Positions 1 through 64,000 of a stretch of DNA of 64,000 nt are shown piece after piece (within the stretch, counting starts at the first letter, position 1; the number at the start of each line of letters is the position of its first letter). The stretch is from NCBI GenBank assembly GCA_963829055.1, contig CAWHHI010000004.1:128001-192000 (forward strand). The letters are read 5' to 3'. Under the pieces are notes generated by a model. It saw only the letters and a list, made by a program, of their open reading frames with translations, was not told where the DNA came from and did not search any database. This stretch comes from an uncultured Gemmatimonadaceae bacterium. GTDB lineage: Bacteria; Gemmatimonadota; Gemmatimonadetes; Gemmatimonadales; Gemmatimonadaceae. The translations under genes were made by a program, and so were the position numbers.

Positions 1-428
1 GTGCCGTCGAACGCGATCAGGAGCGGATAGGCGGCGCGTGTGGCGTCGTATCCCGGCGGCGTGTAGACCCAGCAGGCGTGCGGTCGGACGGTCGCGCGAT
101 CATAGCGCCGGCGGCGAGTAATCCCACATGCGGCGCGGCCGGCGGTATGCGGAGCGAACACCAGCGTCTGCGCGTTCGAGGCTTCCCGAGGCGGACGCCA
201 GACCGGTCGCCGGCGGTGGTGCCACTGCTACGGGCGACGAGAGGCGCCAGCGACGGGCAAGCGCCACTGCGGCCAACAACGCGCATATCTGCGACATGCC
301 TCCGCGAATGGGTCGCTGAGATCTGGCGGTCTCACGCGTGCGGCCGGTATGGGTCTGGTCCTTGCCCTCGCTTCTGCGCACAGGTCGATCATGCGGCGTC
401 GCTGTGACTCGTAGCGAGGAGGTTGTAG

Positions 429-690
429 ATGTCGGAACGCAGGATCACTCACAATGGTCGCGATACATCTGGGAACTTCAGGGTGAAGCAGGTCGACGTC
501 GATGACGTGACCACCGATCCGGATGGCGTTGACGTGATGCGCGATGATGTCCGCCTCGGCGGCGCCGTGGAAGATACGGGCTCGACGGCCGGCGTCTCGC
601 GGTGAGCACATTGGCGAGTTGGTACAGGAGAACCGCGAGGATGGGCTCGCGAAGGCGACGGGTAGCCCGCGACCGAAGCGGAAACGCTGA
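429..690 (+). CDS. small hypothetical protein (58 aa to 605; about 87 aa if one indel near 595 is corrected)
   Basis: GAGGAGG RBS just upstream of ATG 429; MSERRITHNGRD... stops at 605; a second frame continues EHIGELVQENRED...KRKR* to 690. Confidence 0.4.
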
Positions 691-696
691 TCGGCC

Positions 697-830
697 GTCA
701 TTCCGAGCGAATGAAGCGACTGAGGTCCGATATATCGGAAGGACTCTCTAGTCGGCCGATTCCTTGAGTCCGCCCTCGCGGCGACTCGGAATGACATCGC
801 TCCTTCCTCCGGCCTCCTTCCCAAGGCCTC
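697..830. repeat. REP-like palindromic element, GTCATYCCGAG family
   Basis: GTCATTCCGAG 697-707 and CTCGGAATGAC 785-795 form an inverted pair; pyrimidine tract at 801-830 resembles 12149-12173. Confidence 0.7.
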
Positions 831-837
831 GATGTCG

Positions 838-1312
838 TTAGGCCGCCCGTCCTCGCACCACCGCCGTGAACTCCGCGCTCACGGCCACACGATCAGACAC
901 CGTCGCGACACCCTTGAGCTTCGCGACACCGCGGCGGAAGCCACACCAGTTCCACCGACAACAGCAGCGTGTCGCCGGCCCGCGGGAGCGTGCGAAAGCG
1001 CACGCGCTGCGCCGACGCGAAGTAGCCGATCGCGCCGGAGATTCCGTCGAGCAGCCCAACAAGGACGCCGGCACTCGTCTGTGCGAGTGCTTCGACCACC
1101 AGCAGGCCAGGCATTTCCGGATTCGCCGCGGTCGACGCAACGCCGAACCACTCGCCCCCGTCACGCGCTTGAGGCCGAGTGCACGCCGGCCCGGCTCGAC
1201 GATGCGCAGTCGATCGACGAGCAGGAACGGAAACCGGTGCGCGAGCACGCCAAGCACGTCGATCGCGTCCGCCCACTCACGCTCGTCGACGCCGCTGTGG
1301 CTCGCTACTCAT
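838..1312 (-). CDS. fabZ: FabZ-like 3-hydroxyacyl-ACP dehydratase (frameshifted)
   Basis: HRFPFLLVDR, MPGLLVVEALAQ and RFR..P.AGD motifs spread over two frames; start approximate. Confidence 0.8.
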
Positions 1313-1318
1313 TGCTGC

Positions 1319-2038
1319 TCATGGGCCCGTTCCGCCTGTGAAATCGTCAGCTTGCACGTCCGCGAGATGCGCTACCCAACTCTCCGCGACGTCGGCGACT
1401 TCCGTCATCACCTGTGCGTCGTCCCGGCCAGAGCTCTTGAGCACGTGAAAGCTATGGTCCGCGCCCTCGATCCAGTGCATTTGCCAGGATGTGGCGGTCA
1501 CGCGCTACACCGCCGCATTCATGAGATCCGGCGTGCATAACGTGTCCCGGGTGCCGTTGACGCACAGCACCGGGACGCGAATCGACGGCAGGTGCGCGTC
1601 GCGAAGCTGATCGGGCCGGCCAGCGGGATGGAGCGGGTAGGCGAGAAGCAGCAGGCCTGAGCAGTCGAAGCCATCCGCCGCCAGCATGGACGCGGCGCGA
1701 CCGCCCATCGAGCGACCGCCAATGATCAGCGTCGTCGGGTTCAGCTCCTCGCGGACGCGCGCAACCACCGCGGACGTCGTCTCCTTGAGCTTCGGCATGG
1801 GATCGGGACGCCCGGAGCGCTTCTCCTTGTACAGGAAGTTGAAGCGGACGATGTCGAGTCCGCGGCTGCCCAGGGCTCGGGTCACGGCCAGCATGCCCTT
1901 GTCCGCCATGTTGCCGCCGGCGCCATGCGCGCACACGAACACCGTCGACCGATCGCCGCCGGGGGCGGGATCGAATGCAGCGCTCGTCGTCTCATCGCCG
2001 ACCTGCACGCGCCATTCGGCGTGGTTCCCAGACGTCAT
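1319..2038 (-). CDS. alpha/beta hydrolase (one frameshift near 1503)
   Basis: HGAGG oxyanion motif, GGRSMGG nucleophile elbow, GTRD acid, C-terminal GADHSF His. Confidence 0.85.
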
Positions 2039-2213
2039 CGGGCTCGATTCGTTAGGTGGAGGAAAGGGCTCGGAAGCGCCGCCCAGTCAAAGCTGCGCCG
2101 GAGGGCGCCCGCCTGCCAGTCGCGACGAGTCGTCGTCGGTTGCCTGCGACGCCGATGGACCGCAAGTTGGTGCCGCGTTCCGACGTCTCCAACTCGACCC
2201 TCGCCTCCCGCCA

Positions 2214-3085
2214 ATGCGCCTTCTTTCCGCCGTCCTCCTCGCAGTCCTCGCGCCTGTCGCCTCCGCGCAGCGCCCGCCGAAGATCTTCATCTCCGTCGAC
2301 ATGGAGGGCATTGGCGGCATTGGGACGTCCGCCATGACCAGTCCCACCGGCAAGGACTACGCGTTAGGGCGCAAGTTCATGACGGACGAGGTCAACGCGG
2401 TCATCGGAGCGATCCTGCAGCGCGGGCCGGCCGAGATTCTCGTGAACGACTCGCATGGCGACATGCAGAATCTGCTGAACGACCAGCTCGATCCCCGCGT
2501 CCTGTACAACCAGGGCGCGGTCAAGCCGCTCGGCATGGTCGAAGGCCTCGACTCCACGTACGCCGCCGTGATCTTCCTGGGCTATCACTCGCGCGCGGGA
2601 ACGCCGAACGGCTTCATCGCGCACACGGGGACGGGCGCGGTGAAGGGGCTGTGGCTGAACGACGTCGAGGTCGGGGAAGGGGAGCTCAACGCGGCGTACG
2701 CCGGCTCTGTCGGCGTGCCCGTGATCATGGCTGCGGGCGACTCGGCGTTCGTCGAGCAGTTCACGCGCACGGTGAAGGTCGAGGCGGTCACGACGAAGTA
2801 CGCCAACACGCCGCAATCAGCCAGGCTGATTCACCCGCAGGTCGTCCGCGAGCGCCTCGTCGCCGCGACGGGGCGTGCGTTGGGCGCTCGAGCGAACGCG
2901 AAGCCGTGGGTGATCGGGAAACCGGTGCGGTTCGACTCCGCCTGTCCGACAACACGGTGACCCAGATCCTGCAGGCGATTCCTGGCGTTAGGCAGGTGGA
3001 CGGCTTCACGGTGGAGTTCACCGCGCCCACCATGGGAGATGCCTACCGCCTCATCCGCCTCATGTACCGCTTCGTGACGGTCTGA
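2214..3085 (+). CDS. secreted M55 D-aminopeptidase, DppA-like (frameshift near 2930)
   Basis: signal peptide; ISVDMEG, VNDSHG, GYHSRAG and AHT motifs. Confidence 0.9.
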
Positions 3086-3110
3086 TCGCGCGTAGCGGCA
3101 AGCGCTGGCG

Positions 3111-4125
3111 CTAGTTCGCCCGCGTCCACCTGCGTCCATCCCATTCCCACGTGTCGCTCACGACGCGTCCGTCATTGTTTCCACCGAAGAGAACCGTCCT
3201 GTCGCGGACAGGATCGTACGCCATGGCGTGTAGTGAACGCTTGCCTGGTGTGACGCCCGTCAACGCGATCCGCGACCAGCGACGGCCATCCCACTTCCAC
3301 ATGTCATCGAACTGCTGCGATCGTGTTTCGCCGCCGTAGAGCAGGACGACGCCGGCTCGACTGTCGAACGCCATCGCATGTCGATCGCGTGGAGACGGAC
3401 CCGCGTCGCTGAGTTTGCGCCACGACGCACCGTCCCAGCCCCACGTGTCACCGTAGTTAGGCTGCTCCCGACGTTCGCCTACCGGCGCTCCGACGCCGCC
3501 GAACATCACGCACCTGTCGGCGTGCAGCATCGAATACCATCGCCGCGACGCGTCCGAGCGGCCCGCTCGTTCCGACCTGACGCCACGCTGTCCCGTCCCA
3601 TTCCCAGGTGTCGGTCGCCCACGGGCCAGGCCGCCGAGGAAAGGGCCCGCCGCCGTACATCACGGTTCGGCCTCGTGCCGCATCGTAGGCCATCATGTGG
3701 TGATCGCGCGCTCCAGCGCTGGTATCGCGCATCTCCGTCCAACTCTGCCCGTCCCACTCCCATGTGTCGGGCGTGATCCGCTCGTCGCGACCGACGCGTC
3801 CGCTGAACGAAACGATGCGGTCGCGTCTCGAGTCGTACACGGCGGCGCTCGCGTATCGGCCCGTCGGTCCCGTGCTCGGGATGAGTGCCCAGGCGCGTCC
3901 ATCCCAAATCCAGATCTCGCTGTGTTCCGGACGCACCGCGCTGTACGTCCCGTCGAGCAGCACGAGTTTGCGCAACCGGTCGTGGAAGAGAAGCGCGGGT
4001 TGACTTCTCGGCCCGGGCTGCGCTGCGCCCTGCGCCTTCTCGGCCCGCTGGGCACTCGGCAACACAGCGTTAGGCGCCGAGCCGGCGAGGAAAACCAGCG
4101 CGGCGAGCAACGCGACGCGTGTCAT
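3111..4125 (-). CDS. secreted Kelch-repeat (beta-propeller) protein (frameshift near 3510)
   Basis: signal peptide; repeated YD..R.R.V.FGG...DTWEWDG..W units. Confidence 0.85.
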
Positions 4126-6822
4126 CAGCCGGCCATGAGCGCCGCCAACTGCTCCAGCACTCTGGTGAGGTCAGGTGTCTCGGTGAGCACGGGGAGCATC
4201 GGGTCCGTTCCGAACCGTTCCATGCGATCGAGCGCGGTCTTGATCGTGAACGCGCGCGGGTCGAGCGACTGATCGACTTCGTCCCACACGAGCGGCATCG
4301 AGACCGTCGCGCCCGGCAGCGGCCGCACGCTGAACGGCGCGACGATCAGCTGGCCGTGCCGGTTCTGTAGATAGTCGAGGTAGACCTTGTCGCCGCGCTT
4401 CGTGACGTGACGCGTGATCGTCGCGATGTCGCCGACCTCGCGGAGCATCACGCGCGCGAGCAGCTCGCCGAGCGTGCGCGACTGCGCGTACGTGAGCTGG
4501 CGGCCGAGCGGCAGCAGGATGTGCAGGCCGGTCTTGCCCGTCGTCTTCACGTAACTCGGCAGCCCGATCGATTCGCAGATCCGGTGCAGCACCTGCGCGC
4601 AGCGGATGACGTCGGAGAACGGCGCTTCCTTCGGATCGAGATCGATCACGCACCAGTCGGGCTGCTCGAGCGACCCGACTCGGCTGTCCCAGATGTGCAG
4701 CGGGATCGCAGCCGAGGTTGGCGATGTAGAGCGAGCGACTCGACGTCGTCGCAGACGAAGTACTTGATGTCGCGCTGCGTGTCGTCGCTCCAGATCGGGA
4801 TCGTGCGAATCCACTCGGGCGCGAATTCCGGCGCGTCCTTCTGGTAGAACGACTTGCCGTCGATGCCGTCGGGAAATCGCGTCAGCACGAGCGGGCGATT
4901 GCGCAGGTACGGCAGGATCCACGGCGAGATCGACTGGTAGTAGTCGATCAGGTCGCCCTTCGTGTATCGTTCGGCGGGCCAGAAGATCTTGTTCAGGTTC
5001 GAGAATGTTGACCGTCTTCTGGATCGAGGGCCTTGGCGGCGCCGGAGCCTCGGCGATGCGTTCGACGTCGAGCGATGCCGGTGCGGCATCGCCACTGTCC
5101 ACGGCGTTCGGCTCCGGCTCATCGGGCTTGGAGCCGGTCGCGACGCCCCACTCCTGACGCTCGCACTCGTGCGGGCGCTTGTCGGTCCGCATGCGGAGGA
5201 ACGCGGCGTGGCGGAGCACGCCGTCGGGCGTCCACTCGCGAAATCGCACTTCGCACGACGTGCACCGGCTCGACCCACGTCGTCGTCTTCGTCTCGGGGA
5301 TCTGATCGCTGCGCAACGGCTCCGCGCCCGGCGCGAGCACGGGGCCGTGACACGGCGGATCGCGTCGCACGATCGGATCGAGCATGCGCGCAGCTCGCGC
5401 AGCAGCGCGTCGTTGAAGCCCGTGCCGACTCGGCCGGCGTAGACGAGCGCGCCGTTCACCTAGTCGGCGAGCTGCAGCGCGCCGAGCCCGTTGCGCGACT
5501 GCCCTTCGGTTCGCGTGAATCCGACGATCACGAAGTCGCCGGTGCACTCCGCCTTGATCTTGAGCCACTGTCCGAGCGGCCACCGCGATATGGCGCGTCG
5601 GCCTTCTTCGCGATGATTCCCTCGAGGCCGAGCGACGTCGACCTGCGCGAGGAACGCCTCGCCCTCGCGCTCGATGTGATCGAGGTCGCGGACCGCGCCG
5701 AGCTTCGGGACGAGCTCCGCCAGCAGTTCCTTGCGTCGCGTGAGCGGGAGCGGACGAAGGTCGAAGTCCTCGAACGCGATGAGGTCGAACGCGAAGAACG
5801 TCGCCGGCAGCTCGACGGCCGCGCGCTTCACGTCGAGCGGCGACGAGATGCGCCCGCGCTGCTGCAGGCAGCGAGAAGCTCGGCATGCCCTGCGCGTCGA
5901 GCACGACGACTTCGCCGTCGATGATGCACGACGTCGAACGGCAGCGCCTTGACCGCGCGCGCGATCTCGGGAAAGACGTCGGTGTAGTCGTTGCCGTTTC
6001 GCGTGAGCAGCAGCGCTTCGCCGCCGCGACTTGCCGGCGATGAGCCGATAGCCGTCGAGCTTGAGCTCGAACAGCCAGCCGTCGCGCGTGAACGCGTCGT
6101 CCGCCGACTCGGCCAGCATGGGCTTCGATGGTCCTGCGGGTCGACGCGCGCGCGCGGCGCGCCGGCTGTCCTCGATCGCCGCACGCACCTGCGCGACGGG
6201 CGTCTGTCCGGCTTTGACCTCGTCGACGGTGAGGCCGGAGAGGACGGACTCCTCGGGGAAGACGTCGCCCGGCGACTTAACGAACGCGTCGCGCTCCTTG
6301 ATCAGCAGCCATTCCTTCTCGCTCTTCTTGATCTTCACGAGCGTCCACTTGCCGTGGAGCTTGTAGCCCTTGAGCTCGAACAGGAGCTTCCCCTTCTCGA
6401 GCCCCTCGCGCCAATCCTCGAGCGGGACCCACTCGCCGCGATCCCACACGATGATCCCGCCGGCGCCGTAGTTGCCGGCCGGGAATGATTCCCTCGAAGT
6501 CGCCGTACTCGAGCGGGTGGTCCTCGACCTTCACGGCGAGCCGCTTGTCGTTCATGTCGTACGACGGCCCCTTCGGAACGGCCCACGATCGGAGGACGCC
6601 GTCCATCTCGAGACGCAGGTCGAAGTGCAGCTGCCGCGCGGCGTGCTTGTGGACGACGAAGAGACGCCCGGGTACGGGCGATACGGTCCCGACGGGCTCG
6701 GGCGAGCTGTCGGGGGATCGTTTCGCGCGGTAGGTGCTGAGGCTGTCGGTCGCCTGCTCCGGTTGATTCTTCGCGGTCCGCGTCGTCAGAGTCGCCGCTG
6801 CGCGCTGACGAATCATGGTCAT
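4125..6822 (-). CDS. ligD: DNA ligase D, PE-ligase-polymerase domain order (multiple frameshifts)
   Basis: [37 protein letters not shown]; ligase: [13 protein letters not shown]; polymerase: [28 protein letters not shown]. Confidence 0.95.
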
Positions 6823-6945
6823 GCTGCAGCTCGTAGGCTGCCGCCGATCGTTCGACAAAAATGTGTCGCCTTTCCTTCGGTGCGAACACTTTACGCTCGG
6901 CAGTAGCTTCTCGAACGACCTCTCGACCACCCAAATCCGACGCTC

Positions 6946-7764
6946 ATGGCCGCTCGATCCATCGGCACCGCCACCATCTCGTTCGGGCTCGTCTCGGTGC
7001 CCGTCAACCTGTACTCCTCGTCGGAGTCGAAGTCGAGCGTGTCGTTCAACATGCTCCACAAGAAGTGCGGCTCGCGACTGAAGCAGCAGTACATCTGCCC
7101 GAAGGACAACGAGGTCGTGACCCGCGACGATACGAGCAAGGGGTACGAGTTCGCGAAAGACCAGTACGTGGTCTTCACGCGCTGAAGAGCTCAAGGCGCT
7201 CGAGGAGAAGGCGACGAGCACGATCGACGTCATCGAGTTCGTGCCGCTCGTCGACGGTCGATCGCGAGTACCTCGAGAAGGTCTACTACCTCGGTCCCGA
7301 CAAGGGCGGCGATCGCGCCTATCGCCTGCTCGCCGAGGCGCTCAAGGACACCGGACGCGCCGCGTTAGGGCAGTACGCCGCGCGCGGACAGCAGCACCTC
7401 GTGCTGCTCCGCCCGCTGAACGGCGTACTGGTGATGGAGCAGCTCCACTACGCGGACGAGGTGCGCTCCGACGACCGAAGTGCCGGTGCCCGCGGGCGAA
7501 GTCGCCGCGAAGGAGCTGGCGCTCGCGAAGCAGCTCATCGAGCAGACGGCGACCGACGTGTTCGAGCCCGCCAAGTTCAAGGACACGGTGCGCGAGCGCG
7601 TGATGGAAACGATCCAGCGCAAGGTCGACGGGCAGGACATCACGGCCGACGTCACGCCGGACGGCGGCGGCAAGATCATCGACCTCATGGAAGCGCTGAA
7701 GGCGAGCCTGGCGAAAACGTCGGCTGTCGTCGAGGAGGACGAGCTCAAAGTCAAAGCTTCATGA
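6946..7764 (+). CDS. ku: NHEJ DNA end-binding protein Ku (frameshifted)
   Basis: [46 protein letters not shown]. Confidence 0.95.
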
Positions 7765-8532
7765 ACACTTCTGGTCGGCACGAGCGGGTTCGCGTTCAAG
7801 GAGTGGAAGGGCTCGTTCTACCCGAGCGACCTCAAGGACGACGCGATGCTCGGCTACTACTCGGGCCGGTATCCGACGGTCGAGATCAACAACACGTTCT
7901 ACCGCCTGCCGAAGGAGCACGTGCTGCTGGACTGGGCGTCGCAGGTGCCCGACCAGTTCACGTTCGCGATCAAGGCGAGCCAGCGCATCACGCATTACGC
8001 GCGCCTCAAGGCCGGCGCGGCGGACGCGCTGGGGTTTCTGTTGAAGAACACGGCGTCGTTAGGCGACCGCCTCGGCCCGATCCTGTTTCAGTTACCGCCG
8101 AATCTCCAGAAGGACATCGACCGGCTCCGCGCGTTCGTCGCGCTCTTGCCGGCGGATCGTCGGTTCACGATCGAGTTCCGGCACGAGAGCTGGTTCGACG
8201 AGGAGACGTTCGACGCGCTTCGCGCTCGCGACATCGCGTTATGCGTCTCCGAGTCGGCGGACGTCGTCTGTCCGAGAGTCGCCACTGCGTCCTGGGGTTA
8301 TCTGCGCCTCCATCGCCAGGACTACACGGATCCGATGCTCGCCGAGTGGCAGCAGTACGTCGCGGCGCAGCCGTGGAAGGACACGTACGTGTTCTTCAAA
8401 CACGATTACATCGATGGCGCGGGTCCGCTCGCGGTGGAGCGCTTCGTGGGAATGATCGGTTCGGCGCCGCCACTCGTTAGGGCTGTGGATGCCGTGCTTC
8501 CGAGCGCAGTGTCGGGTCCAGTGCGCGCCTAA
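7761..8532 (+). CDS. DUF72 family protein (indel near start)
   Basis: GTSGF..KEWKGSFYP, VEINNTFY, LFQLPP, EFRHESW, YLRLH; ATG overlaps the ku stop. Confidence 0.9.
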
Positions 8533-8553
8533 CGATTTTGTGCTTCTGGATCG

Positions 8554-8884
8554 TCGCGCCGCGGTCGGTGGGAACTACGATTTGGCGGATGACACGGAAA
8601 ACGGCCGGATACAACTTTGCATTGACGCTGGCTCTCGCCGGACTCTGAAATGAATGGGAACGGCCGCTCGGGAGACTCCTGCGTCCCGAGCGGCCGTTCC
8701 CAAGAATCCCGGCTCGTTGCGCGAGGAGTCGTCCGTGCCAATGTGCTATCCTGCTTCTTCCGCGTCATCCGCGAAATCGCCGTTCCCCGAGGCCGTGGCG
8801 CGATAACGCATGAATGCAGAGCAGTATCCGGCAGTTTCGCAGTACAGATCCGCCCAATCGTAGTTCCCACCGACCCCGGCGCGA
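8554..8884. repeat. nested inverted-repeat intergenic element
   Basis: 37-bp terminal IR (8554-8590 / 8848-8884, 2 mismatches); inner 9-bp IR (8604-8612 / 8824-8832); perfect 19-bp hairpin (8655-8673 / 8684-8702). Confidence 0.85.
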
Positions 8885-8891
8885 TCAAGTC

Positions 8892-11859
8892 TCAGTGCAC
8901 GGCCGTATCCGATCGCTTCACTGAGATCGGCGTCAATCCCATCTCATCGAGGAAGCGGTGACCACCCGTCGGGGTTCCGCGACGCACCGCCACCCTGGAG
9001 AGCACGAGACGGTCCTTCGCGCGCGTCATGCCGACGTACAGCAGCCGCCTCGCTTCTTCGACCTCGCCCGGCGTCGACTCCATCCCCGACGGCGGACGGC
9101 CCGGCAGTTGTGCGTCCTCCACGCCCACCACGTACACGCGCGAGAACTCCAGGCCCTTCGTCGAGTGGAGCGTGAGGAGATTGACTCGATCACGGTCGAC
9201 GTCGATGCCATCGCCCCTCGCCGACAGCGTCACGCGCTCGAGGAACGTCGCGATCTGTGACTGCAGCGCACCGTTGCCGACATTGCTGATGAGGCGCCGC
9301 AGCCGCAGCATCGTCGACGGGTACCGTTCGTACGCGGTCTTCTCCGTGCGGATCTTCACCATCAGCTTGGTGCCGCCCAGCGATTCGATGACATCGTCGA
9401 CGCCGGGAAGTGACTCATCGCCGCCGCACTCGCGCTCGTAGAGCTCGAGGCACGAGCTGTACCGGCCTAACGCGTACGGCACGCAGAACTCGCGAAAGAG
9501 CAGGGCTTCCGCACACAGTGTCGCGCGGTCCGACAACGCGAGGCCGAGGCCAACGAGATCCAGCAGGTTGACGAGCGCAGTCTTTCGCGCTCGCTGCAGC
9601 TTGAGCGCACCGAGCGCGAGGAAGACGTGCGCGAGCGTCCGTGCGTCGTCGAGCGCGCGGTGAGACTTGCCCGAATCGATGCCGAGCACGCGCGCGAGCT
9701 CCGACAGCTTGCGGCTCGTCCGGAAGAGATCGCGCGCGAGCGGCAGCGAGTCGTAGGTGCAGAGCTCGAACCGTTTACCCATCGCGCGGACCATCCGGCT
9801 CAGGATCGGGAAGTCGAAGCCGTAGCCGTTGTGCGCGACGATGATGTCGTCGCCGCAGAAGAGCGCGACCTTCGCCCAGATGTCCGCGAACCGTGGCGCC
9901 ATCGCGACGTCGACATTTCGAATGCCGTGCGTGTCCACTGCGCCGGCGGTGATCGGCACGTCCGGCTTCACGAGCGTGCTGAACGTGTCGACGATCTGCC
10001 CGTTCCGCACGCGCACCGCGGCGATCTCCACCACCTCGGCCAGCTCGAGGTCTCTGTCGGTCGTCTCGATGTCAATGGCGGTGAAGTCGCGAAACGCGTC
10101 GGACGCGTCGCCGATCTCGAGCATCTGCGCGGCCTTGAACGCGCCGAGCACGAGTCCGAGCGACGGTGTGTCGTTAGGCGACAGCAGGTTCGTCGGCCTG
10201 CGCAGGCTCGGCGACGACGCGCGCCGTCACACCGACGTGCGTCGAGCATCGCCTTGACCGCGATCTCCACGCCGCCCAGGCGGGGGAGGTCGATGTAGCG
10301 GTCACCGACGCGAGCGGCGCGAAGACGCTCCGCCAGCTTCACGACGTCGGCGTGGTCGGCCGGATCGCTCAGCTCGTCGTGCCGTTCCTCGAGCGGTGAT
10401 CGAGGCTTCACGTTCTGCGACAACACTTCGGCAACGAGGGCGTCGAGCGACACGTGCGCGCGCTCGATCGCCGTCAGGTTGCGATACCGCGAGAGGGCGA
10501 GTCGGATCCGCCGGCCTCTCGCGTCTCCCTTGGGAAGCCGCTTCCCCATCTCCGTGAGCTCGCGCGCGAAGTCGCGCTTGCTCGCCTGGGCTCGTACGCG
10601 CACGTCGTTCACGAGCGGAGCCGGTAGTGTGGCGGCGAAGAACGCCTCACGCACGATCGGGTCGCCCGGGTACGCGATCACGCGGAGCGCCGCGAGCACG
10701 TAGGAGACGACAGGCTCCTCCGACAGCGCGCGTCCATGCGCCAGGCGGCACGCGATGCCCGCGTTGAGGAGCGCCGCCTCGAGCTCGTCGCCGATCTCGT
10801 GCTTCCGGTAGAGCAGAGCGATCTCGCCCAGACCGAGGGCGTGTTCGCCGCGGTCGCGGACGATGTCGCTCACGAGCCACGCGACCTCCTCATCTTCCGA
10901 GTCGAAGTGAAGCACGTCGACGCCGAACGGCGACGTCCGATCGGCCTGCGGTATCTCGCGGTTCTCGAAGATCGACGGGTTGAGCTTGATGAGCCGGCGG
11001 GCGAGATCGAAGATGTGGCCCGGACAGCGGCGATTCTCGCGCGAGGTAGACCGGACTCGTTATGCCGAAGTCGTTGACGAAGCTCTTGAACGCGCGCGGG
11101 TCAGCGCCCGCCCACGCATAGATCGACTGTTCGTCGTCGCCGACGGCGAACACGTGGCGATGGTCGCGCGCGAGCGCGTGGATGACGCGATACTGCAGCG
11201 GGATTGAGATCCTGGAACTCGTCGACGAGCAGCACGCTCCACCGCGCCCGGATCTCGTCGGCGGCGGGCGATTTCTCGAGCAGCTCCGCGGCCTTCACGA
11301 CGAGCGTGTCGAAGTCGACGACGTTGCGTCCGGCGAGGAACTCCTCGTAGCGGACGAAGATCTTCGCGTCGTCGGGGTAGAGCTGATCGCCGCGGAGACG
11401 GTGCACGGAGAATCGCGTCAGCAGCTTGCGATGCCGCTGCGCGTTCCGGTCGAGGCGCCGCAGGACGATGCGCTGATACTCGTCGTCGGCGATGCCGAAC
11501 CCGCTCCCGAGCTGCACGTGCGCCCCGTACTCCCGCAGCAACTCGGCGCAGAACGCATGCAGCGTGCGTCGCTTGACACCTTCGCCGCGCGCGCCGAGCT
11601 GGCGGGCGAGTCGCGACGCGATCTCGTCGGCGGCCTTGTTCGTGAACGTGAACGCACAGATGCGAGCGGGTTCGATGCCCAGCTCGTCGATGAGATAGCG
11701 GATGCGTTCGATGAGGCAGAACGTCTTCCCGGCGCCGGGCCCCGCGAGCACGAGGGCTGGTCCGGGCGGTGCCTGAATGGCCTTGCGCTGCGACTCCGAC
11801 GGGATGTGCGGCGGCAGCGCGAACGTCAGCGGGGTGCGAGCGATCTCGGAGACGGCCAC
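8892..11859 (-). CDS. UvrD/PcrA-family helicase with an inserted DEDDh (DnaQ-like) 3'-5' exonuclease domain (frameshifted)
   Basis: AGPGAGKT, TFTNKAA, VDEFQD, VGDDEQSIY, LLTLHSTKGLEF, EEARRLLYVGMTRA; exonuclease DIETT, AHNGYGFD, HRALDDA. Confidence 0.9.
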
Positions 11860-11940
11860 GCGCCGAATCTAGTCGGCGGACGGCCATCGGACGAGCCGTT
11901 TTAGCTCCTCGTGGCGCGAAAGGTTGCGGGCGCGAGGCCT

Positions 11941-12173
11941 GAGGAAGGAGGCCTTAGGAAGGAGGGGAAGAGCGTGTCATCCCGAGCGACAGCGAGGGAT
12001 CTTCCCGAACGTGATTGTGGCCAGGCTGGCTACGATGACGTCACAGGAGATCCTCGCTGCGCTCGCTGCGCTCGGGATGACAATCGCTGTCGCTCGGGAT
12101 GACACGCCGTTTCTCCGTCCGCCTCCGCCCTCCGCCGTCCGCCGTCCGCCTCCTTCCTAAGGCCTCCTTCCTC
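11941..12173. repeat. double inverted-repeat element (REP/MITE-like), GTCATCCCGAG family
   Basis: perfect 25-bp outer IR (11941-11965 / 12149-12173); perfect 24-bp inner IR (11972-11995 / 12084-12107); extra CTCGGGATGAC at 12071-12081. Confidence 0.9.
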
Positions 12174-12178
12174 CTTCC

Positions 12179-14524
12179 TCACAGCAGTTTGTCCAACGTG
12201 ATGGGCAGATCCCGCACCCGCTTGCCCGTCGCGTGATAGATCGCGTTCCCGATCGACGCCGCCACGCCCACGATCGGGATCTCGCCCACGCCCTTCACGC
12301 CGATCGGGTTCACGTGCGGGTCGTTCTCCTCCACGAACGTGACGTCGATCGAGCCAATGTCCGCGTTCACCGGCACGTGGTACTCCGCGAGATCCGCGTT
12401 CACGTAGCGGCCCGTGCGCGGGTCGATGTGCGTCTCCTCCAGCAGCGCCTGCGAGATCCCCCACACGATGCCGCTGATCATCTGGCTCGTCGCCGTCTTC
12501 ACGTTGAGAATCTTGCCGCCACCGTACGCGCCGACCACGCGCGGCACGCGGATGAGGCCGAGGTCGCGATCCACGCGTACCTCGGAGAACACCGCGCCGA
12601 ACGAGTGCATCGAGTACGCCTGCTGGTCCGGTCCTGGTTTGAGATCGACTCTCGCTTCGACCGGCTGCCCGCCATTCCGAGCGATGAGCGCTTCGAACGT
12701 TTCACTCTTCGACGGGTCCGAGCCTAACGACAGTTTACCGTCTGCCGTGCGCACGTCGTCCTCGCGTGCGCCGTGCAGCGGCGATGCCGCATCGGCGATC
12801 GCCAGTTGCACCAGCTTCTGCCGCGCCGCGAGAGCCGCGGCGTTCACCGCCGGCCCGGTGGAAGAAGCGGTCGCCGAGCCGACCGATCCGGGCGTCGGCG
12901 GCATGTCCGTGTCGCCGAGCTCGAAGCGCACGCGGTCGACCGGCAGGCCTAACGCGTCGGCGGCGATCTGCGACATGACGGTGTACGTGCCGCAGCCAAT
13001 CTCCTGGCTGCCGGCCCGCACGAGCGCGCGACCGTCGGGAAGGATGCGTGCCGTGCAGGATGCCGCCTGCTGGCGCGCCGGGTAGGTCGCGGTTGCCATG
13101 CCGTAGCCAATCAGCCAGCGGCCGTCACTCATCGACCGCGGCGCTGGCGTCCGCTTGCTCCAGCCGAACTTCTCGGCACCGACGCGATAGCACTCGCGAA
13201 GCGACTTGCTCGACCACGGCTTGCCGGAGTCCGGGTCCTTCTCCGCGTAGTTCTTGAGACGCAGCTCGATCGGGTCCATGCGCAGCGCGACCGCGAGCTC
13301 GTCCATCGCGCTCTCGAGCGCGAACGTCCCCGTCGCTTCGCCGGGCGCACGCATGAACGTCGGCGAGCCGACGTTGAGCCGCTTGAGGTCGTGATCGGTT
13401 TCGATGTTCGGCGACTCGTAGAGCATCCGCGTCGCGACGCCGCACGACTCCACGAAATCCTCGAGCATCGACGTCGTCGCGACCGTGTGATGCCTAACGG
13501 CGGTGAGCGTCCCGTCCTTCTTCGCGCCGAGCGTAACGCGCTGCGACGTGGCGGCTCGTCCACCGGTGGGCCCGAACATCTGACGACGCGTGACGACGAG
13601 CTTGACCGGCCGCGAGAGATGCTTCGCCGCCATCGCCGCGAGGTACACGTGCGACCACGGTCCACCCTTGCTGCCGAAGCCGCCGCCCGTGAAGTACGAG
13701 ACGACGCGCACGTTCTCCGGCGGGATGGCGAACGCACGGGCAATACCGCTCCGCACGCTGAAGATCCCCTGCGTGGAGTCGTACAGCGTCACCTTGTCGC
13801 CGTCCCACATCGCCATCGTGTTGTGCGGCTCGAGCGGATTGTGGTTCTCGAGCGGCGTCGTGTACGTGTGCTCGACCTTCACCTCGGCCTCGGCCAGCCC
13901 CTTCTCGACGTCGCCGTGCTTCGTCGCCTTGCCGCCCGCTCCGACGGGGCGCACCGCGTTCGCCGGCGCGAGCGGCGTGGACTCGATGTCGAGCACCGGA
14001 CGCTCCTCGGCGTACGTCACCTTCACGAGCCCCGCGGCGGCCATCGCGTGCTCGAACGTGTCGGCGATGACGAGCCCGATCGGCTGCCCGTTGTAGTAGA
14101 CGAGATCGTCCTGCATGAGCGTCGGCACGCGCATCGCGGGACCGCTCGGTGGCGTGCCCTGCGACTGGCCCGCGCCCTGTCGTTGCTCGCCGCCTGGCTG
14201 TTGGCCACCGCCCTGACTGGGCCCACCCACCGGTGGCGAGGCCTGCGTGCGCGGACGCGGTGGATTCGGCAGCTTGGGCGCGTTCTCCGGCGTGAGGACA
14301 GCGAGGACGCCTGGCGCGCGTGCCGCTTCCGTCGCGTCCATCGTCCGCACTCGTCCGCTCGCGATGGTGCTCGTGACCATCACCGCGTACGCGACGTTAG
14401 GTACCGCGAACTCGGCGGCGTACCTGGCGCCGCCCGTCACTTTGAGCCGGCCGTCCACGCGATTGATCGGCGTGCCGACGCTCGGCGCTGCTCGACCGGT
14501 CGTCGGTCGGGTCACGTCACTCAT
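12179..14524 (-). CDS. xanthine dehydrogenase-family molybdopterin-binding subunit (YagR/PaoC-like)
   Basis: RVDGRLKVTGGARY, GGGFGSKG, MRAPGE, GVKGVGE, RVRDLPIT; intact ORF. Confidence 0.95.
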   Translation of the reverse strand: MSDVTRPTTGRAAPSVGTPINRVDGRLKVTGGARYAAEFAVPNVAYAVMVTSTIASGRVRTMDATEAARAPGVLAVLTPENAPKLPNPPRPRTQASPPVGGPSQGGGQQPGGEQRQGAGQSQGTPPSGPAMRVPTLMQDDLVYYNGQPIGLVIADTFEHAMAAAGLVKVTYAEERPVLDIESTPLAPANAVRPVGAGGKATKHGDVEKGLAEAEVKVEHTYTTPLENHNPLEPHNTMAMWDGDKVTLYDSTQGIFSVRSGIARAFAIPPENVRVVSYFTGGGFGSKGGPWSHVYLAAMAAKHLSRPVKLVVTRRQMFGPTGGRAATSQRVTLGAKKDGTLTAVRHHTVATTSMLEDFVESCGVATRMLYESPNIETDHDLKRLNVGSPTFMRAPGEATGTFALESAMDELAVALRMDPIELRLKNYAEKDPDSGKPWSSKSLRECYRVGAEKFGWSKRTPAPRSMSDGRWLIGYGMATATYPARQQAASCTARILPDGRALVRAGSQEIGCGTYTVMSQIAADALGLPVDRVRFELGDTDMPPTPGSVGSATASSTGPAVNAAALAARQKLVQLAIADAASPLHGAREDDVRTADGKLSLGSDPSKSETFEALIARNGGQPVEARVDLKPGPDQQAYSMHSFGAVFSEVRVDRDLGLIRVPRVVGAYGGGKILNVKTATSQMISGIVWGISQALLEETHIDPRTGRYVNADLAEYHVPVNADIGSIDVTFVEENDPHVNPIGVKGVGEIPIVGVAASIGNAIYHATGKRVRDLPITLDKLL

Positions 14525-15528
14525 GCCACCACCTCCGTCAGCGCGCGCACGAGCGTACGCTTGGCCAACTCGACCTTGAACGCATTGTCCTTGTGCGTCA
14601 CCGCACCCTGGAGCGCGGCGTTCGCCGCGGAGCGGAACGTCGCCGCCGTGGGCGCCTTGCCCACCAGCGCGCGCTCGGCGGCGAGTGACCGCCAGGGCTT
14701 CGTGCCGACGCCACCTAACGCGACGCGCGACTCGCGGATTTTGCCGTTGGCGACATCCAGGGCCACGGCAGCCGACGCCAGCGCGAAGGCATAGCTCGCC
14801 CGGTCGCGGACTTTGAGATACAGCGAGCGCCGCGCGAACGGCAGCGCCGGAACCTCGATCGCCGTGATGATCTCGCCCGCGCGCAGCACGGTTTCGCGCT
14901 CTGGATGCGTCCCCGGCAGCACGTGAAAGTCGGTCATCGCGATCGTCCGTTCTGCCCCACCCGCGGTCGTCCTACCCGTCCGGACCCGGACCGTCGCGTC
15001 CAGCGCGGCGAGCGCCACCGCGAGGTCTGATGGATTCGTCGCGATGCAGTGCTCGCTCGTGCCGAGGATGGCGTGGCTGCGGTTGAAGCCGCGAAGGGCG
15101 GAGCAGCCCGTGCCCGGCTCGCGCTTATTGCACGGCATCGCGGTGTCGCGGAAGTACGGGCATCGCGTGCGCTGCAGGATATTGCCGCCCATCGACGCCA
15201 TGTTCCGAAGCTGGCCGGACGCCGCCAGGAGCAGCGATTGACTCAGCATTGGGTAGCGCTCTTTCACGCGCGCGTCCCACGCGACGTCGCTCATTGGCGC
15301 CAGCGCGCCGATGCGGAGCCCTCCGCCGGGCATCTCGCTGATGGTGGCGAGCGTGCGATCGGCTTCCGCGAGCGGGTTCAGGTCGACGACGTGTGCCGGC
15401 GTTTCGACCTCGAGCTTCATGAGATCGACGAGGTTCGTTCCGCCGACGATGAAGCGCGTGTTAGGCGCGGCGCCGGCGCGTAGCGCGTCGGCAATCGTGC
15501 CGGGTGCCGTGTAGTCGAAGGGTTTCAT
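14521..15528 (-). CDS. xanthine dehydrogenase-family FAD-binding subunit (YagS/PaoB-like)
   Basis: GGTNLVDLMK, ASGQLRNMASMGGN, RCPYFRD...CNKR...GC, KVRDRASYAFAL. Confidence 0.95.
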   Translation of the reverse strand: MKPFDYTAPGTIADALRAGAAPNTRFIVGGTNLVDLMKLEVETPAHVVDLNPLAEADRTLATISEMPGGGLRIGALAPMSDVAWDARVKERYPMLSQSLLLAASGQLRNMASMGGNILQRTRCPYFRDTAMPCNKREPGTGCSALRGFNRSHAILGTSEHCIATNPSDLAVALAALDATVRVRTGRTTAGGAERTIAMTDFHVLPGTHPERETVLRAGEIITAIEVPALPFARRSLYLKVRDRASYAFALASAAVALDVANGKIRESRVALGGVGTKPWRSLAAERALVGKAPTAATFRSAANAALQGAVTHKDNAFKVELAKRTLVRALTEVVA

Positions 15529-16702
15529 CGGCGTCCTCCGTTGGAGTCGGTCGACGTTCCCTTACGCACCTGCTGAATGGCCGCGACGATCCCGGGGTAC
15601 GCGCCGCAGCGACAGATGTTGCCGCTCATCGCTTCGCGCACGTCGTCGTCAGCAGGGCCCCACGGCTCGCGCACCACGGCACTCGCCGACATGATCTGCC
15701 CAGACGTGCAGTAGCCGCACTGGAAGCCGTCGTGATCGATGAACGCTTGCTGCATGGGGTGCAGCGCGTCACCCGATGCGCCGGCAGTCGCGGCGAGTCC
15801 TTCGATGGTCGTGATCTCCTTGCCTTGCTGCATCACGGCGAACGTCAGGCAGGATAGAATGCGGCGTCCGTTCACGTGAACGGTGCACGCGCCGCACTGG
15901 CCGTGATCGCAGCCTTTCTTCGGGCCGGTGATGCCGGCGTATTCCCGCAGCGCGTCGAGCAGCGTGACGCGCGGCTCGAGCTCGAGCGTCAGGTCGCGTC
16001 CGTTGACACGCAGGCGAACCGCACTCGCAAGCTCGGATGACGACGTCCCCGCGCTGCCGCCAATCGATCGCGCGATCTCTTCGGCGCGAGCGGCTCGACG
16101 CGCGAACGCGAGCGCGACGGCCGCGGCGAGCGTCGTCGCGACGAACCGCCGTCGCGTCCACTCCCGGGAGGTTGCCGACGGCTCGTTCGCGTCGGCAGCG
16201 TCGTCGGGGAGACCGTGCTCCCGACCGCTGGCGCCAGCGCGTTAGGCGTCGGCGAGGCGTCACCCGGCACATGACGCCAGCTGATGCGACCATCGGCGTC
16301 AACGACGAACACCGCGGCCACGCCAGCCACTCCGTACTGCTCGGCCACCGGACCGCCGTCGAGACATACGACCGGAAGGTCGAGCGCGCCGTCTTCGAAC
16401 AGCGGCGACTGCCACGTTCCCTCGCCAGCGATGCTCAACAGTCGAGCGCCGGCCGCTCCCGGCAGATCCGCGATGAGCCGATTGTACGCGCGAACGGACT
16501 CGGACCACGCCGGGTCCCAGTGCGCCCCGTGAAAGGCGAGCAGCACGGGCGAGCCACGCAGTTCGGATAGAGAGATCTGATGACCGGCGCGGTCAGTCAG
16601 CTCGAAATGCGGCGCGTATGCGCCGACGTCGGGCGCGCGCGGCGGATCACTCACGTCGTCGCACGCGCGCCCGATGCCACAAGGGGTGCTCGGGGTATTC
16701 AT
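15525..16702 (-). CDS. 2Fe-2S subunit (YagT/PaoA-like), probably fused to an N-terminal AhpC/TSA redoxin-like domain (indel near 16210-16240)
   Basis: KKGCDHGQCGACT, QCGYCTSGQ, NICRCGAY; this frame is open to 16241 with no start codon upstream of the Fe-S motifs and contains TRRRFV; upstream frame gives VGAYAPHFEL...SLSELRGSPVLLAF...VFVVDADGRISWRH. Confidence 0.8.
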
Positions 16703-16804
16703 AGTCGCTCCACAGCAGCCAGCACCACCGGCGGCGTCGCAAGAACGATGCTCGATTGCGCGCCCGCGTTCCCCGTGTCTACGCCCTGCGTCTACGCCAT
16801 GTGT

Positions 16805-18039
16805 CTACTTCGGCCAGCCCGTCTGTGGCAGCCTCGACGTAATGCGCAGGGCATTCTGGTAGTAGACCTTCTTCAGCACGGAGTCCGGCAGGTCGATGCC
16901 GTACAGCTTCCAGAACGCGTGGTAGCCGCGGTAGTAGTCGAAGTAGTCATCGCGCGTCTCGAACACGCGCCAGTAGTACGGATACTCCTCGGGCTGGAAC
17001 GAGTCCTTCCCGAAGAGGATGCGATCCTGGTACTTCACGAAGAAGTCGTGCGCGCCACGCGGCTGGCGCCCGATGTCGTACAGGACGGCGCCAACTTCGG
17101 TGTACAGATTCGGCATCTCGTCCATCATCTTGCGCGAGGCGCCCCAGGTCGTTCGCGTGCCACCCCATGTGCGCCGCCACGAACGTCGTCTTGGGATGCT
17201 TGCGGAACAGGTTGTCGCGCTCCGCCATCACCTCTTCGAACTTCGGAAACTTGTCCGGTGGATAGCGGCGCCCGGGGAAGAGCGAGATCTCGAGCCAACG
17301 CTCGTTGGAGTAGTCGACGGGCTCGAAGAACTCCTGCGGATCGGCCGTATGGATGAACACCGGGAGCTTGAGTCGCGCGCACGCATCCCAGATGGGGTCG
17401 AGCTCGGGATCGTCGAGCTTGAGGCGCGAGCCATCCGGCTTTCGCGTAGACAGGCCGAAGTCTTTCCCGATCTCACCGACGCCGACGGCGCCCGCGGCGA
17501 CGTCGGCCTCGAGCTGCGCGACCGCCTTCTCCGCCCACCCCGGTCCGACGTTGCGGAAGTCGATGCCCGCGAGGATGCGCACGCGATCCTTCATCTTGGG
17601 CGATCGCGTTCAGCACCGTGAGCGCTCGCTGCAACCGCTCGCCGGACATGTTGTCGGCGACCACCATCAGCCTAACGTTCAGGCTGTCGAGCGCCGAGAC
17701 GAGCGTCGTCAACCCCTCGGCGGAACCGAGTAGGCCGGCCGGGTGGCCATGGAAGTCGATCGCCGGAAACTTCGCGGTCTTCACCATGTGCGCCGGCGTG
17801 ACGAGCGTCGACCGTGGACGATAGTCCAGGATGCTCGGCGCCGGCGCTTCCGGGCCCAGGCAGTTCCGCGGACGAATCTCGGTGGTACCGGGCGGGCAGG
17901 ATTCGCCCGGCTGGATCTGCGTCCCGCGCGCGCCTCCCGGTCCGCGATTCGACGGCTGCTGCGATGCGACGGTGCTATTGCTGACGGAAATAGCGACGGA
18001 AACGGCGACGACGGCGATGACAACGGACTTACGGCGCAT
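16805..18039 (-). CDS. secreted amidohydrolase-family protein (frameshifted)
   Basis: signal peptide; IDFHGH, PVFIHTAD, AAHMG, DRILFGKD. Confidence 0.85.
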
Positions 18040-18248
18040 GAACGCTCCTCACGTGCGTGAACCGGCAATCTGCTCCCGGGCGCACCACGCGGGAACCCCG
18101 TTGTGACAGGACGCCCTGCCTCGCGGGCATACGGGCCATGAGCGATCTTGCTCGGCCATCACGCCGCGTGGCCGCGACGGCTGCCACGGCGGGCCTCGCG
18201 TTCGTCTTCCGTCCACGCCGGAGCGGTCGGAGCGGTGACTGCGAGCCG

Positions 18249-18824
18249 TTAGGCCATCGTCAGGTGTTCTCGATCTCCGTGCGCTTCGCCACAGCCGGCG
18301 GACGAGTGATGAAGACCATGGCGAGCGCGAACAGGCCGGCTGGCACCCAGACCCACGCGAAATTCGCTCGCGAGTATCGCCAGCCCGCGTGCCGTGAAGA
18401 ACCGGCTGATGCTCATCGGCGACACGAGAATCGGTCGCCACGGGAAGAAGTACCGGTCGTTCACGACGGGGGCGAAGAAGGCGATACCTCCTCCACCCGA
18501 GGTCATGGCGTCGAGCATTCCGTGCGACGCCGTCGCGAGGAAGAGATAGATCCAGACGCGGGCGCGAATGTCGGCATACCGTTCGCCCCGAAACGCGAGC
18601 AGACCCGCAGTGGCGAACAATGCCGCGAACACCAGCGAATGCGTGAAGCCGCGGTGCCCGAAAATGCTCTCGTACGGAACGCCGAGCCAGAAGCCGACGC
18701 CGTCGAGGTCCGGGATCACCGCGCCGACGGCGCCGAGCACCCAGAATCGCGTCGGCAGTTCCGGTCGCCGGAAAGCCGTGCCGATGGCGAGTCCGGCGAC
18801 CGCATGCGTGAAGGCCGATGCCAT
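18249..18824 (-). CDS. YbcI/YdjM-like membrane metal-dependent hydrolase
   Basis: FTHA, IPDLD, HRGFTHS, SHGMLDAMT motifs; C-terminus may be frameshifted. Confidence 0.85.
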   Translation of the reverse strand: MASAFTHAVAGLAIGTAFRRPELPTRFWVLGAVGAVIPDLDGVGFWLGVPYESIFGHRGFTHSLVFAALFATAGLLAFRGERYADIRARVWIYLFLATASHGMLDAMTSGGGGIAFFAPVVNDRYFFPWRPILVSPMSISRFFTARGLAILASEFRVGLGASRPVRARHGLHHSSAGCGEAHGDREHLTMA

Positions 18825-18831
18825 TACCGGA

Positions 18832-21505
18832 TCAGTCGTATCGTAGCGCCTGCACTGGGTCGATGCGAAGTGCGCGCCGAGCCGGCAGCCAACTGGCGAT
18901 CAGCGCCGCGCCGAGCAGCACCACGACTACCAGCGCGAACGTCGCGGGATCCGTCGCCTGGACTTCGAAGAGAACGGCGGACATGAGACGGGTGAGCACG
19001 AACGCGCCCGCAATACCGGCCACGACGCCGGCCACGGCCAGCCCCATCCCCTGACCAACAACGAGTCGAAGTACCGACCGCGGGCTCGCGCCGAGTGCGA
19101 CGCGCACGCCAATCTCCTGTCGGCGTTGGCTCACCGCATACGCGAGCACGCCGTAAATGCCGAGTGCGCCCAGCGTGAGCCCCATGATCCCGAACAGCAG
19201 CAGGAGCGACGCGAGCAGTCGCGGACGCGCGACGGCGCCACCCACGATCGCCGACAGCGACTCGACGCTCGTGATGGTCTGATCGCGATCGACCGACCAG
19301 ATCGCCTCGCGCACCGCGTTCGCGTATCGCAGCGGATCGCCCGTGGTGCGGATCGCGAGACTCAGCCCCGCCCGCATGTTCTGCGGGTAATGAATGTAGG
19401 CCGTCGGCTCGGCCGGCTCGGACAGACTCTTCTGACGGAAATCTCCGACGACGCCGATGATCTGGATGGCCGCCGGGCCCATGCGAAGCACCTTGCCCAC
19501 CGGACTCTCGTTAGGGAAGTATTTCTTCGCGAACGCCTCGTTCACGATCCACACTGGCGGCGCATCCTCTCGGTCGGCGGCCGTGAAGCCCCGGCCGGCA
19601 CGCAGCGGGACTCCCATCGCGCGGAAGTAGTCGGCGCTCACGTGAAGCACGGGGAGGCGGATCTGGCGATCGCCCTCGGTGCTGCCGGCGCTTGCGGGCA
19701 CCGTTGGCGGCCGGAGCTCGCCGACGCCCCGCAGCGGGAAGTCCTTCGCCGCACCCACGGCCTCGACGCCGGGCACCGCCGCGATGCGATCGAGCAACGA
19801 CTGATAGTAATCCCGAATCCTCGCGTCCCCATACTTCTCGTACGTGCATGCCAAGTCTGACGGCGAGCACGTTGCGCGCGTTGAAGCCTGGATCGACGTC
19901 GAGCAGCCGCGCGAAGCTCTTGGTCGCGAGTCCCGCCCCGACGACCAGGATGACGGCGAGCGCCACCTCGGCCACCACGAGCGCGCTTCGCAGATGTTGG
20001 CCCGCGTTGCCGACTGACCCTCTCGAACCAGCGCGAAGGACGCCCTGAAGATTTCGCGACGTCGCTCGAATGGCAGGCAGTAGCCCGAACAGCAACCCGG
20101 CCAGTGTCGAGACGCCGAGGGTGTACAGCAGCACCGTCGCGTCGATGCGGATGGCCGCGGCGCGCGGCAGCTCGCCGGCCCCGATGGCGCCTAACGCTTT
20201 CACTCCTGCATATGCCAGGGCGAGGCCCATCGCCCCGCCTAGGAGCGCCAGCACGAGACTCTCAGTGACGAGTTGGCGCAGAATACGGCCGCGCCCCGCG
20301 CCAAGCGCGGAACGCACGGCAAGCTCGCGCTGGCGCGCCGTCGCGCGAGCGAGCAGCAGGCTGGCGATGTTCACGCACGTGATCAGCAGGACGAACGCGA
20401 CTGCGCCAAGGAGCAGCAGCAACGGCCGCCGGACTTCGCCGGTCAGCGCTTCGCGGACGGGTAGCATCGCGACGTCCGTCCACCCTCGCGCTTCCTGCTC
20501 CCGCTCGGCCGTCTGGCGCGAGATCTCCGCGAGCTCGTCGTGTGCCTGCGCGATAGTCGCCCCGGGCGCCAGCCGCCCGAACACGTCGAGAAAGCGGCTG
20601 GAGCGCTGCCGCCCTATCGCGTCCGGCCCCATGTTCGAGAGCGGCATCCAGAAATCGATGCGGTCGGCGGGGAATGTGAACTCCGGCGGCATGACGCCGA
20701 CGACGGTGTACGGAATGCCGTCGATGGTGAGCGCCCGCCCGATGATCGTGCGGTCACCACCGAATCGTCGTCGCCAGAGGCCGTCACTCAGCACCACGAA
20801 GTGATCGTTGCCGACCACCGCTTCCTCGGATCGAATCGTTCTGCCCAGCGCTGCCCTCGGGCGCAGCGTCTCGAAAAAGCCAGGCGTGAAGTACGCACCC
20901 TGAATGCGTTCGGGCGTTCCGGTGCCGGTGAGGTCCGCGCCGCTCCCGCCCGGTGCGTACCAGTACGCGGCCAATGACGCGAAGCGCTTGCTGGCGACTT
21001 TCCACTCCAGGAAGTCCGGCTCGGACACCTGCGACTTCGGGTCATTCTCCGCCTTGTTCACGTGCCAGATGCGGATCACGCGATCCGCCTCCGGGAAGGG
21101 CAGTGGGCTGAGAAGGACACCGCGCACGACGCTGAAGATGGCGGTGTTGGCCCCGATGCCTAACGCCAGCGTGAGCAGCGCGACGAGCGCGAAACCGGGC
21201 GCCGAGCGGAGCGTCCGCACGGCGTACACGAGGTCGTGCTTGAGCTCTTCGATCATGGTAGTGTGCCGTGTCTCCCGCTCGCGACGCACATCCTCGTCGC
21301 GGCAATAGCGTCTCGTGTATTCGAGGTTTCCGAACCGCTCCGCGGCTGCGCGGCGCGCGTCCTCGAGAGAGAGCCCTGACTCCGTCAGCTCCTCGATGCG
21401 ACGCGCGAGGTGGAACGCCAGCTCGGCGTCCACGTCGTTCGTCACCTGCCGCTTGGTGCGCCAGGCGAATCGGAACTCACGACGGGCTCGGGGTTGGCCG
21501 GACAT
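18832..21505 (-). CDS. ADOP-type duplicated ABC permease, MacB/FtsX-like (frameshift near 19850)
   Basis: ELAFHL, LTLALGIGANTAIFSVV, RQRELAVRSALGAGR, RRQEIGVRVALGA, PARRALRIDPVQALR. Confidence 0.9.
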
Positions 21506-21514
21506 GGGACCGCG

Positions 21515-21847
21515 TTAGGCCGTGTCGAGTACGCGGAACAGTGCGCCCATGTACTGCCTGAGCTCGGCGACTTCGGCCTTGAGCTGGCGCCGACCCGCCG
21601 GGGTGATGGTGTAGTACTTCGCACGGTGGTTCTTCTCGGACATCCCCCACTCGGATTCCACGAGCCCCTTCCGCTCGAGACGATGCAGCGCCTGATAGAG
21701 CGCTGCGTCCTCGACCGAGAGCGCGCCCTCGCTCCGGTCGCTGATCCACCGGGCGATGCCATAGCCGTGCATCGCTGTCCATGACAGCGTGCGCAGGATG
21801 AGCACGTCGACCGTGCCCTGGAGCAGTCCGAGCGATTCTTGCGCCAT
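21515..21847 (-). CDS. PadR-family transcriptional regulator
   Basis: LLQGTVDVLIL, MHGYGI, LYQALHRLE, AKYYTIT; directly upstream of the ADOP permease. Confidence 0.95.
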   Translation of the reverse strand: MAQESLGLLQGTVDVLILRTLSWTAMHGYGIARWISDRSEGALSVEDAALYQALHRLERKGLVESEWGMSEKNHRAKYYTITPAGRRQLKAEVAELRQYMGALFRVLDTA

Positions 21848-21867
21848 GAAGTCCTCGTTCGAGAATA

Positions 21868-21898
21868 CCTAACATGATGATGTACTCACCATGTGAGG
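21868..21898. promoter_or_regulatory. candidate PadR autoregulatory operator
   Basis: CCTAACATG / CATGTGAGG inverted pair (8/9) 20-50 bp upstream of the padR start. Confidence 0.4.
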
Positions 21899-22115
21899 CA
21901 ATATAGACCGGGGACGCGCCACGTCAAATCGTGGCCAGATCGCTCTGGCCGCGATACTCGACCATTCCTGTTCTGTCTTCGCAGGTAGTGAGATAGGGAG
22001 TTGGCTTCGATGGTTCTGGCGCGGCGCAAAATTCTGAAAACGGGCGGCCTCCTTCGCACAACGCGTCTTGTTTGACGGAGCCGTGCAATCCGCCGTTGAG
22101 GTTTGCGGCCCCACC

Positions 22116-22989
22116 ATGTCGCATCTTCTCGGAGGCGTGATTGTGGCAATCGGGGTCAGGCGCGGGCTAATCGGGTGCGTGACGTTCGCGCTCTGTAGTG
22201 CTGCTGGCTCCGTCGCAACCGGGCAGACCGTGCGTGGCGCGCCGAGTGGATTCGGCCGCTTCGGCGGCGTGTCCGACTGCTCCGATCCGCCGATCAAGAA
22301 CATTCCGTACGACGGTCAGTTCACGTTCGTGCGACTCCGATACAATGGTGGCCCGGGTCAGTGCTACTACCGCGGCGAGCCGGCGTGGGCGCACGGCTAC
22401 GGGTACACGGAGCGCGGCGTCGCCGAGGCGAATCTGATGAAGATCGTCTCCGAGATCAGCGTGATGCATCCGCATCTCGAACGCGACGAACGTGCTCTCG
22501 ATCGATGACCCGGAATTGTTCAGGTATCCGGTGGCGTTCCTGGTCGAGGCCGGATACCTCACGCTGAACGAGAAGGAGGTCGCGGCGCTGCGAAAGTACC
22601 TCCTGCGTGGTGGCTTTCTCATCATCGATGATTCACGCGAGGACGCATTTCGCGGGAACAGCGGCTGGTCGAACACGGCCGCGATGCTCAACCTGGTACT
22701 GCCGGACCTGCACCCGATCGACATCGATGTCTCACACCCGATCTTCCACGCGTTCTTCGACATCCCGTCGTTCGACATCGTTAGGCAGTTCTACGACCAG
22801 GGCCCGCCGATCTTCCGCGGCATCTTCGAGAACAACGATCCGAAGAAGCGGCTCATGGTGATGATCAACTTCAACACCGATGTTTCCAATTTCTGGGAGT
22901 ACTCGGCCCTCGGCTTCATGCCGATGGAGGAGTCGAACGAGGCGTACAAGCTCGGCGTGAACTACCTGTTCTACGCGATGACGCATTGA
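22116..22989 (+). CDS. DUF4159 family protein (frameshift near 22490)
   Basis: YDGQFTFVRLRY, DPELFRYP, LRKYLLRGGFLIIDD, HPIFHAFF, AYKLGVNYLFYAMTH; start uncertain. Confidence 0.85.
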
Positions 22990-22997
22990 GCGATCAC

Positions 22998-23068
22998 GTC
23001 ATCCCGAGCCCCAGCCCTCTTTCATCCCGAGCGCCGCTCTTGTCATCCCGAGCGCCAGCGAGGGATCT
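22998..23068. repeat. three tandem TCATCCCGAGC units ending in AGCGAGGGATCT (REP-like half element)
   Basis: same core as 11976-12002; begins 8 bp after the DUF4159 stop. Confidence 0.8.
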
Positions 23069-23120
23069 GCTGGCCGGATCGTGTAGCCAGTCTCGCGTGA
23101 ACATGGTCGAGTGTGCAGGT

Positions 23121-23378
23121 CCAACAGCGACGCAGAAGGACGCAGGCGCTTCGCGCAACGCAGAAGGACGCAGAAAACCGCACCACACCTCTAACGACAG
23201 TCGCGTCTCGCGGGGCGTGAAGAAAAGGTCAGCGACCTCGGGACGCATTGGCCTGCCCGAGGTGGTCCCCTTTCTCACAGGCTCGGCGCACCGCCGGTGT
23301 CCCGAGCGGCCGTTTTCTGCGGCCTTCTGCGTTGCGGCCCGCGAAGCGGCTGCCTGCGCCCTTCTGCGTCGCTGTTGG
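23121..23378. repeat. nested inverted-repeat intergenic element
   Basis: perfect 19-bp IR (23121-23139 / 23360-23378) extending imperfectly to about 60 bp; central hairpin ACCTCGGG / CCCGAGGT. Confidence 0.8.
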
Positions 23379-23405
23379 AATGGCGGTAGCAGTTGGCTTC
23401 GTCGC

Positions 23406-23888
23406 TCAGATCCCGAGTCCGAGATTCAGGTAGTACCGCGTCCGGCGATCGTTCTCGAAACCCGCCACCGGTCGATACACGCCGAGACCCGCGTTCACGA
23501 GAAAGAACGACGCCCTGAACTCGCCGCCCACGAGTGTCTGGCCCGACTCCAGCTGGGCCGGCGATCCCCACGTGCGCATGGCGGAGCCGAGTAGCTCGAT
23601 CCCTGACGCGAACGGTCCCGCGAAGAGATAGCCAGCACTCATGCGCGTACCGCCCAGCGCCACCTCGGCGATCGCCAATGGGCCAGCGAACGGCAACGGT
23701 CCCGTCGGCTGACCGTAGGCGACGCCGAGCGCGAAGCCGGCCCGCAGGGGAGGGCCGAATCGAAACCCCGGGAGCAACTCCGCACGCCGTTGTGCGAAAG
23801 CGCTTTGCGGAATGCCGGCTTCGACCATCACGATGAGGACAGCAATGCCCCGCCACATCCATCGTGATCTCGATCGCCGCACTCGCAT
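23406..23888 (-). CDS. hypothetical exported protein, possible small beta-barrel
   Basis: signal-like N-terminus (..SAFAQ), alternating Gly/aromatic strands, ends YYLNLGLGI. Confidence 0.6.
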   Translation of the reverse strand: MRVRRSRSRWMWRGIAVLIVMVEAGIPQSAFAQRRAELLPGFRFGPPLRAGFALGVAYGQPTGPLPFAGPLAIAEVALGGTRMSAGYLFAGPFASGIELLGSAMRTWGSPAQLESGQTLVGGEFRASFFLVNAGLGVYRPVAGFENDRRTRYYLNLGLGI

Positions 23889-23967
23889 CTCCGCTGGTTC
23901 CGGGTTTCACCTCCCCCGCGAAAGTCGCGGGCGAGGCTGGCAGGGGCAAGGCGTGCGCCAACCCCGG

Positions 23968-24323
23968 ATGCCGTGTTCTACCCTATGGAGCCGCCGCGGC
24001 AGGACGCTGCTCGAGCTCATCGTCGCCCACGCGCTGCTCGGCTCATTCTGGCGATCGCGGCTCCGCCGTTCCTCGTCCCAGCTCAGAAGCAGAAGACGTT
24101 CGTCGGCGCGCCCAAGACGCTGCCAATGTCCCGATCGACATCCACGTTCGCGGCGGCGTCATGCACAACGATCACGCAGGGCCTGGCGAACGCGTTAGGC
24201 GACTTCCACGCCGACATCATCGCCGGTACGCAGACCACGAACGTGAGGGTGCTCGTGATCTCGGAGTTCCGCCGCGACGTCCGCGAGAACTCGGCGCGCG
24301 CGTGGCGACGTTCCGAGGAGTAA
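23968..24323 (+). CDS. possible prepilin/pseudopilin-like protein (frameshifted)
   Basis: RRG-RTLLELIVAHALLG then, in the next frame, LILAIAAPPF; resembles the type IV N-methylation motif G^FTLIELLV. Confidence 0.45.
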
Positions 24324-24545
24324 CCAAGTAGGCCGCTGGGTGCTTCTTGCTGCGTGCGCTGCGACTTGCTGCTTGCACGTCGCTCGGGCTCCGCGCGGCG
24401 CGCTGCGACCAGCGGCTGCGTTCAGCGTGCTCGCTGCGCGCAACATGCAGTTACACGCAGAACCAGGCCGCTGTTACGATGACTTCACTGAGCGGTCCCT
24501 CGCTGTCGCTGCAAGAGCAAGTCCCCGGTCCCGCCACGAGCCGCG

Positions 24546-25139
24546 TTAGGGATTTACAACGACAGACCCACTCATTCCCGGGTGCAGCGAGCAGTCGAAC
24601 GGGAATGTCCCCGCCGTCGTGAACGCGCGCGTGACCGACTGCGCCGACGTCGTCGGGATATCCGCCGGTTTTCCCGTGCGGGCCGCGAAGACCACGCTGT
24701 GCTGATCCGCGGGGAAATCGAACAGGATCGACTGGCCGACCTTGATCGTGAGCAGCGACGGCGTGAACGTGTTCCCCGGCATCGTCACGACGGCCGCGAC
24801 CGACCCTGCGGTCACGGTGAACGGGAATGGCGAAGATGTGATGCCCCCCAATGTCGCCGTGAGGGTCGCCGAGCCGGCCGAAAGGCCGATCACCCGCCCC
24901 GTCGAGTTCACATTGAGCACCGTCGTCGGGGTGCTGGCGTAGGTGATCTTTGCGCCCGCGATCGTCAGGCCGTTCACGTCGCGCGCGGTTGTCGTGAGCT
25001 GTACCGGTTCACCGACCGCGATCGTCTGCTTGGGCGCAGTGATGATGACCGAGCCGACCGAGGGCGCGTCGAGCGCACCATCGCCGCCGCAGGCCGACAG
25101 AGCGATCAACGCCGTCGCCAGGGTTGCTGCCACTCTCAT
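24546..25139 (-). CDS. lipoprotein with Ig-like (Big_2) and cupredoxin domains
   Basis: lipobox LSAC; Ig-like repeat; type-1 Cu ligands QHSV...DCSLHPGM. Confidence 0.8.
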   Translation of the reverse strand: MRVAATLATALIALSACGGDGALDAPSVGSVIITAPKQTIAVGEPVQLTTTARDVNGLTIAGAKITYASTPTTVLNVNSTGRVIGLSAGSATLTATLGGITSSPFPFTVTAGSVAAVVTMPGNTFTPSLLTIKVGQSILFDFPADQHSVVFAARTGKPADIPTTSAQSVTRAFTTAGTFPFDCSLHPGMSGSVVVNP

Positions 25140-25414
25140 GAAATCCTCTCGTACTTGCTTCGCGTGGTCCGGCTGACTTCTGCGCCGACGATCGCCGCAG
25201 TCCCCCACATTGTACGCCGGTGCACAACCGCTCGCTACGTCCGTGGACCTTCGCCCATCCACCATTCGTACCACCCACCGTTCTCTCAGAGTCGGGATGC
25301 GTAGGCTCGCGCCAATGACTGTGATTGCGATCACAAACGGCCGAGTCGCGCTGCAGCCGACCGTGCAGTTTCCGTTCGGCGCTGACGACAACTCGGTGTC
25401 GTACGGCCTCGTAG

Positions 25415-25972
25415 TCAGCCTCGGCTTCGGTCTGAAACGGTAGGCGGCGTCAGTGCCGCCAGGAGCGCATCCGGATCCTCCACCCTGATCCCGATGCGTG
25501 CATAACGCTTGTGAATTCCGAATGAGAGTCGAGCGTCGACTGGTTCCTCGAGCACGATCATCACGTTCGGCTCGAGCGGTTTCGCCGTGTTGAGGTAATC
25601 CGGCGGCGGTAGATCCGGAACCGATCGCCACGTCGCCGGTTCGGACGTCGCAATGGACGCACGCGCGAACCGACTCCGCAATCGATTTCCGATCACGATC
25701 TCGACGTCGCGTTCGCCGACCGAGATCCGCGAGTGTGCGCCCGCTCGGACTTCGCGCCATAGCCAGACGAGCGTCGCCACGTTCAGCGCCGTGATCGCCC
25801 ACGCCCATGGCTCGCTCCGCGACGCGACCCACAGGTGCAGCACGGCGCCTTCGATCACGAGGACGCCGCCAAAGCCGGCAGCGACGGCTCCCGGCAGCCC
25901 GCCCTCGAGCGAGAACGTGCGCTCGGCGTGAACGGCGTCGGTCGCCTGTCCAGTCTGTCCTGTGGACGTCAT
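25415..25972 (-). CDS. hypothetical membrane protein
   Basis: two hydrophobic helices followed by a soluble domain. Confidence 0.6.
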   Translation of the reverse strand: MTSTGQTGQATDAVHAERTFSLEGGLPGAVAAGFGGVLVIEGAVLHLWVASRSEPWAWAITALNVATLVWLWREVRAGAHSRISVGERDVEIVIGNRLRSRFARASIATSEPATWRSVPDLPPPDYLNTAKPLEPNVMIVLEEPVDARLSFGIHKRYARIGIRVEDPDALLAALTPPTVSDRSRG

Positions 25973-26034
25973 CGCCGTAACCTACCGGCCGCTGCGGTCG
26001 TGGCGAAAGGCGCACGCCGGGACCATCTTCCGCC

Positions 26035-27711
26035 GTGACTCACGTGTCGCCCGTACACCCGAGGAGGACTACTGTGCACGCGTCCCGTCTCTCCGTGTTC
26101 TGCCTAACGTCAGCTCTCTGCGTGACCACCGCCGCCGCCCAACAGCGCGCCGCGATACCCGCGGCGAAGCTCGACGGCTTCAAGCGCGAAGCCATCGCCG
26201 ACGTCGACGGCAGAGCGAAGTTCACGCAGCAGATGGTCGACCAGATCTTCAGCTTCGGCGAGCTCGGATTCCAGGAAGTCGAAACGTCGAAGTTCCTCGT
26301 GAAGATTCTCCGCGACAACGGCTTCACGGTCGAAGAAGGCGTGGCTGGCATCCCGACCTCGTGGGTCGCGACGTGGGGGTCCGGCAAACCGGTGATCGCC
26401 GTCGGCTCGGACATCGACGGGATTCCGCAGGCGTCTCAGAAACCCGCGGTCGCGTGTCACGCCGCGCTCGTTCCCGGCGCGCCCGGCCACGGTGAAGGCC
26501 ACAACACCGGACAGCCAGTGAACATCACGGCCATCCTCGCCGTGAAGAAGATCATGGAGCGCGAGAAGCTCCCCGGCACGCTCAAGGTCTGGCCCGGAGT
26601 GGCCGAGGAGCAGTTGGGGACGAAGGCGTATCTCGTGCGCGCGGGCGTGTTCAAGGATGTCGACGTCGCGCTGTTCTCGCACGTCGGCGCCAACCTCGGT
26701 ACGGCGTGGGGACCGGGCGGTGGGTCGGGGCTCGTGTCCGTGTTGTACTCGTTCGAGGGGCAGGCAGCACACGCCGCGGGCGCACCGTGGCGCGGCCGCA
26801 GCGCGCTCGACGCTGTGGAGCTCATGGACATTGGCTGGAACTACCGCCGCGAGCACCTGCGACTGCAGCAGCGGTCGCACTATGTGATCCCCGACGGCGG
26901 CGATCAGCCTAACGTCGTCCCGACGACCGCCTCGGTCTGGTACTACTTCCGCGAGCTCACGTACCCGCAGATCAAGACGATGTGGGCCATGGGCGACTCC
27001 GTCGCGCAGGGCGCCGCGCTCATGACCGGCACGCGGCTGGTGGGGGAGCGCGTCCTGGGCTCGGCGTGGCCGCAGCATTTCAATCGTCCGATCGCCGAAG
27101 CGATGTTCGCGAACATCAAGCGCGTCGGGCTGCCGACATGGAGTGACGCGGATCAGACGCTCGCGAAAGCCGTGCAGAAGGAGATGGGCTCGAAGGAAGA
27201 GGGCATGCCGCTGCGCCTCGACAGCACCATCACGCCCGAGCCCGAGGAACGGAACATGGGCGGTGGCTCCGATGACATTGGCGACGTGTCGTGGAACGTG
27301 CCGACCGTGACGCTGCGGTACCCGTCGAACATTCCGGGGTTGCCCGGGCATCACTGGTCGAGCGCGATCGCCTCCGCGACGCCCATCGCGCACAAGGGCG
27401 CAACCGCGGGCGCGAAAGCCATGGCGACGACGATTCTGGACATCATCGCGAAGCCGGCGCTGGTGGACAGCGCGTGGTCCTACTTCCGGAACGTGCAGAC
27501 GAAGGAGACGAAGTACGAGCCGCTCATGCGCCCTAACGAGAAGCCGGCGACGTTCCTCAACGCGGACATCCTCGACCGGTTCCGTCCGCAGATGCGCCGG
27601 TTCTACTACGACCCCACGAAGTACGCGACGTATCTGGAGCAGCTCGGTATCCAGTACCCGACGCTCCGGAAGTCCAAGGAGAAGTGCGAAGACACGCCCA
27701 CCGTGCCGTGA
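26035..27711 (+). CDS. secreted M20 amidohydrolase (AbgB-like)
   Basis: ELGFQE, GHGEGHN, AEEQ, GRSALDAVELM, GGSDDIGDVSW; true start may be 26074. Confidence 0.9.
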   Translation: MTHVSPVHPRRTTVHASRLSVFCLTSALCVTTAAAQQRAAIPAAKLDGFKREAIADVDGRAKFTQQMVDQIFSFGELGFQEVETSKFLVKILRDNGFTVEEGVAGIPTSWVATWGSGKPVIAVGSDIDGIPQASQKPAVACHAALVPGAPGHGEGHNTGQPVNITAILAVKKIMEREKLPGTLKVWPGVAEEQLGTKAYLVRAGVFKDVDVALFSHVGANLGTAWGPGGGSGLVSVLYSFEGQAAHAAGAPWRGRSALDAVELMDIGWNYRREHLRLQQRSHYVIPDGGDQPNVVPTTASVWYYFRELTYPQIKTMWAMGDSVAQGAALMTGTRLVGERVLGSAWPQHFNRPIAEAMFANIKRVGLPTWSDADQTLAKAVQKEMGSKEEGMPLRLDSTITPEPEERNMGGGSDDIGDVSWNVPTVTLRYPSNIPGLPGHHWSSAIASATPIAHKGATAGAKAMATTILDIIAKPALVDSAWSYFRNVQTKETKYEPLMRPNEKPATFLNADILDRFRPQMRRFYYDPTKYATYLEQLGIQYPTLRKSKEKCEDTPTVP

Positions 27712-29105
27712 GCACCGCGACGTCGCAGAACTCGACGCCGGAGCTGCTCTACCTCCTGCACGGTGACCCCACCGAGCTCGCCGAAGCGCTCGCCGGGATG
27801 CGGCCGGCGGACATCGCCGAGGCACTCCGTGAGCTCCAGCCGGACGCGGCCGCGAAGGTGATGGCGGCGCTGCCGTTCGATCTCGCGGTGCAGGTGTTCG
27901 ATGAGCCCGAGCTCGAGCGATACCGGTGCGACATCGTGATGCGCATCGATGAGAAGGATGTCGGGCCGCTCATCGATGCCATGTCCGCGGATCAGCAGGC
28001 TGACCTCTTTCGCGAGATCCCGGAGTCAGAGCGGCCGCGGCTTCTCAAGAAGGTCGAGCCGTCGACACGCGAGGCGTTGAAGCTGCTGCTCAAGTACCCG
28101 CCGGACACCGCCGGCGGCATCATGACGACGGAGTTCGTTTCGATTCCAGGGGACTGGACCGTCGACCAGGCGCTCCGGTACATCCGCAAGGTCGCGAACG
28201 CAAAAGAAACCGTCTACGCGATCTACGTGCTCGACCCAACGAGCCGAACGCTCGTGCACGTCGTGTCGCTTCGCGATCTCATGCTGGCCGAGCGTGCGCA
28301 TCCGGTCGCCGAGGTCGGCACTCAGCGTAAACCGATCACGGTGCCGCCGCTTGCCGATCGTGAGGAAGTCGCGCGACTCATCTCGAAATACAATCTCCTC
28401 GCGGTGCCGGTCGTCGATGACGATCAGCGCGTGTTAGGCATCGTGACCGTCGATGACGTCATCGACGCGATCGTCCGCGAGCAGACGGAGGACGTGCAGA
28501 AGTTCGGCGGCCTGGAAGCGCTCGACGAGCCGTACACCGAGATCTCGTTCGGCCGCATGATCCGGAAACGCGGCGGCTGGCTCTGCGCCCTGTTTCTCGG
28601 CGAGATGCTCACGGCCACGGCGATGGGGCACTTCGAGGGCGAGATCGCACGCGCGGTCGTGCTCTCGCTGTTCATCCCGCTCATCATCTCGTCCGGCGGA
28701 AATTCGGGATCGCAGGCGACGTCGCTGATCATTCGCGCGCTCGCGCTGCGCGAGATCACGCTCGGCGACTGGTGGCGGGTCGCCGTGCGAGAGCTTCCCG
28801 CTGGCCTGGCACTCGGCGCGATCCTCGGGGTGATCGGCATCATCCGGATCGTGCTGTGGCAGCAGCTCGGGTGGTACGACTACGGCGCGCACTGGTCGCT
28901 GGTCGCGACGACCGTCGGCGTCGCGCTCGTCGGTGTGGTGACATTTGGATCGCTCGCGGGCTCGATGCTGCCGTTCCTGCTCAAACGCCTTGGCTTCGAT
29001 CCCGCGAGCGCGTCGGCCCCGTTCGTCGCGACGCTGGTGGACGTGACCGGCCTGGTGATCTACTTCTCGGTCGCGTACCTGATGCTCCGCGGCACGTTGC
29101 TCTAG
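27708..29105 (+). CDS. mgtE: magnesium transporter MgtE
   Basis: N domain, CBS pair (TAGGIMTTE, LGIVTVDD), GGNSGSQ, DPASASAPFVATLVDVTG. Confidence 0.95.
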   Translation: MSTATSQNSTPELLYLLHGDPTELAEALAGMRPADIAEALRELQPDAAAKVMAALPFDLAVQVFDEPELERYRCDIVMRIDEKDVGPLIDAMSADQQADLFREIPESERPRLLKKVEPSTREALKLLLKYPPDTAGGIMTTEFVSIPGDWTVDQALRYIRKVANAKETVYAIYVLDPTSRTLVHVVSLRDLMLAERAHPVAEVGTQRKPITVPPLADREEVARLISKYNLLAVPVVDDDQRVLGIVTVDDVIDAIVREQTEDVQKFGGLEALDEPYTEISFGRMIRKRGGWLCALFLGEMLTATAMGHFEGEIARAVVLSLFIPLIISSGGNSGSQATSLIIRALALREITLGDWWRVAVRELPAGLALGAILGVIGIIRIVLWQQLGWYDYGAHWSLVATTVGVALVGVVTFGSLAGSMLPFLLKRLGFDPASASAPFVATLVDVTGLVIYFSVAYLMLRGTLL

Positions 29106-29129
29106 TCGGCGCAGCGGGTTGCTGAACGC

Positions 29130-29503
29130 CTATTCACCGCCGTGGACGCAGCGGACTGCGTCAGCAACCATCCAGAATCGAGAGTGTGAACGGAAACAGC
29201 CGGAAACATCGGATCGGGCGGATGCGGTGACTAACCGGACAGGCATTGGCGCAACGAGCCGTGATCGACAGGGGATCGGTCCCTGGACGCATTAGCCTTC
29301 ACTAGGCCGGTCCCCTTGTTCAACACGCCGCGCCTCAGCGAACTGTCCGGGTCGCGATCGGATCGGGCCTTTTTCAGTAGCGTTTCGAGGCCGTTTCCGT
29401 TCTCGGATCACTCCGTCGATCCTGGATGTCGTGTCGAAGCAGTCCGCCCGGATGGTCGACTGAAGCAGTCCTCGGCGTCCGCTGCGTCCTCTGCGGTGAA
29501 TAG
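29130..29503. repeat. nested (rod-like) inverted-repeat intergenic element
   Basis: concentric arms 29130-29156/29477-29503 (25/27), 29169-29175/29422-29428, 29189-29197/29393-29401, 29235-29242/29343-29350, 29270-29279/29307-29316. Confidence 0.8.
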
Positions 29504-29611
29504 CCGTTGTAGTTGCGTATGGATGCGTGACACGGAGATGGCCAGAAACGTGCGCACTGCTCTCTATGCGCCCCCGCCCCGAAAATCGAAAGTCAACCGC
29601 ACGGAGGAAGC

Positions 29612-29881
29612 ATGACCACGAGTCGCCAGACTCAGGACCTGAATCATCCCGCGATTCGCGAGCTGGTGAACGCGGCGAACGCGCTGCCAACGGATGACCG
29701 CGTCACGCTGCTCAAGGCGCTGGTCCCCGAGATCGCGCGCGAGTTGACGCCGCAGCAGTTCGAGGGCCTGATGGTCGAGCTGCAACTCAAGGGCGCACGC
29801 TTCTACGATGCGCTGTCACACCCGGGGCAGGGACGCGACGCCCGCCACGTGATTGGCGAACGCGACCATGAAGGTCGTTAG
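29612..29881 (+). CDS. small hypothetical protein
   Basis: GGAGG RBS; 89-aa helical-looking ORF with typical codon usage. Confidence 0.7.
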   Translation: MTTSRQTQDLNHPAIRELVNAANALPTDDRVTLLKALVPEIARELTPQQFEGLMVELQLKGARFYDALSHPGQGRDARHVIGERDHEGR

Positions 29882-30564
29882 GCGGCGCTGTCTCCGACAG
29901 GGCCGGAAATCTGAAATCGGCATCGCGGGCGCGGTCCACGCTCACACCGCTGCGTGACCTCGCTTCCCACGAACTCGCTGACGAGGCTCTCCATCGCGCT
30001 GCACGTCTCGGCGTGATGGATCGCGGCAGCGGCCAGCGGGCAGCCGTGGCTCTTGATGATGAGATCGGCGCCTTCCTCCTCGACCTCGGTCAGTCCGCCC
30101 AGCTGATCGAGTAACGCGCTCGCTCCATTGACGCGCTCACGAAGCGTTCCCCTCGGACGAGCGTGTTCTGCGAGCAGCGCGCGCCCTACGTCCCGCATCA
30201 CGCCGTCGAATTCCGTCTGGGTAAGGCGTGCCGCGAGCACATGCAGCAACTGCGTGAGCACCGGGACGTACGCGCGCGACAGCTGTTGCTCGGCCCCATC
30301 TGTGAGCGCGTAGACGTGCGCCGGCTTGGTACGCCCTCGCTGCACGCCGCGCCATTCCACCTGTCGATCCCGCTCCAGAGCCGCGAGCTGTAGCCGGATG
30401 GCTGTGCGCGTCAGCCCGAGCTCGCCGACGAGCTGATCCAGCGTCTGCGGCCCGCGACGCAGCGCAGTGACGACGCGTGTCCGCGTCTGGTCGCGTACCG
30501 CACCGACGTCTTCGATGGGTCTGTCTGCGTCAGAATCTTCGGGAGTATTCATGCGGAAATTCAT
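29878..30564 (-). CDS. winged-HTH transcriptional regulator with Cys/His-rich C-domain (SufR-like architecture)
   Basis: LGLTRTAIRLQLAALERD, GRTKPAHVYALT; HGCP...C...C...C. Confidence 0.8.
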   Translation of the reverse strand: MNFRMNTPEDSDADRPIEDVGAVRDQTRTRVVTALRRGPQTLDQLVGELGLTRTAIRLQLAALERDRQVEWRGVQRGRTKPAHVYALTDGAEQQLSRAYVPVLTQLLHVLAARLTQTEFDGVMRDVGRALLAEHARPRGTLRERVNGASALLDQLGGLTEVEEEGADLIIKSHGCPLAAAAIHHAETCSAMESLVSEFVGSEVTQRCERGPRPRCRFQISGPVGDSAA

Positions 30565-30703
30565 GGGGTCGGCACCGCCCGAAAAGAGCTGGCTTGCGGT
30601 TCCGGATGATGGTCGCCATCATAACAAAAGAAAAAACAGTCAAATGTGTCGTTTCTACAATCTAGGGACACACATTGCCGTCCACCAGCCAGGAGCACAC
30701 ACC

Positions 30704-31312
30704 ATGTTCAACAGCCGCATCTCCGCCCACGTCAGCCTCATTTCCATCATCGCGATTGCCGCCTGCAGCAAATCCGAGAAGCCTGCCGCGGACTCGGCGG
30801 CGAGTGCTGCCACCACCCCGGCTCCCGACACAGCGAAGCCCGCGGCGGCCGCGGCACCCGCGATCAATGATGCACAGATCGCCCACATCGCCGTCACGGC
30901 CAACGCGATCGACAGTACCGCCGGCGCGCTCGCGAAAAAGAAGGCATCGGCGAAGGCCGTGAAGGATTTCGCTCAGACCATGGTGAGCGATCACGCCGGG
31001 GTGAACAAGCAGGCCGTGGCACTCGCGACGAAGCTCAACGTCACGCCCGAGGACAACGACGTCAGCAAGCAGCTCACGGCTGGCGCCGAACAGAACATCG
31101 CCAACTTGCAGAGCCTCAGTGGCGCGGCATTCGACAAGGCCTACATCGACCACGAGGTCGCTTACCACCAGGCCGTTCTCGACGCGCTCGACAAGACGCT
31201 GATCCCGAGCGCCCAGAACGCCGACCTCAAGGCTTTGCTCGTGAAGGTGCGCCCAGCGTTCGTCGCACACCTCGATCGTGCGAAGAGCATCCAGAGCTCC
31301 CTGGCGAAGTAA
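30704..31312 (+). CDS. DUF4142 family lipoprotein
   Basis: lipobox IAAC; VKDFAQTMVSDH, FDKAYIDHEVAYH, AHLDRAK. Confidence 0.9.
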   Translation: MFNSRISAHVSLISIIAIAACSKSEKPAADSAASAATTPAPDTAKPAAAAAPAINDAQIAHIAVTANAIDSTAGALAKKKASAKAVKDFAQTMVSDHAGVNKQAVALATKLNVTPEDNDVSKQLTAGAEQNIANLQSLSGAAFDKAYIDHEVAYHQAVLDALDKTLIPSAQNADLKALLVKVRPAFVAHLDRAKSIQSSLAK

Positions 31313-31651
31313 GTGCGGTCAGGAGTTCGGCGGGGTTGGCACGCGGTCGTCGTAGTCGCGAGTCTCGCGAGTGCGACGGCCGGCTGTTCGCGCCCGAGCC
31401 CGCGCTCACACACGATCGTCATGCGCGACTTCGCGTTCACGCCTGCGGAAGTCGATGTCGCGGAGGGCGACACGATCGTCTGGTCGAATGCCGACTTCGT
31501 TCCCCATACCGCAACCGCCCGTGACGCTGCCTGGGACTCCAAAGCCATCGACGGGAGCGCGACGTGGCGGTTCGTGGCCCGGAAACGAGGGCGCCACGAG
31601 TACTACTGTGCGTTCCACCCGACGATGAAGGCAACGCTCGTGGTTCGTTGA
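31313..31651 (+). CDS. cupredoxin (amicyanin/plastocyanin-like)
   Basis: GDTIVWSN, PHTAT, YYCAFHPTM copper ligands. Confidence 0.9.
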   Translation: MRSGVRRGWHAVVVVASLASATAGCSRPSPRSHTIVMRDFAFTPAEVDVAEGDTIVWSNADFVPHTATARDAAWDSKAIDGSATWRFVARKRGRHEYYCAFHPTMKATLVVR

Positions 31652-31670
31652 TCGACCAGTTCGACTGGCT

Positions 31671-31706
31671 CGAGGGGCGGCGGCGCTAGGCAGCCGCCGC
31701 CCCTCG
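31671..31706. terminator. GC hairpin between convergent genes (possible terminator)
   Basis: perfect 14-bp stem 31671-31684 / 31693-31706; no U-tract. Confidence 0.5.
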
Positions 31707-31716
31707 TCAGACCGCG

Positions 31717-32385
31717 TCAGGTCGACCGCGGCTCCGGCTTCCGCATCGCGAGGCCAAGGCTCACCAGCGAGATCACCAGCGCGACCCACGGGAGCCACTG
31801 TGTCAGACCGCCGCTCTGCGCCGGTGCTGCCGCAGCAGTGCCGGCGGTAGATGCGGAGGCCGGCGCCGCAGCGATCGTCGTCGCGGAGGCCGGAGACTTC
31901 GAGCCCTCGGGCCCGGTCCACTCGACGCGCTGGCCATCGGCATACGTCTGATACGCCGGCCACTCGAGTCGCGCGTCCGTCTTCGGGTTCACCGCCACGA
32001 ACGGGAATTCGATGAACCGTTGCGGCGGCAGCGTGCCGGTCCAGATGGCCGCCGTGATCGCCTTTGCTGAATCCGTCACGATCTCGAGTTGCCAGCCGGG
32101 AACGTCGGCGAACGACGTCACCCGCACGCCGGCGGGGAAGCGCAGCTCGACCTTCGTGGTGGCGACCGCTTTCTCGTTAGGGACGCGCAGCACGTAGCGC
32201 TCGTACGCGCCCAGTGTGGATGTCTTGGGGAAGACCACCGCGTGCGCCCACGACAGGGTGGGCACCGCGACCACAGCGGCCACGAGCGTCGCTGCTGCCG
32301 CGAGTGCAATCCGGCGACGACGCGTCCGCTTAGTACCGGCGCGAAGCGGCGAGAGTGAGGATGAGGACAAGGCGGTGCGTCTCAT
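31717..32385 (-). CDS. YcnI/DUF1775 copper-binding membrane-anchored protein
   Basis: signal ..SWA^HAVV, LRVPNE, PGW, QTYADGQRVEW, C-terminal TM helix. Confidence 0.85.
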   Translation of the reverse strand: MRRTALSSSSLSPLRAGTKRTRRRRIALAAAATLVAAVVAVPTLSWAHAVVFPKTSTLGAYERYVLRVPNEKAVATTKVELRFPAGVRVTSFADVPGWQLEIVTDSAKAITAAIWTGTLPPQRFIEFPFVAVNPKTDARLEWPAYQTYADGQRVEWTGPEGSKSPASATTIAAAPASASTAGTAAAAPAQSGGLTQWLPWVALVISLVSLGLAMRKPEPRST

Positions 32386-33725
32386 GACGTGGATTGGTGA
32401 GTGGTCATCGAGCCCTCGTCGCCCTCGCCGGGCGGAGGCACGTACGCCAGAAGCCCGCCGAGCAGGATGACGAGCGCCATGACGAAGATCTCGCGGGTGA
32501 CCGAGGCACGGAGCGCAGCGCCGCCCGCGGCTGCGCTCGCCGCGATGCGCGGCATGAGGCGCTGCCGATTGTACGCGCCGAATCCAGCGAGCGCGAGCAG
32601 CCCCGCCGTCTTCGCGAGCGCGAACAGGCCGTACGCCGACGTGACGAGGTCGCCCCACGATGGAAGAAAGAGGCGCGTCTGCACCACGCCAGTGAACGCG
32701 ACCGCAACCACGGCGATCAATGCGCGGGATGACACGCGGTCGGCATCCCTGGCGAACAGTGGCGCGCTGTCGCCTGCCGGACGAACCACGAGCCATAACA
32801 AGCCACCGAGCCACACGGCACTCGCCAGCAGGTGAATCGTCTTCGCCGGTATTGCCCACGCCGGTTGGATGGCCGCCGAATGCCCCGATGCCCCACTCAC
32901 ACAGATCGCCGCGATCGCGAATACCAACGCGAGGCGAGGTCGGCGCGCGAGCCACCAGGCCCACAACGCCAGGATCGCCAGCCCTGTTCTCCAGAGCTCG
33001 ATCTTGCCGACGGTCGTGCTGAGCGCGGACCCGGCCCACTCCGTGTCGAACGTGTGCTCGGGCGAGGTGTTGATGAGCCACGCCACCGCGTGACCGGCGA
33101 GCAACACGGCGGCAGCGAATGTCAGTCCCGTGGTGAGCGCGCGGATGCGTCGATCGGCGGACTGCGCCGCGTTCGGGTCCGCCGTGGAGAGGAACAGCAG
33201 CATGCCTGCCGCCGCCATCAGCGCGCCGAGTGCGGTGCCGCGGATGAGCGCCGGTATGAGGGGCGCGCCGGCGACGGACGGGCCCCACACGTCGGGTTCT
33301 GGCTCCGCCTCGGTGACCGGTTCCGCCGGCGGAGGCGGCGGGGGAGCGGACTGCGCGCCTAACGTGGTATCGCCGACCGCGAACAGGAACGTCCCATCCA
33401 CCGGATGGCCGTCCGCTGACACGACCCGCCATTCCACGCGGTACCGCCCGGGCGCGAGCGAATCCACTGGCGCGATCACCGCGTGGACGTCGCGCGGGTC
33501 GGCGGCCGCGCGCAACACGATCGGTGCCCCGGCGCCAGGTACGAGCGTGACGCGCGCCAGCCCGCCCTCGACGGGCTCGCTGTAGACGAGCCGAACGCGG
33601 GTCGGAGTTGCCGCCAGATGGCTGTCTGCCGCCGGCTCCGAGGAAACGAGCGTTGCGTGCACCGCCGCGGACGACGGGGATATCAGCCCTCGGAGGGCCA
33701 GGAGTACGAGCAGGGCCAGGCGCAT
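32382..33725 (-). CDS. CopC-CopD fusion copper uptake/resistance protein (YcnJ-like)
   Basis: HATLVSSEP, WRVVSADGHPV (CopC); SGHS, HLLASAVWLGGL and TM helices (CopD). Confidence 0.9.
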   Translation of the reverse strand: MRLALLVLLALRGLISPSSAAVHATLVSSEPAADSHLAATPTRVRLVYSEPVEGGLARVTLVPGAGAPIVLRAAADPRDVHAVIAPVDSLAPGRYRVEWRVVSADGHPVDGTFLFAVGDTTLGAQSAPPPPPPAEPVTEAEPEPDVWGPSVAGAPLIPALIRGTALGALMAAAGMLLFLSTADPNAAQSADRRIRALTTGLTFAAAVLLAGHAVAWLINTSPEHTFDTEWAGSALSTTVGKIELWRTGLAILALWAWWLARRPRLALVFAIAAICVSGASGHSAAIQPAWAIPAKTIHLLASAVWLGGLLWLVVRPAGDSAPLFARDADRVSSRALIAVVAVAFTGVVQTRLFLPSWGDLVTSAYGLFALAKTAGLLALAGFGAYNRQRLMPRIAASAAAGGAALRASVTREIFVMALVILLGGLLAYVPPPGEGDEGSMTTHQSTS

Positions 33726-33855
33726 GTGCGCGAGAATCTATCGCGACGTCGGTGGGACGCTACTTCACAGAAAGAACAGTGCTCGGCTGGAACTTCCTTC
33801 CATATTAGAGGTTGTTTGGCAGTTGATCGCTGAATCCACTCTCGTGAGGTCGCTC

Positions 33856-34425
33856 GTGTCATTCGTGCGTTGTCCTGTCACGCTCGGCCCACTGGCATTC
33901 GCTGTGTCGCTGCTGCTCGCGTGCTCGAATCCGTCCGCCGGCCAGGGATACCCCGCCAGTCAGCGCGCGCGCGTCGATCAAACGGTTGCGTTCACCGATA
34001 TCTCCGTGATGTACGGACGTCCGGTCGCGCGCGGTCGCACGCTGTTCGGCGGCGACTCCGCGCTCGTGAAGTGGGACGACGTCTGGCACCCTGGCGCGGA
34101 CTCGGCCACTCGCGTGAGCTTCAGCCACGACGTGAAGCTCGAAGGCCACGACGTGAAGGCTGGAGAGTACTCGCTCTGGCTGATTCCGCGGGCGAACGCG
34201 CCGTGGACCGTGATCCTCAGCCGTGCCGCGCACGTCTTCCACAAGCCATACCCCGGTGAATCGTCCGACGCCTATCGCTTCGACGTCACGCCAGAGCGCG
34301 GCGCTCACATGGAAACGCTCGCGATCTATTTCCCCGTGGTCCTCCGCGATGATGCCGTGATGCGCGTTCACTGGGGTGAGGTGGTCGTGCCGATACGCAT
34401 CAAGGCGCCCTACCGGCCCGGCTGA
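33856..34425 (+). CDS. DUF2911 family protein
   Basis: YGRPVARGRTLFG, VWHPGA, AGEYSLWLIP; start uncertain. Confidence 0.85.
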   Translation: MSFVRCPVTLGPLAFAVSLLLACSNPSAGQGYPASQRARVDQTVAFTDISVMYGRPVARGRTLFGGDSALVKWDDVWHPGADSATRVSFSHDVKLEGHDVKAGEYSLWLIPRANAPWTVILSRAAHVFHKPYPGESSDAYRFDVTPERGAHMETLAIYFPVVLRDDAVMRVHWGEVVVPIRIKAPYRPG

Positions 34426-34479
34426 TCGACACCAACGCAAGGAAACCACGTAGGGCCCGACTCCCACGAGGAGCGAGCA

Positions 34480-34842
34480 ATGCGACTGGACCGATTTGCT
34501 GGAATCCTGCTGGCGACCGGCGCGATTGTCGGCGTCGTTGCCGTCGTCGGTCTCGCGGTCGGGTTCGAGCCATCCCGCCTTCCGCCGCGGCTTCTGGATA
34601 TCGCCGCGTACAAGCTGACGTTCGGCGCTGCCGGTGTGCTCCTGGCGATCGGCGCGATCGTTCGCCGCCATACCAGAGGCAACGATGCGGAGGCGAGCAT
34701 GACGTCCGCGCAATCGCGAGTCGCGGCGCATGACGCGAGCCCGCCGGCTGAACTGCCTCTGCCGCGGGCCGATCAGGATTTCGTCGGTGGCGTGCCCAAG
34801 AGCGGAATCCGGAGTGACGTGAGGATTCCAAAGGAGCGCTGA
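34480..34842 (+). CDS. hypothetical membrane protein
   Basis: GAGGAG RBS; two TM helices. Confidence 0.65.
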   Translation: MRLDRFAGILLATGAIVGVVAVVGLAVGFEPSRLPPRLLDIAAYKLTFGAAGVLLAIGAIVRRHTRGNDAEASMTSAQSRVAAHDASPPAELPLPRADQDFVGGVPKSGIRSDVRIPKER

Positions 34843-34963
34843 CGGCAGCGCTCGAGCTGGTATCGTCAGGGCCCGGATTCTGCAAAGCGGTCGAGTCTGT
34901 TGGTACGTCGCCACTCCGGCGGCGTCGCGGCGATCCTTCTTGCCCTTGGCGGCCCGACCGACG

Positions 34964-35332
34964 ATGACTGACATCGGAATGCAATCCCGCAGTCCGGAAG
35001 ATGATCATCGCTCGTTGAGCGACAGAGCGGCGGACGCGCGCGCCGCCGCTCACGCAGCGGCCCAGCGATATGTGCGCGTTCGACGACAGTGCCAGTTGAC
35101 CATCGGAAGCTCACATGAGCTGCTGGCCGCGGCGCAGGCACTGCGCGAGCAGCTGCGCGACTCGGTTACGTCGTACGCTCATGTGCTGCGCGCAGATGAC
35201 GTGCTGCCTGAACGCGTCATCGTGCTGGTGAAGTCGGCCGTCGTCGAGTCGGACCCGCTGCGCGACCAGGACCACCGGGCCGTTCTCGAAGACGTCGTCA
35301 GGTGGGCGGTGGACGCCTACTACGCAGCCTGA
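34964..35332 (+). CDS. hypothetical protein
   Basis: helical ORF ending VVRWAVDAYYAA; typical codon usage. Confidence 0.65.
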   Translation: MTDIGMQSRSPEDDHRSLSDRAADARAAAHAAAQRYVRVRRQCQLTIGSSHELLAAAQALREQLRDSVTSYAHVLRADDVLPERVIVLVKSAVVESDPLRDQDHRAVLEDVVRWAVDAYYAA

Positions 35333-35432
35333 CGTCGTTTCGGCCGGCGACTTCTTCTGCCGCGGTAGCGGTTGGCATCCGCCACTCGGGTCACGGCGCT
35401 GATACCCCTCTGACCTTGCGCTGCGTTGGTAC

Positions 35433-35470
35433 GTGTGGTAGTGTAGCACATAGGTACTACACTGCCACAC
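35433..35470. promoter_or_regulatory. YtrA-type operator palindrome
   Basis: 17-bp arms (15/17) containing AGTGTA-N12-TACACT, ending 9 bp before the GntR start. Confidence 0.8.
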
Positions 35471-35479
35471 GGGAGCTGG

Positions 35480-35902
35480 GTGCTGGTCAACCTCGACCCT
35501 CGCGATGCACGGCCCCTGTACCTCCAGATCATGGACGAGGTACGGCGGGCGCTCGTGCTCGGTACGCTCCGGGCTGAGGACCCGCTTCCTTCTGTCCGGG
35601 AGCTCGCGTCCGAGCTCGTGGTGAACCCGCGGACCGTGTCGCAGGCCTATCGGGAGTTGGAGCGCGAGGGCGTCGTGTACGTCAGACGGGGACAGGGCAC
35701 GTTCGTGGCCCCCGAATTCGACCGCGACCGTCAGGAGCGCGACGCCCTTGCGCGTGCGGTGGCCAAGCGCGCCCTGATCGAAGCAAGGCGCAACGGACTG
35801 GGAGTCGATGAGCTAGTGACAATGATCCGTGAGGTGGCGGCCGACGAGGAAGCAGAGCCCTCACGATCCGCCTACGCTGCAAACGAGGGCGAGAAGCAAT
35901 GA
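35480..35902 (+). CDS. GntR-family regulator, YtrA subfamily
   Basis: PLYLQI, LPSVRELA, VNPRTVSQAYRELE, RGQGTFV; short C-domain; precedes an ABC ATPase. Confidence 0.95.
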   Translation: MLVNLDPRDARPLYLQIMDEVRRALVLGTLRAEDPLPSVRELASELVVNPRTVSQAYRELEREGVVYVRRGQGTFVAPEFDRDRQERDALARAVAKRALIEARRNGLGVDELVTMIREVAADEEAEPSRSAYAANEGEKQ

Positions 35903-36831
35903 GCCACTCGACCCACCCTGCTTCAGGGGACGAGGGCTTCGCGGTGACTACGCACGCGCTGTCCAAGCGATACGGTGGTGAGACGGCGCTCGATCGCGTC
36001 GAGCTCCGTGTTCCCGAGGGAGCGGTGTACGTGCTGATCGGACCTAACGGCGCCGGCAAGAGCACGACGTTCAAGATCCTCATGAACCTGGAGCGACCGG
36101 ATTCCGGCAGCGCCGAGGTGTTCGGGCTGGACACCGGGCGGCAGGGTCCCAAGGCACGAGCACAGGTGGGGTATGTGCCCGAGCGCCAGGACTCCGGCTA
36201 TCGCGCGATGACGTGCGGCCGCCTGTTCCAGCACGTGGCGGCGTACTACTCCAGCTGGGACCACGCGTATGCCGAACAGCTGACCCGCGCGCTCGATCTT
36301 CGGCTGCAGCGCAGAGTCGGTGGCCTGTCGAAGGGCGAGGCGAGGCGCCTCCAGCTCGTGATGGCGTTGGCGCATCGTCCCCCGCTCCTGTTGCTCGACG
36401 AGCCGACGGACGGCCTCGATCCGCTGGTCCGCAAACGGGTGCTCGCGCTACTGACTGAACACCTCGCCGACACGCCGACCACGGTTCTGATCTCTACGCA
36501 CCACGTCTATGAGATGGAGACGCTGGCGGACCACGTCGGAGTGCTCCGCGACGGGCGACTCGTCGCGCAGTTGGATCGCGATGAGCTCAAGCGCACGGTG
36601 CGGCGCTATCGGATCGAGGTGCCGGAGGGGTGGGAATCCCCGCCCGAGTTCCGCGTCGCCGCCGACGCGTCGCGCTCGCCGAATCGCCGCGAGCTGCAGT
36701 GGACCCTGGTCGGCGACGAGCGGTCGGTTGCCGAGAAGCTCGCCCTTACCGGCGCGCGGGTGCGCGAGGTGACGTCGCTCGGGCTCGAGGACGCGGCGCT
36801 CGCTTTTCTCGACGGAGAAGTGACAGGATGA
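35899..36831 (+). CDS. ABC transporter ATP-binding protein (YtrB-like)
   Basis: GPNGAGKST, LSKG, LLLDEPT, STH. Confidence 0.95.
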   Translation: MSHSTHPASGDEGFAVTTHALSKRYGGETALDRVELRVPEGAVYVLIGPNGAGKSTTFKILMNLERPDSGSAEVFGLDTGRQGPKARAQVGYVPERQDSGYRAMTCGRLFQHVAAYYSSWDHAYAEQLTRALDLRLQRRVGGLSKGEARRLQLVMALAHRPPLLLLDEPTDGLDPLVRKRVLALLTEHLADTPTTVLISTHHVYEMETLADHVGVLRDGRLVAQLDRDELKRTVRRYRIEVPEGWESPPEFRVAADASRSPNRRELQWTLVGDERSVAEKLALTGARVREVTSLGLEDAALAFLDGEVTG

Positions 36832-37758
36832 CGCAACCAGTGCTGCAGCCAGTGCTGCAACCAGTTCTGCATTCGACGCCCCGACCGCGCGACGTGCTGC
36901 GTGAGCAGGTCCGCGCGTTAGGCATCGCGATCAAGCTGCCGGCCGTCGTGGCCGTCGCGTTGGCAGCATTGGCGACGATATTCGTCGCCTCGAGGCTGTT
37001 CGACGCGGGCAAGCCGATCGACTTCGCGCCCGAGCTCTCGATGCTGCCTGGGATCGTGGGACTGCTGCTCCCCATCGGCGTCTGGAGAGGGGAGGATCGC
37101 TTCGGGGCAGGCCTTCTGTGGACGCTCCCGGTGGACCGCCGCCACCACGCGCTCACCAGGGTCTGCGCTGGGTGGGTCTGGTTGATGGCCGCCGTCGCGC
37201 TCTTCGTCCTGTGGCTGTTCGCGATCACGCTCATCTCGGGCGGGAACGTCACCGCCGAGTCGACGATTCGCGTCCTTCCATCGTCGGTCGTGCCGGAGCC
37301 GGGCACATTGGATGCAGCGTCGCTCGAGAGCGTGCGATGGACGCCGCGGCCGTTACTGTGGCTCGTTCCCTTCACGTCGGCGACGGGCGCCTACCTGCTC
37401 GCCAGCGCGTTCGCGTTAGGGACGCGCCATCCGATTCGCTGGCTCGTTGGAGTCGTGCTCGCCTTCTTCGCGTTCCTTGGCTTCGCCGAGGCGGCGCACT
37501 CGCGGGTGCTCCTCCAAGGGGCGAATCGTGTGCTGGTGGCACTGCATGGACGGGCCGTACGGGATCGATGCGCTCCTCACCGCGCGGACCGAGTCGCTCC
37601 ACACCGAAGCAACCCTCTCCACCGGGGAAAAGGTGGGCGTGTGGCGCGGGCTCCCGGATCTCGGCCAATGGGTGAAAGCCACACTCCTCTGGACCAGCGT
37701 GGGCCTGGCGGCACTGTGGGCCGCGGCCTCCCGACACAGGGAGCGCCGGCGGGGCTGA
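36828..37758 (+). CDS. putative ABC permease (frameshift near 37545)
   Basis: about six TM helices; LWTLPVDR; ATGA overlap with the ATPase. Confidence 0.75.
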
Positions 37759-37856
37759 GTCCCCGTCTCTGATTCGCTATCTGATCACTCACTACATAAC
37801 GCGTTAGGCTACCAGGAGAGGCGCTTTTTTCGCCTCCCCTCACCCGGGGTGCACCT

Positions 37857-38795
37857 ATGGACCTGCAGATTCGCAACCTCTCGAAGACGTACGCGAACGG
37901 CGTGCATGCGCTGAACAACGTCACGCTCACCATCCCTCGCGGCATGTTCGGGCTGCTCGGCCCGAACGGCGCCGGAAAGTCCACGCTCATGCGAATTCTC
38001 GCCACGCTGCAGGAGCCGGACGAAGGCTCCATTCACCTCGGCGACCCATCGTTAGGCCCGGCGCATTCCATCGACGTGGTGCGCCAGAAGGAGCGCGTCC
38101 GCGAGACGCTCGGCTACCTGCCGCAGGAGTTCGGCGTCTACCCTAACGTGAGCGCGGAGCGGCTGCTGGAGCACTTCGCCGTGCTCAAGGGCATTACCGA
38201 GCGACGCGCACGCCGGGAGATCGTCGAGCGCGCTACTGCAGCAGACGAACCTGTACGAGGTGCGGAAGAAGAAGCTCGGCGGCTACTCGGGCGGAATGCG
38301 TCAGCGCTTCGGCGTCGCCGTCGCGCTGCTCGGCGATCCGAGGCTCATCATCGTCGACGAACCCACCGCCGGCCTCGACCCTGCGGAGCGCGTGCGCTTC
38401 CTGAATCTGCTCAGCGAGCTTGGCGAGAACACCGTGGTCATCCTGTCCACGCACATCGTCGAGGACGTGTCGGAGCTGTGCAACCGCATGGCGATCATCG
38501 ACCGCGGCAGGATTCTGCTGGAGGCCGAGCCGCAGCGCGCAGTGAGCGGAGCTGCGTGGGCGAATCTGGCGCAGGGTCGTTCCTCGAGCGGAGCTCGAGG
38601 GCCTCGAGCGCGAGCACGCCGTGATCTCGACCAAGCTGCTGGCCGGGCGCACGGTCGTTCACGTCTACAGCGACGTCTCGCCTGGCGCCGGCGTTCGACT
38701 CGGCGAGGCGGATCTGGAGGACGTCTACTTCAGCACGATGGCCGGCCACTTCGGCCGGCCGAGCGCAACAGCCGGTGCTGGAGGTGGCGTCATGA
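37857..38795 (+). CDS. ABC transporter ATP-binding protein (frameshifted)
   Basis: GPNGAGKST, YSGGMRQR, IIVDEPT, STHIVED, LEDVYF. Confidence 0.9.
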
Positions 38796-41700
38796 AGTTC
38801 CTCGAAGTGTTCCGTTTCGAGCTCGCCTATCAATCGCGCCGCGTCTCGACCTGGCTGTTCTTCGTGGTTCTCCTGGCAATCACGTTCCACCTCTCGCGCG
38901 AAGCTTTCATCGAGAAGGCGCACCGGGGCGGCTACTTCTTCAACTCCTCGACCCTCATCTCGGAGATCACGGTCCTTACGAGCTTGATGGCGCTGCTCGT
39001 ATCCGCAACGCTGGCGGGCGACGCGGCAGCGCGCGACGTGCAGACGCGGATGCATCCGCTCGTCTACACGACGCCGGTTGGCAAGGGTGCGTATCTGGGT
39101 GGTCGGTTCCTGGCGGCCTTCGTCCTGAACGCGCTGATCCTGCTTGCCGTGCCCATCGGCTCTCCTGCTCGCCACGCTCCTGCCGGTCCCGGCGCCCGAG
39201 GTCATCGGCCCGTTCCGGCCGGAGGCCTACCTCGGTGCCTATTTCTTCATCGCGGTGCCTAACGCATTCGTCGCCTCGGCGCTCGTGTTCTCCATGGCGG
39301 CCCTCAGCCGCCGCGCGATGGCGAGCTACCTCGGTGCCGTGCTCGTGTTCTTCGCGACCATACTGAGCTGGCTCACTCGTGGCCGAGCAGCATGGGACGG
39401 TGGGCGCTGGCGAAGCTGATCGACCCAATGGGCTCACCGTGCTGGTCGAGCTGTCACGGAGTTGGACGCCGTTCGAAAAGAGCACGCGGCTCGATCGGAC
39501 TGGAGGGCTCTCTCCTCTGGAATCGCCTCGTGTGGCTCGGCGTCGCCGTGGGCGTGCTCGCGCTCACTCACCTCCGCTTCCGTTTCGCGCACCATACGGC
39601 GCGCGGCTGGTGGAGCCGAGGGGTGCGACCTAACGACGCGCCACTCGTGCAGCCGGACTGCCGCCGAGCAGGCGCGCATCGGCGCGGCGGGCGCCCGATC
39701 GCGGCCCCGCGTGTCCGGCGCGCGTTCGGCGTCCGTACCCAGCTGCGCCAGATGCTCGCCGTCGCGTGGGAATCCTTTCGCGATATCGTCACGAGCTGGG
39801 GCGGGCTCGTGCTTGCCGCAATGACGGTGCTTCTGGTCGTGCACGGGGCCCGAGATCGCAAAACACCTGGGCATTCCGCTCTTCCCCACGACCGAGCAGT
39901 TCACCGGGTTCCTCGCTCAGTCGCAGGATCTCTTCTTCATGGTGGTCCCGCTACTCATCGTCTTCTATGCCGGCGAATTGGTCTGGCGGGAACGGGAGGC
40001 GTGGTCTGAGCGACATCGCGGACGCCGCGCCGGTGCAGGACTGGGTCCCGTTCGTCGGGCAAGTTCCTGGGGTTGAGCCTCGTGCTCGTCGTGCTGCAGG
40101 TGTTGATGATCACGGCGGCGATGACCACGCAGGCGCTCATGGGCTACTACGAGTTCGAGACTCGGCCTGTACGCGCGCGTCCTCCTCGGCATTCAGCTCG
40201 GCAACTTCCTTCTGCTCGCGGTGCTCGCCGTGCTCGTCCACGTGATCGTGGACCAGAAGTACGTCGGCCACATGATCGCGCTCGTCGCCTTCGGGTTCAT
40301 GACGTTCGCCCCGGCGCTCGGCATCGAGAACAATCTGTTCGTCTATGGCTCTGATCCCGGCTGGTCCTACTCGGACCTGAGCGGCTTCGGGGCGTCGCTC
40401 GCGCCGCTCGTGTGGTTCAAGCTCTATTGGGCGGCGTGGGCGCTGCTGCTCGCGGTGGCGGCGAAGCTGCTCTGGGTGCGCGGCAGGGAGGGGAGGTTGG
40501 GTCGCGACTTCGGCAGGCGCGTCGGCGGTTCACGCGTCCGATCATCGGCGCGGCGGTGACGGCAGCCGGACTCGTTCTGTCGTTAGGCGGCTTCGTGTTC
40601 TACAACACGAATGTCCTGAACGAGTACCGTACGCCTGCCGACTGGGTCGAAGCAGCGCGCCGACTACGAGCAGCGCTATGGGAAGTACAACGGCATCCCG
40701 CAGCCCACGATCACGGCCACCGACCTGCGCGTCGAGATCCATCCCACGCAGCGGGCGGCCGAGCTTCGCGGCACTTACCGCCTCGTGAACCGAACGGCGA
40801 CGGCGATCGATTCCGTCCATGTCGTCACCGATGCGGACGTCGAGACACGAGCACTCTGACCTTCGACCGGCCGGCCACGTGCGTGCTCGCGGATTCGCTG
40901 CTCGGTCATCGCATATACGCGCTGGAACGAACGGCTCGAGCCAGGCGATTCGCTGCAGCTCACGTTCGACGTGCGTTTCGCGCGACGCGGGTTTCCCAAC
41001 CGCGGCATCGATGAGTCGGTGGTGCCTAACGGGACGTTCTTCACGGCTCAAGATTGGCTTCCCGGCCATCGGCTATCAGACGGAGCCGCGAGCTGAGCAA
41101 CGCCGGAGATCGGCGAGCGAACGGGCTCGCCCCGCGCCCCGCTTTCCGCTCGCTCGACGACGTCGCGGCGCGCTGGGATGTGGAGGGCGCCGAGCGGGTG
41201 ATGGTCGATGCGATCGTCGGTACGGACGAGTGGCCAGGTCGCCGTCGCACCCGGCGCGTTGCGTCGCACGTGGACGGAAAACGGCCGCCAGTACTTTCAC
41301 TACGCGACCGACGCGCCAATCCGAAACGAGTACGCCTTCTACTCTGCCGCGTACGCTGTGCACGAAGCGCGTTGGAAGGACGTGGCCATCCAGATCGTGT
41401 ATCACCCGGGCCACGCGTGGAACGTGGATCGCATGGCCCGAAGCGTTCAGGCCTCCCTGGAGGAGTTCAGCAAGCGATTTGGCCCGTATCCGTATCGCGA
41501 GATCAGGCTCGTCGAGCACGTGGGTGAAGGGATCAGCCTTCACGCCCCGCCCATCAACATCTCGTACCAGGAGGGATTCTCCCTCCTGAATTCGAACGAG
41601 GACCCGCGCGACGTGGATTTCGCGTTCGCCGTGGTGGCGCACGAGGTGGCGCACCAGTGGTGGGGGGACCAGGTCACGCCCGCGCGAGTCGAGGGCGCCG

Positions 41701-42455
41701 CGCTCCTGTCCGAGAGCCTGGCGTGGTACTCGGCGATGTCGGTAGTGGAACGCACGTACGGCGCCAAGCATCTGGAGCGGTTCCTGGGAATACTGCGCGA
41801 AGCGTACCTAACGCCACAGTCGCGCGCTGGCGTTCCGCTGCTGCAGGCGTCCGACTGGTTCATGGCGTACCGCAAGGGGCCGTTCGCGATGTACGCGCTG
41901 CGCGAGTACGTCGGTGACGCACAGGTGACCACCGCCCTGCGGCGTCTCTTCGAGCAGCACCGCTCGGCGACACCTCCGCTGGCGACATCTCTCGATCTCT
42001 ATCGGGAGCTTCAGCTGGTCACGCCGGATTCGCTCCGGTATCTGCTCTCCGACCTGTTCGAATCGAATACCTACTGGCAGGTCGCGACGACGCAGGCATC
42101 GGCGGAGCAGGTCGAGGCAGGTAAGTGGCGAGTGACGCTCGACGTGAAGGCACGCAAGGTCGTCGTCGACACGATAGGCGTCGAGAAGGAAGTCTCGATG
42201 AACGACCTCGTCGAGATTGGTGTCTTCGGGCCGCCGAAGGACGGGGGGCCTGGCGAGCCGCTGTATCTGCGCATGCACCGCGTGCATTCCGGCGAGCAGC
42301 GCATCACCGTGACGGTGACGGGAAAGCCCGCGCGTGCCGGACTCGATCCGCGGAATCTGCTGATCGACGTCAACGGCGACGACAATCTTCAGGAGGTGAC
42401 TCTGTCAGCAATGAGATCAGCCGCGGACACCGGCGCGGCTCCGAATCGGCGTTAG
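38792..42455 (+). CDS. ABC-2 permease - M1 aminopeptidase fusion (multiple frameshifts)
   Basis: two TM blocks, then FYNTNVLNEY and the zinc motif HEVAHQWWG...ESLA, YRKG. Confidence 0.85.
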
Positions 42456-43578
42456 GCGATGCCGAGGAACGCCATCAACTCGGCGGCTGCGGCGCCGCCC
42501 GCGCGGTTCGCGCCGATGGTCGACGCGGACGGTCCGTAGCCGACGAGATGGATCCGTGGGTCTTTCGCGACCTGCGTCGCCAGCCTGCCGGTCATGACGA
42601 TGCCGCCGTCGGGCTCGCGGAGTAGCAGTGGCGCCAGATGATCGAGCGAGCTGCGGAAGCCGGTGCACCAGAGGATGACGTCGGCGTGCAGCGTGGTCCC
42701 GTCGTCCCAGCGGACGCCGTCCGTCGTGATCTCGCTGAACATCGGATGCCGGTTCAGAACCCCACGAGCACGCATGGCTTCGACCGCCGGTGTGAGCGGC
42801 AAGCCGGTGACCGAGACCACGGAGCTCGGCGGCAGTCCGCGTCGCACTCTGTCCTCCACGAGCGCGACCGCGGCGCGACCGGCAGCCTCATCGAACGGGC
42901 CGGTGCGGAATTCCGGCGGACGCCTCGTGGTCCACGTCGTCGTGGTGACGCGCGAGATCTCGTCGAGCAGCTGGATCGCCGAGATGCCGGCGCCGACGAT
43001 GATGACGTGCTTGCCCTACGAACTCCGCCGCCGACCGGTAGTCTCGCGTGTGCAGCTGGCGTCCCGCGAAGCGGTCCGCGCCCGGGTACTCCGGGATGTA
43101 CGGCGTCTCCCACGTACCCGTGGCGTTGATGATTCCGCGTGTCGAGACGGCGATGCGATCCGTCTCGACGTTCAGCCAGTCGCCGCGATCGCAGACGACG
43201 GTCACTTTCACCGGGCGATAGACGGGCAGGTCGAACGCCTTCTCGTACGCGGCGAAGTAGCGCGGCACCGCGACGGCGGCTTCGACTTCCGTCGCGGCGG
43301 TGTCGATCGCGTCGGAGAAGGGCATCCCGGGCAGGTCGTGAATGCGGTTGACGGTGCTCAGGGTCAGCGACGGCCAGCGGAACTGCCAGGCTCCGCCCGG
43401 CGTTAGGCGACTGGTCCAGCACGACGAAGCCGCGGTTCGGCACCAGGCCACGCCGTTTGAGATGGTAGGCCGAGGACAGGCCCGCCTGGCCGGCGCCGAT
43501 GACGACGATGTCGGTCTTGAGGCGCGCGCCGGACGCGGGCGCGTGCGTCGCGTCGGGCTCAGGCGGGCGTGTGGACAT
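42452..43578 (-). CDS. FAD/NAD(P)-dependent flavin monooxygenase-like oxidoreductase (frameshifted)
   Basis: IGAGQAGLS, GGAW, NATGTW, GRQLHT..Y, WCTGF. Confidence 0.85.
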
Positions 43579-43630
43579 TGGAGAACGGTAACCGAATGGC
43601 GCGATTGCGAACCCCGCGAAATGGTGTATT

Positions 43631-43654
43631 CTGGTATACCAGTTTGTATACAAA
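43631..43654. promoter_or_regulatory. two abutting perfect palindromes, GntR/FadR-like operator boxes
   Basis: CTGGTATACCAG 43631-43642 and TTTGTATACAAA 43643-43654 in a divergent promoter. Confidence 0.65.
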
Positions 43655-43686
43655 TTCGTACACCGTCGGCTTTTCGGGGACACCTA

Positions 43687-45692
43687 ATGTCTGCACGCAC
43701 ACTTACACGCACATCGCACGTTCCCGCCGCGCTGCGCCGCGGATTCTTTGCCCTGGCCACGACAGCATCGGCCATCGGCGCCCAGCAGCCCGCGCGCCCG
43801 CCGAGTCAACCGCCGACGCCGCGTGTCGTCCGCGCCAATGAGATCCCGAGTCAGGCTCCCAATGCCACGAACCCCGTGCGGGGTATCAGAGACCGGGCGG
43901 AGCTCGAGGCGTTCCTCGACGGCTTGATGACGGCGAACCTCGGCGACAAGCACGTAGCTGGCGCCACCGTCGCCGTCGTGAAGGACGGCGCGCTGTTCTT
44001 CGCCAAGGGCTACGGCTGGGCCGACGCCAACCGTCGGACTCCCGTCAGTGGCGAGCGGACGCTGTTCCGCATCGGCTCCATCAGCAAGCTGTTCACGTGG
44101 ACCGCGGTGATGCAGCTCGTCGAGCAGGGGAAGCTCGACCTCGACACCGACGTCAATCGCTACCTGGATTTCAAGATCCCGGACACGTATCCGAAGCAGC
44201 CGATCACGCTGCGGCACATCATGACGCACACGCCGGGCTTCGAGGAGGACGGACGCGACCTGATCACGGATGATTCAACGCGTCTGACGACGCTCGGGAA
44301 GTGGCTCCAGACGCACATTCCCGGTCGCGTGCGCCCGCCCGGTACGTACTCATCGTACTCGAACTACGCGACGGCGTTAGCCGGCTACATCGTGGAGCGC
44401 GTCTCCGGCGTGCCGTGGGATGACTATATCGAGCAGCACATCATCACGCCGCTCGGGATGACGCAAACCACGACGCGGCAGCCGCTCCCGGCGAAGTTCG
44501 CGGCGGACATGTCGGGCGGCTTCTCGTGGGGCGGTGGCCGCTACGAGCCGCACAAGTTCGAGCTCGTTCTCCCCGCGCCCGCCGGCTCGATCGGCTCGAG
44601 CGCGACGGACATGGCGAAGTTCATGCTCGCGCACCTCGGCAACGGCGAGTACAACGGCCAGCGCATACTCGCGGAGTCGACGGCGGTGCGCATGCACACG
44701 CGCACGTTCACGCACGACCCGCGTCTTCCCGGGTTCGACCTTGGCTTCTACGAGAAGTCGAGTCACGGCCTCGAGATCATAGGACACGGCGGCGACACCG
44801 GGTGGTTTCACAGCGACCTGGCCCTCATCCCTGGCGAGCGGCTCGGCGTGTTCGTGTCGTACAACACGAACACCGGCGGAGAGCTGAGCTTCGGGACGTT
44901 CCTGCGAGAGTTCCTCGACCACTATTACCCGATCACGCCTAACGCGCCGGTACCCTTCGCCGGCGCGGTCGAACAGGCGAAGCGTGTGGCCGGCGAGTAC
45001 GAGTTCAACCGACGCTCGTATACGACCTTCCAGCGGGCGCTCGGACTGGCTGGCGCGATCAGCGTGAACGCCCTGGACAGCGGGCGCGTGTTGCTGCACT
45101 CGCCGTTAGGCGATACGCAGCTCGTTCCGGTCGGCCCGATGCTCTACCGCGACGCGAAGGGCGACGACCTCGTGTCGTTCAAGACCGGGTCGGACAGCAC
45201 GGTGCGCTATGGCTTCCTCGGTGCAGCGCCCATGATGGTGATGGAGCGTGTGCCGTGGTATTCGTCGCCGAAGCTTCACTGGATGGTGCTCGGGCTCGGG
45301 ATCGTCGTCTTCGCGGGCCTCATTGTCGCGGCGGTCCTGCGCCTGGTGCGTCGCCGCCTCGGGACGTTACGGCCAGAGGATCGGCTGCCCGGCAGGTTGC
45401 TCGTCGGTCCTGCCGGCGCTGATGAACCTCGTGTTCCTCGTCGCGGTGGGCGTGATCATCGGATCCGGCGGTGGGCTGCTCGAGGGGCCGCTGACCGGCC
45501 TCAAGATCGCGCTCGCGCTTCCGGTGCTCGGTGCGCTGCTCGCGCTCGGCGCGGCCGTAGCCGCCGCACGCCACTGGATGACCGGGGCAGGGACGCGCGG
45601 CGCGCGGCTGCGCTACAGCTCGGCCGTGGTCATGGCGCTCCTGTTCGTCGTGGTCGCTGAGCCAGTGGAATCTGCTCGGGTGGCGGATGTAG
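43687..45692 (+). CDS. serine hydrolase (beta-lactamase/PBP-like) with C-terminal TM helices (frameshifts near the end)
   Basis: SISK, YSN and HGG motifs; ends WNLLGWRM. Confidence 0.9.
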
Positions 45693-45744
45693 GTCCCCGC
45701 GGCCCCATCGCAGTAAGGGACGTTAGGCGCTCGTGTTGCGGAGC

Positions 45745-45785
45745 AAAGCCCGTCGCTGGCCAATGGCCAGCGACGGGCTTTTTGT
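45745..45785 (+). terminator. intrinsic terminator, possibly bidirectional
   Basis: AAAGCCCGTCGCTGGCCA / TGGCCAGCGACGGGCTTT stem with T-run, between convergent genes. Confidence 0.85.
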
Positions 45786-45860
45786 TGCGCCGAACGCGCA
45801 GCGGTCGTTCAACTGCGGTTCACGTAAGGACCTACACAGCACCATCGGAAGCGGTCAATG

Positions 45861-47402
45861 TCAGCGCTCCAGCTTGAACCCGGGGTCCAGCTTCGGCCGC
45901 TCCGGCGCGTTCGCCACGAACCACCCCGTCAGGTAGATCCACTGCGCCATGCGCGTGAGCTTCGGATAGTCGATGCGGTCGGGGTTGTCGCGCGGCGTGT
46001 GATAGTCGTCGTGCAGGTTGGTCGAGTACATCAGCGCCGGGACGTTCAGGCGCGCGTACGGCAGGTGATCGCTGCGGAAGTACCAACCCTCCGGGTGCGT
46101 CGGCCGATCCCAGATCGTGTCGAGCACGAACTTTCCCGTCAGCGCGTTCGCGCTGGAGCGCCATCGCCACGAGATCGCTCGAGTTGCGGTGCGGCGGCTG
46201 GCGCCGAGCAACGCGGCCGAGTCGGGGTTGTTGCGCCCGATCATGTCGCCGTTGAGCACGGCGACGATCTGCGCGAGCGGCACCACCGGATGCGCCGCGT
46301 GATAGCGCGAGCCGATCAGCCCGCGCTCCTCGGAGCCGTGATTGATGAAGAGCACCGAACGCTTGCCCGGCTGCTTGACGAACGCGCGGGCCGCGGCGAG
46401 GTCAGCGGCGGTCACCGACGCATTGTCGTCGGCGCCGGCGTGCACCGAGTCGCCCTCCAGCGTGGTGCGCACGCCGTTGGCATCCTGGTGCGAGCTGAAC
46501 ACCACGTACTCGTCGCGCAGCTTGGGATCGGTACCGCGCACGACGCCGATGACGTTCACCGACGGCGTCGTGAATCGCTCGAGTCGAATCGAGAGCTCGA
46601 CCTGCGGCTGCTGCGCGAGCGTCTCGCGCATCGCGGCGTGCACGAGGAAGCGTCGGCGTCGGGCCGGTGCCGAGCGCGGGCGGCGGCGCGATGCGCGGCG
46701 AGCCGTTCGCGGCGCGCGGTACGGCGTTGTCGACGTCGTACGTACCGCGGCTCCGCGTCGACGACACGACATCGAACGCGCTGTCCACCGCCGCGTTCGC
46801 GACCAGCAGAACGGCTGCCGCCCCGCGCCGCGCGAACCGCGCGGCGGTACCGTTCACGGCGGCGTCTGCGTAGCGGGAGGCAAAGGTGTAGCTGTTCGCG
46901 CGGATGCTGGACGGCACGGGCGCGAGCAGCGGGGTGGCAACGATGCGCCCGCGTATGTCGGCCGTGGTGTCCGACGCGTCCGGCACCCAGAGCACGGCTC
47001 CGGTTGCTTCCGCGGGCACGACGCCGAGCGGGATGAAGTCGCCGAACAGCGTCATCGCCTGCCCGCCGATGCTCGCTCGGCTCGCCGTGACCGAGACGCG
47101 CGTGCGCGTCATGTCGAACCACTGGAACCAGGTGCCGTCGTCGCCCATCGGCTTGAGCCCGATGTGGCGGTACTGGTCGGCTACCCATATCGGAGGCGCG
47201 CATCTCGTCGATCGTGCCTCCTTCGCGACCGCGCATTCCGGGCGACGGCCATCTCGCCGACGTCGCGTCGGAGGTCGGCCTCGCGAACAGCGGTGTACGC
47301 GGCGGGGAGCTCGGAGCGGCGCGCGCTGGACTGGGCGGCGAGCGGAGCGGCGAAGCAGAGAAGAGCGCCGGAGACGAGCCGAGTGGTGGGCGAGATGCGC
47401 AT
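45861..47402 (-). CDS. secreted M28 family peptidase (frameshifted)
   Basis: NVIG, SHQD, GADDNAS, SEERGLIGS, RSDH, DYHTP; signal peptide. Confidence 0.9.
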
Positions 47403-47634
47403 GCGGAGATGATGGGGTTTTGAGCGGCACGCGGGATGCGCGTCGGTGGCCCTATATGGCGACGCGGCGGCGCGGCGACAAGCGGAGCCGTATGCGGCGG
47501 CGCGTGTCATGCTGCACCAACGACCCGCGTAGCATGCGATCTCTCTCCATGGGTACGTCCCGCGCCGCGGTCCCGAGCCGCCCCAGCTCACCTCGCGCCC
47601 TCGCGGCGTCGAGGCGCACGCTCGTCGCGCCAGA

Positions 47635-48963
47635 GTGATGCGTTTCCTGATGCGTCTCGCGCTGGTGTGTCTCGCGCTCTGCGCCATTTCCGTCGCGGCG
47701 TGCGACCAGCGGCCGAGTGGCGGGAGTGTCGTCACGATCTCCGGGAGCGCGCTCGGAACCGAGGGGGCAGTGCTGCGCCGCCAGATCGCGCGGTTCAGGG
47801 CGCAGCACCCGGGGCTTCGCGTCGAGATCCAGCCCACGCCGGATGACGCGACGCAGCGACATCAGCTGTACGTCCAGTGGCTCAACGCGCACGCCGGCGC
47901 TCCAGACATTCTCCAGCTCGACGTCGTCTGGACGCCGGAGTTCGCCGCGGCGGGATGGATCCTTCCACTCGAGCGGTTCTCCCCGGCCCGCGACAGCTTC
48001 TTCAAGGCGACCATCGAGGCGAACGTCTGGTCCGGGAAGCTTTTCGCGATCCCGTGGTTCGTCGATGTGGGACTCCTCTACTGGCGAACCGATCTTCTCG
48101 CCCACGCGCCTGCGAGCATGGCGGAGCTCGTGCAGCTGGCGCGCGAGGGCATGACCGCGCCGGGCGGCGCGCGATACGGCATCGTGTGGCAGGGAGCGCG
48201 GTACGAGGGCCTGGTCACCGTCTTTCTCGAGTACCTCGGTGGCTTCGGCGGCCGGATCATGACCGGCGACGGCCGCGTGGTCGTCGACTCGCCCGAGGCG
48301 ATCCGCGCGCTGACCTTCATGCGTGACGCGATCTACGGCTCGCGGATCGCGCCGCAGGAGGTGCTGACCTGGCACGAGGAGGAGGCGCGCTTCGCGTTTC
48401 AGAACGGCTCCGCCGTGTTCATGCGCAACTGGCCGTACGCGTACGCGCTCCTGGCCGGCGGGGCCGATTCACGGGTTAGGGCCAAGTTCGCCGTGACCAC
48501 GATGCCGGCGGCACCGGGAGGGCGACCCACTGCCGCGTTAGGTGGCGCGCAGCTCGCGCTCAACGCCTACAGCCGCGCCCCCGACAGCGCGTATGCCGTC
48601 ATCGCGTACCTCACCGCGCCGGCCCAGATGCTCGAGCGCGCTGAGGTCGTCGGCCAGTTCCCGACGCGGCCGGCGCTGTACGACGATCCGCGCCTAACGG
48701 CTGCGCTCGACGTGCCGCCCGCCGATGCCCGGCGGGCGATCGAGAGCGCGACGCCGCGCCCGGTGATTCCGATCTGGACACAGCTTTCGGAGCTCCTGCA
48801 GATCCAGCTCCACCGCGCGCTGGCGCGGCAGACGTCGCCCGAAGAGGCACTGCGCACCGCCGCGCGCGAGATGAACGCCCTGGTCGAGCGGACGCGCGTG
48901 CGTGAGCTCATGGCGGGAACTGTCGCGGCGGGAACTGTGACGACGGAGGCGGTTGAGCGATGA
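47635..48963 (+). CDS. sugar ABC transporter substrate-binding lipoprotein (trehalose/maltose-type)
   Basis: lipobox VAAC; DVVWTPEFA, WQGARYEGL, FMRNWPY, LGG. Confidence 0.9.
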   Translation: MMRFLMRLALVCLALCAISVAACDQRPSGGSVVTISGSALGTEGAVLRRQIARFRAQHPGLRVEIQPTPDDATQRHQLYVQWLNAHAGAPDILQLDVVWTPEFAAAGWILPLERFSPARDSFFKATIEANVWSGKLFAIPWFVDVGLLYWRTDLLAHAPASMAELVQLAREGMTAPGGARYGIVWQGARYEGLVTVFLEYLGGFGGRIMTGDGRVVVDSPEAIRALTFMRDAIYGSRIAPQEVLTWHEEEARFAFQNGSAVFMRNWPYAYALLAGGADSRVRAKFAVTTMPAAPGGRPTAALGGAQLALNAYSRAPDSAYAVIAYLTAPAQMLERAEVVGQFPTRPALYDDPRLTAALDVPPADARRAIESATPRPVIPIWTQLSELLQIQLHRALARQTSPEEALRTAAREMNALVERTRVRELMAGTVAAGTVTTEAVER

Positions 48964-49889
48964 CGCGTTCCACTTCGACGCGTTCCACTTCGACGCGTTC
49001 CACTTCGACCGAGGATCCGCGCATCGGCTGGGTCTACGTTGCGCCAGCGGTGGCGATCGTGCTGCTCATCGCGCTCTTTCCGCTCGCCTGGACGCTCTGG
49101 GAGTCGCTGCATCAACATGACCTGCGGATGCCGTGGCTCGGCCGGCCGTTCGTCGGGCTGGCGAACTACGCCGAGATCCTCCGCGACGCGCGATTCTGGG
49201 GTGCGCTCGGACACACGGTGTTCTTCGCCGTCACGTCGATCGTGCTGGAGCTCGTGCTCGGCCTCTTCCTGGCGCTCGCGCTGAACGAGACCTTCCGCGG
49301 CCGCGGGTTGGTACGTGCGGCGGTGCTCGTCCCGTGGGCGATCCCAACGGTTGTCGCCGCGCTCCTCTGGCGATTCATGTTCGACTCGCAAGCGGGGATC
49401 GCCAACGCGATGCTCGTGCGCGTCGGCGTGCTCGACCAGCCCATCGTCTGGTTCATCCGCGCGGCGACAGCGTGGGTGCCGGTGATCCTCGCCGACGTGT
49501 GGAAGACGACACCGTTCGTTGCGCTGCTCCTGTTGGCGGGGCTGCAGAACATCGATCGCTCGCTCTACGAAGCGGCCGCGACCGACGGTGCCGGTCCGTG
49601 GTGGCAGCTCCGGCACATCACGCTTCCGCTGCTCGCGCCCGCGATGCTCGTCGTGCTGATCTTCCGCACGCTCGACGCCTTCCGGGTGTTCGACCTGATC
49701 TACGTGCTCACCGGTGGCGGTCCGGGCACATCGACGGAGCCGATCTCGATCTACGCGTTCAACGCGATGCTTCAAAATCTCGAGTTCGGCTACGGCGCGG
49801 CGCTATCGGTGGTGATCTTCCTCGTGACCTTCGCGCTCGCCGTGCTCTACATCAAAGGGCTCGGCGCCGACGTTGGTGGCCGTCGATGA
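48960..49889 (+). CDS. sugar ABC transporter permease
   Basis: FVGLANY, DVWKTTPF, LYEAAATDGA EAA loop. Confidence 0.95.
   Translation: MTRSTSTRSTSTRSTSTEDPRIGWVYVAPAVAIVLLIALFPLAWTLWESLHQHDLRMPWLGRPFVGLANYAEILRDARFWGALGHTVFFAVTSIVLELVLGLFLALALNETFRGRGLVRAAVLVPWAIPTVVAALLWRFMFDSQAGIANAMLVRVGVLDQPIVWFIRAATAWVPVILADVWKTTPFVALLLLAGLQNIDRSLYEAAATDGAGPWWQLRHITLPLLAPAMLVVLIFRTLDAFRVFDLIYVLTGGGPGTSTEPISIYAFNAMLQNLEFGYGAALSVVIFLVTFALAVLYIKGLGADVGGRR
48962..49008 (+). repeat. 15-bp tandem repeat x3 (encodes TRSTS x3)
   Basis: GACGCGTTCCACTTC repeated three times at the permease start. Confidence 0.9.
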
Positions 49890-50713
49890 CGTCGACCGGT
49901 TGGCACCGCTGGATCGCGGGCGCGGTGCTCGTGGTGCTCGTGGGGCTCACCGCGTTCCCCTTCTACTGGGGAATCGTCGCGTCGCTCACGCCTGAGGCCG
50001 CGCTCTTTCGCGAGCCGTCGCTCTGGCCCACCCACATCATTCTCGATCACTATCGCGCGCTGTTCGATGAGCGCGACTTCTGGATCCCGATCCGGAACTC
50101 GATCGTCGTCGCCGGAACGACGACGCTGTTGTGTCTCGCGGTCGGCTCGCTCGCGGCGTACGCGCTCGCGCGGCTCGAGTTCCGCGGCAAGACGGGCATC
50201 CTGTCGCTCATTCTCGCGGTCACGATGTTCCCGCAGATCTCGATCGTGAGCCCGCTCTACCTGCTGCTGCGTGCGCTCCGACTGATCGACACGTATCCGG
50301 GACTGATCCTGCCGTATCTGACGTTCGCCATGCCGCTCGCCGTCTGGCTGCTCGTCGGATTCTTCCGGCAGTTGCCGTTCGATCTCGAGGAAGCGGCACT
50401 CGTCGACGGCGCATCGCGCTGGCAGAGCTTCACGCGTGTGATCCTTCCCGTCAGCGTTCCGGCGCTCGCGACGACGGCGATCCTCACGTTCATCTATTGC
50501 TGGAACGAGTTCCTGTTCGCGCTCTCGTTCACGCTCGGGCCGGAACGGCAGACTGTGCCGGTGGCGATCGCACTGTTCCGCGGCCAGTACCAGGTGCCGT
50601 GGGGGCAGATTCTCGCGGCGGCTGTCGTCGCGACGGTGCCGGTCGCAGCGCTGGTGCTGATCGCCCAACGTCGCATTGTGCAGGGCCTGACCGCGGGAGC
50701 GGTGAAGGGTTAG
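49886..50713 (+). CDS. sugar ABC transporter permease
   Basis: AAYALARL, LEEAALVDGA, WNEF, QGLTAGAVKG. Confidence 0.95.
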   Translation: MTSTGWHRWIAGAVLVVLVGLTAFPFYWGIVASLTPEAALFREPSLWPTHIILDHYRALFDERDFWIPIRNSIVVAGTTTLLCLAVGSLAAYALARLEFRGKTGILSLILAVTMFPQISIVSPLYLLLRALRLIDTYPGLILPYLTFAMPLAVWLLVGFFRQLPFDLEEAALVDGASRWQSFTRVILPVSVPALATTAILTFIYCWNEFLFALSFTLGPERQTVPVAIALFRGQYQVPWGQILAAAVVATVPVAALVLIAQRRIVQGLTAGAVKG

Positions 50714-50898
50714 GCGCGGTCAGACCGGACAATGCGGGGCCGGGCTGAGCCTGCGCGGTTGGCCGCACAGGTCTGCTTGCGCCCCGCGCGTACTGGTTCA
50801 AATCTGTTGCCGTCCCAAGCAGCGCTCCCGCCGCTTTCGACGAACCTGCACGTCAGGAGCCCGTCCACCACACATTGCTCGACGCAGGAGGACCGCGT

Positions 50899-53601
50899 AT
50901 GCTGCGGAAACGACCGTTAGTTCACTCCCACGTGTTCCGCCTCGCTGCCGCGCTCACGGCAGTCTCGTGCCTAACGCTCACACCGGCACGTGCCCGCTCG
51001 CAGGAGGCGGTGCCGACCGGCTCCGTAGCCGGCAGGGTGACGAACGAGCAGGGCGCGCCGCTCGTCGGTGCCCAGGTCTTCATTGAAGGCACCAACCTCG
51101 GTGCGGTGACCCGGGACAGCGGCCAGTACGTCATCGCCCGTATCCCCGTCGGTTCTCGCATCCTGCGCGTGCGCCTCGTCGGCTTCCGCTCGCAGACGGC
51201 TTCCCTCACCATCGCGGCGGACCAGCGCGCAACGCAGAACTTCACGCTCGTGCAGGACCCGTTGAGCCTCGAGGCTGTGGTCGTCACCGGGTCGGTGGCG
51301 CCACGCGTGAATCAGGAGTCGAGTGTCGCCATCACCACGCTCACGCCGGAGCTGATCGAACAGGCAGCGCCGCGGAGCTCGACCGAGATGCTCCGCTTCG
51401 TGCCCGGCTTCACACGCGTGGAGAGCTCCGGCGGAGAGGTCAACCAGAACATCACCATGCGCGGGATCCTCGGCGTCGAGTACGTGATGTTCATGGAAGA
51501 CGGCATGCCGGTGTTCCCGACGATGCACACGTTCTTCATGAACGCGGACAACCTGTTCCGGCCCGACGACAACATTGAGCAGATGGAGGTCGTTCGCGGT
51601 GGGAGCTCGGCGCTGTTCGGCTCGAACACGCCTGGCGCGATCATCAACATCATCAACAAGACCGGCGGCCCCGAATTGCACGGCAGCCTGCGGGCGTCGG
51701 CGGGAACGGGTGGGCTCGCGCGCTACGAGTTCAACACCAACGGCCCGCTCGGCGACCAGTGGCGTTTCAACTTCGGCGGATTCTATCGGTACGACCGCGG
51801 GCATTCGCGACCCGGGGTTCCCCGGGAATCCGCGGCGGACAGGCCAAGGCCAACGTGACCCGCCTCCTCGACAACGGCTACTTCCGGCTGTCGGGCAAGG
51901 TCATCGACGATCGCAACCAGTTCATCCTCCCGCTTCCGTTCACGAACCCGGGGGACCCGACGTACGTGCCGGGCTTCGGGGACTACGGTGCGATGAGCAC
52001 GATCGAGGGGAACCACATCCGCGTGCCGACGCCTAACGGGCAGCTGGAGCTCCCGCTGGACGACGGACTCCGGACACAGGCCGGATGGATTACCGCCGAC
52101 GCCGCGTTCGACCTCGCCAGCGGCTGGCGCGTGCAGAACACCGGGCAGGCGATGCGGAATGCCCAGGCGTGGAACGCGATCGTCCCGAGCGACGTCATGC
52201 CGGCCGCGGACTTCGTGACCAGGCCGAAAAACCAGGGTGGTCTCGGATTCCCCGCCGGCACTCCGTTCACCTATACCTACACCAACCGCGACGATCCCAC
52301 GGGGAAATCCGTCGCCGTTCGGCACGCCGAACGGGCTCGTGGCTCCGGGTGGGGAGTGGCACATCGAGAAGCCGCTCGCGGCCTTCCAGGACCAGTTCCA
52401 GGTCCGGAAAGGGTTCGGCGGAGAACGCCATGTCGTTAGGTCTGTACTTCGCCAACTACTCGCAGACCAACCGCTGGTACTTCACCGACATTCTCACGGA
52501 CGTGCAGGACAACCCGGAGTTCCTCGACCTGACGGTGTCGAGCGGCGGCCGCTCGATCCCGATCACGAAGAACGGATTCCGGCACTTCATATCGAATTAC
52601 GTGAACGGAACGGGGCAGGCCACCATCGTCTCCGGATCGCTCGGCGGCGCGTTCCGCCCGACACAGCGGTTGCGGGTCGACGCTGGGGTACGGTGGGAGT
52701 ACAACGACTTCGTGCAGAGCTCCGAGAACTCGTCGATCGTCGACCTCGACGGGGATTCGACGACGACGTACGACGCCGAGCCGTGGGGGAACTCGACCTT
52801 CCGGCACTTCAGCCGCAGCCTGGACGACTGGGCGGGATCGCTGGGGCTCAACTTCCAGTTGAACGACCGGGTTGCCTTGTATGCGTCAGGCGGGCGGGCG
52901 TACAAGATGCCGGCGCTGGATGAGTTCCTGAACGCGACGTCGCCGGAGCAGGTCTCGCTGTTCGACTCTCGCGAAGTGCGGAACGTCGAAGGCGGAGTGA
53001 AGTTCGCCGCGCCGAGCTTCGGCTTCACGGTCAACGGGTTCTACACCCAGCTCAAGAACATCGTGGGGCAGGGCGCGGTGACCGATACGGCGACGGGGCG
53101 GACGACGTGGATCGTGCTGACCAGCCCCGAGAACAACTCGTACGGCGCCGAGCTCGAGATCGCCGGCTCGCCCTTCCGCTCGCTGCGATTGGACGCGAAC
53201 GGGACGTGGCTCAAGGCCGAGTTGGGATCGGGTGCCGGTGCGGATGTCGGCAGCTGGATCAACGGTGTTCCGAAGGTGATCTCGAACCTCGCCGCGACAT
53301 ACTCCGATCGCGAAATTCCGCGTTGAGCGGCGACTGGCACTTCGTGGGGAGCCGGTTCTCGGACGTGAAGGCGGGGAACAAGCTGCCGCAGTACAGCGTC
53401 TACAACTTCGGCGCAGGATACTTGTTCCCGAAGTCGCGGCTGACCCTCACGGCCGATCTGCAGAACGCCTTCCAGTCGAAGGGGCTCGAGGAGGGGAACC
53501 CGCGGCTGGCGTTGCTCGCCGGTGGTCGGACGAGCAATCTGTTCCTCGCACGCCCACTGCTCCCGCGTCGTGTCATGGTGTCGCTGCGTCACGACTACTA
53601 G
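50899..53601 (+). CDS. TonB-dependent receptor with N-terminal carboxypeptidase-regulatory-like domain (frameshifted)
   Basis: signal peptide; VVVTG; plug motif MEVVRGGSSALFGSNTPGAIIN; barrel strands ending RHDY. Confidence 0.9.
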
Positions 53602-53604
53602 CGG

Positions 53605-55922
53605 ATGTCATTCCGACCTCGGGTGTCACTCCGACCTCGGGTGTCATTCCGAGCGAAGCGAGGAATCCGTACCGTGCCGGTAGAGGGACCTCGGGCCCTC
53701 TGCCGGGACGGTCGGCTTCACCTCATCGCCATGACGGCGATGCTTCTTCTCGCAGCCGCTCCGATCGCCGCTCAGGACTCGACGTTCCTGCTCGTGGCCG
53801 ACCGACCGTCCGCCGACTTCCCCGCTGCGTTAGGCAACGGGCGGTTCAGCATGTTGACCTCGCCGCGCGGCGTGGATCCGACGCACTCCTTCCTCGCCGG
53901 GCTGTACGAGCGCGCCCGAGGCGACGTCCCGCGCATCGCGTCGCTCCCCGCGTGGAACGCGATCGATTTCTTCAACGGCGACGTCGTGGCTCGGTGGCGC
54001 GACACTCGCCGACTCGGTGCTGCGCTCGTACCGGCAGACGGTGAACATGTACGACGGCACGGTGCACACGTCGTACGACTGGGTCGATGGCGGCCGGCGG
54101 ACGTCGGTGCGGGTTCACGCGTTCGTCTCTCGCGCCGACCCGTCGCTCGCCGCGGTCCGGCTCGAGCTGACCCCGCACTACGCCGGCCGCGTACGGACGT
54201 CGTTCACGCTCCGCCCGTGGCCGCCGCCGCGCCGTCTCGCGCTCGCCGAGATCGCGCGCCTCGACACGTGCGGTGCGGAACGCCGACCTGTGGTATCCCG
54301 GTCACATGACGGTGCAGTCGCGTCACGCCGAGCGATCGACCCCGAGGCGGCCTGCTCTCGATGACCTCGAGCCCCGAGGGCGGAAGCGCCACCGTCGCGC
54401 AGGCGGTCGCAGCGATCTGGCCGACGACGCTGCGGAACGTGACGGCCCGAACCGACACGTCCGATAGCGCGATCGTCGCCGAAGTCGCGTTCGACGCGTC
54501 GCCCGGAGAGACGTACACGTTCGACAAGGTCGTGAGCGTCGAGTCCTCGCAAGACGCGCCCGACCCGTCGCCGCGTGCCGTTCGCGCCGCGGAGCGCGGG
54601 CGCTCCCTCGGCTTCGATGCGCTCTCCCGCGAGCATGTCGCCGCGTGGCACGCGCTCTGGAGGACCGACATCCGCATCGAGGGCAATCCGGAGCTCCAGC
54701 GCACGGTACACGCGGTACTGTTCCATCTGCTGAACAGCGGACCAGCGCGGAGCGGGTGGAGCATCCCGCCCATGGGCCTAACGAGCGCGCGGGTACTATG
54801 GGCACGTGTTCTGGGATGCCGACACGTGGATGTTCCCCGCGCTGCTGCTCGCGCACCCGGACATCGCGCGCTCCATGGTGATGTTTCGCTACCGAACGCT
54901 CGATGCGGCGAAGCAGAACGCGCGAGCGAATGGATTCCGCGGCGCAATGTATCCGTGGGAGGCCGACGATCGCGGCGAGGAGACGACCCCGCGGTTCGCG
55001 TCGCAGAACGCGCACTCGGAGATCCACGTCACCGGCGACGTCGGCGTCGCACAGTGGCAGTACTACCAGGCCACCGGCGACTCGGCGTGGCTCGCGCGCT
55101 ACGGCTATCCGGTCATCCGTGAGACCGCGGAGTTCTGGGTGAGTCGAGCGACCTGCGACTGCGGCTCGCTGCGACATCCGCAATGTCGTCTCGGTCGATG
55201 AAGGGATGGTCGGCATCTCGAACGACGCCTACACGAACGCCGTGGCGCGAAAGAACCTTCTGGCCGCCGTCGCGGCGAGTCGGGTGCTCGGCCAGCGACC
55301 GAGCCCGAGATGGGAACAGGTCGCCACGCGACTGTACATCCCGTTCGACTCGGCCGGCGAGTATCACCGTACGTACGAGCGTGCCCCGCCCGCTACGCTC
55401 GGCTCGGTCGTGCCGCTCCTCGCCTATCCGCTCGCGGTCCCGATGAGCGAGCGCGCAAAGCGCGCCGATCTCGACAACGCCGTGCGCCGACTGGCCAACG
55501 AAGGGCCGGGTGCGATGATGACGGCCACTCTCTACCCCGTCGTTGCGGCCGAGCTGCGCGATCGGACGTTGGTGGATACGCTGCTCCCACTGACGTATCG
55601 CGGGTACCTTCGCGGTCCGTTCCGTATTCTGGCCGAGACGCCGAAGAATGACGCGGTGAACTTCCTGACCGGAGCGGGCGGCTTTCTTCAGCAGGTGATC
55701 TACGGCTACACGGGACTCCGGCTCGGAGACGATGGCGTTAGGCGCGCGTTCGCTCCCGTCCTGCCGTCGAGCATCTCGCGGCTCACACTGCGCGGCTTCC
55801 GCATCCGCGGGAAGTGCTACGACATCGTCGTCGAGAACGACCAGCTTCGCATGAATCCGACAGCTGTCCCACGCGCTTCATCCAGGCCAGCGATGCCGCC
55901 GGTCGCAAACCCGCCGTGCTGA
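53605..55922 (+). CDS. glycoside hydrolase family 65 protein, hydrolase type, secreted (frameshifted)
   Basis: LGNGRF, FWDADTW, GAMYPWE, EIHVTGD, VSVDE, NFLTGAGGFLQ; alternative start 53731. Confidence 0.85.
53606..53712. repeat. REP-like element: 18-bp tandem units, GTCATTCCGAGCGAAGCGAGGAATC, then a hairpin
   Basis: TGTCAYTCCGACCTCGGG x2, family core, then IR 53671-53687 / 53696-53712. Confidence 0.8.
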
Positions 55923-58451
55923 CCGTCCTCACGTTTCTCCTGCTGAGCCAGGCTGTTCCACAGCAACAGCCGTTGACAGAGGGCCGGCGTACGACGCCGC
56001 CCGTGCTCTCCATTCCGGATCCGTGGCTCGACGACAGCGCGGTGTACCAGGGGTACCAGACGCGCTTCTTTCGTGACTCGAAGCGGAACACCGTTCAGAT
56101 CTACCTCGATGGGCGGAGCGGACGAGCCGTTCAGCTCTGGGCCGACGCGGCGGACGAAAGCCTGGGATTCACCGCCCGTGATGCCAACGGTCGGCCGGCT
56201 CCGCTGGCGTGGGGTTCCGACAGCGCCATGGTCTCCGATTCGGGTGGCGTTCGTGCGATCGAGTATCGCCTAACGGCAGCGACGCCGCAGCTTCGGGTCG
56301 GGTGGCTGCTGCTCGGATCGATGCGCGTCGAGCGCGATTTCCAGTACGCGCGCCATCACCTCGAGCCGTTCGACGCGACACCCTTCCGCCAGCGCGAGCT
56401 GACTGCGCTCATCGAGAGCGTCACGGGACTCGAGCCCGCCGAGCGTCAGCGCCACCTCTCTCTCCTCCACGCGCGCAGCGTCGAGGAGCTTCGGTCCAGG
56501 CTCGATCCGGCGCTGACGATGGATCAATCCTCGGGACGTACCGTCATCCGTGCGGTGCAGCCGACGCTCGATGGCCGGAATCGCCTCGTGCTCGAGCTCA
56601 TCACCGACCCGCGCGAGGCGACGACGACGCTGGACGGACGCACGATCTCGATTCGCGCGCGCGTCGGCGGCACGGTCAGCCTAACGGTAAGAGCCAGCAC
56701 CGACGCCGGCCCGCTCACGCCCATTGATCGCGACGCGATCTTCAACCGTGAGTTCCTCGACTTCCTGACGCGCGCGCATGCGGCGAGCGACAGCGCGTTC
56801 CGGGCACGGGATTCAGCGGCGGCGGCAGACGACCACGCTCACCGCTGCCGATTCGGCCGTCATCACACGATATCTCCGGCTGGAGCGCGACGTGCGGGGC
56901 GTGGAGCTCCTCAGCGCTCGCGAGAAGCTCATGGCCGGCCTGCCGAACTACGCGACGTACTTCGGTCGCGACGGGATGATGACCGCGCTCATGATGCGCC
57001 CGGTCTGGACGCAGGCGATGACCGAGCACGAGATCGCCAGCGTGCTGCGCAAGCTTTCGCCGTCCGGAGAGGTCAGCCACGAAGAGGCACTCGGCGGTCA
57101 GGCCATCCGTGAGAATGCCGCCGAGTACAGTGCGTCGGTAGCCGAGTACGTGCGGCTTGCGCGTGGTGGACGGCGGCGAGAAGCCGACAGCGCTCTCGCC
57201 CGTGCGCGCGACGTGTTGCGAGATCTGCAGGCGGTCCGCGAGAACTACCGCATGATGGACGACGAGTTCCAGCTTCCTGTGCTCGCGGCGCGCTACTTCG
57301 GTGATGCGGAGGTCGCCCCGGATCGCAAGCGAGCGTTCCTGCGCGACACGTCGTCGCACGGCGCGTCGCATCTCGCACTGCTGTTGCGGGAGCTGAGCTA
57401 CGTCGCGACGCTCACCGCTCCCTACGCGCATGCGCCGACGGTCGAGCACCTCGTTGCCTTCCCGAAGCGAGACGCCACGCACTGGTTCCCCGGCAGTTGG
57501 CGCGACAGCAACGCGGGATACGCGAATGGGCGCTTCGCAATGGACATCAACGCCATCTGGGCGCCGAAAGCGCTCGAGTCCATGGCGATCATCCTTGGCA
57601 CGCTTCGGGCGTTAGGCATCACGGCGAGCGCCATCGACTCGATCGCGCCGGAGGTCGCGCGCACGCCGCTCGGCGAGTACGTGCGCGATTCCGCGACGCT
57701 CGCCAGGGCGGTCGAGACCTGGCGCGGCGCGCGGCGCCACTTCACCGTCACGCTCGCGCCGAGTGAGGTTCGGGCGCGGACGCATGCGAAGCTGCAGTGG
57801 CTGCCGGCCGATGAGCGGAGCTACTGGGAGAAGGTGCTGGCATCCACCGACGCGACGCGCGACTCGCTTCGTTTCCTCGCGCTCTCGCTCGACAGCGCCG
57901 GGAGCCCCATTCCCGTGGTCAACACCGATCCGGCGACGCGGTTGTTCCTCGAGGATCTTACCACGCAGGTAGCGAATGGCTCCTTGGCCGCCGATTCGGT
58001 GCTGCGGGACCTGGAGCCGTTCCTGCGTCCGTATCCCGTCGGATTGTTCGTCGCGCAACTCGGCCCCGTCGTAGCCAACGACGCGTACGCATCGCGTACG
58101 GTGTGGGAAACGTTCAGGACCGATCTCTATCACTCGCCGCGCGTCGTGTGGGGGCGGGAGGTCAACCTTTTCATTCTCGGGACCGCGAAGCAGATCGCCA
58201 GCGCATACGACGCGTCCGGCCGGCTCAGAGACCCGGCGCTGGCCCCGTACGTGCGTCAGTTGGACGACGCCCTTCGGCGCGTGACGGCCGCCGTGCGCTC
58301 CTCGGGGCTCGCGCATAACGAGCTGTGGAGCTACCGCGTGGACGCCGGACGGCTGGTCCCATCGCGGTACGGCGCCAGCACGGACGTGCAGCTCTGGAAC
58401 ACGACGGACCTCGCCGTTCAGTTCGTGCTGTCGCGACTCCCACATCCATAG
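55916..58451 (+). CDS. large secreted protein with putative six-hairpin glycosidase domain (frameshift near 56810)
   Basis: signal peptide; AGLPNYATYFGRDG, SHEE, GSWRDS, VQLW; lies inside the sugar operon. Confidence 0.7.
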
Positions 58452-58460
58452 CGGACCACG

Positions 58461-59543
58461 ATGGCAGGCGTTAGGCTCGCGCACGTCGACAAGCGGTACC
58501 CCAACGGCTTCGTCGCCGCGCGGGACCTCAGCCTGGAGATCGCCGACGGCGAGCTCCTCGTCCTCGTGGGTCCGTCGGGGAGCGGGAAGTCGACCGTGCT
58601 CCGTATGATCGCCGGACTGGAGGCGGTGACGGGCGGAACGATCCACATTGGCGACCAGGATGTCACCCGGCTCCCCCCACAGCGGCGCGACATTGCCATG
58701 GTCTTCCAGAGCTACGCGCTCTACCCGCACCTGACGGTCCGCGACAATCTCAGTTTCGGGTTGCGGATCCGGAAGCTGGCGGACGACGTGATCGTGCGGC
58801 GTGTGTCGACGGTGGCCGACTCCCTCGGTCTCACGCCGCTGCTCGACCGCAAGCCGGCGCAGCTCTCCGGCGGCCAGCGTCAGCGGGTCGCGCTCGGCCG
58901 CGCGATCGTCCGTGAGCCGCGCGCCTTTCTCCTCGACGAGCCGCTATCGAACCTCGACGCACGGCTGCGACTGGAAACGCGCGCCGAGCTGTCGCGGCTC
59001 CACCGCCGGCTCGGCGCGACGATGATCTACGTGACGCACGACCAGGTAGAGGCGATGACACTTGGCGAGCGTGTCGCGGTGCTGAAGGATGGTGCTCTTC
59101 AGCAGGTCGCGCCGCCGATGGAGCTGTACAAGCGGCCGGCGAATCAGTTCGTCGCCGGATTCATCGGAAGCCCGGGGATGAACTTCATCGAGGGGACGTT
59201 GCGACGCGACGGCGACGAGTGCGTATTCGCGTCGCCATCGTTGACGCTGCCGGTCCCCTGCGCGCCCACGGATGGAGACCGCGTGGTTCTCGGCGTGCGC
59301 CCCGAGCACATCACGCTCGGCGCCCCCGTGGCCGATGGCGGGGCACTGGCTCGTGGCACGGTGGCGCTCATCGAGCCGATCGGCGGGGAGCAGATCGTCT
59401 ACGTGACGCTCGCCGACGGCGCGAGACTCGTCGCGACAGCGCCGCCGGATGCGTCAGTCGCGGTCGACGAGAGCGTATCGCTCCGCATCGCGCCCGATCG
59501 GGTGCAGCTGTTCAGCGCGCGGGACGGGAGGCGGCTGGGGTGA
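58461..59543 (+). CDS. sugar ABC transporter ATP-binding protein (MalK/SugC-like)
   Basis: GPSGSGKST, VFQSYALYPH, LSGGQRQR, DEPLSNLDA, TOBE domain. Confidence 0.95.
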   Translation: MAGVRLAHVDKRYPNGFVAARDLSLEIADGELLVLVGPSGSGKSTVLRMIAGLEAVTGGTIHIGDQDVTRLPPQRRDIAMVFQSYALYPHLTVRDNLSFGLRIRKLADDVIVRRVSTVADSLGLTPLLDRKPAQLSGGQRQRVALGRAIVREPRAFLLDEPLSNLDARLRLETRAELSRLHRRLGATMIYVTHDQVEAMTLGERVAVLKDGALQQVAPPMELYKRPANQFVAGFIGSPGMNFIEGTLRRDGDECVFASPSLTLPVPCAPTDGDRVVLGVRPEHITLGAPVADGGALARGTVALIEPIGGEQIVYVTLADGARLVATAPPDASVAVDESVSLRIAPDRVQLFSARDGRRLG

Positions 59544-59585
59544 GCTGAATACCTAACGCGACGCGTCCCGGGCAATCGCGCGCGT

Positions 59586-60302
59586 TCAGATGGCTCCTGC
59601 CGATGCAGGACGCCAACGGATCAGGACGACGCCGAGAACGATCAGCCAGAGCGGCAGCAGGTAGTTGTTCACCTCGGCGATTGGCGAGACCACGGACGTG
59701 ACGTTCCGGAACGCCGCGGCCCAGCCGATCACGCCGACCACTATTCCTCCGATCGCGAACCATCGGCCTGTCGATGTCGATCGGAATGCCGCGGCGCCCA
59801 CGAGCACGAAGAACGTGTTCAGCGCGAGCTCGCCGAGGAACTCCCCGATGTAGTTGCCGAGGTAGACGTTCAGTCCGAGGAACACGGCGTCGATGGCTCC
59901 GCGCGCGTCGGTCGTCGCGGTCGCGTAGGCACGGGCGAGCTCCCAGTGCACGCTGGGCCAGCGCGCCAGCCCGAGCAGCATGCTCACCGCGGCGACGGTC
60001 GCGAATACGAGCGCAGCCCGCGTCGCGTTCGGCGCCACGCGCCCCAGGGCCGTGCGCGCCCCGATCGCCGCCGGAATCAGCAGCAGCGGGAGTAGCGCGT
60101 AGACAGCCCACACCGTGCGTCCCGCGTCGCCCAGCGCGAGGAGTCGCGGGAGCACTACGGCGGCACTGCCGTCCAGCACGTCGGGGTAGTCGAAGCGCGC
60201 GGCGAGATACCCGAAAACCGCCATGAAGCCTAACGCCGCAGCGATCAGCGACCATCCTCCGATGCGCGTGGCGGCGCGCGATGTTCCCGAGTCCGCGGTC
60301 AT
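59586..60302 (-). CDS. DUF4386-like membrane protein
   Basis: FDYPDVLD, LGLARW, GEFLGE; multiple TM helices. Confidence 0.7.
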   Translation of the reverse strand: MTADSGTSRAATRIGGWSLIAAALGFMAVFGYLAARFDYPDVLDGSAAVVLPRLLALGDAGRTVWAVYALLPLLLIPAAIGARTALGRVAPNATRAALVFATVAAVSMLLGLARWPSVHWELARAYATATTDARGAIDAVFLGLNVYLGNYIGEFLGELALNTFFVLVGAAAFRSTSTGRWFAIGGIVVGVIGWAAAFRNVTSVVSPIAEVNNYLLPLWLIVLGVVLIRWRPASAGAI

Positions 60303-60760
60303 CGGCCACCACCGAGCTTGAGGTCCATACCGACGGTCGGGTTCACGCGGACGTGGCCATCGGTCGTCGTCAGGACGCCCGCGCCAAGGCGACCACTCAG
60401 GGCGCGGTAAAGCGTTCCGCGAAACCCGAGCTCTGTGAGTGCACCGTGCTTCCAGTCCTTGTCGAGGCTGAACATGAGGGATGGCGAGACGTAGAGGGTC
60501 GCGCCTCGGTCCTTCGCGTAGAAGCTGCCGCCGAGACGGACGAAGTTTGCGCTATCACGCTTGCCATCCCGGCGGAGGACGGTGGGGTAGAAGCCCAGGT
60601 TGACGGCGGCGCGTCCGGATCGCACTTCCACGCCTGTTGACGGCGACCGGAAGATCGTGAGGTAGACCCCGCTCTCCCGCGGGTTCGAAGGCGTCTGTGA
60701 CGTCGCGACGTGCGGCGCGGCGATCAGTGCGAGGACGAGTGCGCCGAGGACGGTGTTCAT
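60299..60760 (-). CDS. hypothetical exported beta-rich protein
   Basis: GGAGAG RBS, signal peptide, beta-strand pattern; overlaps the next gene's start. Confidence 0.65.
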   Translation of the reverse strand: MNTVLGALVLALIAAPHVATSQTPSNPRESGVYLTIFRSPSTGVEVRSGRAAVNLGFYPTVLRRDGKRDSANFVRLGGSFYAKDRGATLYVSPSLMFSLDKDWKHGALTELGFRGTLYRALSGRLGAGVLTTTDGHVRVNPTVGMDLKLGGGR

Positions 60761-60862
60761 GTGAGACTCTCCGGACAGTGGGAACGGTGTGCTTCCTGGT
60801 TCTCCAACGCTATTCCCAATCGGGCTGGCGGACCGTGACCGTACGTGCCAACCTCTTGACCG

Positions 60863-61891
60863 ATGACGCCACGAGAAACGACCGTCGCCGCATTGGTGGT
60901 CGCCGACATGCTCCAATACCTGGCCCGGCGTGGCGTGAGCACCGACGCTGCGCTCAGCGTGGCCGGGATCGATTCGGCGTTCCCCGCGTCACCCGACGAG
61001 CGAGTGCCCGGGTCGCGAGTGGAGCGCCTGTGGAGCTTCGGCGTCGAGCAGACAGGCGACCCTCTGCTCGGCTTGCACATGGCCGAGACCTACAATCCGG
61101 GCGCGCTGGATATCCTCGGCTACGTCATCCTGAGCTGCCGGACGATTGGAGAAGTGCTCGAGAAGTTCGCTCGCTACGCGCGTCTGCTGAACGACGGCAT
61201 GCGTGTGGAGCTCGTCCGCGAAGGCAAGACAGCCTTTTGCCGATGCACGTACGTCGAAGGCGTCGACAACTATCTGCTCCGCGATCCGCAGCACGCGATA
61301 GGCGCGACCTGGGGCGGACTGGCGCGCGAGATGCGCCGACTCGCCCGGACGCCGTTAGGCGCCAAGGCAGTGTGGTTCCGACATGCCGCTCCGAGCCGCG
61401 CGCATGTCGCCGAGTACACGCGGGTGATGGGCGCACCAGTGAGGTTCGGGGCACCCGAAGACCGGTTCATCTTTCCGAGCGAGCACCTCGATCAACCGCT
61501 GCCGTCGGCGAATCCAGTGTTGCTCGAGGTGTTCGAGCGACATGCGCGAGCGGCGCTGCCGGCAGTCGGACCGGAGCAGTCCCGTGCGGACGAGGTGGCG
61601 CGCGTGTTGGCGCAGAAGCTCAAAGGGAGCGCGCCCGCACTCCACGAAGTCGCCCGCGAGTTGTCGATGAGCACCCGGAACCTGCAGCGCACGCTGCGCG
61701 ACGCGGGCACGTCGTATCAATCGCTGCTCGACGCGACTCGACGCGACCTGGCCATCCGCCACCTCGCGAATCCCGCGACGTCAACCGGCCAGGTCGGCTT
61801 CCTGCTCGGCTTCTCGGAACCGAGCGCGTTCCACCGCGCGTTCCGTCGGTGGACCGGCAAGCCACCGAGCGCCTTTCGACCTGCGCAGTAG
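60863..61891 (+). CDS. AraC-family transcriptional regulator
   Basis: N-terminal ligand domain (TGDPLLGL); MSTRNLQRTL, LGFSEPSAFHRAFRRWTG. Confidence 0.95.
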   Translation: MTPRETTVAALVVADMLQYLARRGVSTDAALSVAGIDSAFPASPDERVPGSRVERLWSFGVEQTGDPLLGLHMAETYNPGALDILGYVILSCRTIGEVLEKFARYARLLNDGMRVELVREGKTAFCRCTYVEGVDNYLLRDPQHAIGATWGGLAREMRRLARTPLGAKAVWFRHAAPSRAHVAEYTRVMGAPVRFGAPEDRFIFPSEHLDQPLPSANPVLLEVFERHARAALPAVGPEQSRADEVARVLAQKLKGSAPALHEVARELSMSTRNLQRTLRDAGTSYQSLLDATRRDLAIRHLANPATSTGQVGFLLGFSEPSAFHRAFRRWTGKPPSAFRPAQ

Positions 61892-61932
61892 CAAGGAGTA
61901 GCAATACGTTAGGCAGGATTGCCTGGCTCGAT

Positions 61933-62625
61933 CTAGTCAGGTGCCGGAGCGTGGTCGGGTGGGTCGAGCCGAAGCAACGGCACCGACTCATGCGATTGCT
62001 GCGCGAGCAGGTCGCTTACGAGCGATGCCCCACGCGGCGACACCCGCCGGGCGGCAACGAGACGCCGCGTGAACCACTTCCCGCGCTTCGTATCCAGCGC
62101 GTCGTAGCGTACGCTCCCGCCGCTGCTCGTGGCGTGAATGATCCGGCGACGCCCGGCGTAGATCGCTACGTGGCTGATGCGCCGTCCGGGCTCGGCGAAC
62201 ATGACCAGGTCGCCTGGTCGGAGCGCCGACCAGACAGCACGAAGCCGCTGGCCTGACGACGCTTGCTCGCGCGACGTGCGCGGGAGGCGCGTGCCGTGCC
62301 TGGCGAACACGTACTGCACGAATCCCGAGCAATCGAAGCCCGTCTTCGGCGACGTTCCGCCCCATCGATACGGCACACCGAGATACCGCTCCGCCGTCGG
62401 AAGCACGCGCGCGGCAGACCGCGCCGGAACTTTGGACGCCACGCGTTCCGCGGCGCGGATAGCCGTCAGGACCTTACGCGCGTCCCCGGTCACGTCGACA
62501 TGGACCGGGCCCGCCGCCAGCTGCGCGCGCGCGTCGGTGGCGCAGAGCACGACTGCGCACAGCGCGATGGCGGCCACCGGCTGACGCGGTGCCACATTGC
62601 GAATACCCACCAACTGCCACTGCAT
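61933..62625 (-). CDS. NlpC/P60 cell-wall peptidase
   Basis: GVPYRWGG, GFDCSGF, PGDLV, SHVAIY, IIHA. Confidence 0.95.
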   Translation of the reverse strand: MQWQLVGIRNVAPRQPVAAIALCAVVLCATDARAQLAAGPVHVDVTGDARKVLTAIRAAERVASKVPARSAARVLPTAERYLGVPYRWGGTSPKTGFDCSGFVQYVFARHGTRLPRTSREQASSGQRLRAVWSALRPGDLVMFAEPGRRISHVAIYAGRRRIIHATSSGGSVRYDALDTKRGKWFTRRLVAARRVSPRGASLVSDLLAQQSHESVPLLRLDPPDHAPAPD

Positions 62626-62928
62626 GAAACCTCACTGGAGAAACAGCTTGCGGAGGAACCACGCGGGCAAGATCGCGGCCGACGGCGGGTCGGCACGTAA
62701 CCGATTGAGAAAAGGCGTGTTCGGTGGTTATGAGCGGCGCACGGCCACGGCGAGTTGTACACTCGAGAGGACTCCAGGGCGTCCTCGGGGGAAGGCAGCC
62801 GCTACCATACGTGTGGCCCTTTCACCTAACGCGGAACCGATCGCAGGCGTGATGTTGCCACGCCCCCTTGAAAATCAGCGGCTCCGGTCGTTTGATGGAC
62901 GCGTGATCGACTTCTCATGGAGAATGGA

Positions 62929-64000
62929 ATGAGCACGCGTCGTCTGATGAAACACGCCGCGCTCGTCGCGGGAGTTCTTGCAATGTCACGAGTCCAGGCA
63001 CAATCGCCGGCGACCAAGCGGGCGCGTGAGGTCGTCGCCGTCATCAACGCGGCCACTCCGGCGTCGATTCGCGCGTTCGTCGACTCCGCGTTCGACGATC
63101 AGATGCGCGGCATGCCGATGCGTGCCCACATCGACTTCTTCATGAACCAGCGCGAGCAGTCCGGTGGCCTCGAGTGGGTCGACGTGCAGGACGAGAAGCC
63201 CGGTGAAACCACCGCGCTGCTCAAACGGAAGCTCACCGGCGATCTGATGGCCGTTGTGGTTCGCACGAATCCCGCCGCGCCGTATCGCATCGGGGGCATC
63301 GGGCAGCGCCCACCACGTCCCAAGGTCGCGCAGGCCGAACAGCGTATCACCACGGACGCCGAGCTCACCACCGCGCTCGGCGACTACGTCAACAGGCTCG
63401 CGAGAGCCGATCTGTTCTCGGGCACCGTTTTCCTCGCGAAGGACGGCAGGCGCCTCTACGGCATGGCGTTCGGCGAGGCGAACAAGGACTTCGGCGTGCC
63501 TAACGCGCTCGACACGAAGTTCAACCTCGGCTCGATGAACAAGATGTTCACGGCCGTCACGATCGGGCAGCTGGTCGAGCAGGGAAAGCTGTCGTACGAT
63601 GACCCGCTCTCGAAGTTCCTTCCCGACTTTCCGAGCGCTGACGCCGCGAAGAAGATCCGCATCAAGCACCTGCTCACGCACACGTCAGGGCTCGGCAGCT
63701 ACTTCAACGACGAGTTCGATCGTTCGTCGCGCGCGAGGTACCGCACGGTCGACGAGATGCTGACGCTCGCCAAGGGCGAGACGCTCGCGTTCGAGCCTGG
63801 TACGCGCTGGTCGTACAGCAACACCGGCATGCTCGTCCTCGGCAAGGTGATCGAGGTCGTCACGAAGCAAGACTACTTCGACTACGTCCGCGAGCACCTG
63901 TACAAACCCGCGGGGATGATGAGAACCGATGCCTATCAGCTCGACGAGGTGAACAAGAACCTCGCGGTTGGCTACCAGCCCGAGTTCGCCGAGGACGGAA
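62929..64000 (+). CDS. secreted serine hydrolase, beta-lactamase family (runs off the window end)
   Basis: manual translation MSTRRLMKHAALVAG...; SMNK, LLTHTSG, YSN motifs; absent from the ORF track because no stop is reached. Confidence 0.9.
   Translation, partial: MSTRRLMKHAALVAGVLAMSRVQAQSPATKRAREVVAVINAATPASIRAFVDSAFDDQMRGMPMRAHIDFFMNQREQSGGLEWVDVQDEKPGETTALLKRKLTGDLMAVVVRTNPAAPYRIGGIGQRPPRPKVAQAEQRITTDAELTTALGDYVNRLARADLFSGTVFLAKDGRRLYGMAFGEANKDFGVPNALDTKFNLGSMNKMFTAVTIGQLVEQGKLSYDDPLSKFLPDFPSADAAKKIRIKHLLTHTSGLGSYFNDEFDRSSRARYRTVDEMLTLAKGETLAFEPGTRWSYSNTGMLVLGKVIEVVTKQDYFDYVREHLYKPAGMMRTDAYQLDEVNKNLAVGYQPEFAEDG

What the first reader, a model, noticed from the sequence alone, without database searches (positions are those of the whole stretch)
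836..63505. Highly iterated dispersed heptamer CGTTAGG/CCTAACG (about 1 per kb), written through coding sequence
Seen: my hand count gives about 66 exact copies (about 36 CGTTAGG and 30 CCTAACG on the + strand; may be off by a few), e.g. 836, 2050, 2362, 2986, 4068, 7363, 8057, 8475, 8528, 9466, 10172, 12723 ... 61353, 61907, 62825, 63499, often as GCGTTAGGC. A zero-order estimate at about 68% GC predicts about 7, and TTAG/CTAA is otherwise scarce here. The motif is carried in different reading frames using codons rare in high-GC genes: GCG-TTA-GGG (ALG, 2361), GTT-AGG (VR, 58470), CCT-AAC (PN in a Walker A loop, 36043, whereas the paralogous GPNG near 37960 uses CCG-AAC), CTA-ACG (LT, 50971). 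It is non-palindromic and not strand-polarised. Established: this pattern is typical of DNA uptake sequences (Neisseria, Pasteurellaceae) and of cyanobacterial HIP1. Inference: a lineage-wide DNA signal, such as an uptake sequence, a nucleoid-protein or recombination site, or a modification/repair-driven motif. I know of no description of it.
Basis: partly seen in the sequence, partly recalled or inferred. Interest (0 to 1): 0.88.

Follow-up and report, generated by a model that had tools for sequence, protein, structure and literature searches.

The report
Genome-wide DNA word matching integron core
A soil bacterium of the family Gemmatimonadaceae has written the eight-letter DNA word CGTTAGGC about five thousand times through its genes and gene gaps, much as Neisseria and Haemophilus write their DNA-uptake tags, and the word is the same as the crossover site of this group's integron gene cassettes.

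Summary
CGTTAGG occurs 66 times in the window (3 expected). The full word is the octamer CGTTAGGC, with 5004 copies in the 7.78-Mb genome against about 100-260 expected. In confident genes there are 3017 copies against 127 after synonymous-codon shuffling.

It is not an assembly artefact. Short-read MAGs and independent metagenome runs carry it.

- The word is strand-symmetric and shows no replication polarity.
- It fills 11-58% of the peptide contexts that can encode it silently.
- It supplies 25% of TAA stop codons.
- It is denser in 3' intergenic DNA and is missing from foreign segments.
- Copies exclude each other within about 300-500 bp, whatever their orientation.

Many, but not all, Gemmatimonadaceae genera are saturated, and almost nothing outside the family is.

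The word equals the commonest attC R-box of Gemmatimonadales integrons, even in genomes that lack the saturation.

My best reading is a segment-level drive like DNA uptake sequences, with an unknown reader (confidence about 0.4). Methyltransferase, Chi-like and pilin candidates failed.

I found no published description. Two earlier notes of this scan report the same word.

The parts
836..63505 (.). Field of 66 dispersed copies of CGTTAGG (36 on +, 30 on -). 47 are the full octamer CGTTAGGC, 10 are CGTTAGGT and 9 are CGTTAGGG.
   Evidence: Chance expectation is 3.0 +/- 1.7.
2361..2369 (+). Example of frame class xCG-TTA-GGN (Ala-Leu-Gly) inside the peptidase M55 gene 2214-2960. It uses the rare Leu codon TTA.
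   Evidence: Genome-wide, 1234 of 5305 [SPTA]-L-G tripeptides carry the octamer, and 47% of all TTA codons lie in it.
36043..36049 (-). Example of frame class xxG-CCT-AAC-Gxx (Pro-Asn) in the Walker A loop GPNGAGKS of ABC ATPase gene 35899-36831. The paralogous loop at about 37959-37967 uses CCG-AAC.
   Evidence: Genome-wide, 831 of 1420 compatible xPN[VADEG] peptides (58.5%) carry the octamer.
50970..50976 (-). Example of frame class xGC-CTA-ACG (Cys-Leu-Thr) in the TonB-dependent receptor gene 50899-51858.
   Evidence: Genome-wide, 551 of 2726 compatible [CRSG]-L-T peptides carry the octamer.
58469..58476 (+). Example of frame class xxC-GTT-AGG-Cxx (Val-Arg) at the start of the MalK-type ABC ATPase gene 58461-59543.
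   Evidence: Genome-wide, 401 of 3577 compatible peptides carry the octamer.
8527..8534 (-). Octamer that supplies the stop codon: GCC-TAA-CG ends gene 7846-8532 (+). The same layout is seen at 39257-39264 (gene 38621-39262).
   Evidence: coordinates. Genome-wide, 171 of 683 TAA stops of confident genes sit in GCC-TAA-CG.
42450..42457 (+). Octamer that supplies the stop codon: CGT-TAG-GC ends gene 41208-42455 (+).
   Evidence: Genome-wide, 126 of 1355 TAG stops sit in CGT-TAG-GC.
19509..19515 (+). A copy whose TTA is the reverse complement of the TAA stop of minus-strand gene 19511-21505. The same layout occurs at 18247, 21513, 24544 and 29876.
   Evidence: gene ends against site coordinates.
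37414..37421 (+). CGTTAGGG in the window. One soil run (X10) reads C at 37421, which gives the perfect octamer in that population.
   Evidence: table 3 (37421 G>C, one contig, depth 10).

Best explanation
CGTTAGGC is a hyper-abundant 'self word' of part of the family Gemmatimonadaceae. It is written into resident DNA by a force that acts on the DNA itself and not on the proteins or RNAs.

That force acts per stretch of a few hundred bases. One copy per roughly 0.3-0.5 kb is enough, in either orientation and on either strand.

The mechanism I think most likely is the one known for the uptake sequences of Neisseriaceae (DUS) and Pasteurellaceae (USS). Some step in taking up or recombining DNA from relatives would prefer fragments that carry the word. 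Alleles that gain the word would then spread (molecular drive) until codon and protein costs stop them.

**Shown here:**
- the excess and its independence from codon usage;
- strand symmetry and mutual exclusion of copies;
- preference for the cheapest sites;
- absence from foreign DNA;
- conservation of positions within a genus, with independent placement between genera.

**Also shown:** the word equals the commonest R-box (core site, GTTRRRY) of the attC sites of Gemmatimonadales integrons, even in genomes that are not saturated. The unknown reader therefore probably shares its specificity with integron recombination sites. One possible reason is that it favours DNA carrying gene cassettes.
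For: **Excess**
- 5004 copies against 100-260 expected.
- 3017 against 127 +/- 12 under synonymous shuffling.

**Symmetry**
- 2547 forward and 2457 reverse copies.
- The strand skew of 143 bins of 50 kb has sd 0.183, against 0.177 binomial.
- Correlation with GC skew is r = 0.10, p = 0.22.

**Cost-ordered saturation**
- 58.5% of xPN[VADEG] sites, which need one rare codon.
- 23.3% of [SPTA]LG, 20.2% of [CRSG]LT and 11.2% of xVR[LPHQR].
- The word is the commonest encoding in all four contexts.
- 297 of 5228 confident genes take their stop codon from it.

**Interference**
- Occupancy of a compatible site is 3.5% when another copy lies under 50 bp away.
- It rises to 11.5% at 100-200 bp, 19% at 200-300 bp, 26% at 300-500 bp and 30-32% at 0.5-1.5 kb.
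- Short gaps fall 9.5 to 14.9 sd below a permutation null.
- Direct, convergent and divergent pairs stay near 2:1:1 from about 50 bp up. Below 50 bp, 21 of 30 pairs are direct.
- Even spacing, lack of orientation bias and frequent location in ORFs are reported for DUS/USS (passages of PMC1939737).

**Density by region**
- 0.58 per kb in CDS and 0.89 in short intergenic gaps.
- Within intergenic gaps: convergent 1.33, tandem 0.91, divergent 0.47.

**Foreign DNA lacks it**
- Stretches of 49.6, 46.8 and 31.5 kb hold no copy.
- For the first two, the housekeeping genes tested have 32-60% identical second copies elsewhere in the genome. The one gene tested from the third had none.

**Conservation**
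- 17 of 37 site-by-genome pairs are kept exactly in same-genus genomes of 70-83% nucleotide identity. The baseline for all 8-mers is 13.9%.
- Between genera, 33 of 34 positions in two conserved genes are private to one genus.

**Range**
- All 7 genomes of the genus are saturated, as are many other genera of the family, at 0.03-1.3 per kb.
- Other genera, and 172 of 175 genomes of other families, are not.
- Some other lineages carry different words.

**Uptake hardware**
- ComEC and PilQ-type secretins are present.

**Integron identity**
- Among 450 R-boxes of 225 attC-like hairpins in 13 unsaturated genomes, CGTTAGGC (87) and TGTTAGGC (59) are the commonest.
- This genome's own integron shows GCCTAACG...CGTTAGGT.
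Against: - No uptake or transformation has been tested, and natural competence is not documented for this phylum in the library I searched. Searches found no paper on it. One search's three hits that mention the phylum were seen as listing only.
- No receptor was found. There is no ComP_DUS (PF16732) match in this 86%-complete genome. The one pilin-like query gave only N-terminal helix matches, in saturated and unsaturated genomes alike.
- PilQ is present in 52 of 52 genomes whatever their state, so the uptake hardware does not explain who is saturated.
- I found no gene whose presence tracks the trait.
- The interference length of about 0.3-0.5 kb is shorter than I would expect for uptake or recombination fragments. 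A spaced DNA-binding protein would fit it equally well.
- The trait switches at least 2, and by parsimony 5-6, times on two single-gene trees. That requires repeated loss, or repeated gain of the same word.
- The identity with the integron core is not predicted by the plain uptake model.
- Integrase presence does not track the trait: 19 of 26 saturated against 20 of 27 unsaturated genomes.
- Some attC variants (GTTAGAC, GTTAGCC) are not enriched genome-wide. The correlation of variant spectra is only rho = 0.49, p = 0.055, n = 16.
Confidence: 0.4

Rival explanations
1. The word is the binding site of a chromosomal double-strand DNA-binding protein, either a nucleoid-organising factor or a factor of the integrase/Xer type. 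That protein would need a site every few hundred bases to a kilobase. Selection for chromosome function, not uptake, would then maintain the copies, as was proposed for cyanobacterial HIP1.
For: - Exclusion is orientation-independent within 300-500 bp and occupancy plateaus beyond that.
- Sites are conserved within the genus.
- Divergent promoter gaps are depleted.
- HIP1 sites are likewise conserved and non-randomly spaced, and were read as a chromosome-structure signal (abstract of PMC5861425).
- The word is a dsDNA R-box of the kind that tyrosine recombinases bind.
Against: - Density varies about 40-fold among saturated genomes, and whole sister groups have none. That is odd for an essential structural role.
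- No candidate protein was identified.
- Positions are not shared between genera.
Confidence: 0.25
2. The copies are integron-related sites. On this view, dispersed optimal R-boxes serve, or arose through, the integron integrase. They might act as genomic landing sites (attG-type secondary sites) for cassettes, or as integrase-binding sites that spread because of integrase activity.
For: - The word fits the 7-bp core GTTRRRY (passage of PMC2674596).
- It is the commonest attC R-box 8-mer in the order.
- This genome has an integron integrase above the curated cut-off, with attC-like hairpins beside it.
- Integrases insert cassettes at many genomic GWT sites in E. coli (passages of preprint 10.1101/2022.09.11.507474).
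- The enriched variants TGTTAGGC, CGTTAGGT and CGTTATGC also occur as attC boxes.
Against: - More than 99% of copies are solitary. At most about 42 adjacent pairs have the R''-then-R' order at 50-200 bp, and flanks show no conserved hairpin.
- Integrase is found as often in unsaturated genomes.
- Unsaturated genomes have the same attC core without any spread.
- Insertion at sites inside genes would be harmful.
- No known integrase reaction converts single bases towards its site.
Confidence: 0.12
3. The word arises from a site-autonomous mutational or repair bias. This could be very-short-patch-like repair tied to a methyltransferase, as discussed for HIP1, or a context-specific replication error.
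For: - The excess is seen at silent positions and in non-coding DNA alike.
- The variants TGTTAGGC (435) and CGTTAGGT (827) are C-to-T neighbours of the word.
- An MmeI/Eco57I-like adenine methyltransferase gene is present.
Against: - A site-autonomous process would not make copies avoid each other over 300-500 bp.
- C5 methyltransferase (PF00145) is absent from this genome and found in only 5 of 26 saturated genomes, against 12 of 27 unsaturated ones.
- PF01555 is absent here, and found in 10 of 26 saturated against 18 of 27 unsaturated genomes.
- PF02384 is absent here.
- The Eco57I-like gene is found in 52 of the 53 genomes whatever their state, and shows no specificity-domain signal.
- Vsr was not searched for.
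Confidence: 0.07
4. The word is a polar chromosome signal, read in one direction by a translocating machine: Chi-like for RecBCD/AddAB, or KOPS/SRS-like for FtsK.
For: - It is a non-palindromic octamer with a frequency in the range of known Chi sites. This comparison is from my own knowledge and comes from no call.
Against: - There is no local strand polarity and no link to GC skew.
- Copies of opposite orientation exclude each other as strongly as copies of the same orientation. That would not be expected if each orientation served a different direction of travel.
Confidence: 0.04

Closest known systems
DNA uptake sequences: DUS of Neisseriaceae and USS of Pasteurellaceae
   Same: - A short non-palindromic word at roughly one copy per kb.
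- Both strands are used equally and there is no replication polarity.
- It occurs in genes in several frames and is denser outside genes.
- Spacing is more even than chance.
- It is lineage-restricted, with other words in related lineages, and is poor in foreign DNA.

My data. The DUS/USS properties come from passages of PMC1939737, from a passage of PMC11893778 giving 34% of DUS in CDS, and from abstracts in the listing.
   Different: - Uptake bias is untested here.
- No ComP-type receptor was found.
- The phylum is different.
- Close inverted pairs, common for DUS at terminators by my recollection, are rare here.
- The same word is either saturating or absent in sister groups.
- The word equals the integron core site.
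HIP1 (GCGATCGC) of cyanobacteria
   Same: - A hyper-abundant octamer at up to more than one copy per gene.
- It is imposed on coding sequence, conserved between related genomes and non-randomly spaced.
- Its function was long unknown and is now proposed to aid transformation.

Sources: abstracts of PMC5861425 and PMC13756078.
   Different: - HIP1 is a palindrome recognised by two orphan methyltransferases.
- This word is asymmetric, and no methyltransferase family tracked it.
Integron core site (R' box GTTRRRY, inverse core RYYYAAC) of attC/attI, and genomic attG sites
   Same: - GTTAGGC fits GTTRRRY (passage of PMC2674596).
- It is the commonest R-box in attC-like hairpins of this order, including those beside this genome's own integrase.
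- That GTTAGGC was the originally published consensus core is my recollection, not checked.
   Different: - attC sites are 60-140-nt hairpins in cassette arrays next to intI.
- The 5004 copies here are solitary 8-mers inside ordinary genes, with no flanking hairpin.
- attG sites reported for E. coli need only GWT.
Chi and KOPS
   Same: All are non-palindromic octamers over-represented across a chromosome.
   Different: Chi and KOPS are read directionally and are skewed by replichore (from my knowledge, and from the abstract of PMC3384302 in the listing). This word is not.
NTS/Ssn repeats of Neisseria
   Same: A repeated genomic sequence tied to natural transformation (PMC11893778 passages).
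   Different: NTS are about 30-bp hairpin repeats, 2% of which lie in genes, and they cluster near particular genes. This word is an 8-mer found mostly inside genes.

Membership tests
DNA uptake sequences (DUS/USS) | Short word hundreds- to thousands-fold repeated, far above composition- and codon-based expectation | tested here: met
   5004 copies against 100-260 expected. 3017 against 127 under the codon-preserving null.
DNA uptake sequences (DUS/USS) | Both orientations equally frequent, with no replication-strand polarity | tested here: met
   2547 forward and 2457 reverse copies. Bin skew equals binomial noise, and r with GC skew is 0.10.
DNA uptake sequences (DUS/USS) | Present in coding and non-coding DNA, placed where constraint is lowest, and more evenly spaced than chance | tested here: met
   
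DNA uptake sequences (DUS/USS) | Competent cells preferentially take up DNA that carries the word | not testable with these tools
   This needs uptake or transformation competition assays in a cultured saturated strain.
DNA uptake sequences (DUS/USS) | A dedicated receptor (in Neisseria, the minor pilin ComP, Pfam PF16732) | tested here: not met
   No PF16732 match at E <= 0.1 in this genome, which is 85.9% complete. The receptor of Pasteurellaceae is unknown by my recollection, so this feature defines DUS only.
DNA uptake sequences (DUS/USS) | DNA-uptake hardware encoded (ComEC, type IV pilus secretin) | tested here: met
   ComEC is present, as are secretins. PilQ-type matches occur in 52 of 52 family genomes, so this feature does not discriminate.
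HIP1-type iterated palindromes | Palindromic word recognised by cognate orphan methyltransferases | tested here: not met
   The word is not a palindrome. PF00145, PF01555 and PF02384 are absent from this genome. The Eco57I-like gene does not track the trait.
Integron attC / attI recombination site | Core site GTTRRRY | tested here: met
   GTTAGGC fits the consensus. It is the commonest R-box of the order's attC-like hairpins.
Integron attC / attI recombination site | Imperfect hairpin R''-L''...L'-R' of 60-140 nt, in arrays beside an integron integrase | tested here: not met
   This holds only for a few sites near intI at contig 20. The dispersed copies have no conserved flanks and few R''-then-R' pairs. 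None of the window's copies lies in such a hairpin arrangement (the site pairs read R' then R'').
Chi / KOPS polar motifs | Orientation skewed with the direction of replication | tested here: not met
   The genome is in 20 contigs without a mapped origin, so the test rests on local skew and GC skew.
Very-short-patch repair words (Dcm/Vsr type) | Cognate C5 methyltransferase, with excess of its site | tested here: not met
   There is no PF00145 match in this genome. Such a match is found in 5 of 26 saturated genomes and 12 of 27 unsaturated ones. Vsr itself was not searched for.

The most novel reading that the evidence does not exclude
Part of the Gemmatimonadaceae may run a DNA-acquisition system whose sequence preference is tuned to the integron cassette core site (CGTTAGGC, the attC R-box). 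Such cells would preferentially import or keep DNA that carries gene cassettes. The saturation of their own chromosomes with the word would be the by-product, through molecular drive, of that preference. This would be a third, independent uptake-sequence system, in a new phylum, and the first functional coupling between natural transformation and integrons at the level of the recognition sequence.
Probability: 0.15. Interest if true: 0.9.

Novelty: new variant of a known kind. Interest (0 to 1): 0.75.

Why it matters
Sequence-specific self-recognition of DNA is firmly established only in Neisseriaceae and Pasteurellaceae. It is now suspected for HIP1 in cyanobacteria. A third or fourth case, in abundant and mostly uncultured soil bacteria, would show that such tags are a general outcome of bacterial sex.

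The family also offers natural contrasts.

The identity of the word with the integron core site is unexpected. It suggests that cassette exchange and chromosome-wide sequence drive share a recognition step. That would change how gene-cassette flow in soil is understood.

There are practical uses too.
- The word flags foreign or chimeric DNA in MAGs of this family. It exposed three suspect segments in this assembly.
- It marks integron cassette arrays in unsaturated relatives.

Tried and rejected
1. **Assembly artefact: rejected.** The word is present in short-read MAG contigs and in independent runs.

2. **Codon usage or peptide bias: rejected** by synonymous shuffling.

3. **Replication polarity: none**. 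A runs test gave z = -3.0, a slight clustering of like orientation that I did not pursue.

4. **Inverted-pair terminators: rare**.

5. **Methyltransferase determinants.** PF00145, PF01555, PF02384 and PF02086 show no association with the trait or are absent. The Eco57I/MmeI-like 1070-aa gene looked promising, being present in 5 of 5 saturated genomes. It is, however, present in 47 of 48 further genomes of both states. Identity between saturated genomes is not raised in any 100-column window, and its tree mixes the two states.

6. **PilQ presence: universal**.

7. **ComP_DUS: no match**.

8. **Pilin-like ORF of contig 16 as receptor.** Only the N-terminal helix matches, and it does so everywhere.

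9. **Integrase presence: not associated**.

10. **Does another attC core type spread genome-wide in its hosts?** I tested CGTTGGGC. It is 1.6-1.7 times the reversed control in two genomes with that core, against about 0.5 in three others. This is too weak and too composition-sensitive to use.

11. **Variant spectra of attC boxes against dispersed copies.** The correlation is suggestive only: rho = 0.49, p = 0.055.

12. **Literature by sequence string.** Only primers and unrelated hits among the rows listed (30 of 3,234, 10 of 25).

13. **Read-level variation at the sites.** Only 40 of 557 differences were listed, so no rate could be computed.

14. **Motif-poor stretches of 10-16 kb with lower GC** were not annotated.

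15. **My gene caller is home-made**. It is hampered by frameshifts in the assembly, so the 'intergenic' figures are approximate.

Full report
**1. The observation**

Dinucleotide-preserving shuffles give 3.0 +/- 1.7, with a maximum of 8 in 100.

The window lies in a 7.78-Mb assembly of 20 contigs with 66-67% G+C. Every contig carries the 7-mer at 0.64-1.09 per kb, 6391 copies in all.

The base that follows is C in 78% of copies, and the flanks beyond that are nearly uninformative. The unit is therefore the octamer CGTTAGGC. It has 5004 copies, against 131, 102 and 257 expected under Markov orders 1-3. It is the most over-represented 8-mer of the genome. In the window, 47 of the 66 sites are the full octamer, 10 end in T and 9 end in G.

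**2. The excess is not due to codon usage, peptides or assembly**

I called genes with a home-made codon-score caller. I kept 5236 confident genes (5.24 Mb) for tests.
- They hold 3017 octamers.
- Ten shuffles that permute synonymous codons within each gene give 127 +/- 12.
- This null is generous, because it keeps the rare codons that the word itself contributes.

All four reading frames that avoid TAG/TAA are used:
- xCG-TTA-GGC: 1234 copies
- xxG-CCT-AAC-G: 831 copies
- xGC-CTA-ACG: 551 copies
- C-GTT-AGG-C: 401 copies

The two 'forbidden' frames are used as stop codons. 171 of 683 TAA stops sit in GCC-TAA-CG, and 126 of 1355 TAG stops sit in CGT-TAG-GC. These are the commonest 8-base contexts of both stops.

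The organism is a Gemmatimonadaceae bacterium, judged from the record titles of 80 loci that encode its MgtE relatives.
- Ten of those 80 loci carry the octamer at 0.3-0.76 per kb.
- Nine of the ten are contigs whose names mark MEGAHIT or SPAdes assemblies.

Contigs from runs of four studies (rhizosphere, soil, freshwater sediment; 2017-2025) lie on window 36001-46000 at 98-99% identity in their best pieces. They show no listed change in sites 36043 and 36916. A long-read artefact is excluded.

**3. Anatomy of the distribution**

*Strand and polarity.* There is no strand or replication polarity.
- Counts are 2547 forward against 2457 reverse.
- The strand skew of 143 bins of 50 kb has sd 0.183, against 0.177 for coin tossing.
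- It does not follow GC skew (r = 0.10, p = 0.22).

*Saturation follows cost.* Among peptides that could encode the octamer silently, these shares do so:
- 58.5% of xPN[VADEG] (831 of 1420)
- 23.3% of [SPTA]LG (1234 of 5305)
- 20.2% of [CRSG]LT
- 11.2% of xVR[LPHQR]

In each context the word is the commonest encoding, ahead of the codon-preferred one. 47% of all TTA codons lie inside it.

*Density by region.* Density is 0.58 per kb in confident CDS and 0.89 in short gaps between confident genes. Within the gaps it is 1.33 in convergent, 0.91 in tandem and 0.47 in divergent ones.

*Copies exclude each other.*
- Only 1.4% of gaps are under 100 bp, against 6.3% for a random process.
- A silently encodable site is occupied in 3.5% of cases when another copy lies within 50 bp.
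- Occupancy is 11.5% at 100-200 bp, 19% at 200-300 bp, 26% at 300-500 bp and 30-32% at 0.5-1.5 kb.
- Permuting occupancy among compatible sites gives z of -9.5 to -14.9 for gaps below 500 bp.
- The exclusion does not depend on relative orientation. Direct, convergent and divergent pairs stay near 2:1:1 from about 50 bp up, although 21 of the 30 pairs below 50 bp are direct.

*Variants.* The neighbours that are themselves enriched are TGTTAGGC (435), CGTTAGGT (827), CGTTAGGG (428) and CGTTATGC (583). Inner G-to-A variants are rare, at 13-24 copies. GTTAGG is therefore strict and the two end positions are looser.

**4. What lacks the word**

Three long stretches have no copy:
- contig 6, 5440-55037 (49.6 kb)
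- contig 11, 0-46789 (46.8 kb)
- the last 31.5 kb of contig 6

The first two carry housekeeping genes, including the trp and aro genes, FtsK, FolD and PGM. Nine of the ten tested have second copies of 32-60% amino-acid identity elsewhere in the assembly. The one gene tested from the third stretch (GreA) had no second copy.

They are best read as DNA of another organism, either chimeric contig ends or very recent imports. The word thus discriminates resident from foreign DNA.

**5. Evolution**

*Within the genus.* Genomes are 70-83% identical in DNA. Still, 17 of 37 site-by-genome comparisons keep the exact octamer, against 13.9% for all 8-mers in the same alignments. Where it is not kept, the other genome often differs at two or more bases, for example CGCTCGGC.

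*Across genera.* I examined two conserved neighbouring genes in ten saturated genomes of seven genera.
- 33 of 34 motif positions are private to one genus, while species of genus g56 share 8 positions.
- At those positions the central two residues match in only 23 of 260 comparisons with unsaturated genomes.
- Sites therefore sit in variable protein positions or have changed them.

*Range.*
- All 7 genomes of the genus hold 2500-5100 copies.
- In a sample of 301 family genomes from 77 genera, density runs continuously from almost nothing to 1.3 per kb. By my reading of the table, not a scripted count, roughly a third of the genera exceed the reversed-word control at least two-fold.
- In the rest the word is rarer than the control.
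- Among 175 genomes of eleven other families of the phylum, only genus g110 is mildly enriched, with three of its five genomes above the control.

*Trees.* On an MgtE tree and on a tree of a conserved methyltransferase-like protein, saturated and unsaturated lineages interleave.
- Parsimony needs 6 and 5 changes, of which at least 2 are forced by well-supported branches.
- Inside genus g56 a saturated and an unsaturated subclade are sisters with full support.

*Other words.* Some other lineages carry other dispersed words: AGAGAACTGCA-like in L072, an AG-rich word in L078, GACATCTGAC in G018 and CGTCAGGC in G030. Earlier notes of this scan report the same kind of thing in other Gemmatimonadales genomes.

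**6.

*Uptake hardware.*
- ComEC and secretins are encoded.
- PilQ-type secretins occur in 52 of 52 saturated and unsaturated genomes.
- No ComP_DUS domain is found.
- A 171-aa pilin-like ORF matches only through its N-terminal helix, everywhere.

*Methyltransferases.*
- C5 methyltransferases are absent from this genome and found in 5 of 26 saturated against 12 of 27 unsaturated genomes.
- PF01555 enzymes are absent here and found in 10 of 26 against 18 of 27.
- PF02384 is absent here.

*The Eco57I-like gene.* An MmeI/Eco57I-like 1070-aa methyltransferase gene, followed by a SNF2 helicase gene, looked promising. It is conserved in synteny in 47 of 48 further genomes of both states. It shows no region where saturated genomes resemble each other more than they resemble unsaturated ones.

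No determinant was found.

**7. The integron link**

I tested this.

*In this genome.* An integron integrase lies at contig 20, 208041-208958, scoring 265.7 bits against a curated cut-off of 265. Beside it is a run of same-strand GCCTAACG sites. Two of these fold as attC-like hairpins, GCCTAACG...CGTTAGGT and GCCTAACG...CGTTAGCC.

*Integrase distribution.* Integron integrases occur in 19 of 26 saturated and 20 of 27 unsaturated genomes.

*In unsaturated genomes.*
- A simple hairpin finder found GCCTAACG...CGTTAGGC-type sites next to the integrases of unsaturated genomes too. The finder required R'' NNNNAAC and R' GTTNNNN to be complementary, 45-140 nt apart, with DNA folding energy of -18 kcal/mol or below.
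- In G049, at least 11 of the 26 copies in the whole 5.9-Mb genome lie in one cassette array.
- The puzzling same-strand clusters at 500-700-bp spacing in unsaturated genomes of a neighbouring family are such arrays.
- Over 13 unsaturated genomes, 225 hairpins give 450 R-boxes. The commonest 8-mers are CGTTAGGC (87) and TGTTAGGC (59). Next come CGTTAGAC, TGTTAGAC and CGTTAGGT at 13 each.

*How the word compares with the known core.* GTTAGGC fits the integron core site GTTRRRY (passage of PMC2674596). That it was the original published consensus is my recollection.

*What follows.* The word is the order's attC core whether or not the chromosome is saturated. The attC core is therefore not a by-product of the saturation, and the dispersed word shares its sequence with an existing recombination site.

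More than 99% of the dispersed copies are solitary and have no hairpin context. They are not attC sites.

The variant spectra agree only in part (rho = 0.49, p = 0.055, n = 16). GTTAGAC and GTTAGCC are common in attC but rare genome-wide.

**8. Reading**

Mutual exclusion over a few hundred bases in either orientation is the key. It argues against any process that acts on each site alone, such as mutation bias or patch repair. It also argues against directional readers such as Chi or KOPS.

It fits a benefit counted per DNA segment. A fragment that already has a copy gains little from a second one. That is the logic proposed for uptake sequences, whose even spacing, strand symmetry and frequent location in genes are on record (passages of PMC1939737).

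The following points fit a slow drive opposed by selection:
- cost-ordered saturation;
- the excess in 3' gaps;
- the absence from foreign DNA;
- private positions between genera;
- the continuous range of densities.

A spaced double-strand binding protein would explain the spacing as well. I cannot separate the two by computation.

I put the uptake-type drive at about 0.4, a chromosomal binding function at 0.25, an integrase-linked function at 0.12, site-autonomous bias at 0.07 and polar signals at 0.04. The rest is unassigned.

The integron identity is the most surprising element. Its boldest reading is an acquisition system tuned to cassette DNA.

**9. Novelty**

- Full-text searches for the word alone and with the phylum name showed only primers and unrelated hits among the rows listed.
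- No paper pairs 'Gemmatimonad*' with 'uptake sequence'.
- The three papers that mention the phylum together with competence terms were seen only as a listing.
- Two earlier notes of this scan report the same word in other genomes of the family, so within the scan this is a repeat with added tests.
- The supplements of the HIP1 and DUS papers were not opened.

**10. Unpublished genomes**

The tallies include genomes that the tool flags as unpublished: G013, G051, G052, G150, G264, G282, G309, G351, G378 and G447. No specific claim here rests on any of them.

Noticed in passing
window 3457-6449, 8892-11859, 50899-53326, 54806-55922; also 43399, 43013-43014, 45405-45406: Many genes are split into adjacent fragments: LigD, a UvrD-type helicase with an exonuclease domain, a TonB-dependent receptor and a GH65 hydrolase. 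Contigs of independent runs lack single bases relative to the window at several places. At 43399 all four runs agree. The assembly therefore seems to carry 1-base insertion errors, which fits its 85.9% completeness.
   Followed up: partly
G000 contig 6: 5440-55037 and 591808-623330; contig 11: 1-46789 (outside the window): Three motif-free contig ends of 31-50 kb. The first two hold housekeeping genes, among them the trp/aro operons, FtsK, FolD and GlnA. Nine of the ten tested have divergent second copies elsewhere (32-60% identity). The one gene tested from the third (GreA) had none. These are likely chimeric joins or foreign DNA in the MAG.
   Followed up: partly
G000 contig 8: about 70001-82000 (L163); L144-L162 in 19 relatives: A syntenic pair is conserved across saturated and unsaturated Gemmatimonadaceae (Eco57I-like gene in 47 of 48 genomes; synteny seen in the 19 loci fetched). 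It is an MmeI/Eco57I-like N6-adenine methyltransferase of about 1070 aa followed by a SNF2-family helicase of about 780 aa. Such family-wide vertical conservation is unusual for a restriction-type enzyme. Its function is unknown.
   Followed up: partly
G000 contig 20: 197000-209000 (outside the window): A chromosomal integron. intI lies at 208041-208958 on the minus strand, and the attC-like sites lie on its 3' side. That would be the inverted integrase orientation relative to the cassette array. attI was not located.
   Followed up: partly
whole genome G000: Other over-represented words were found: TCGGAATGA (767), TGTCATCC (660), AGTCGAGGAA (408), AATCGGGAAT (240) and GGGACTGGGG/AGTCCCCAGT (212-246). 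Some may be parts of longer dispersed repeats. They were not examined.
   Followed up: no
L072 (1-21383), L078 (1-21365), G018 (L093-L096), G030 (L089-L092): Relatives without CGTTAGGC carry other dispersed words. These are AGAGAACTGCA-like (18 copies in 21 kb), an AG-rich AGAAGAGAGA-like word (15 in 21 kb), GACATCTGAC (18-24 in 80 kb) and CGTCAGGC (19 in 30 kb, a one-base neighbour of the word).
   Followed up: partly
L017, L050, L074, L045 (related loci): Short tandem arrays of 7-10-base words lie within a few hundred bases (for example 18-19 copies within 250 bp in L017). They resemble the 'word hairpins' that earlier notes of this scan describe for Gemmatimonadales.
   Followed up: no
window 8475-8534, 38050-38148: Two close pairs of the word in convergent order (R'-like then R''-like), 53 and 92 bp apart. 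This is the reverse of the attC arrangement. Such close pairs are rare genome-wide.
   Followed up: no
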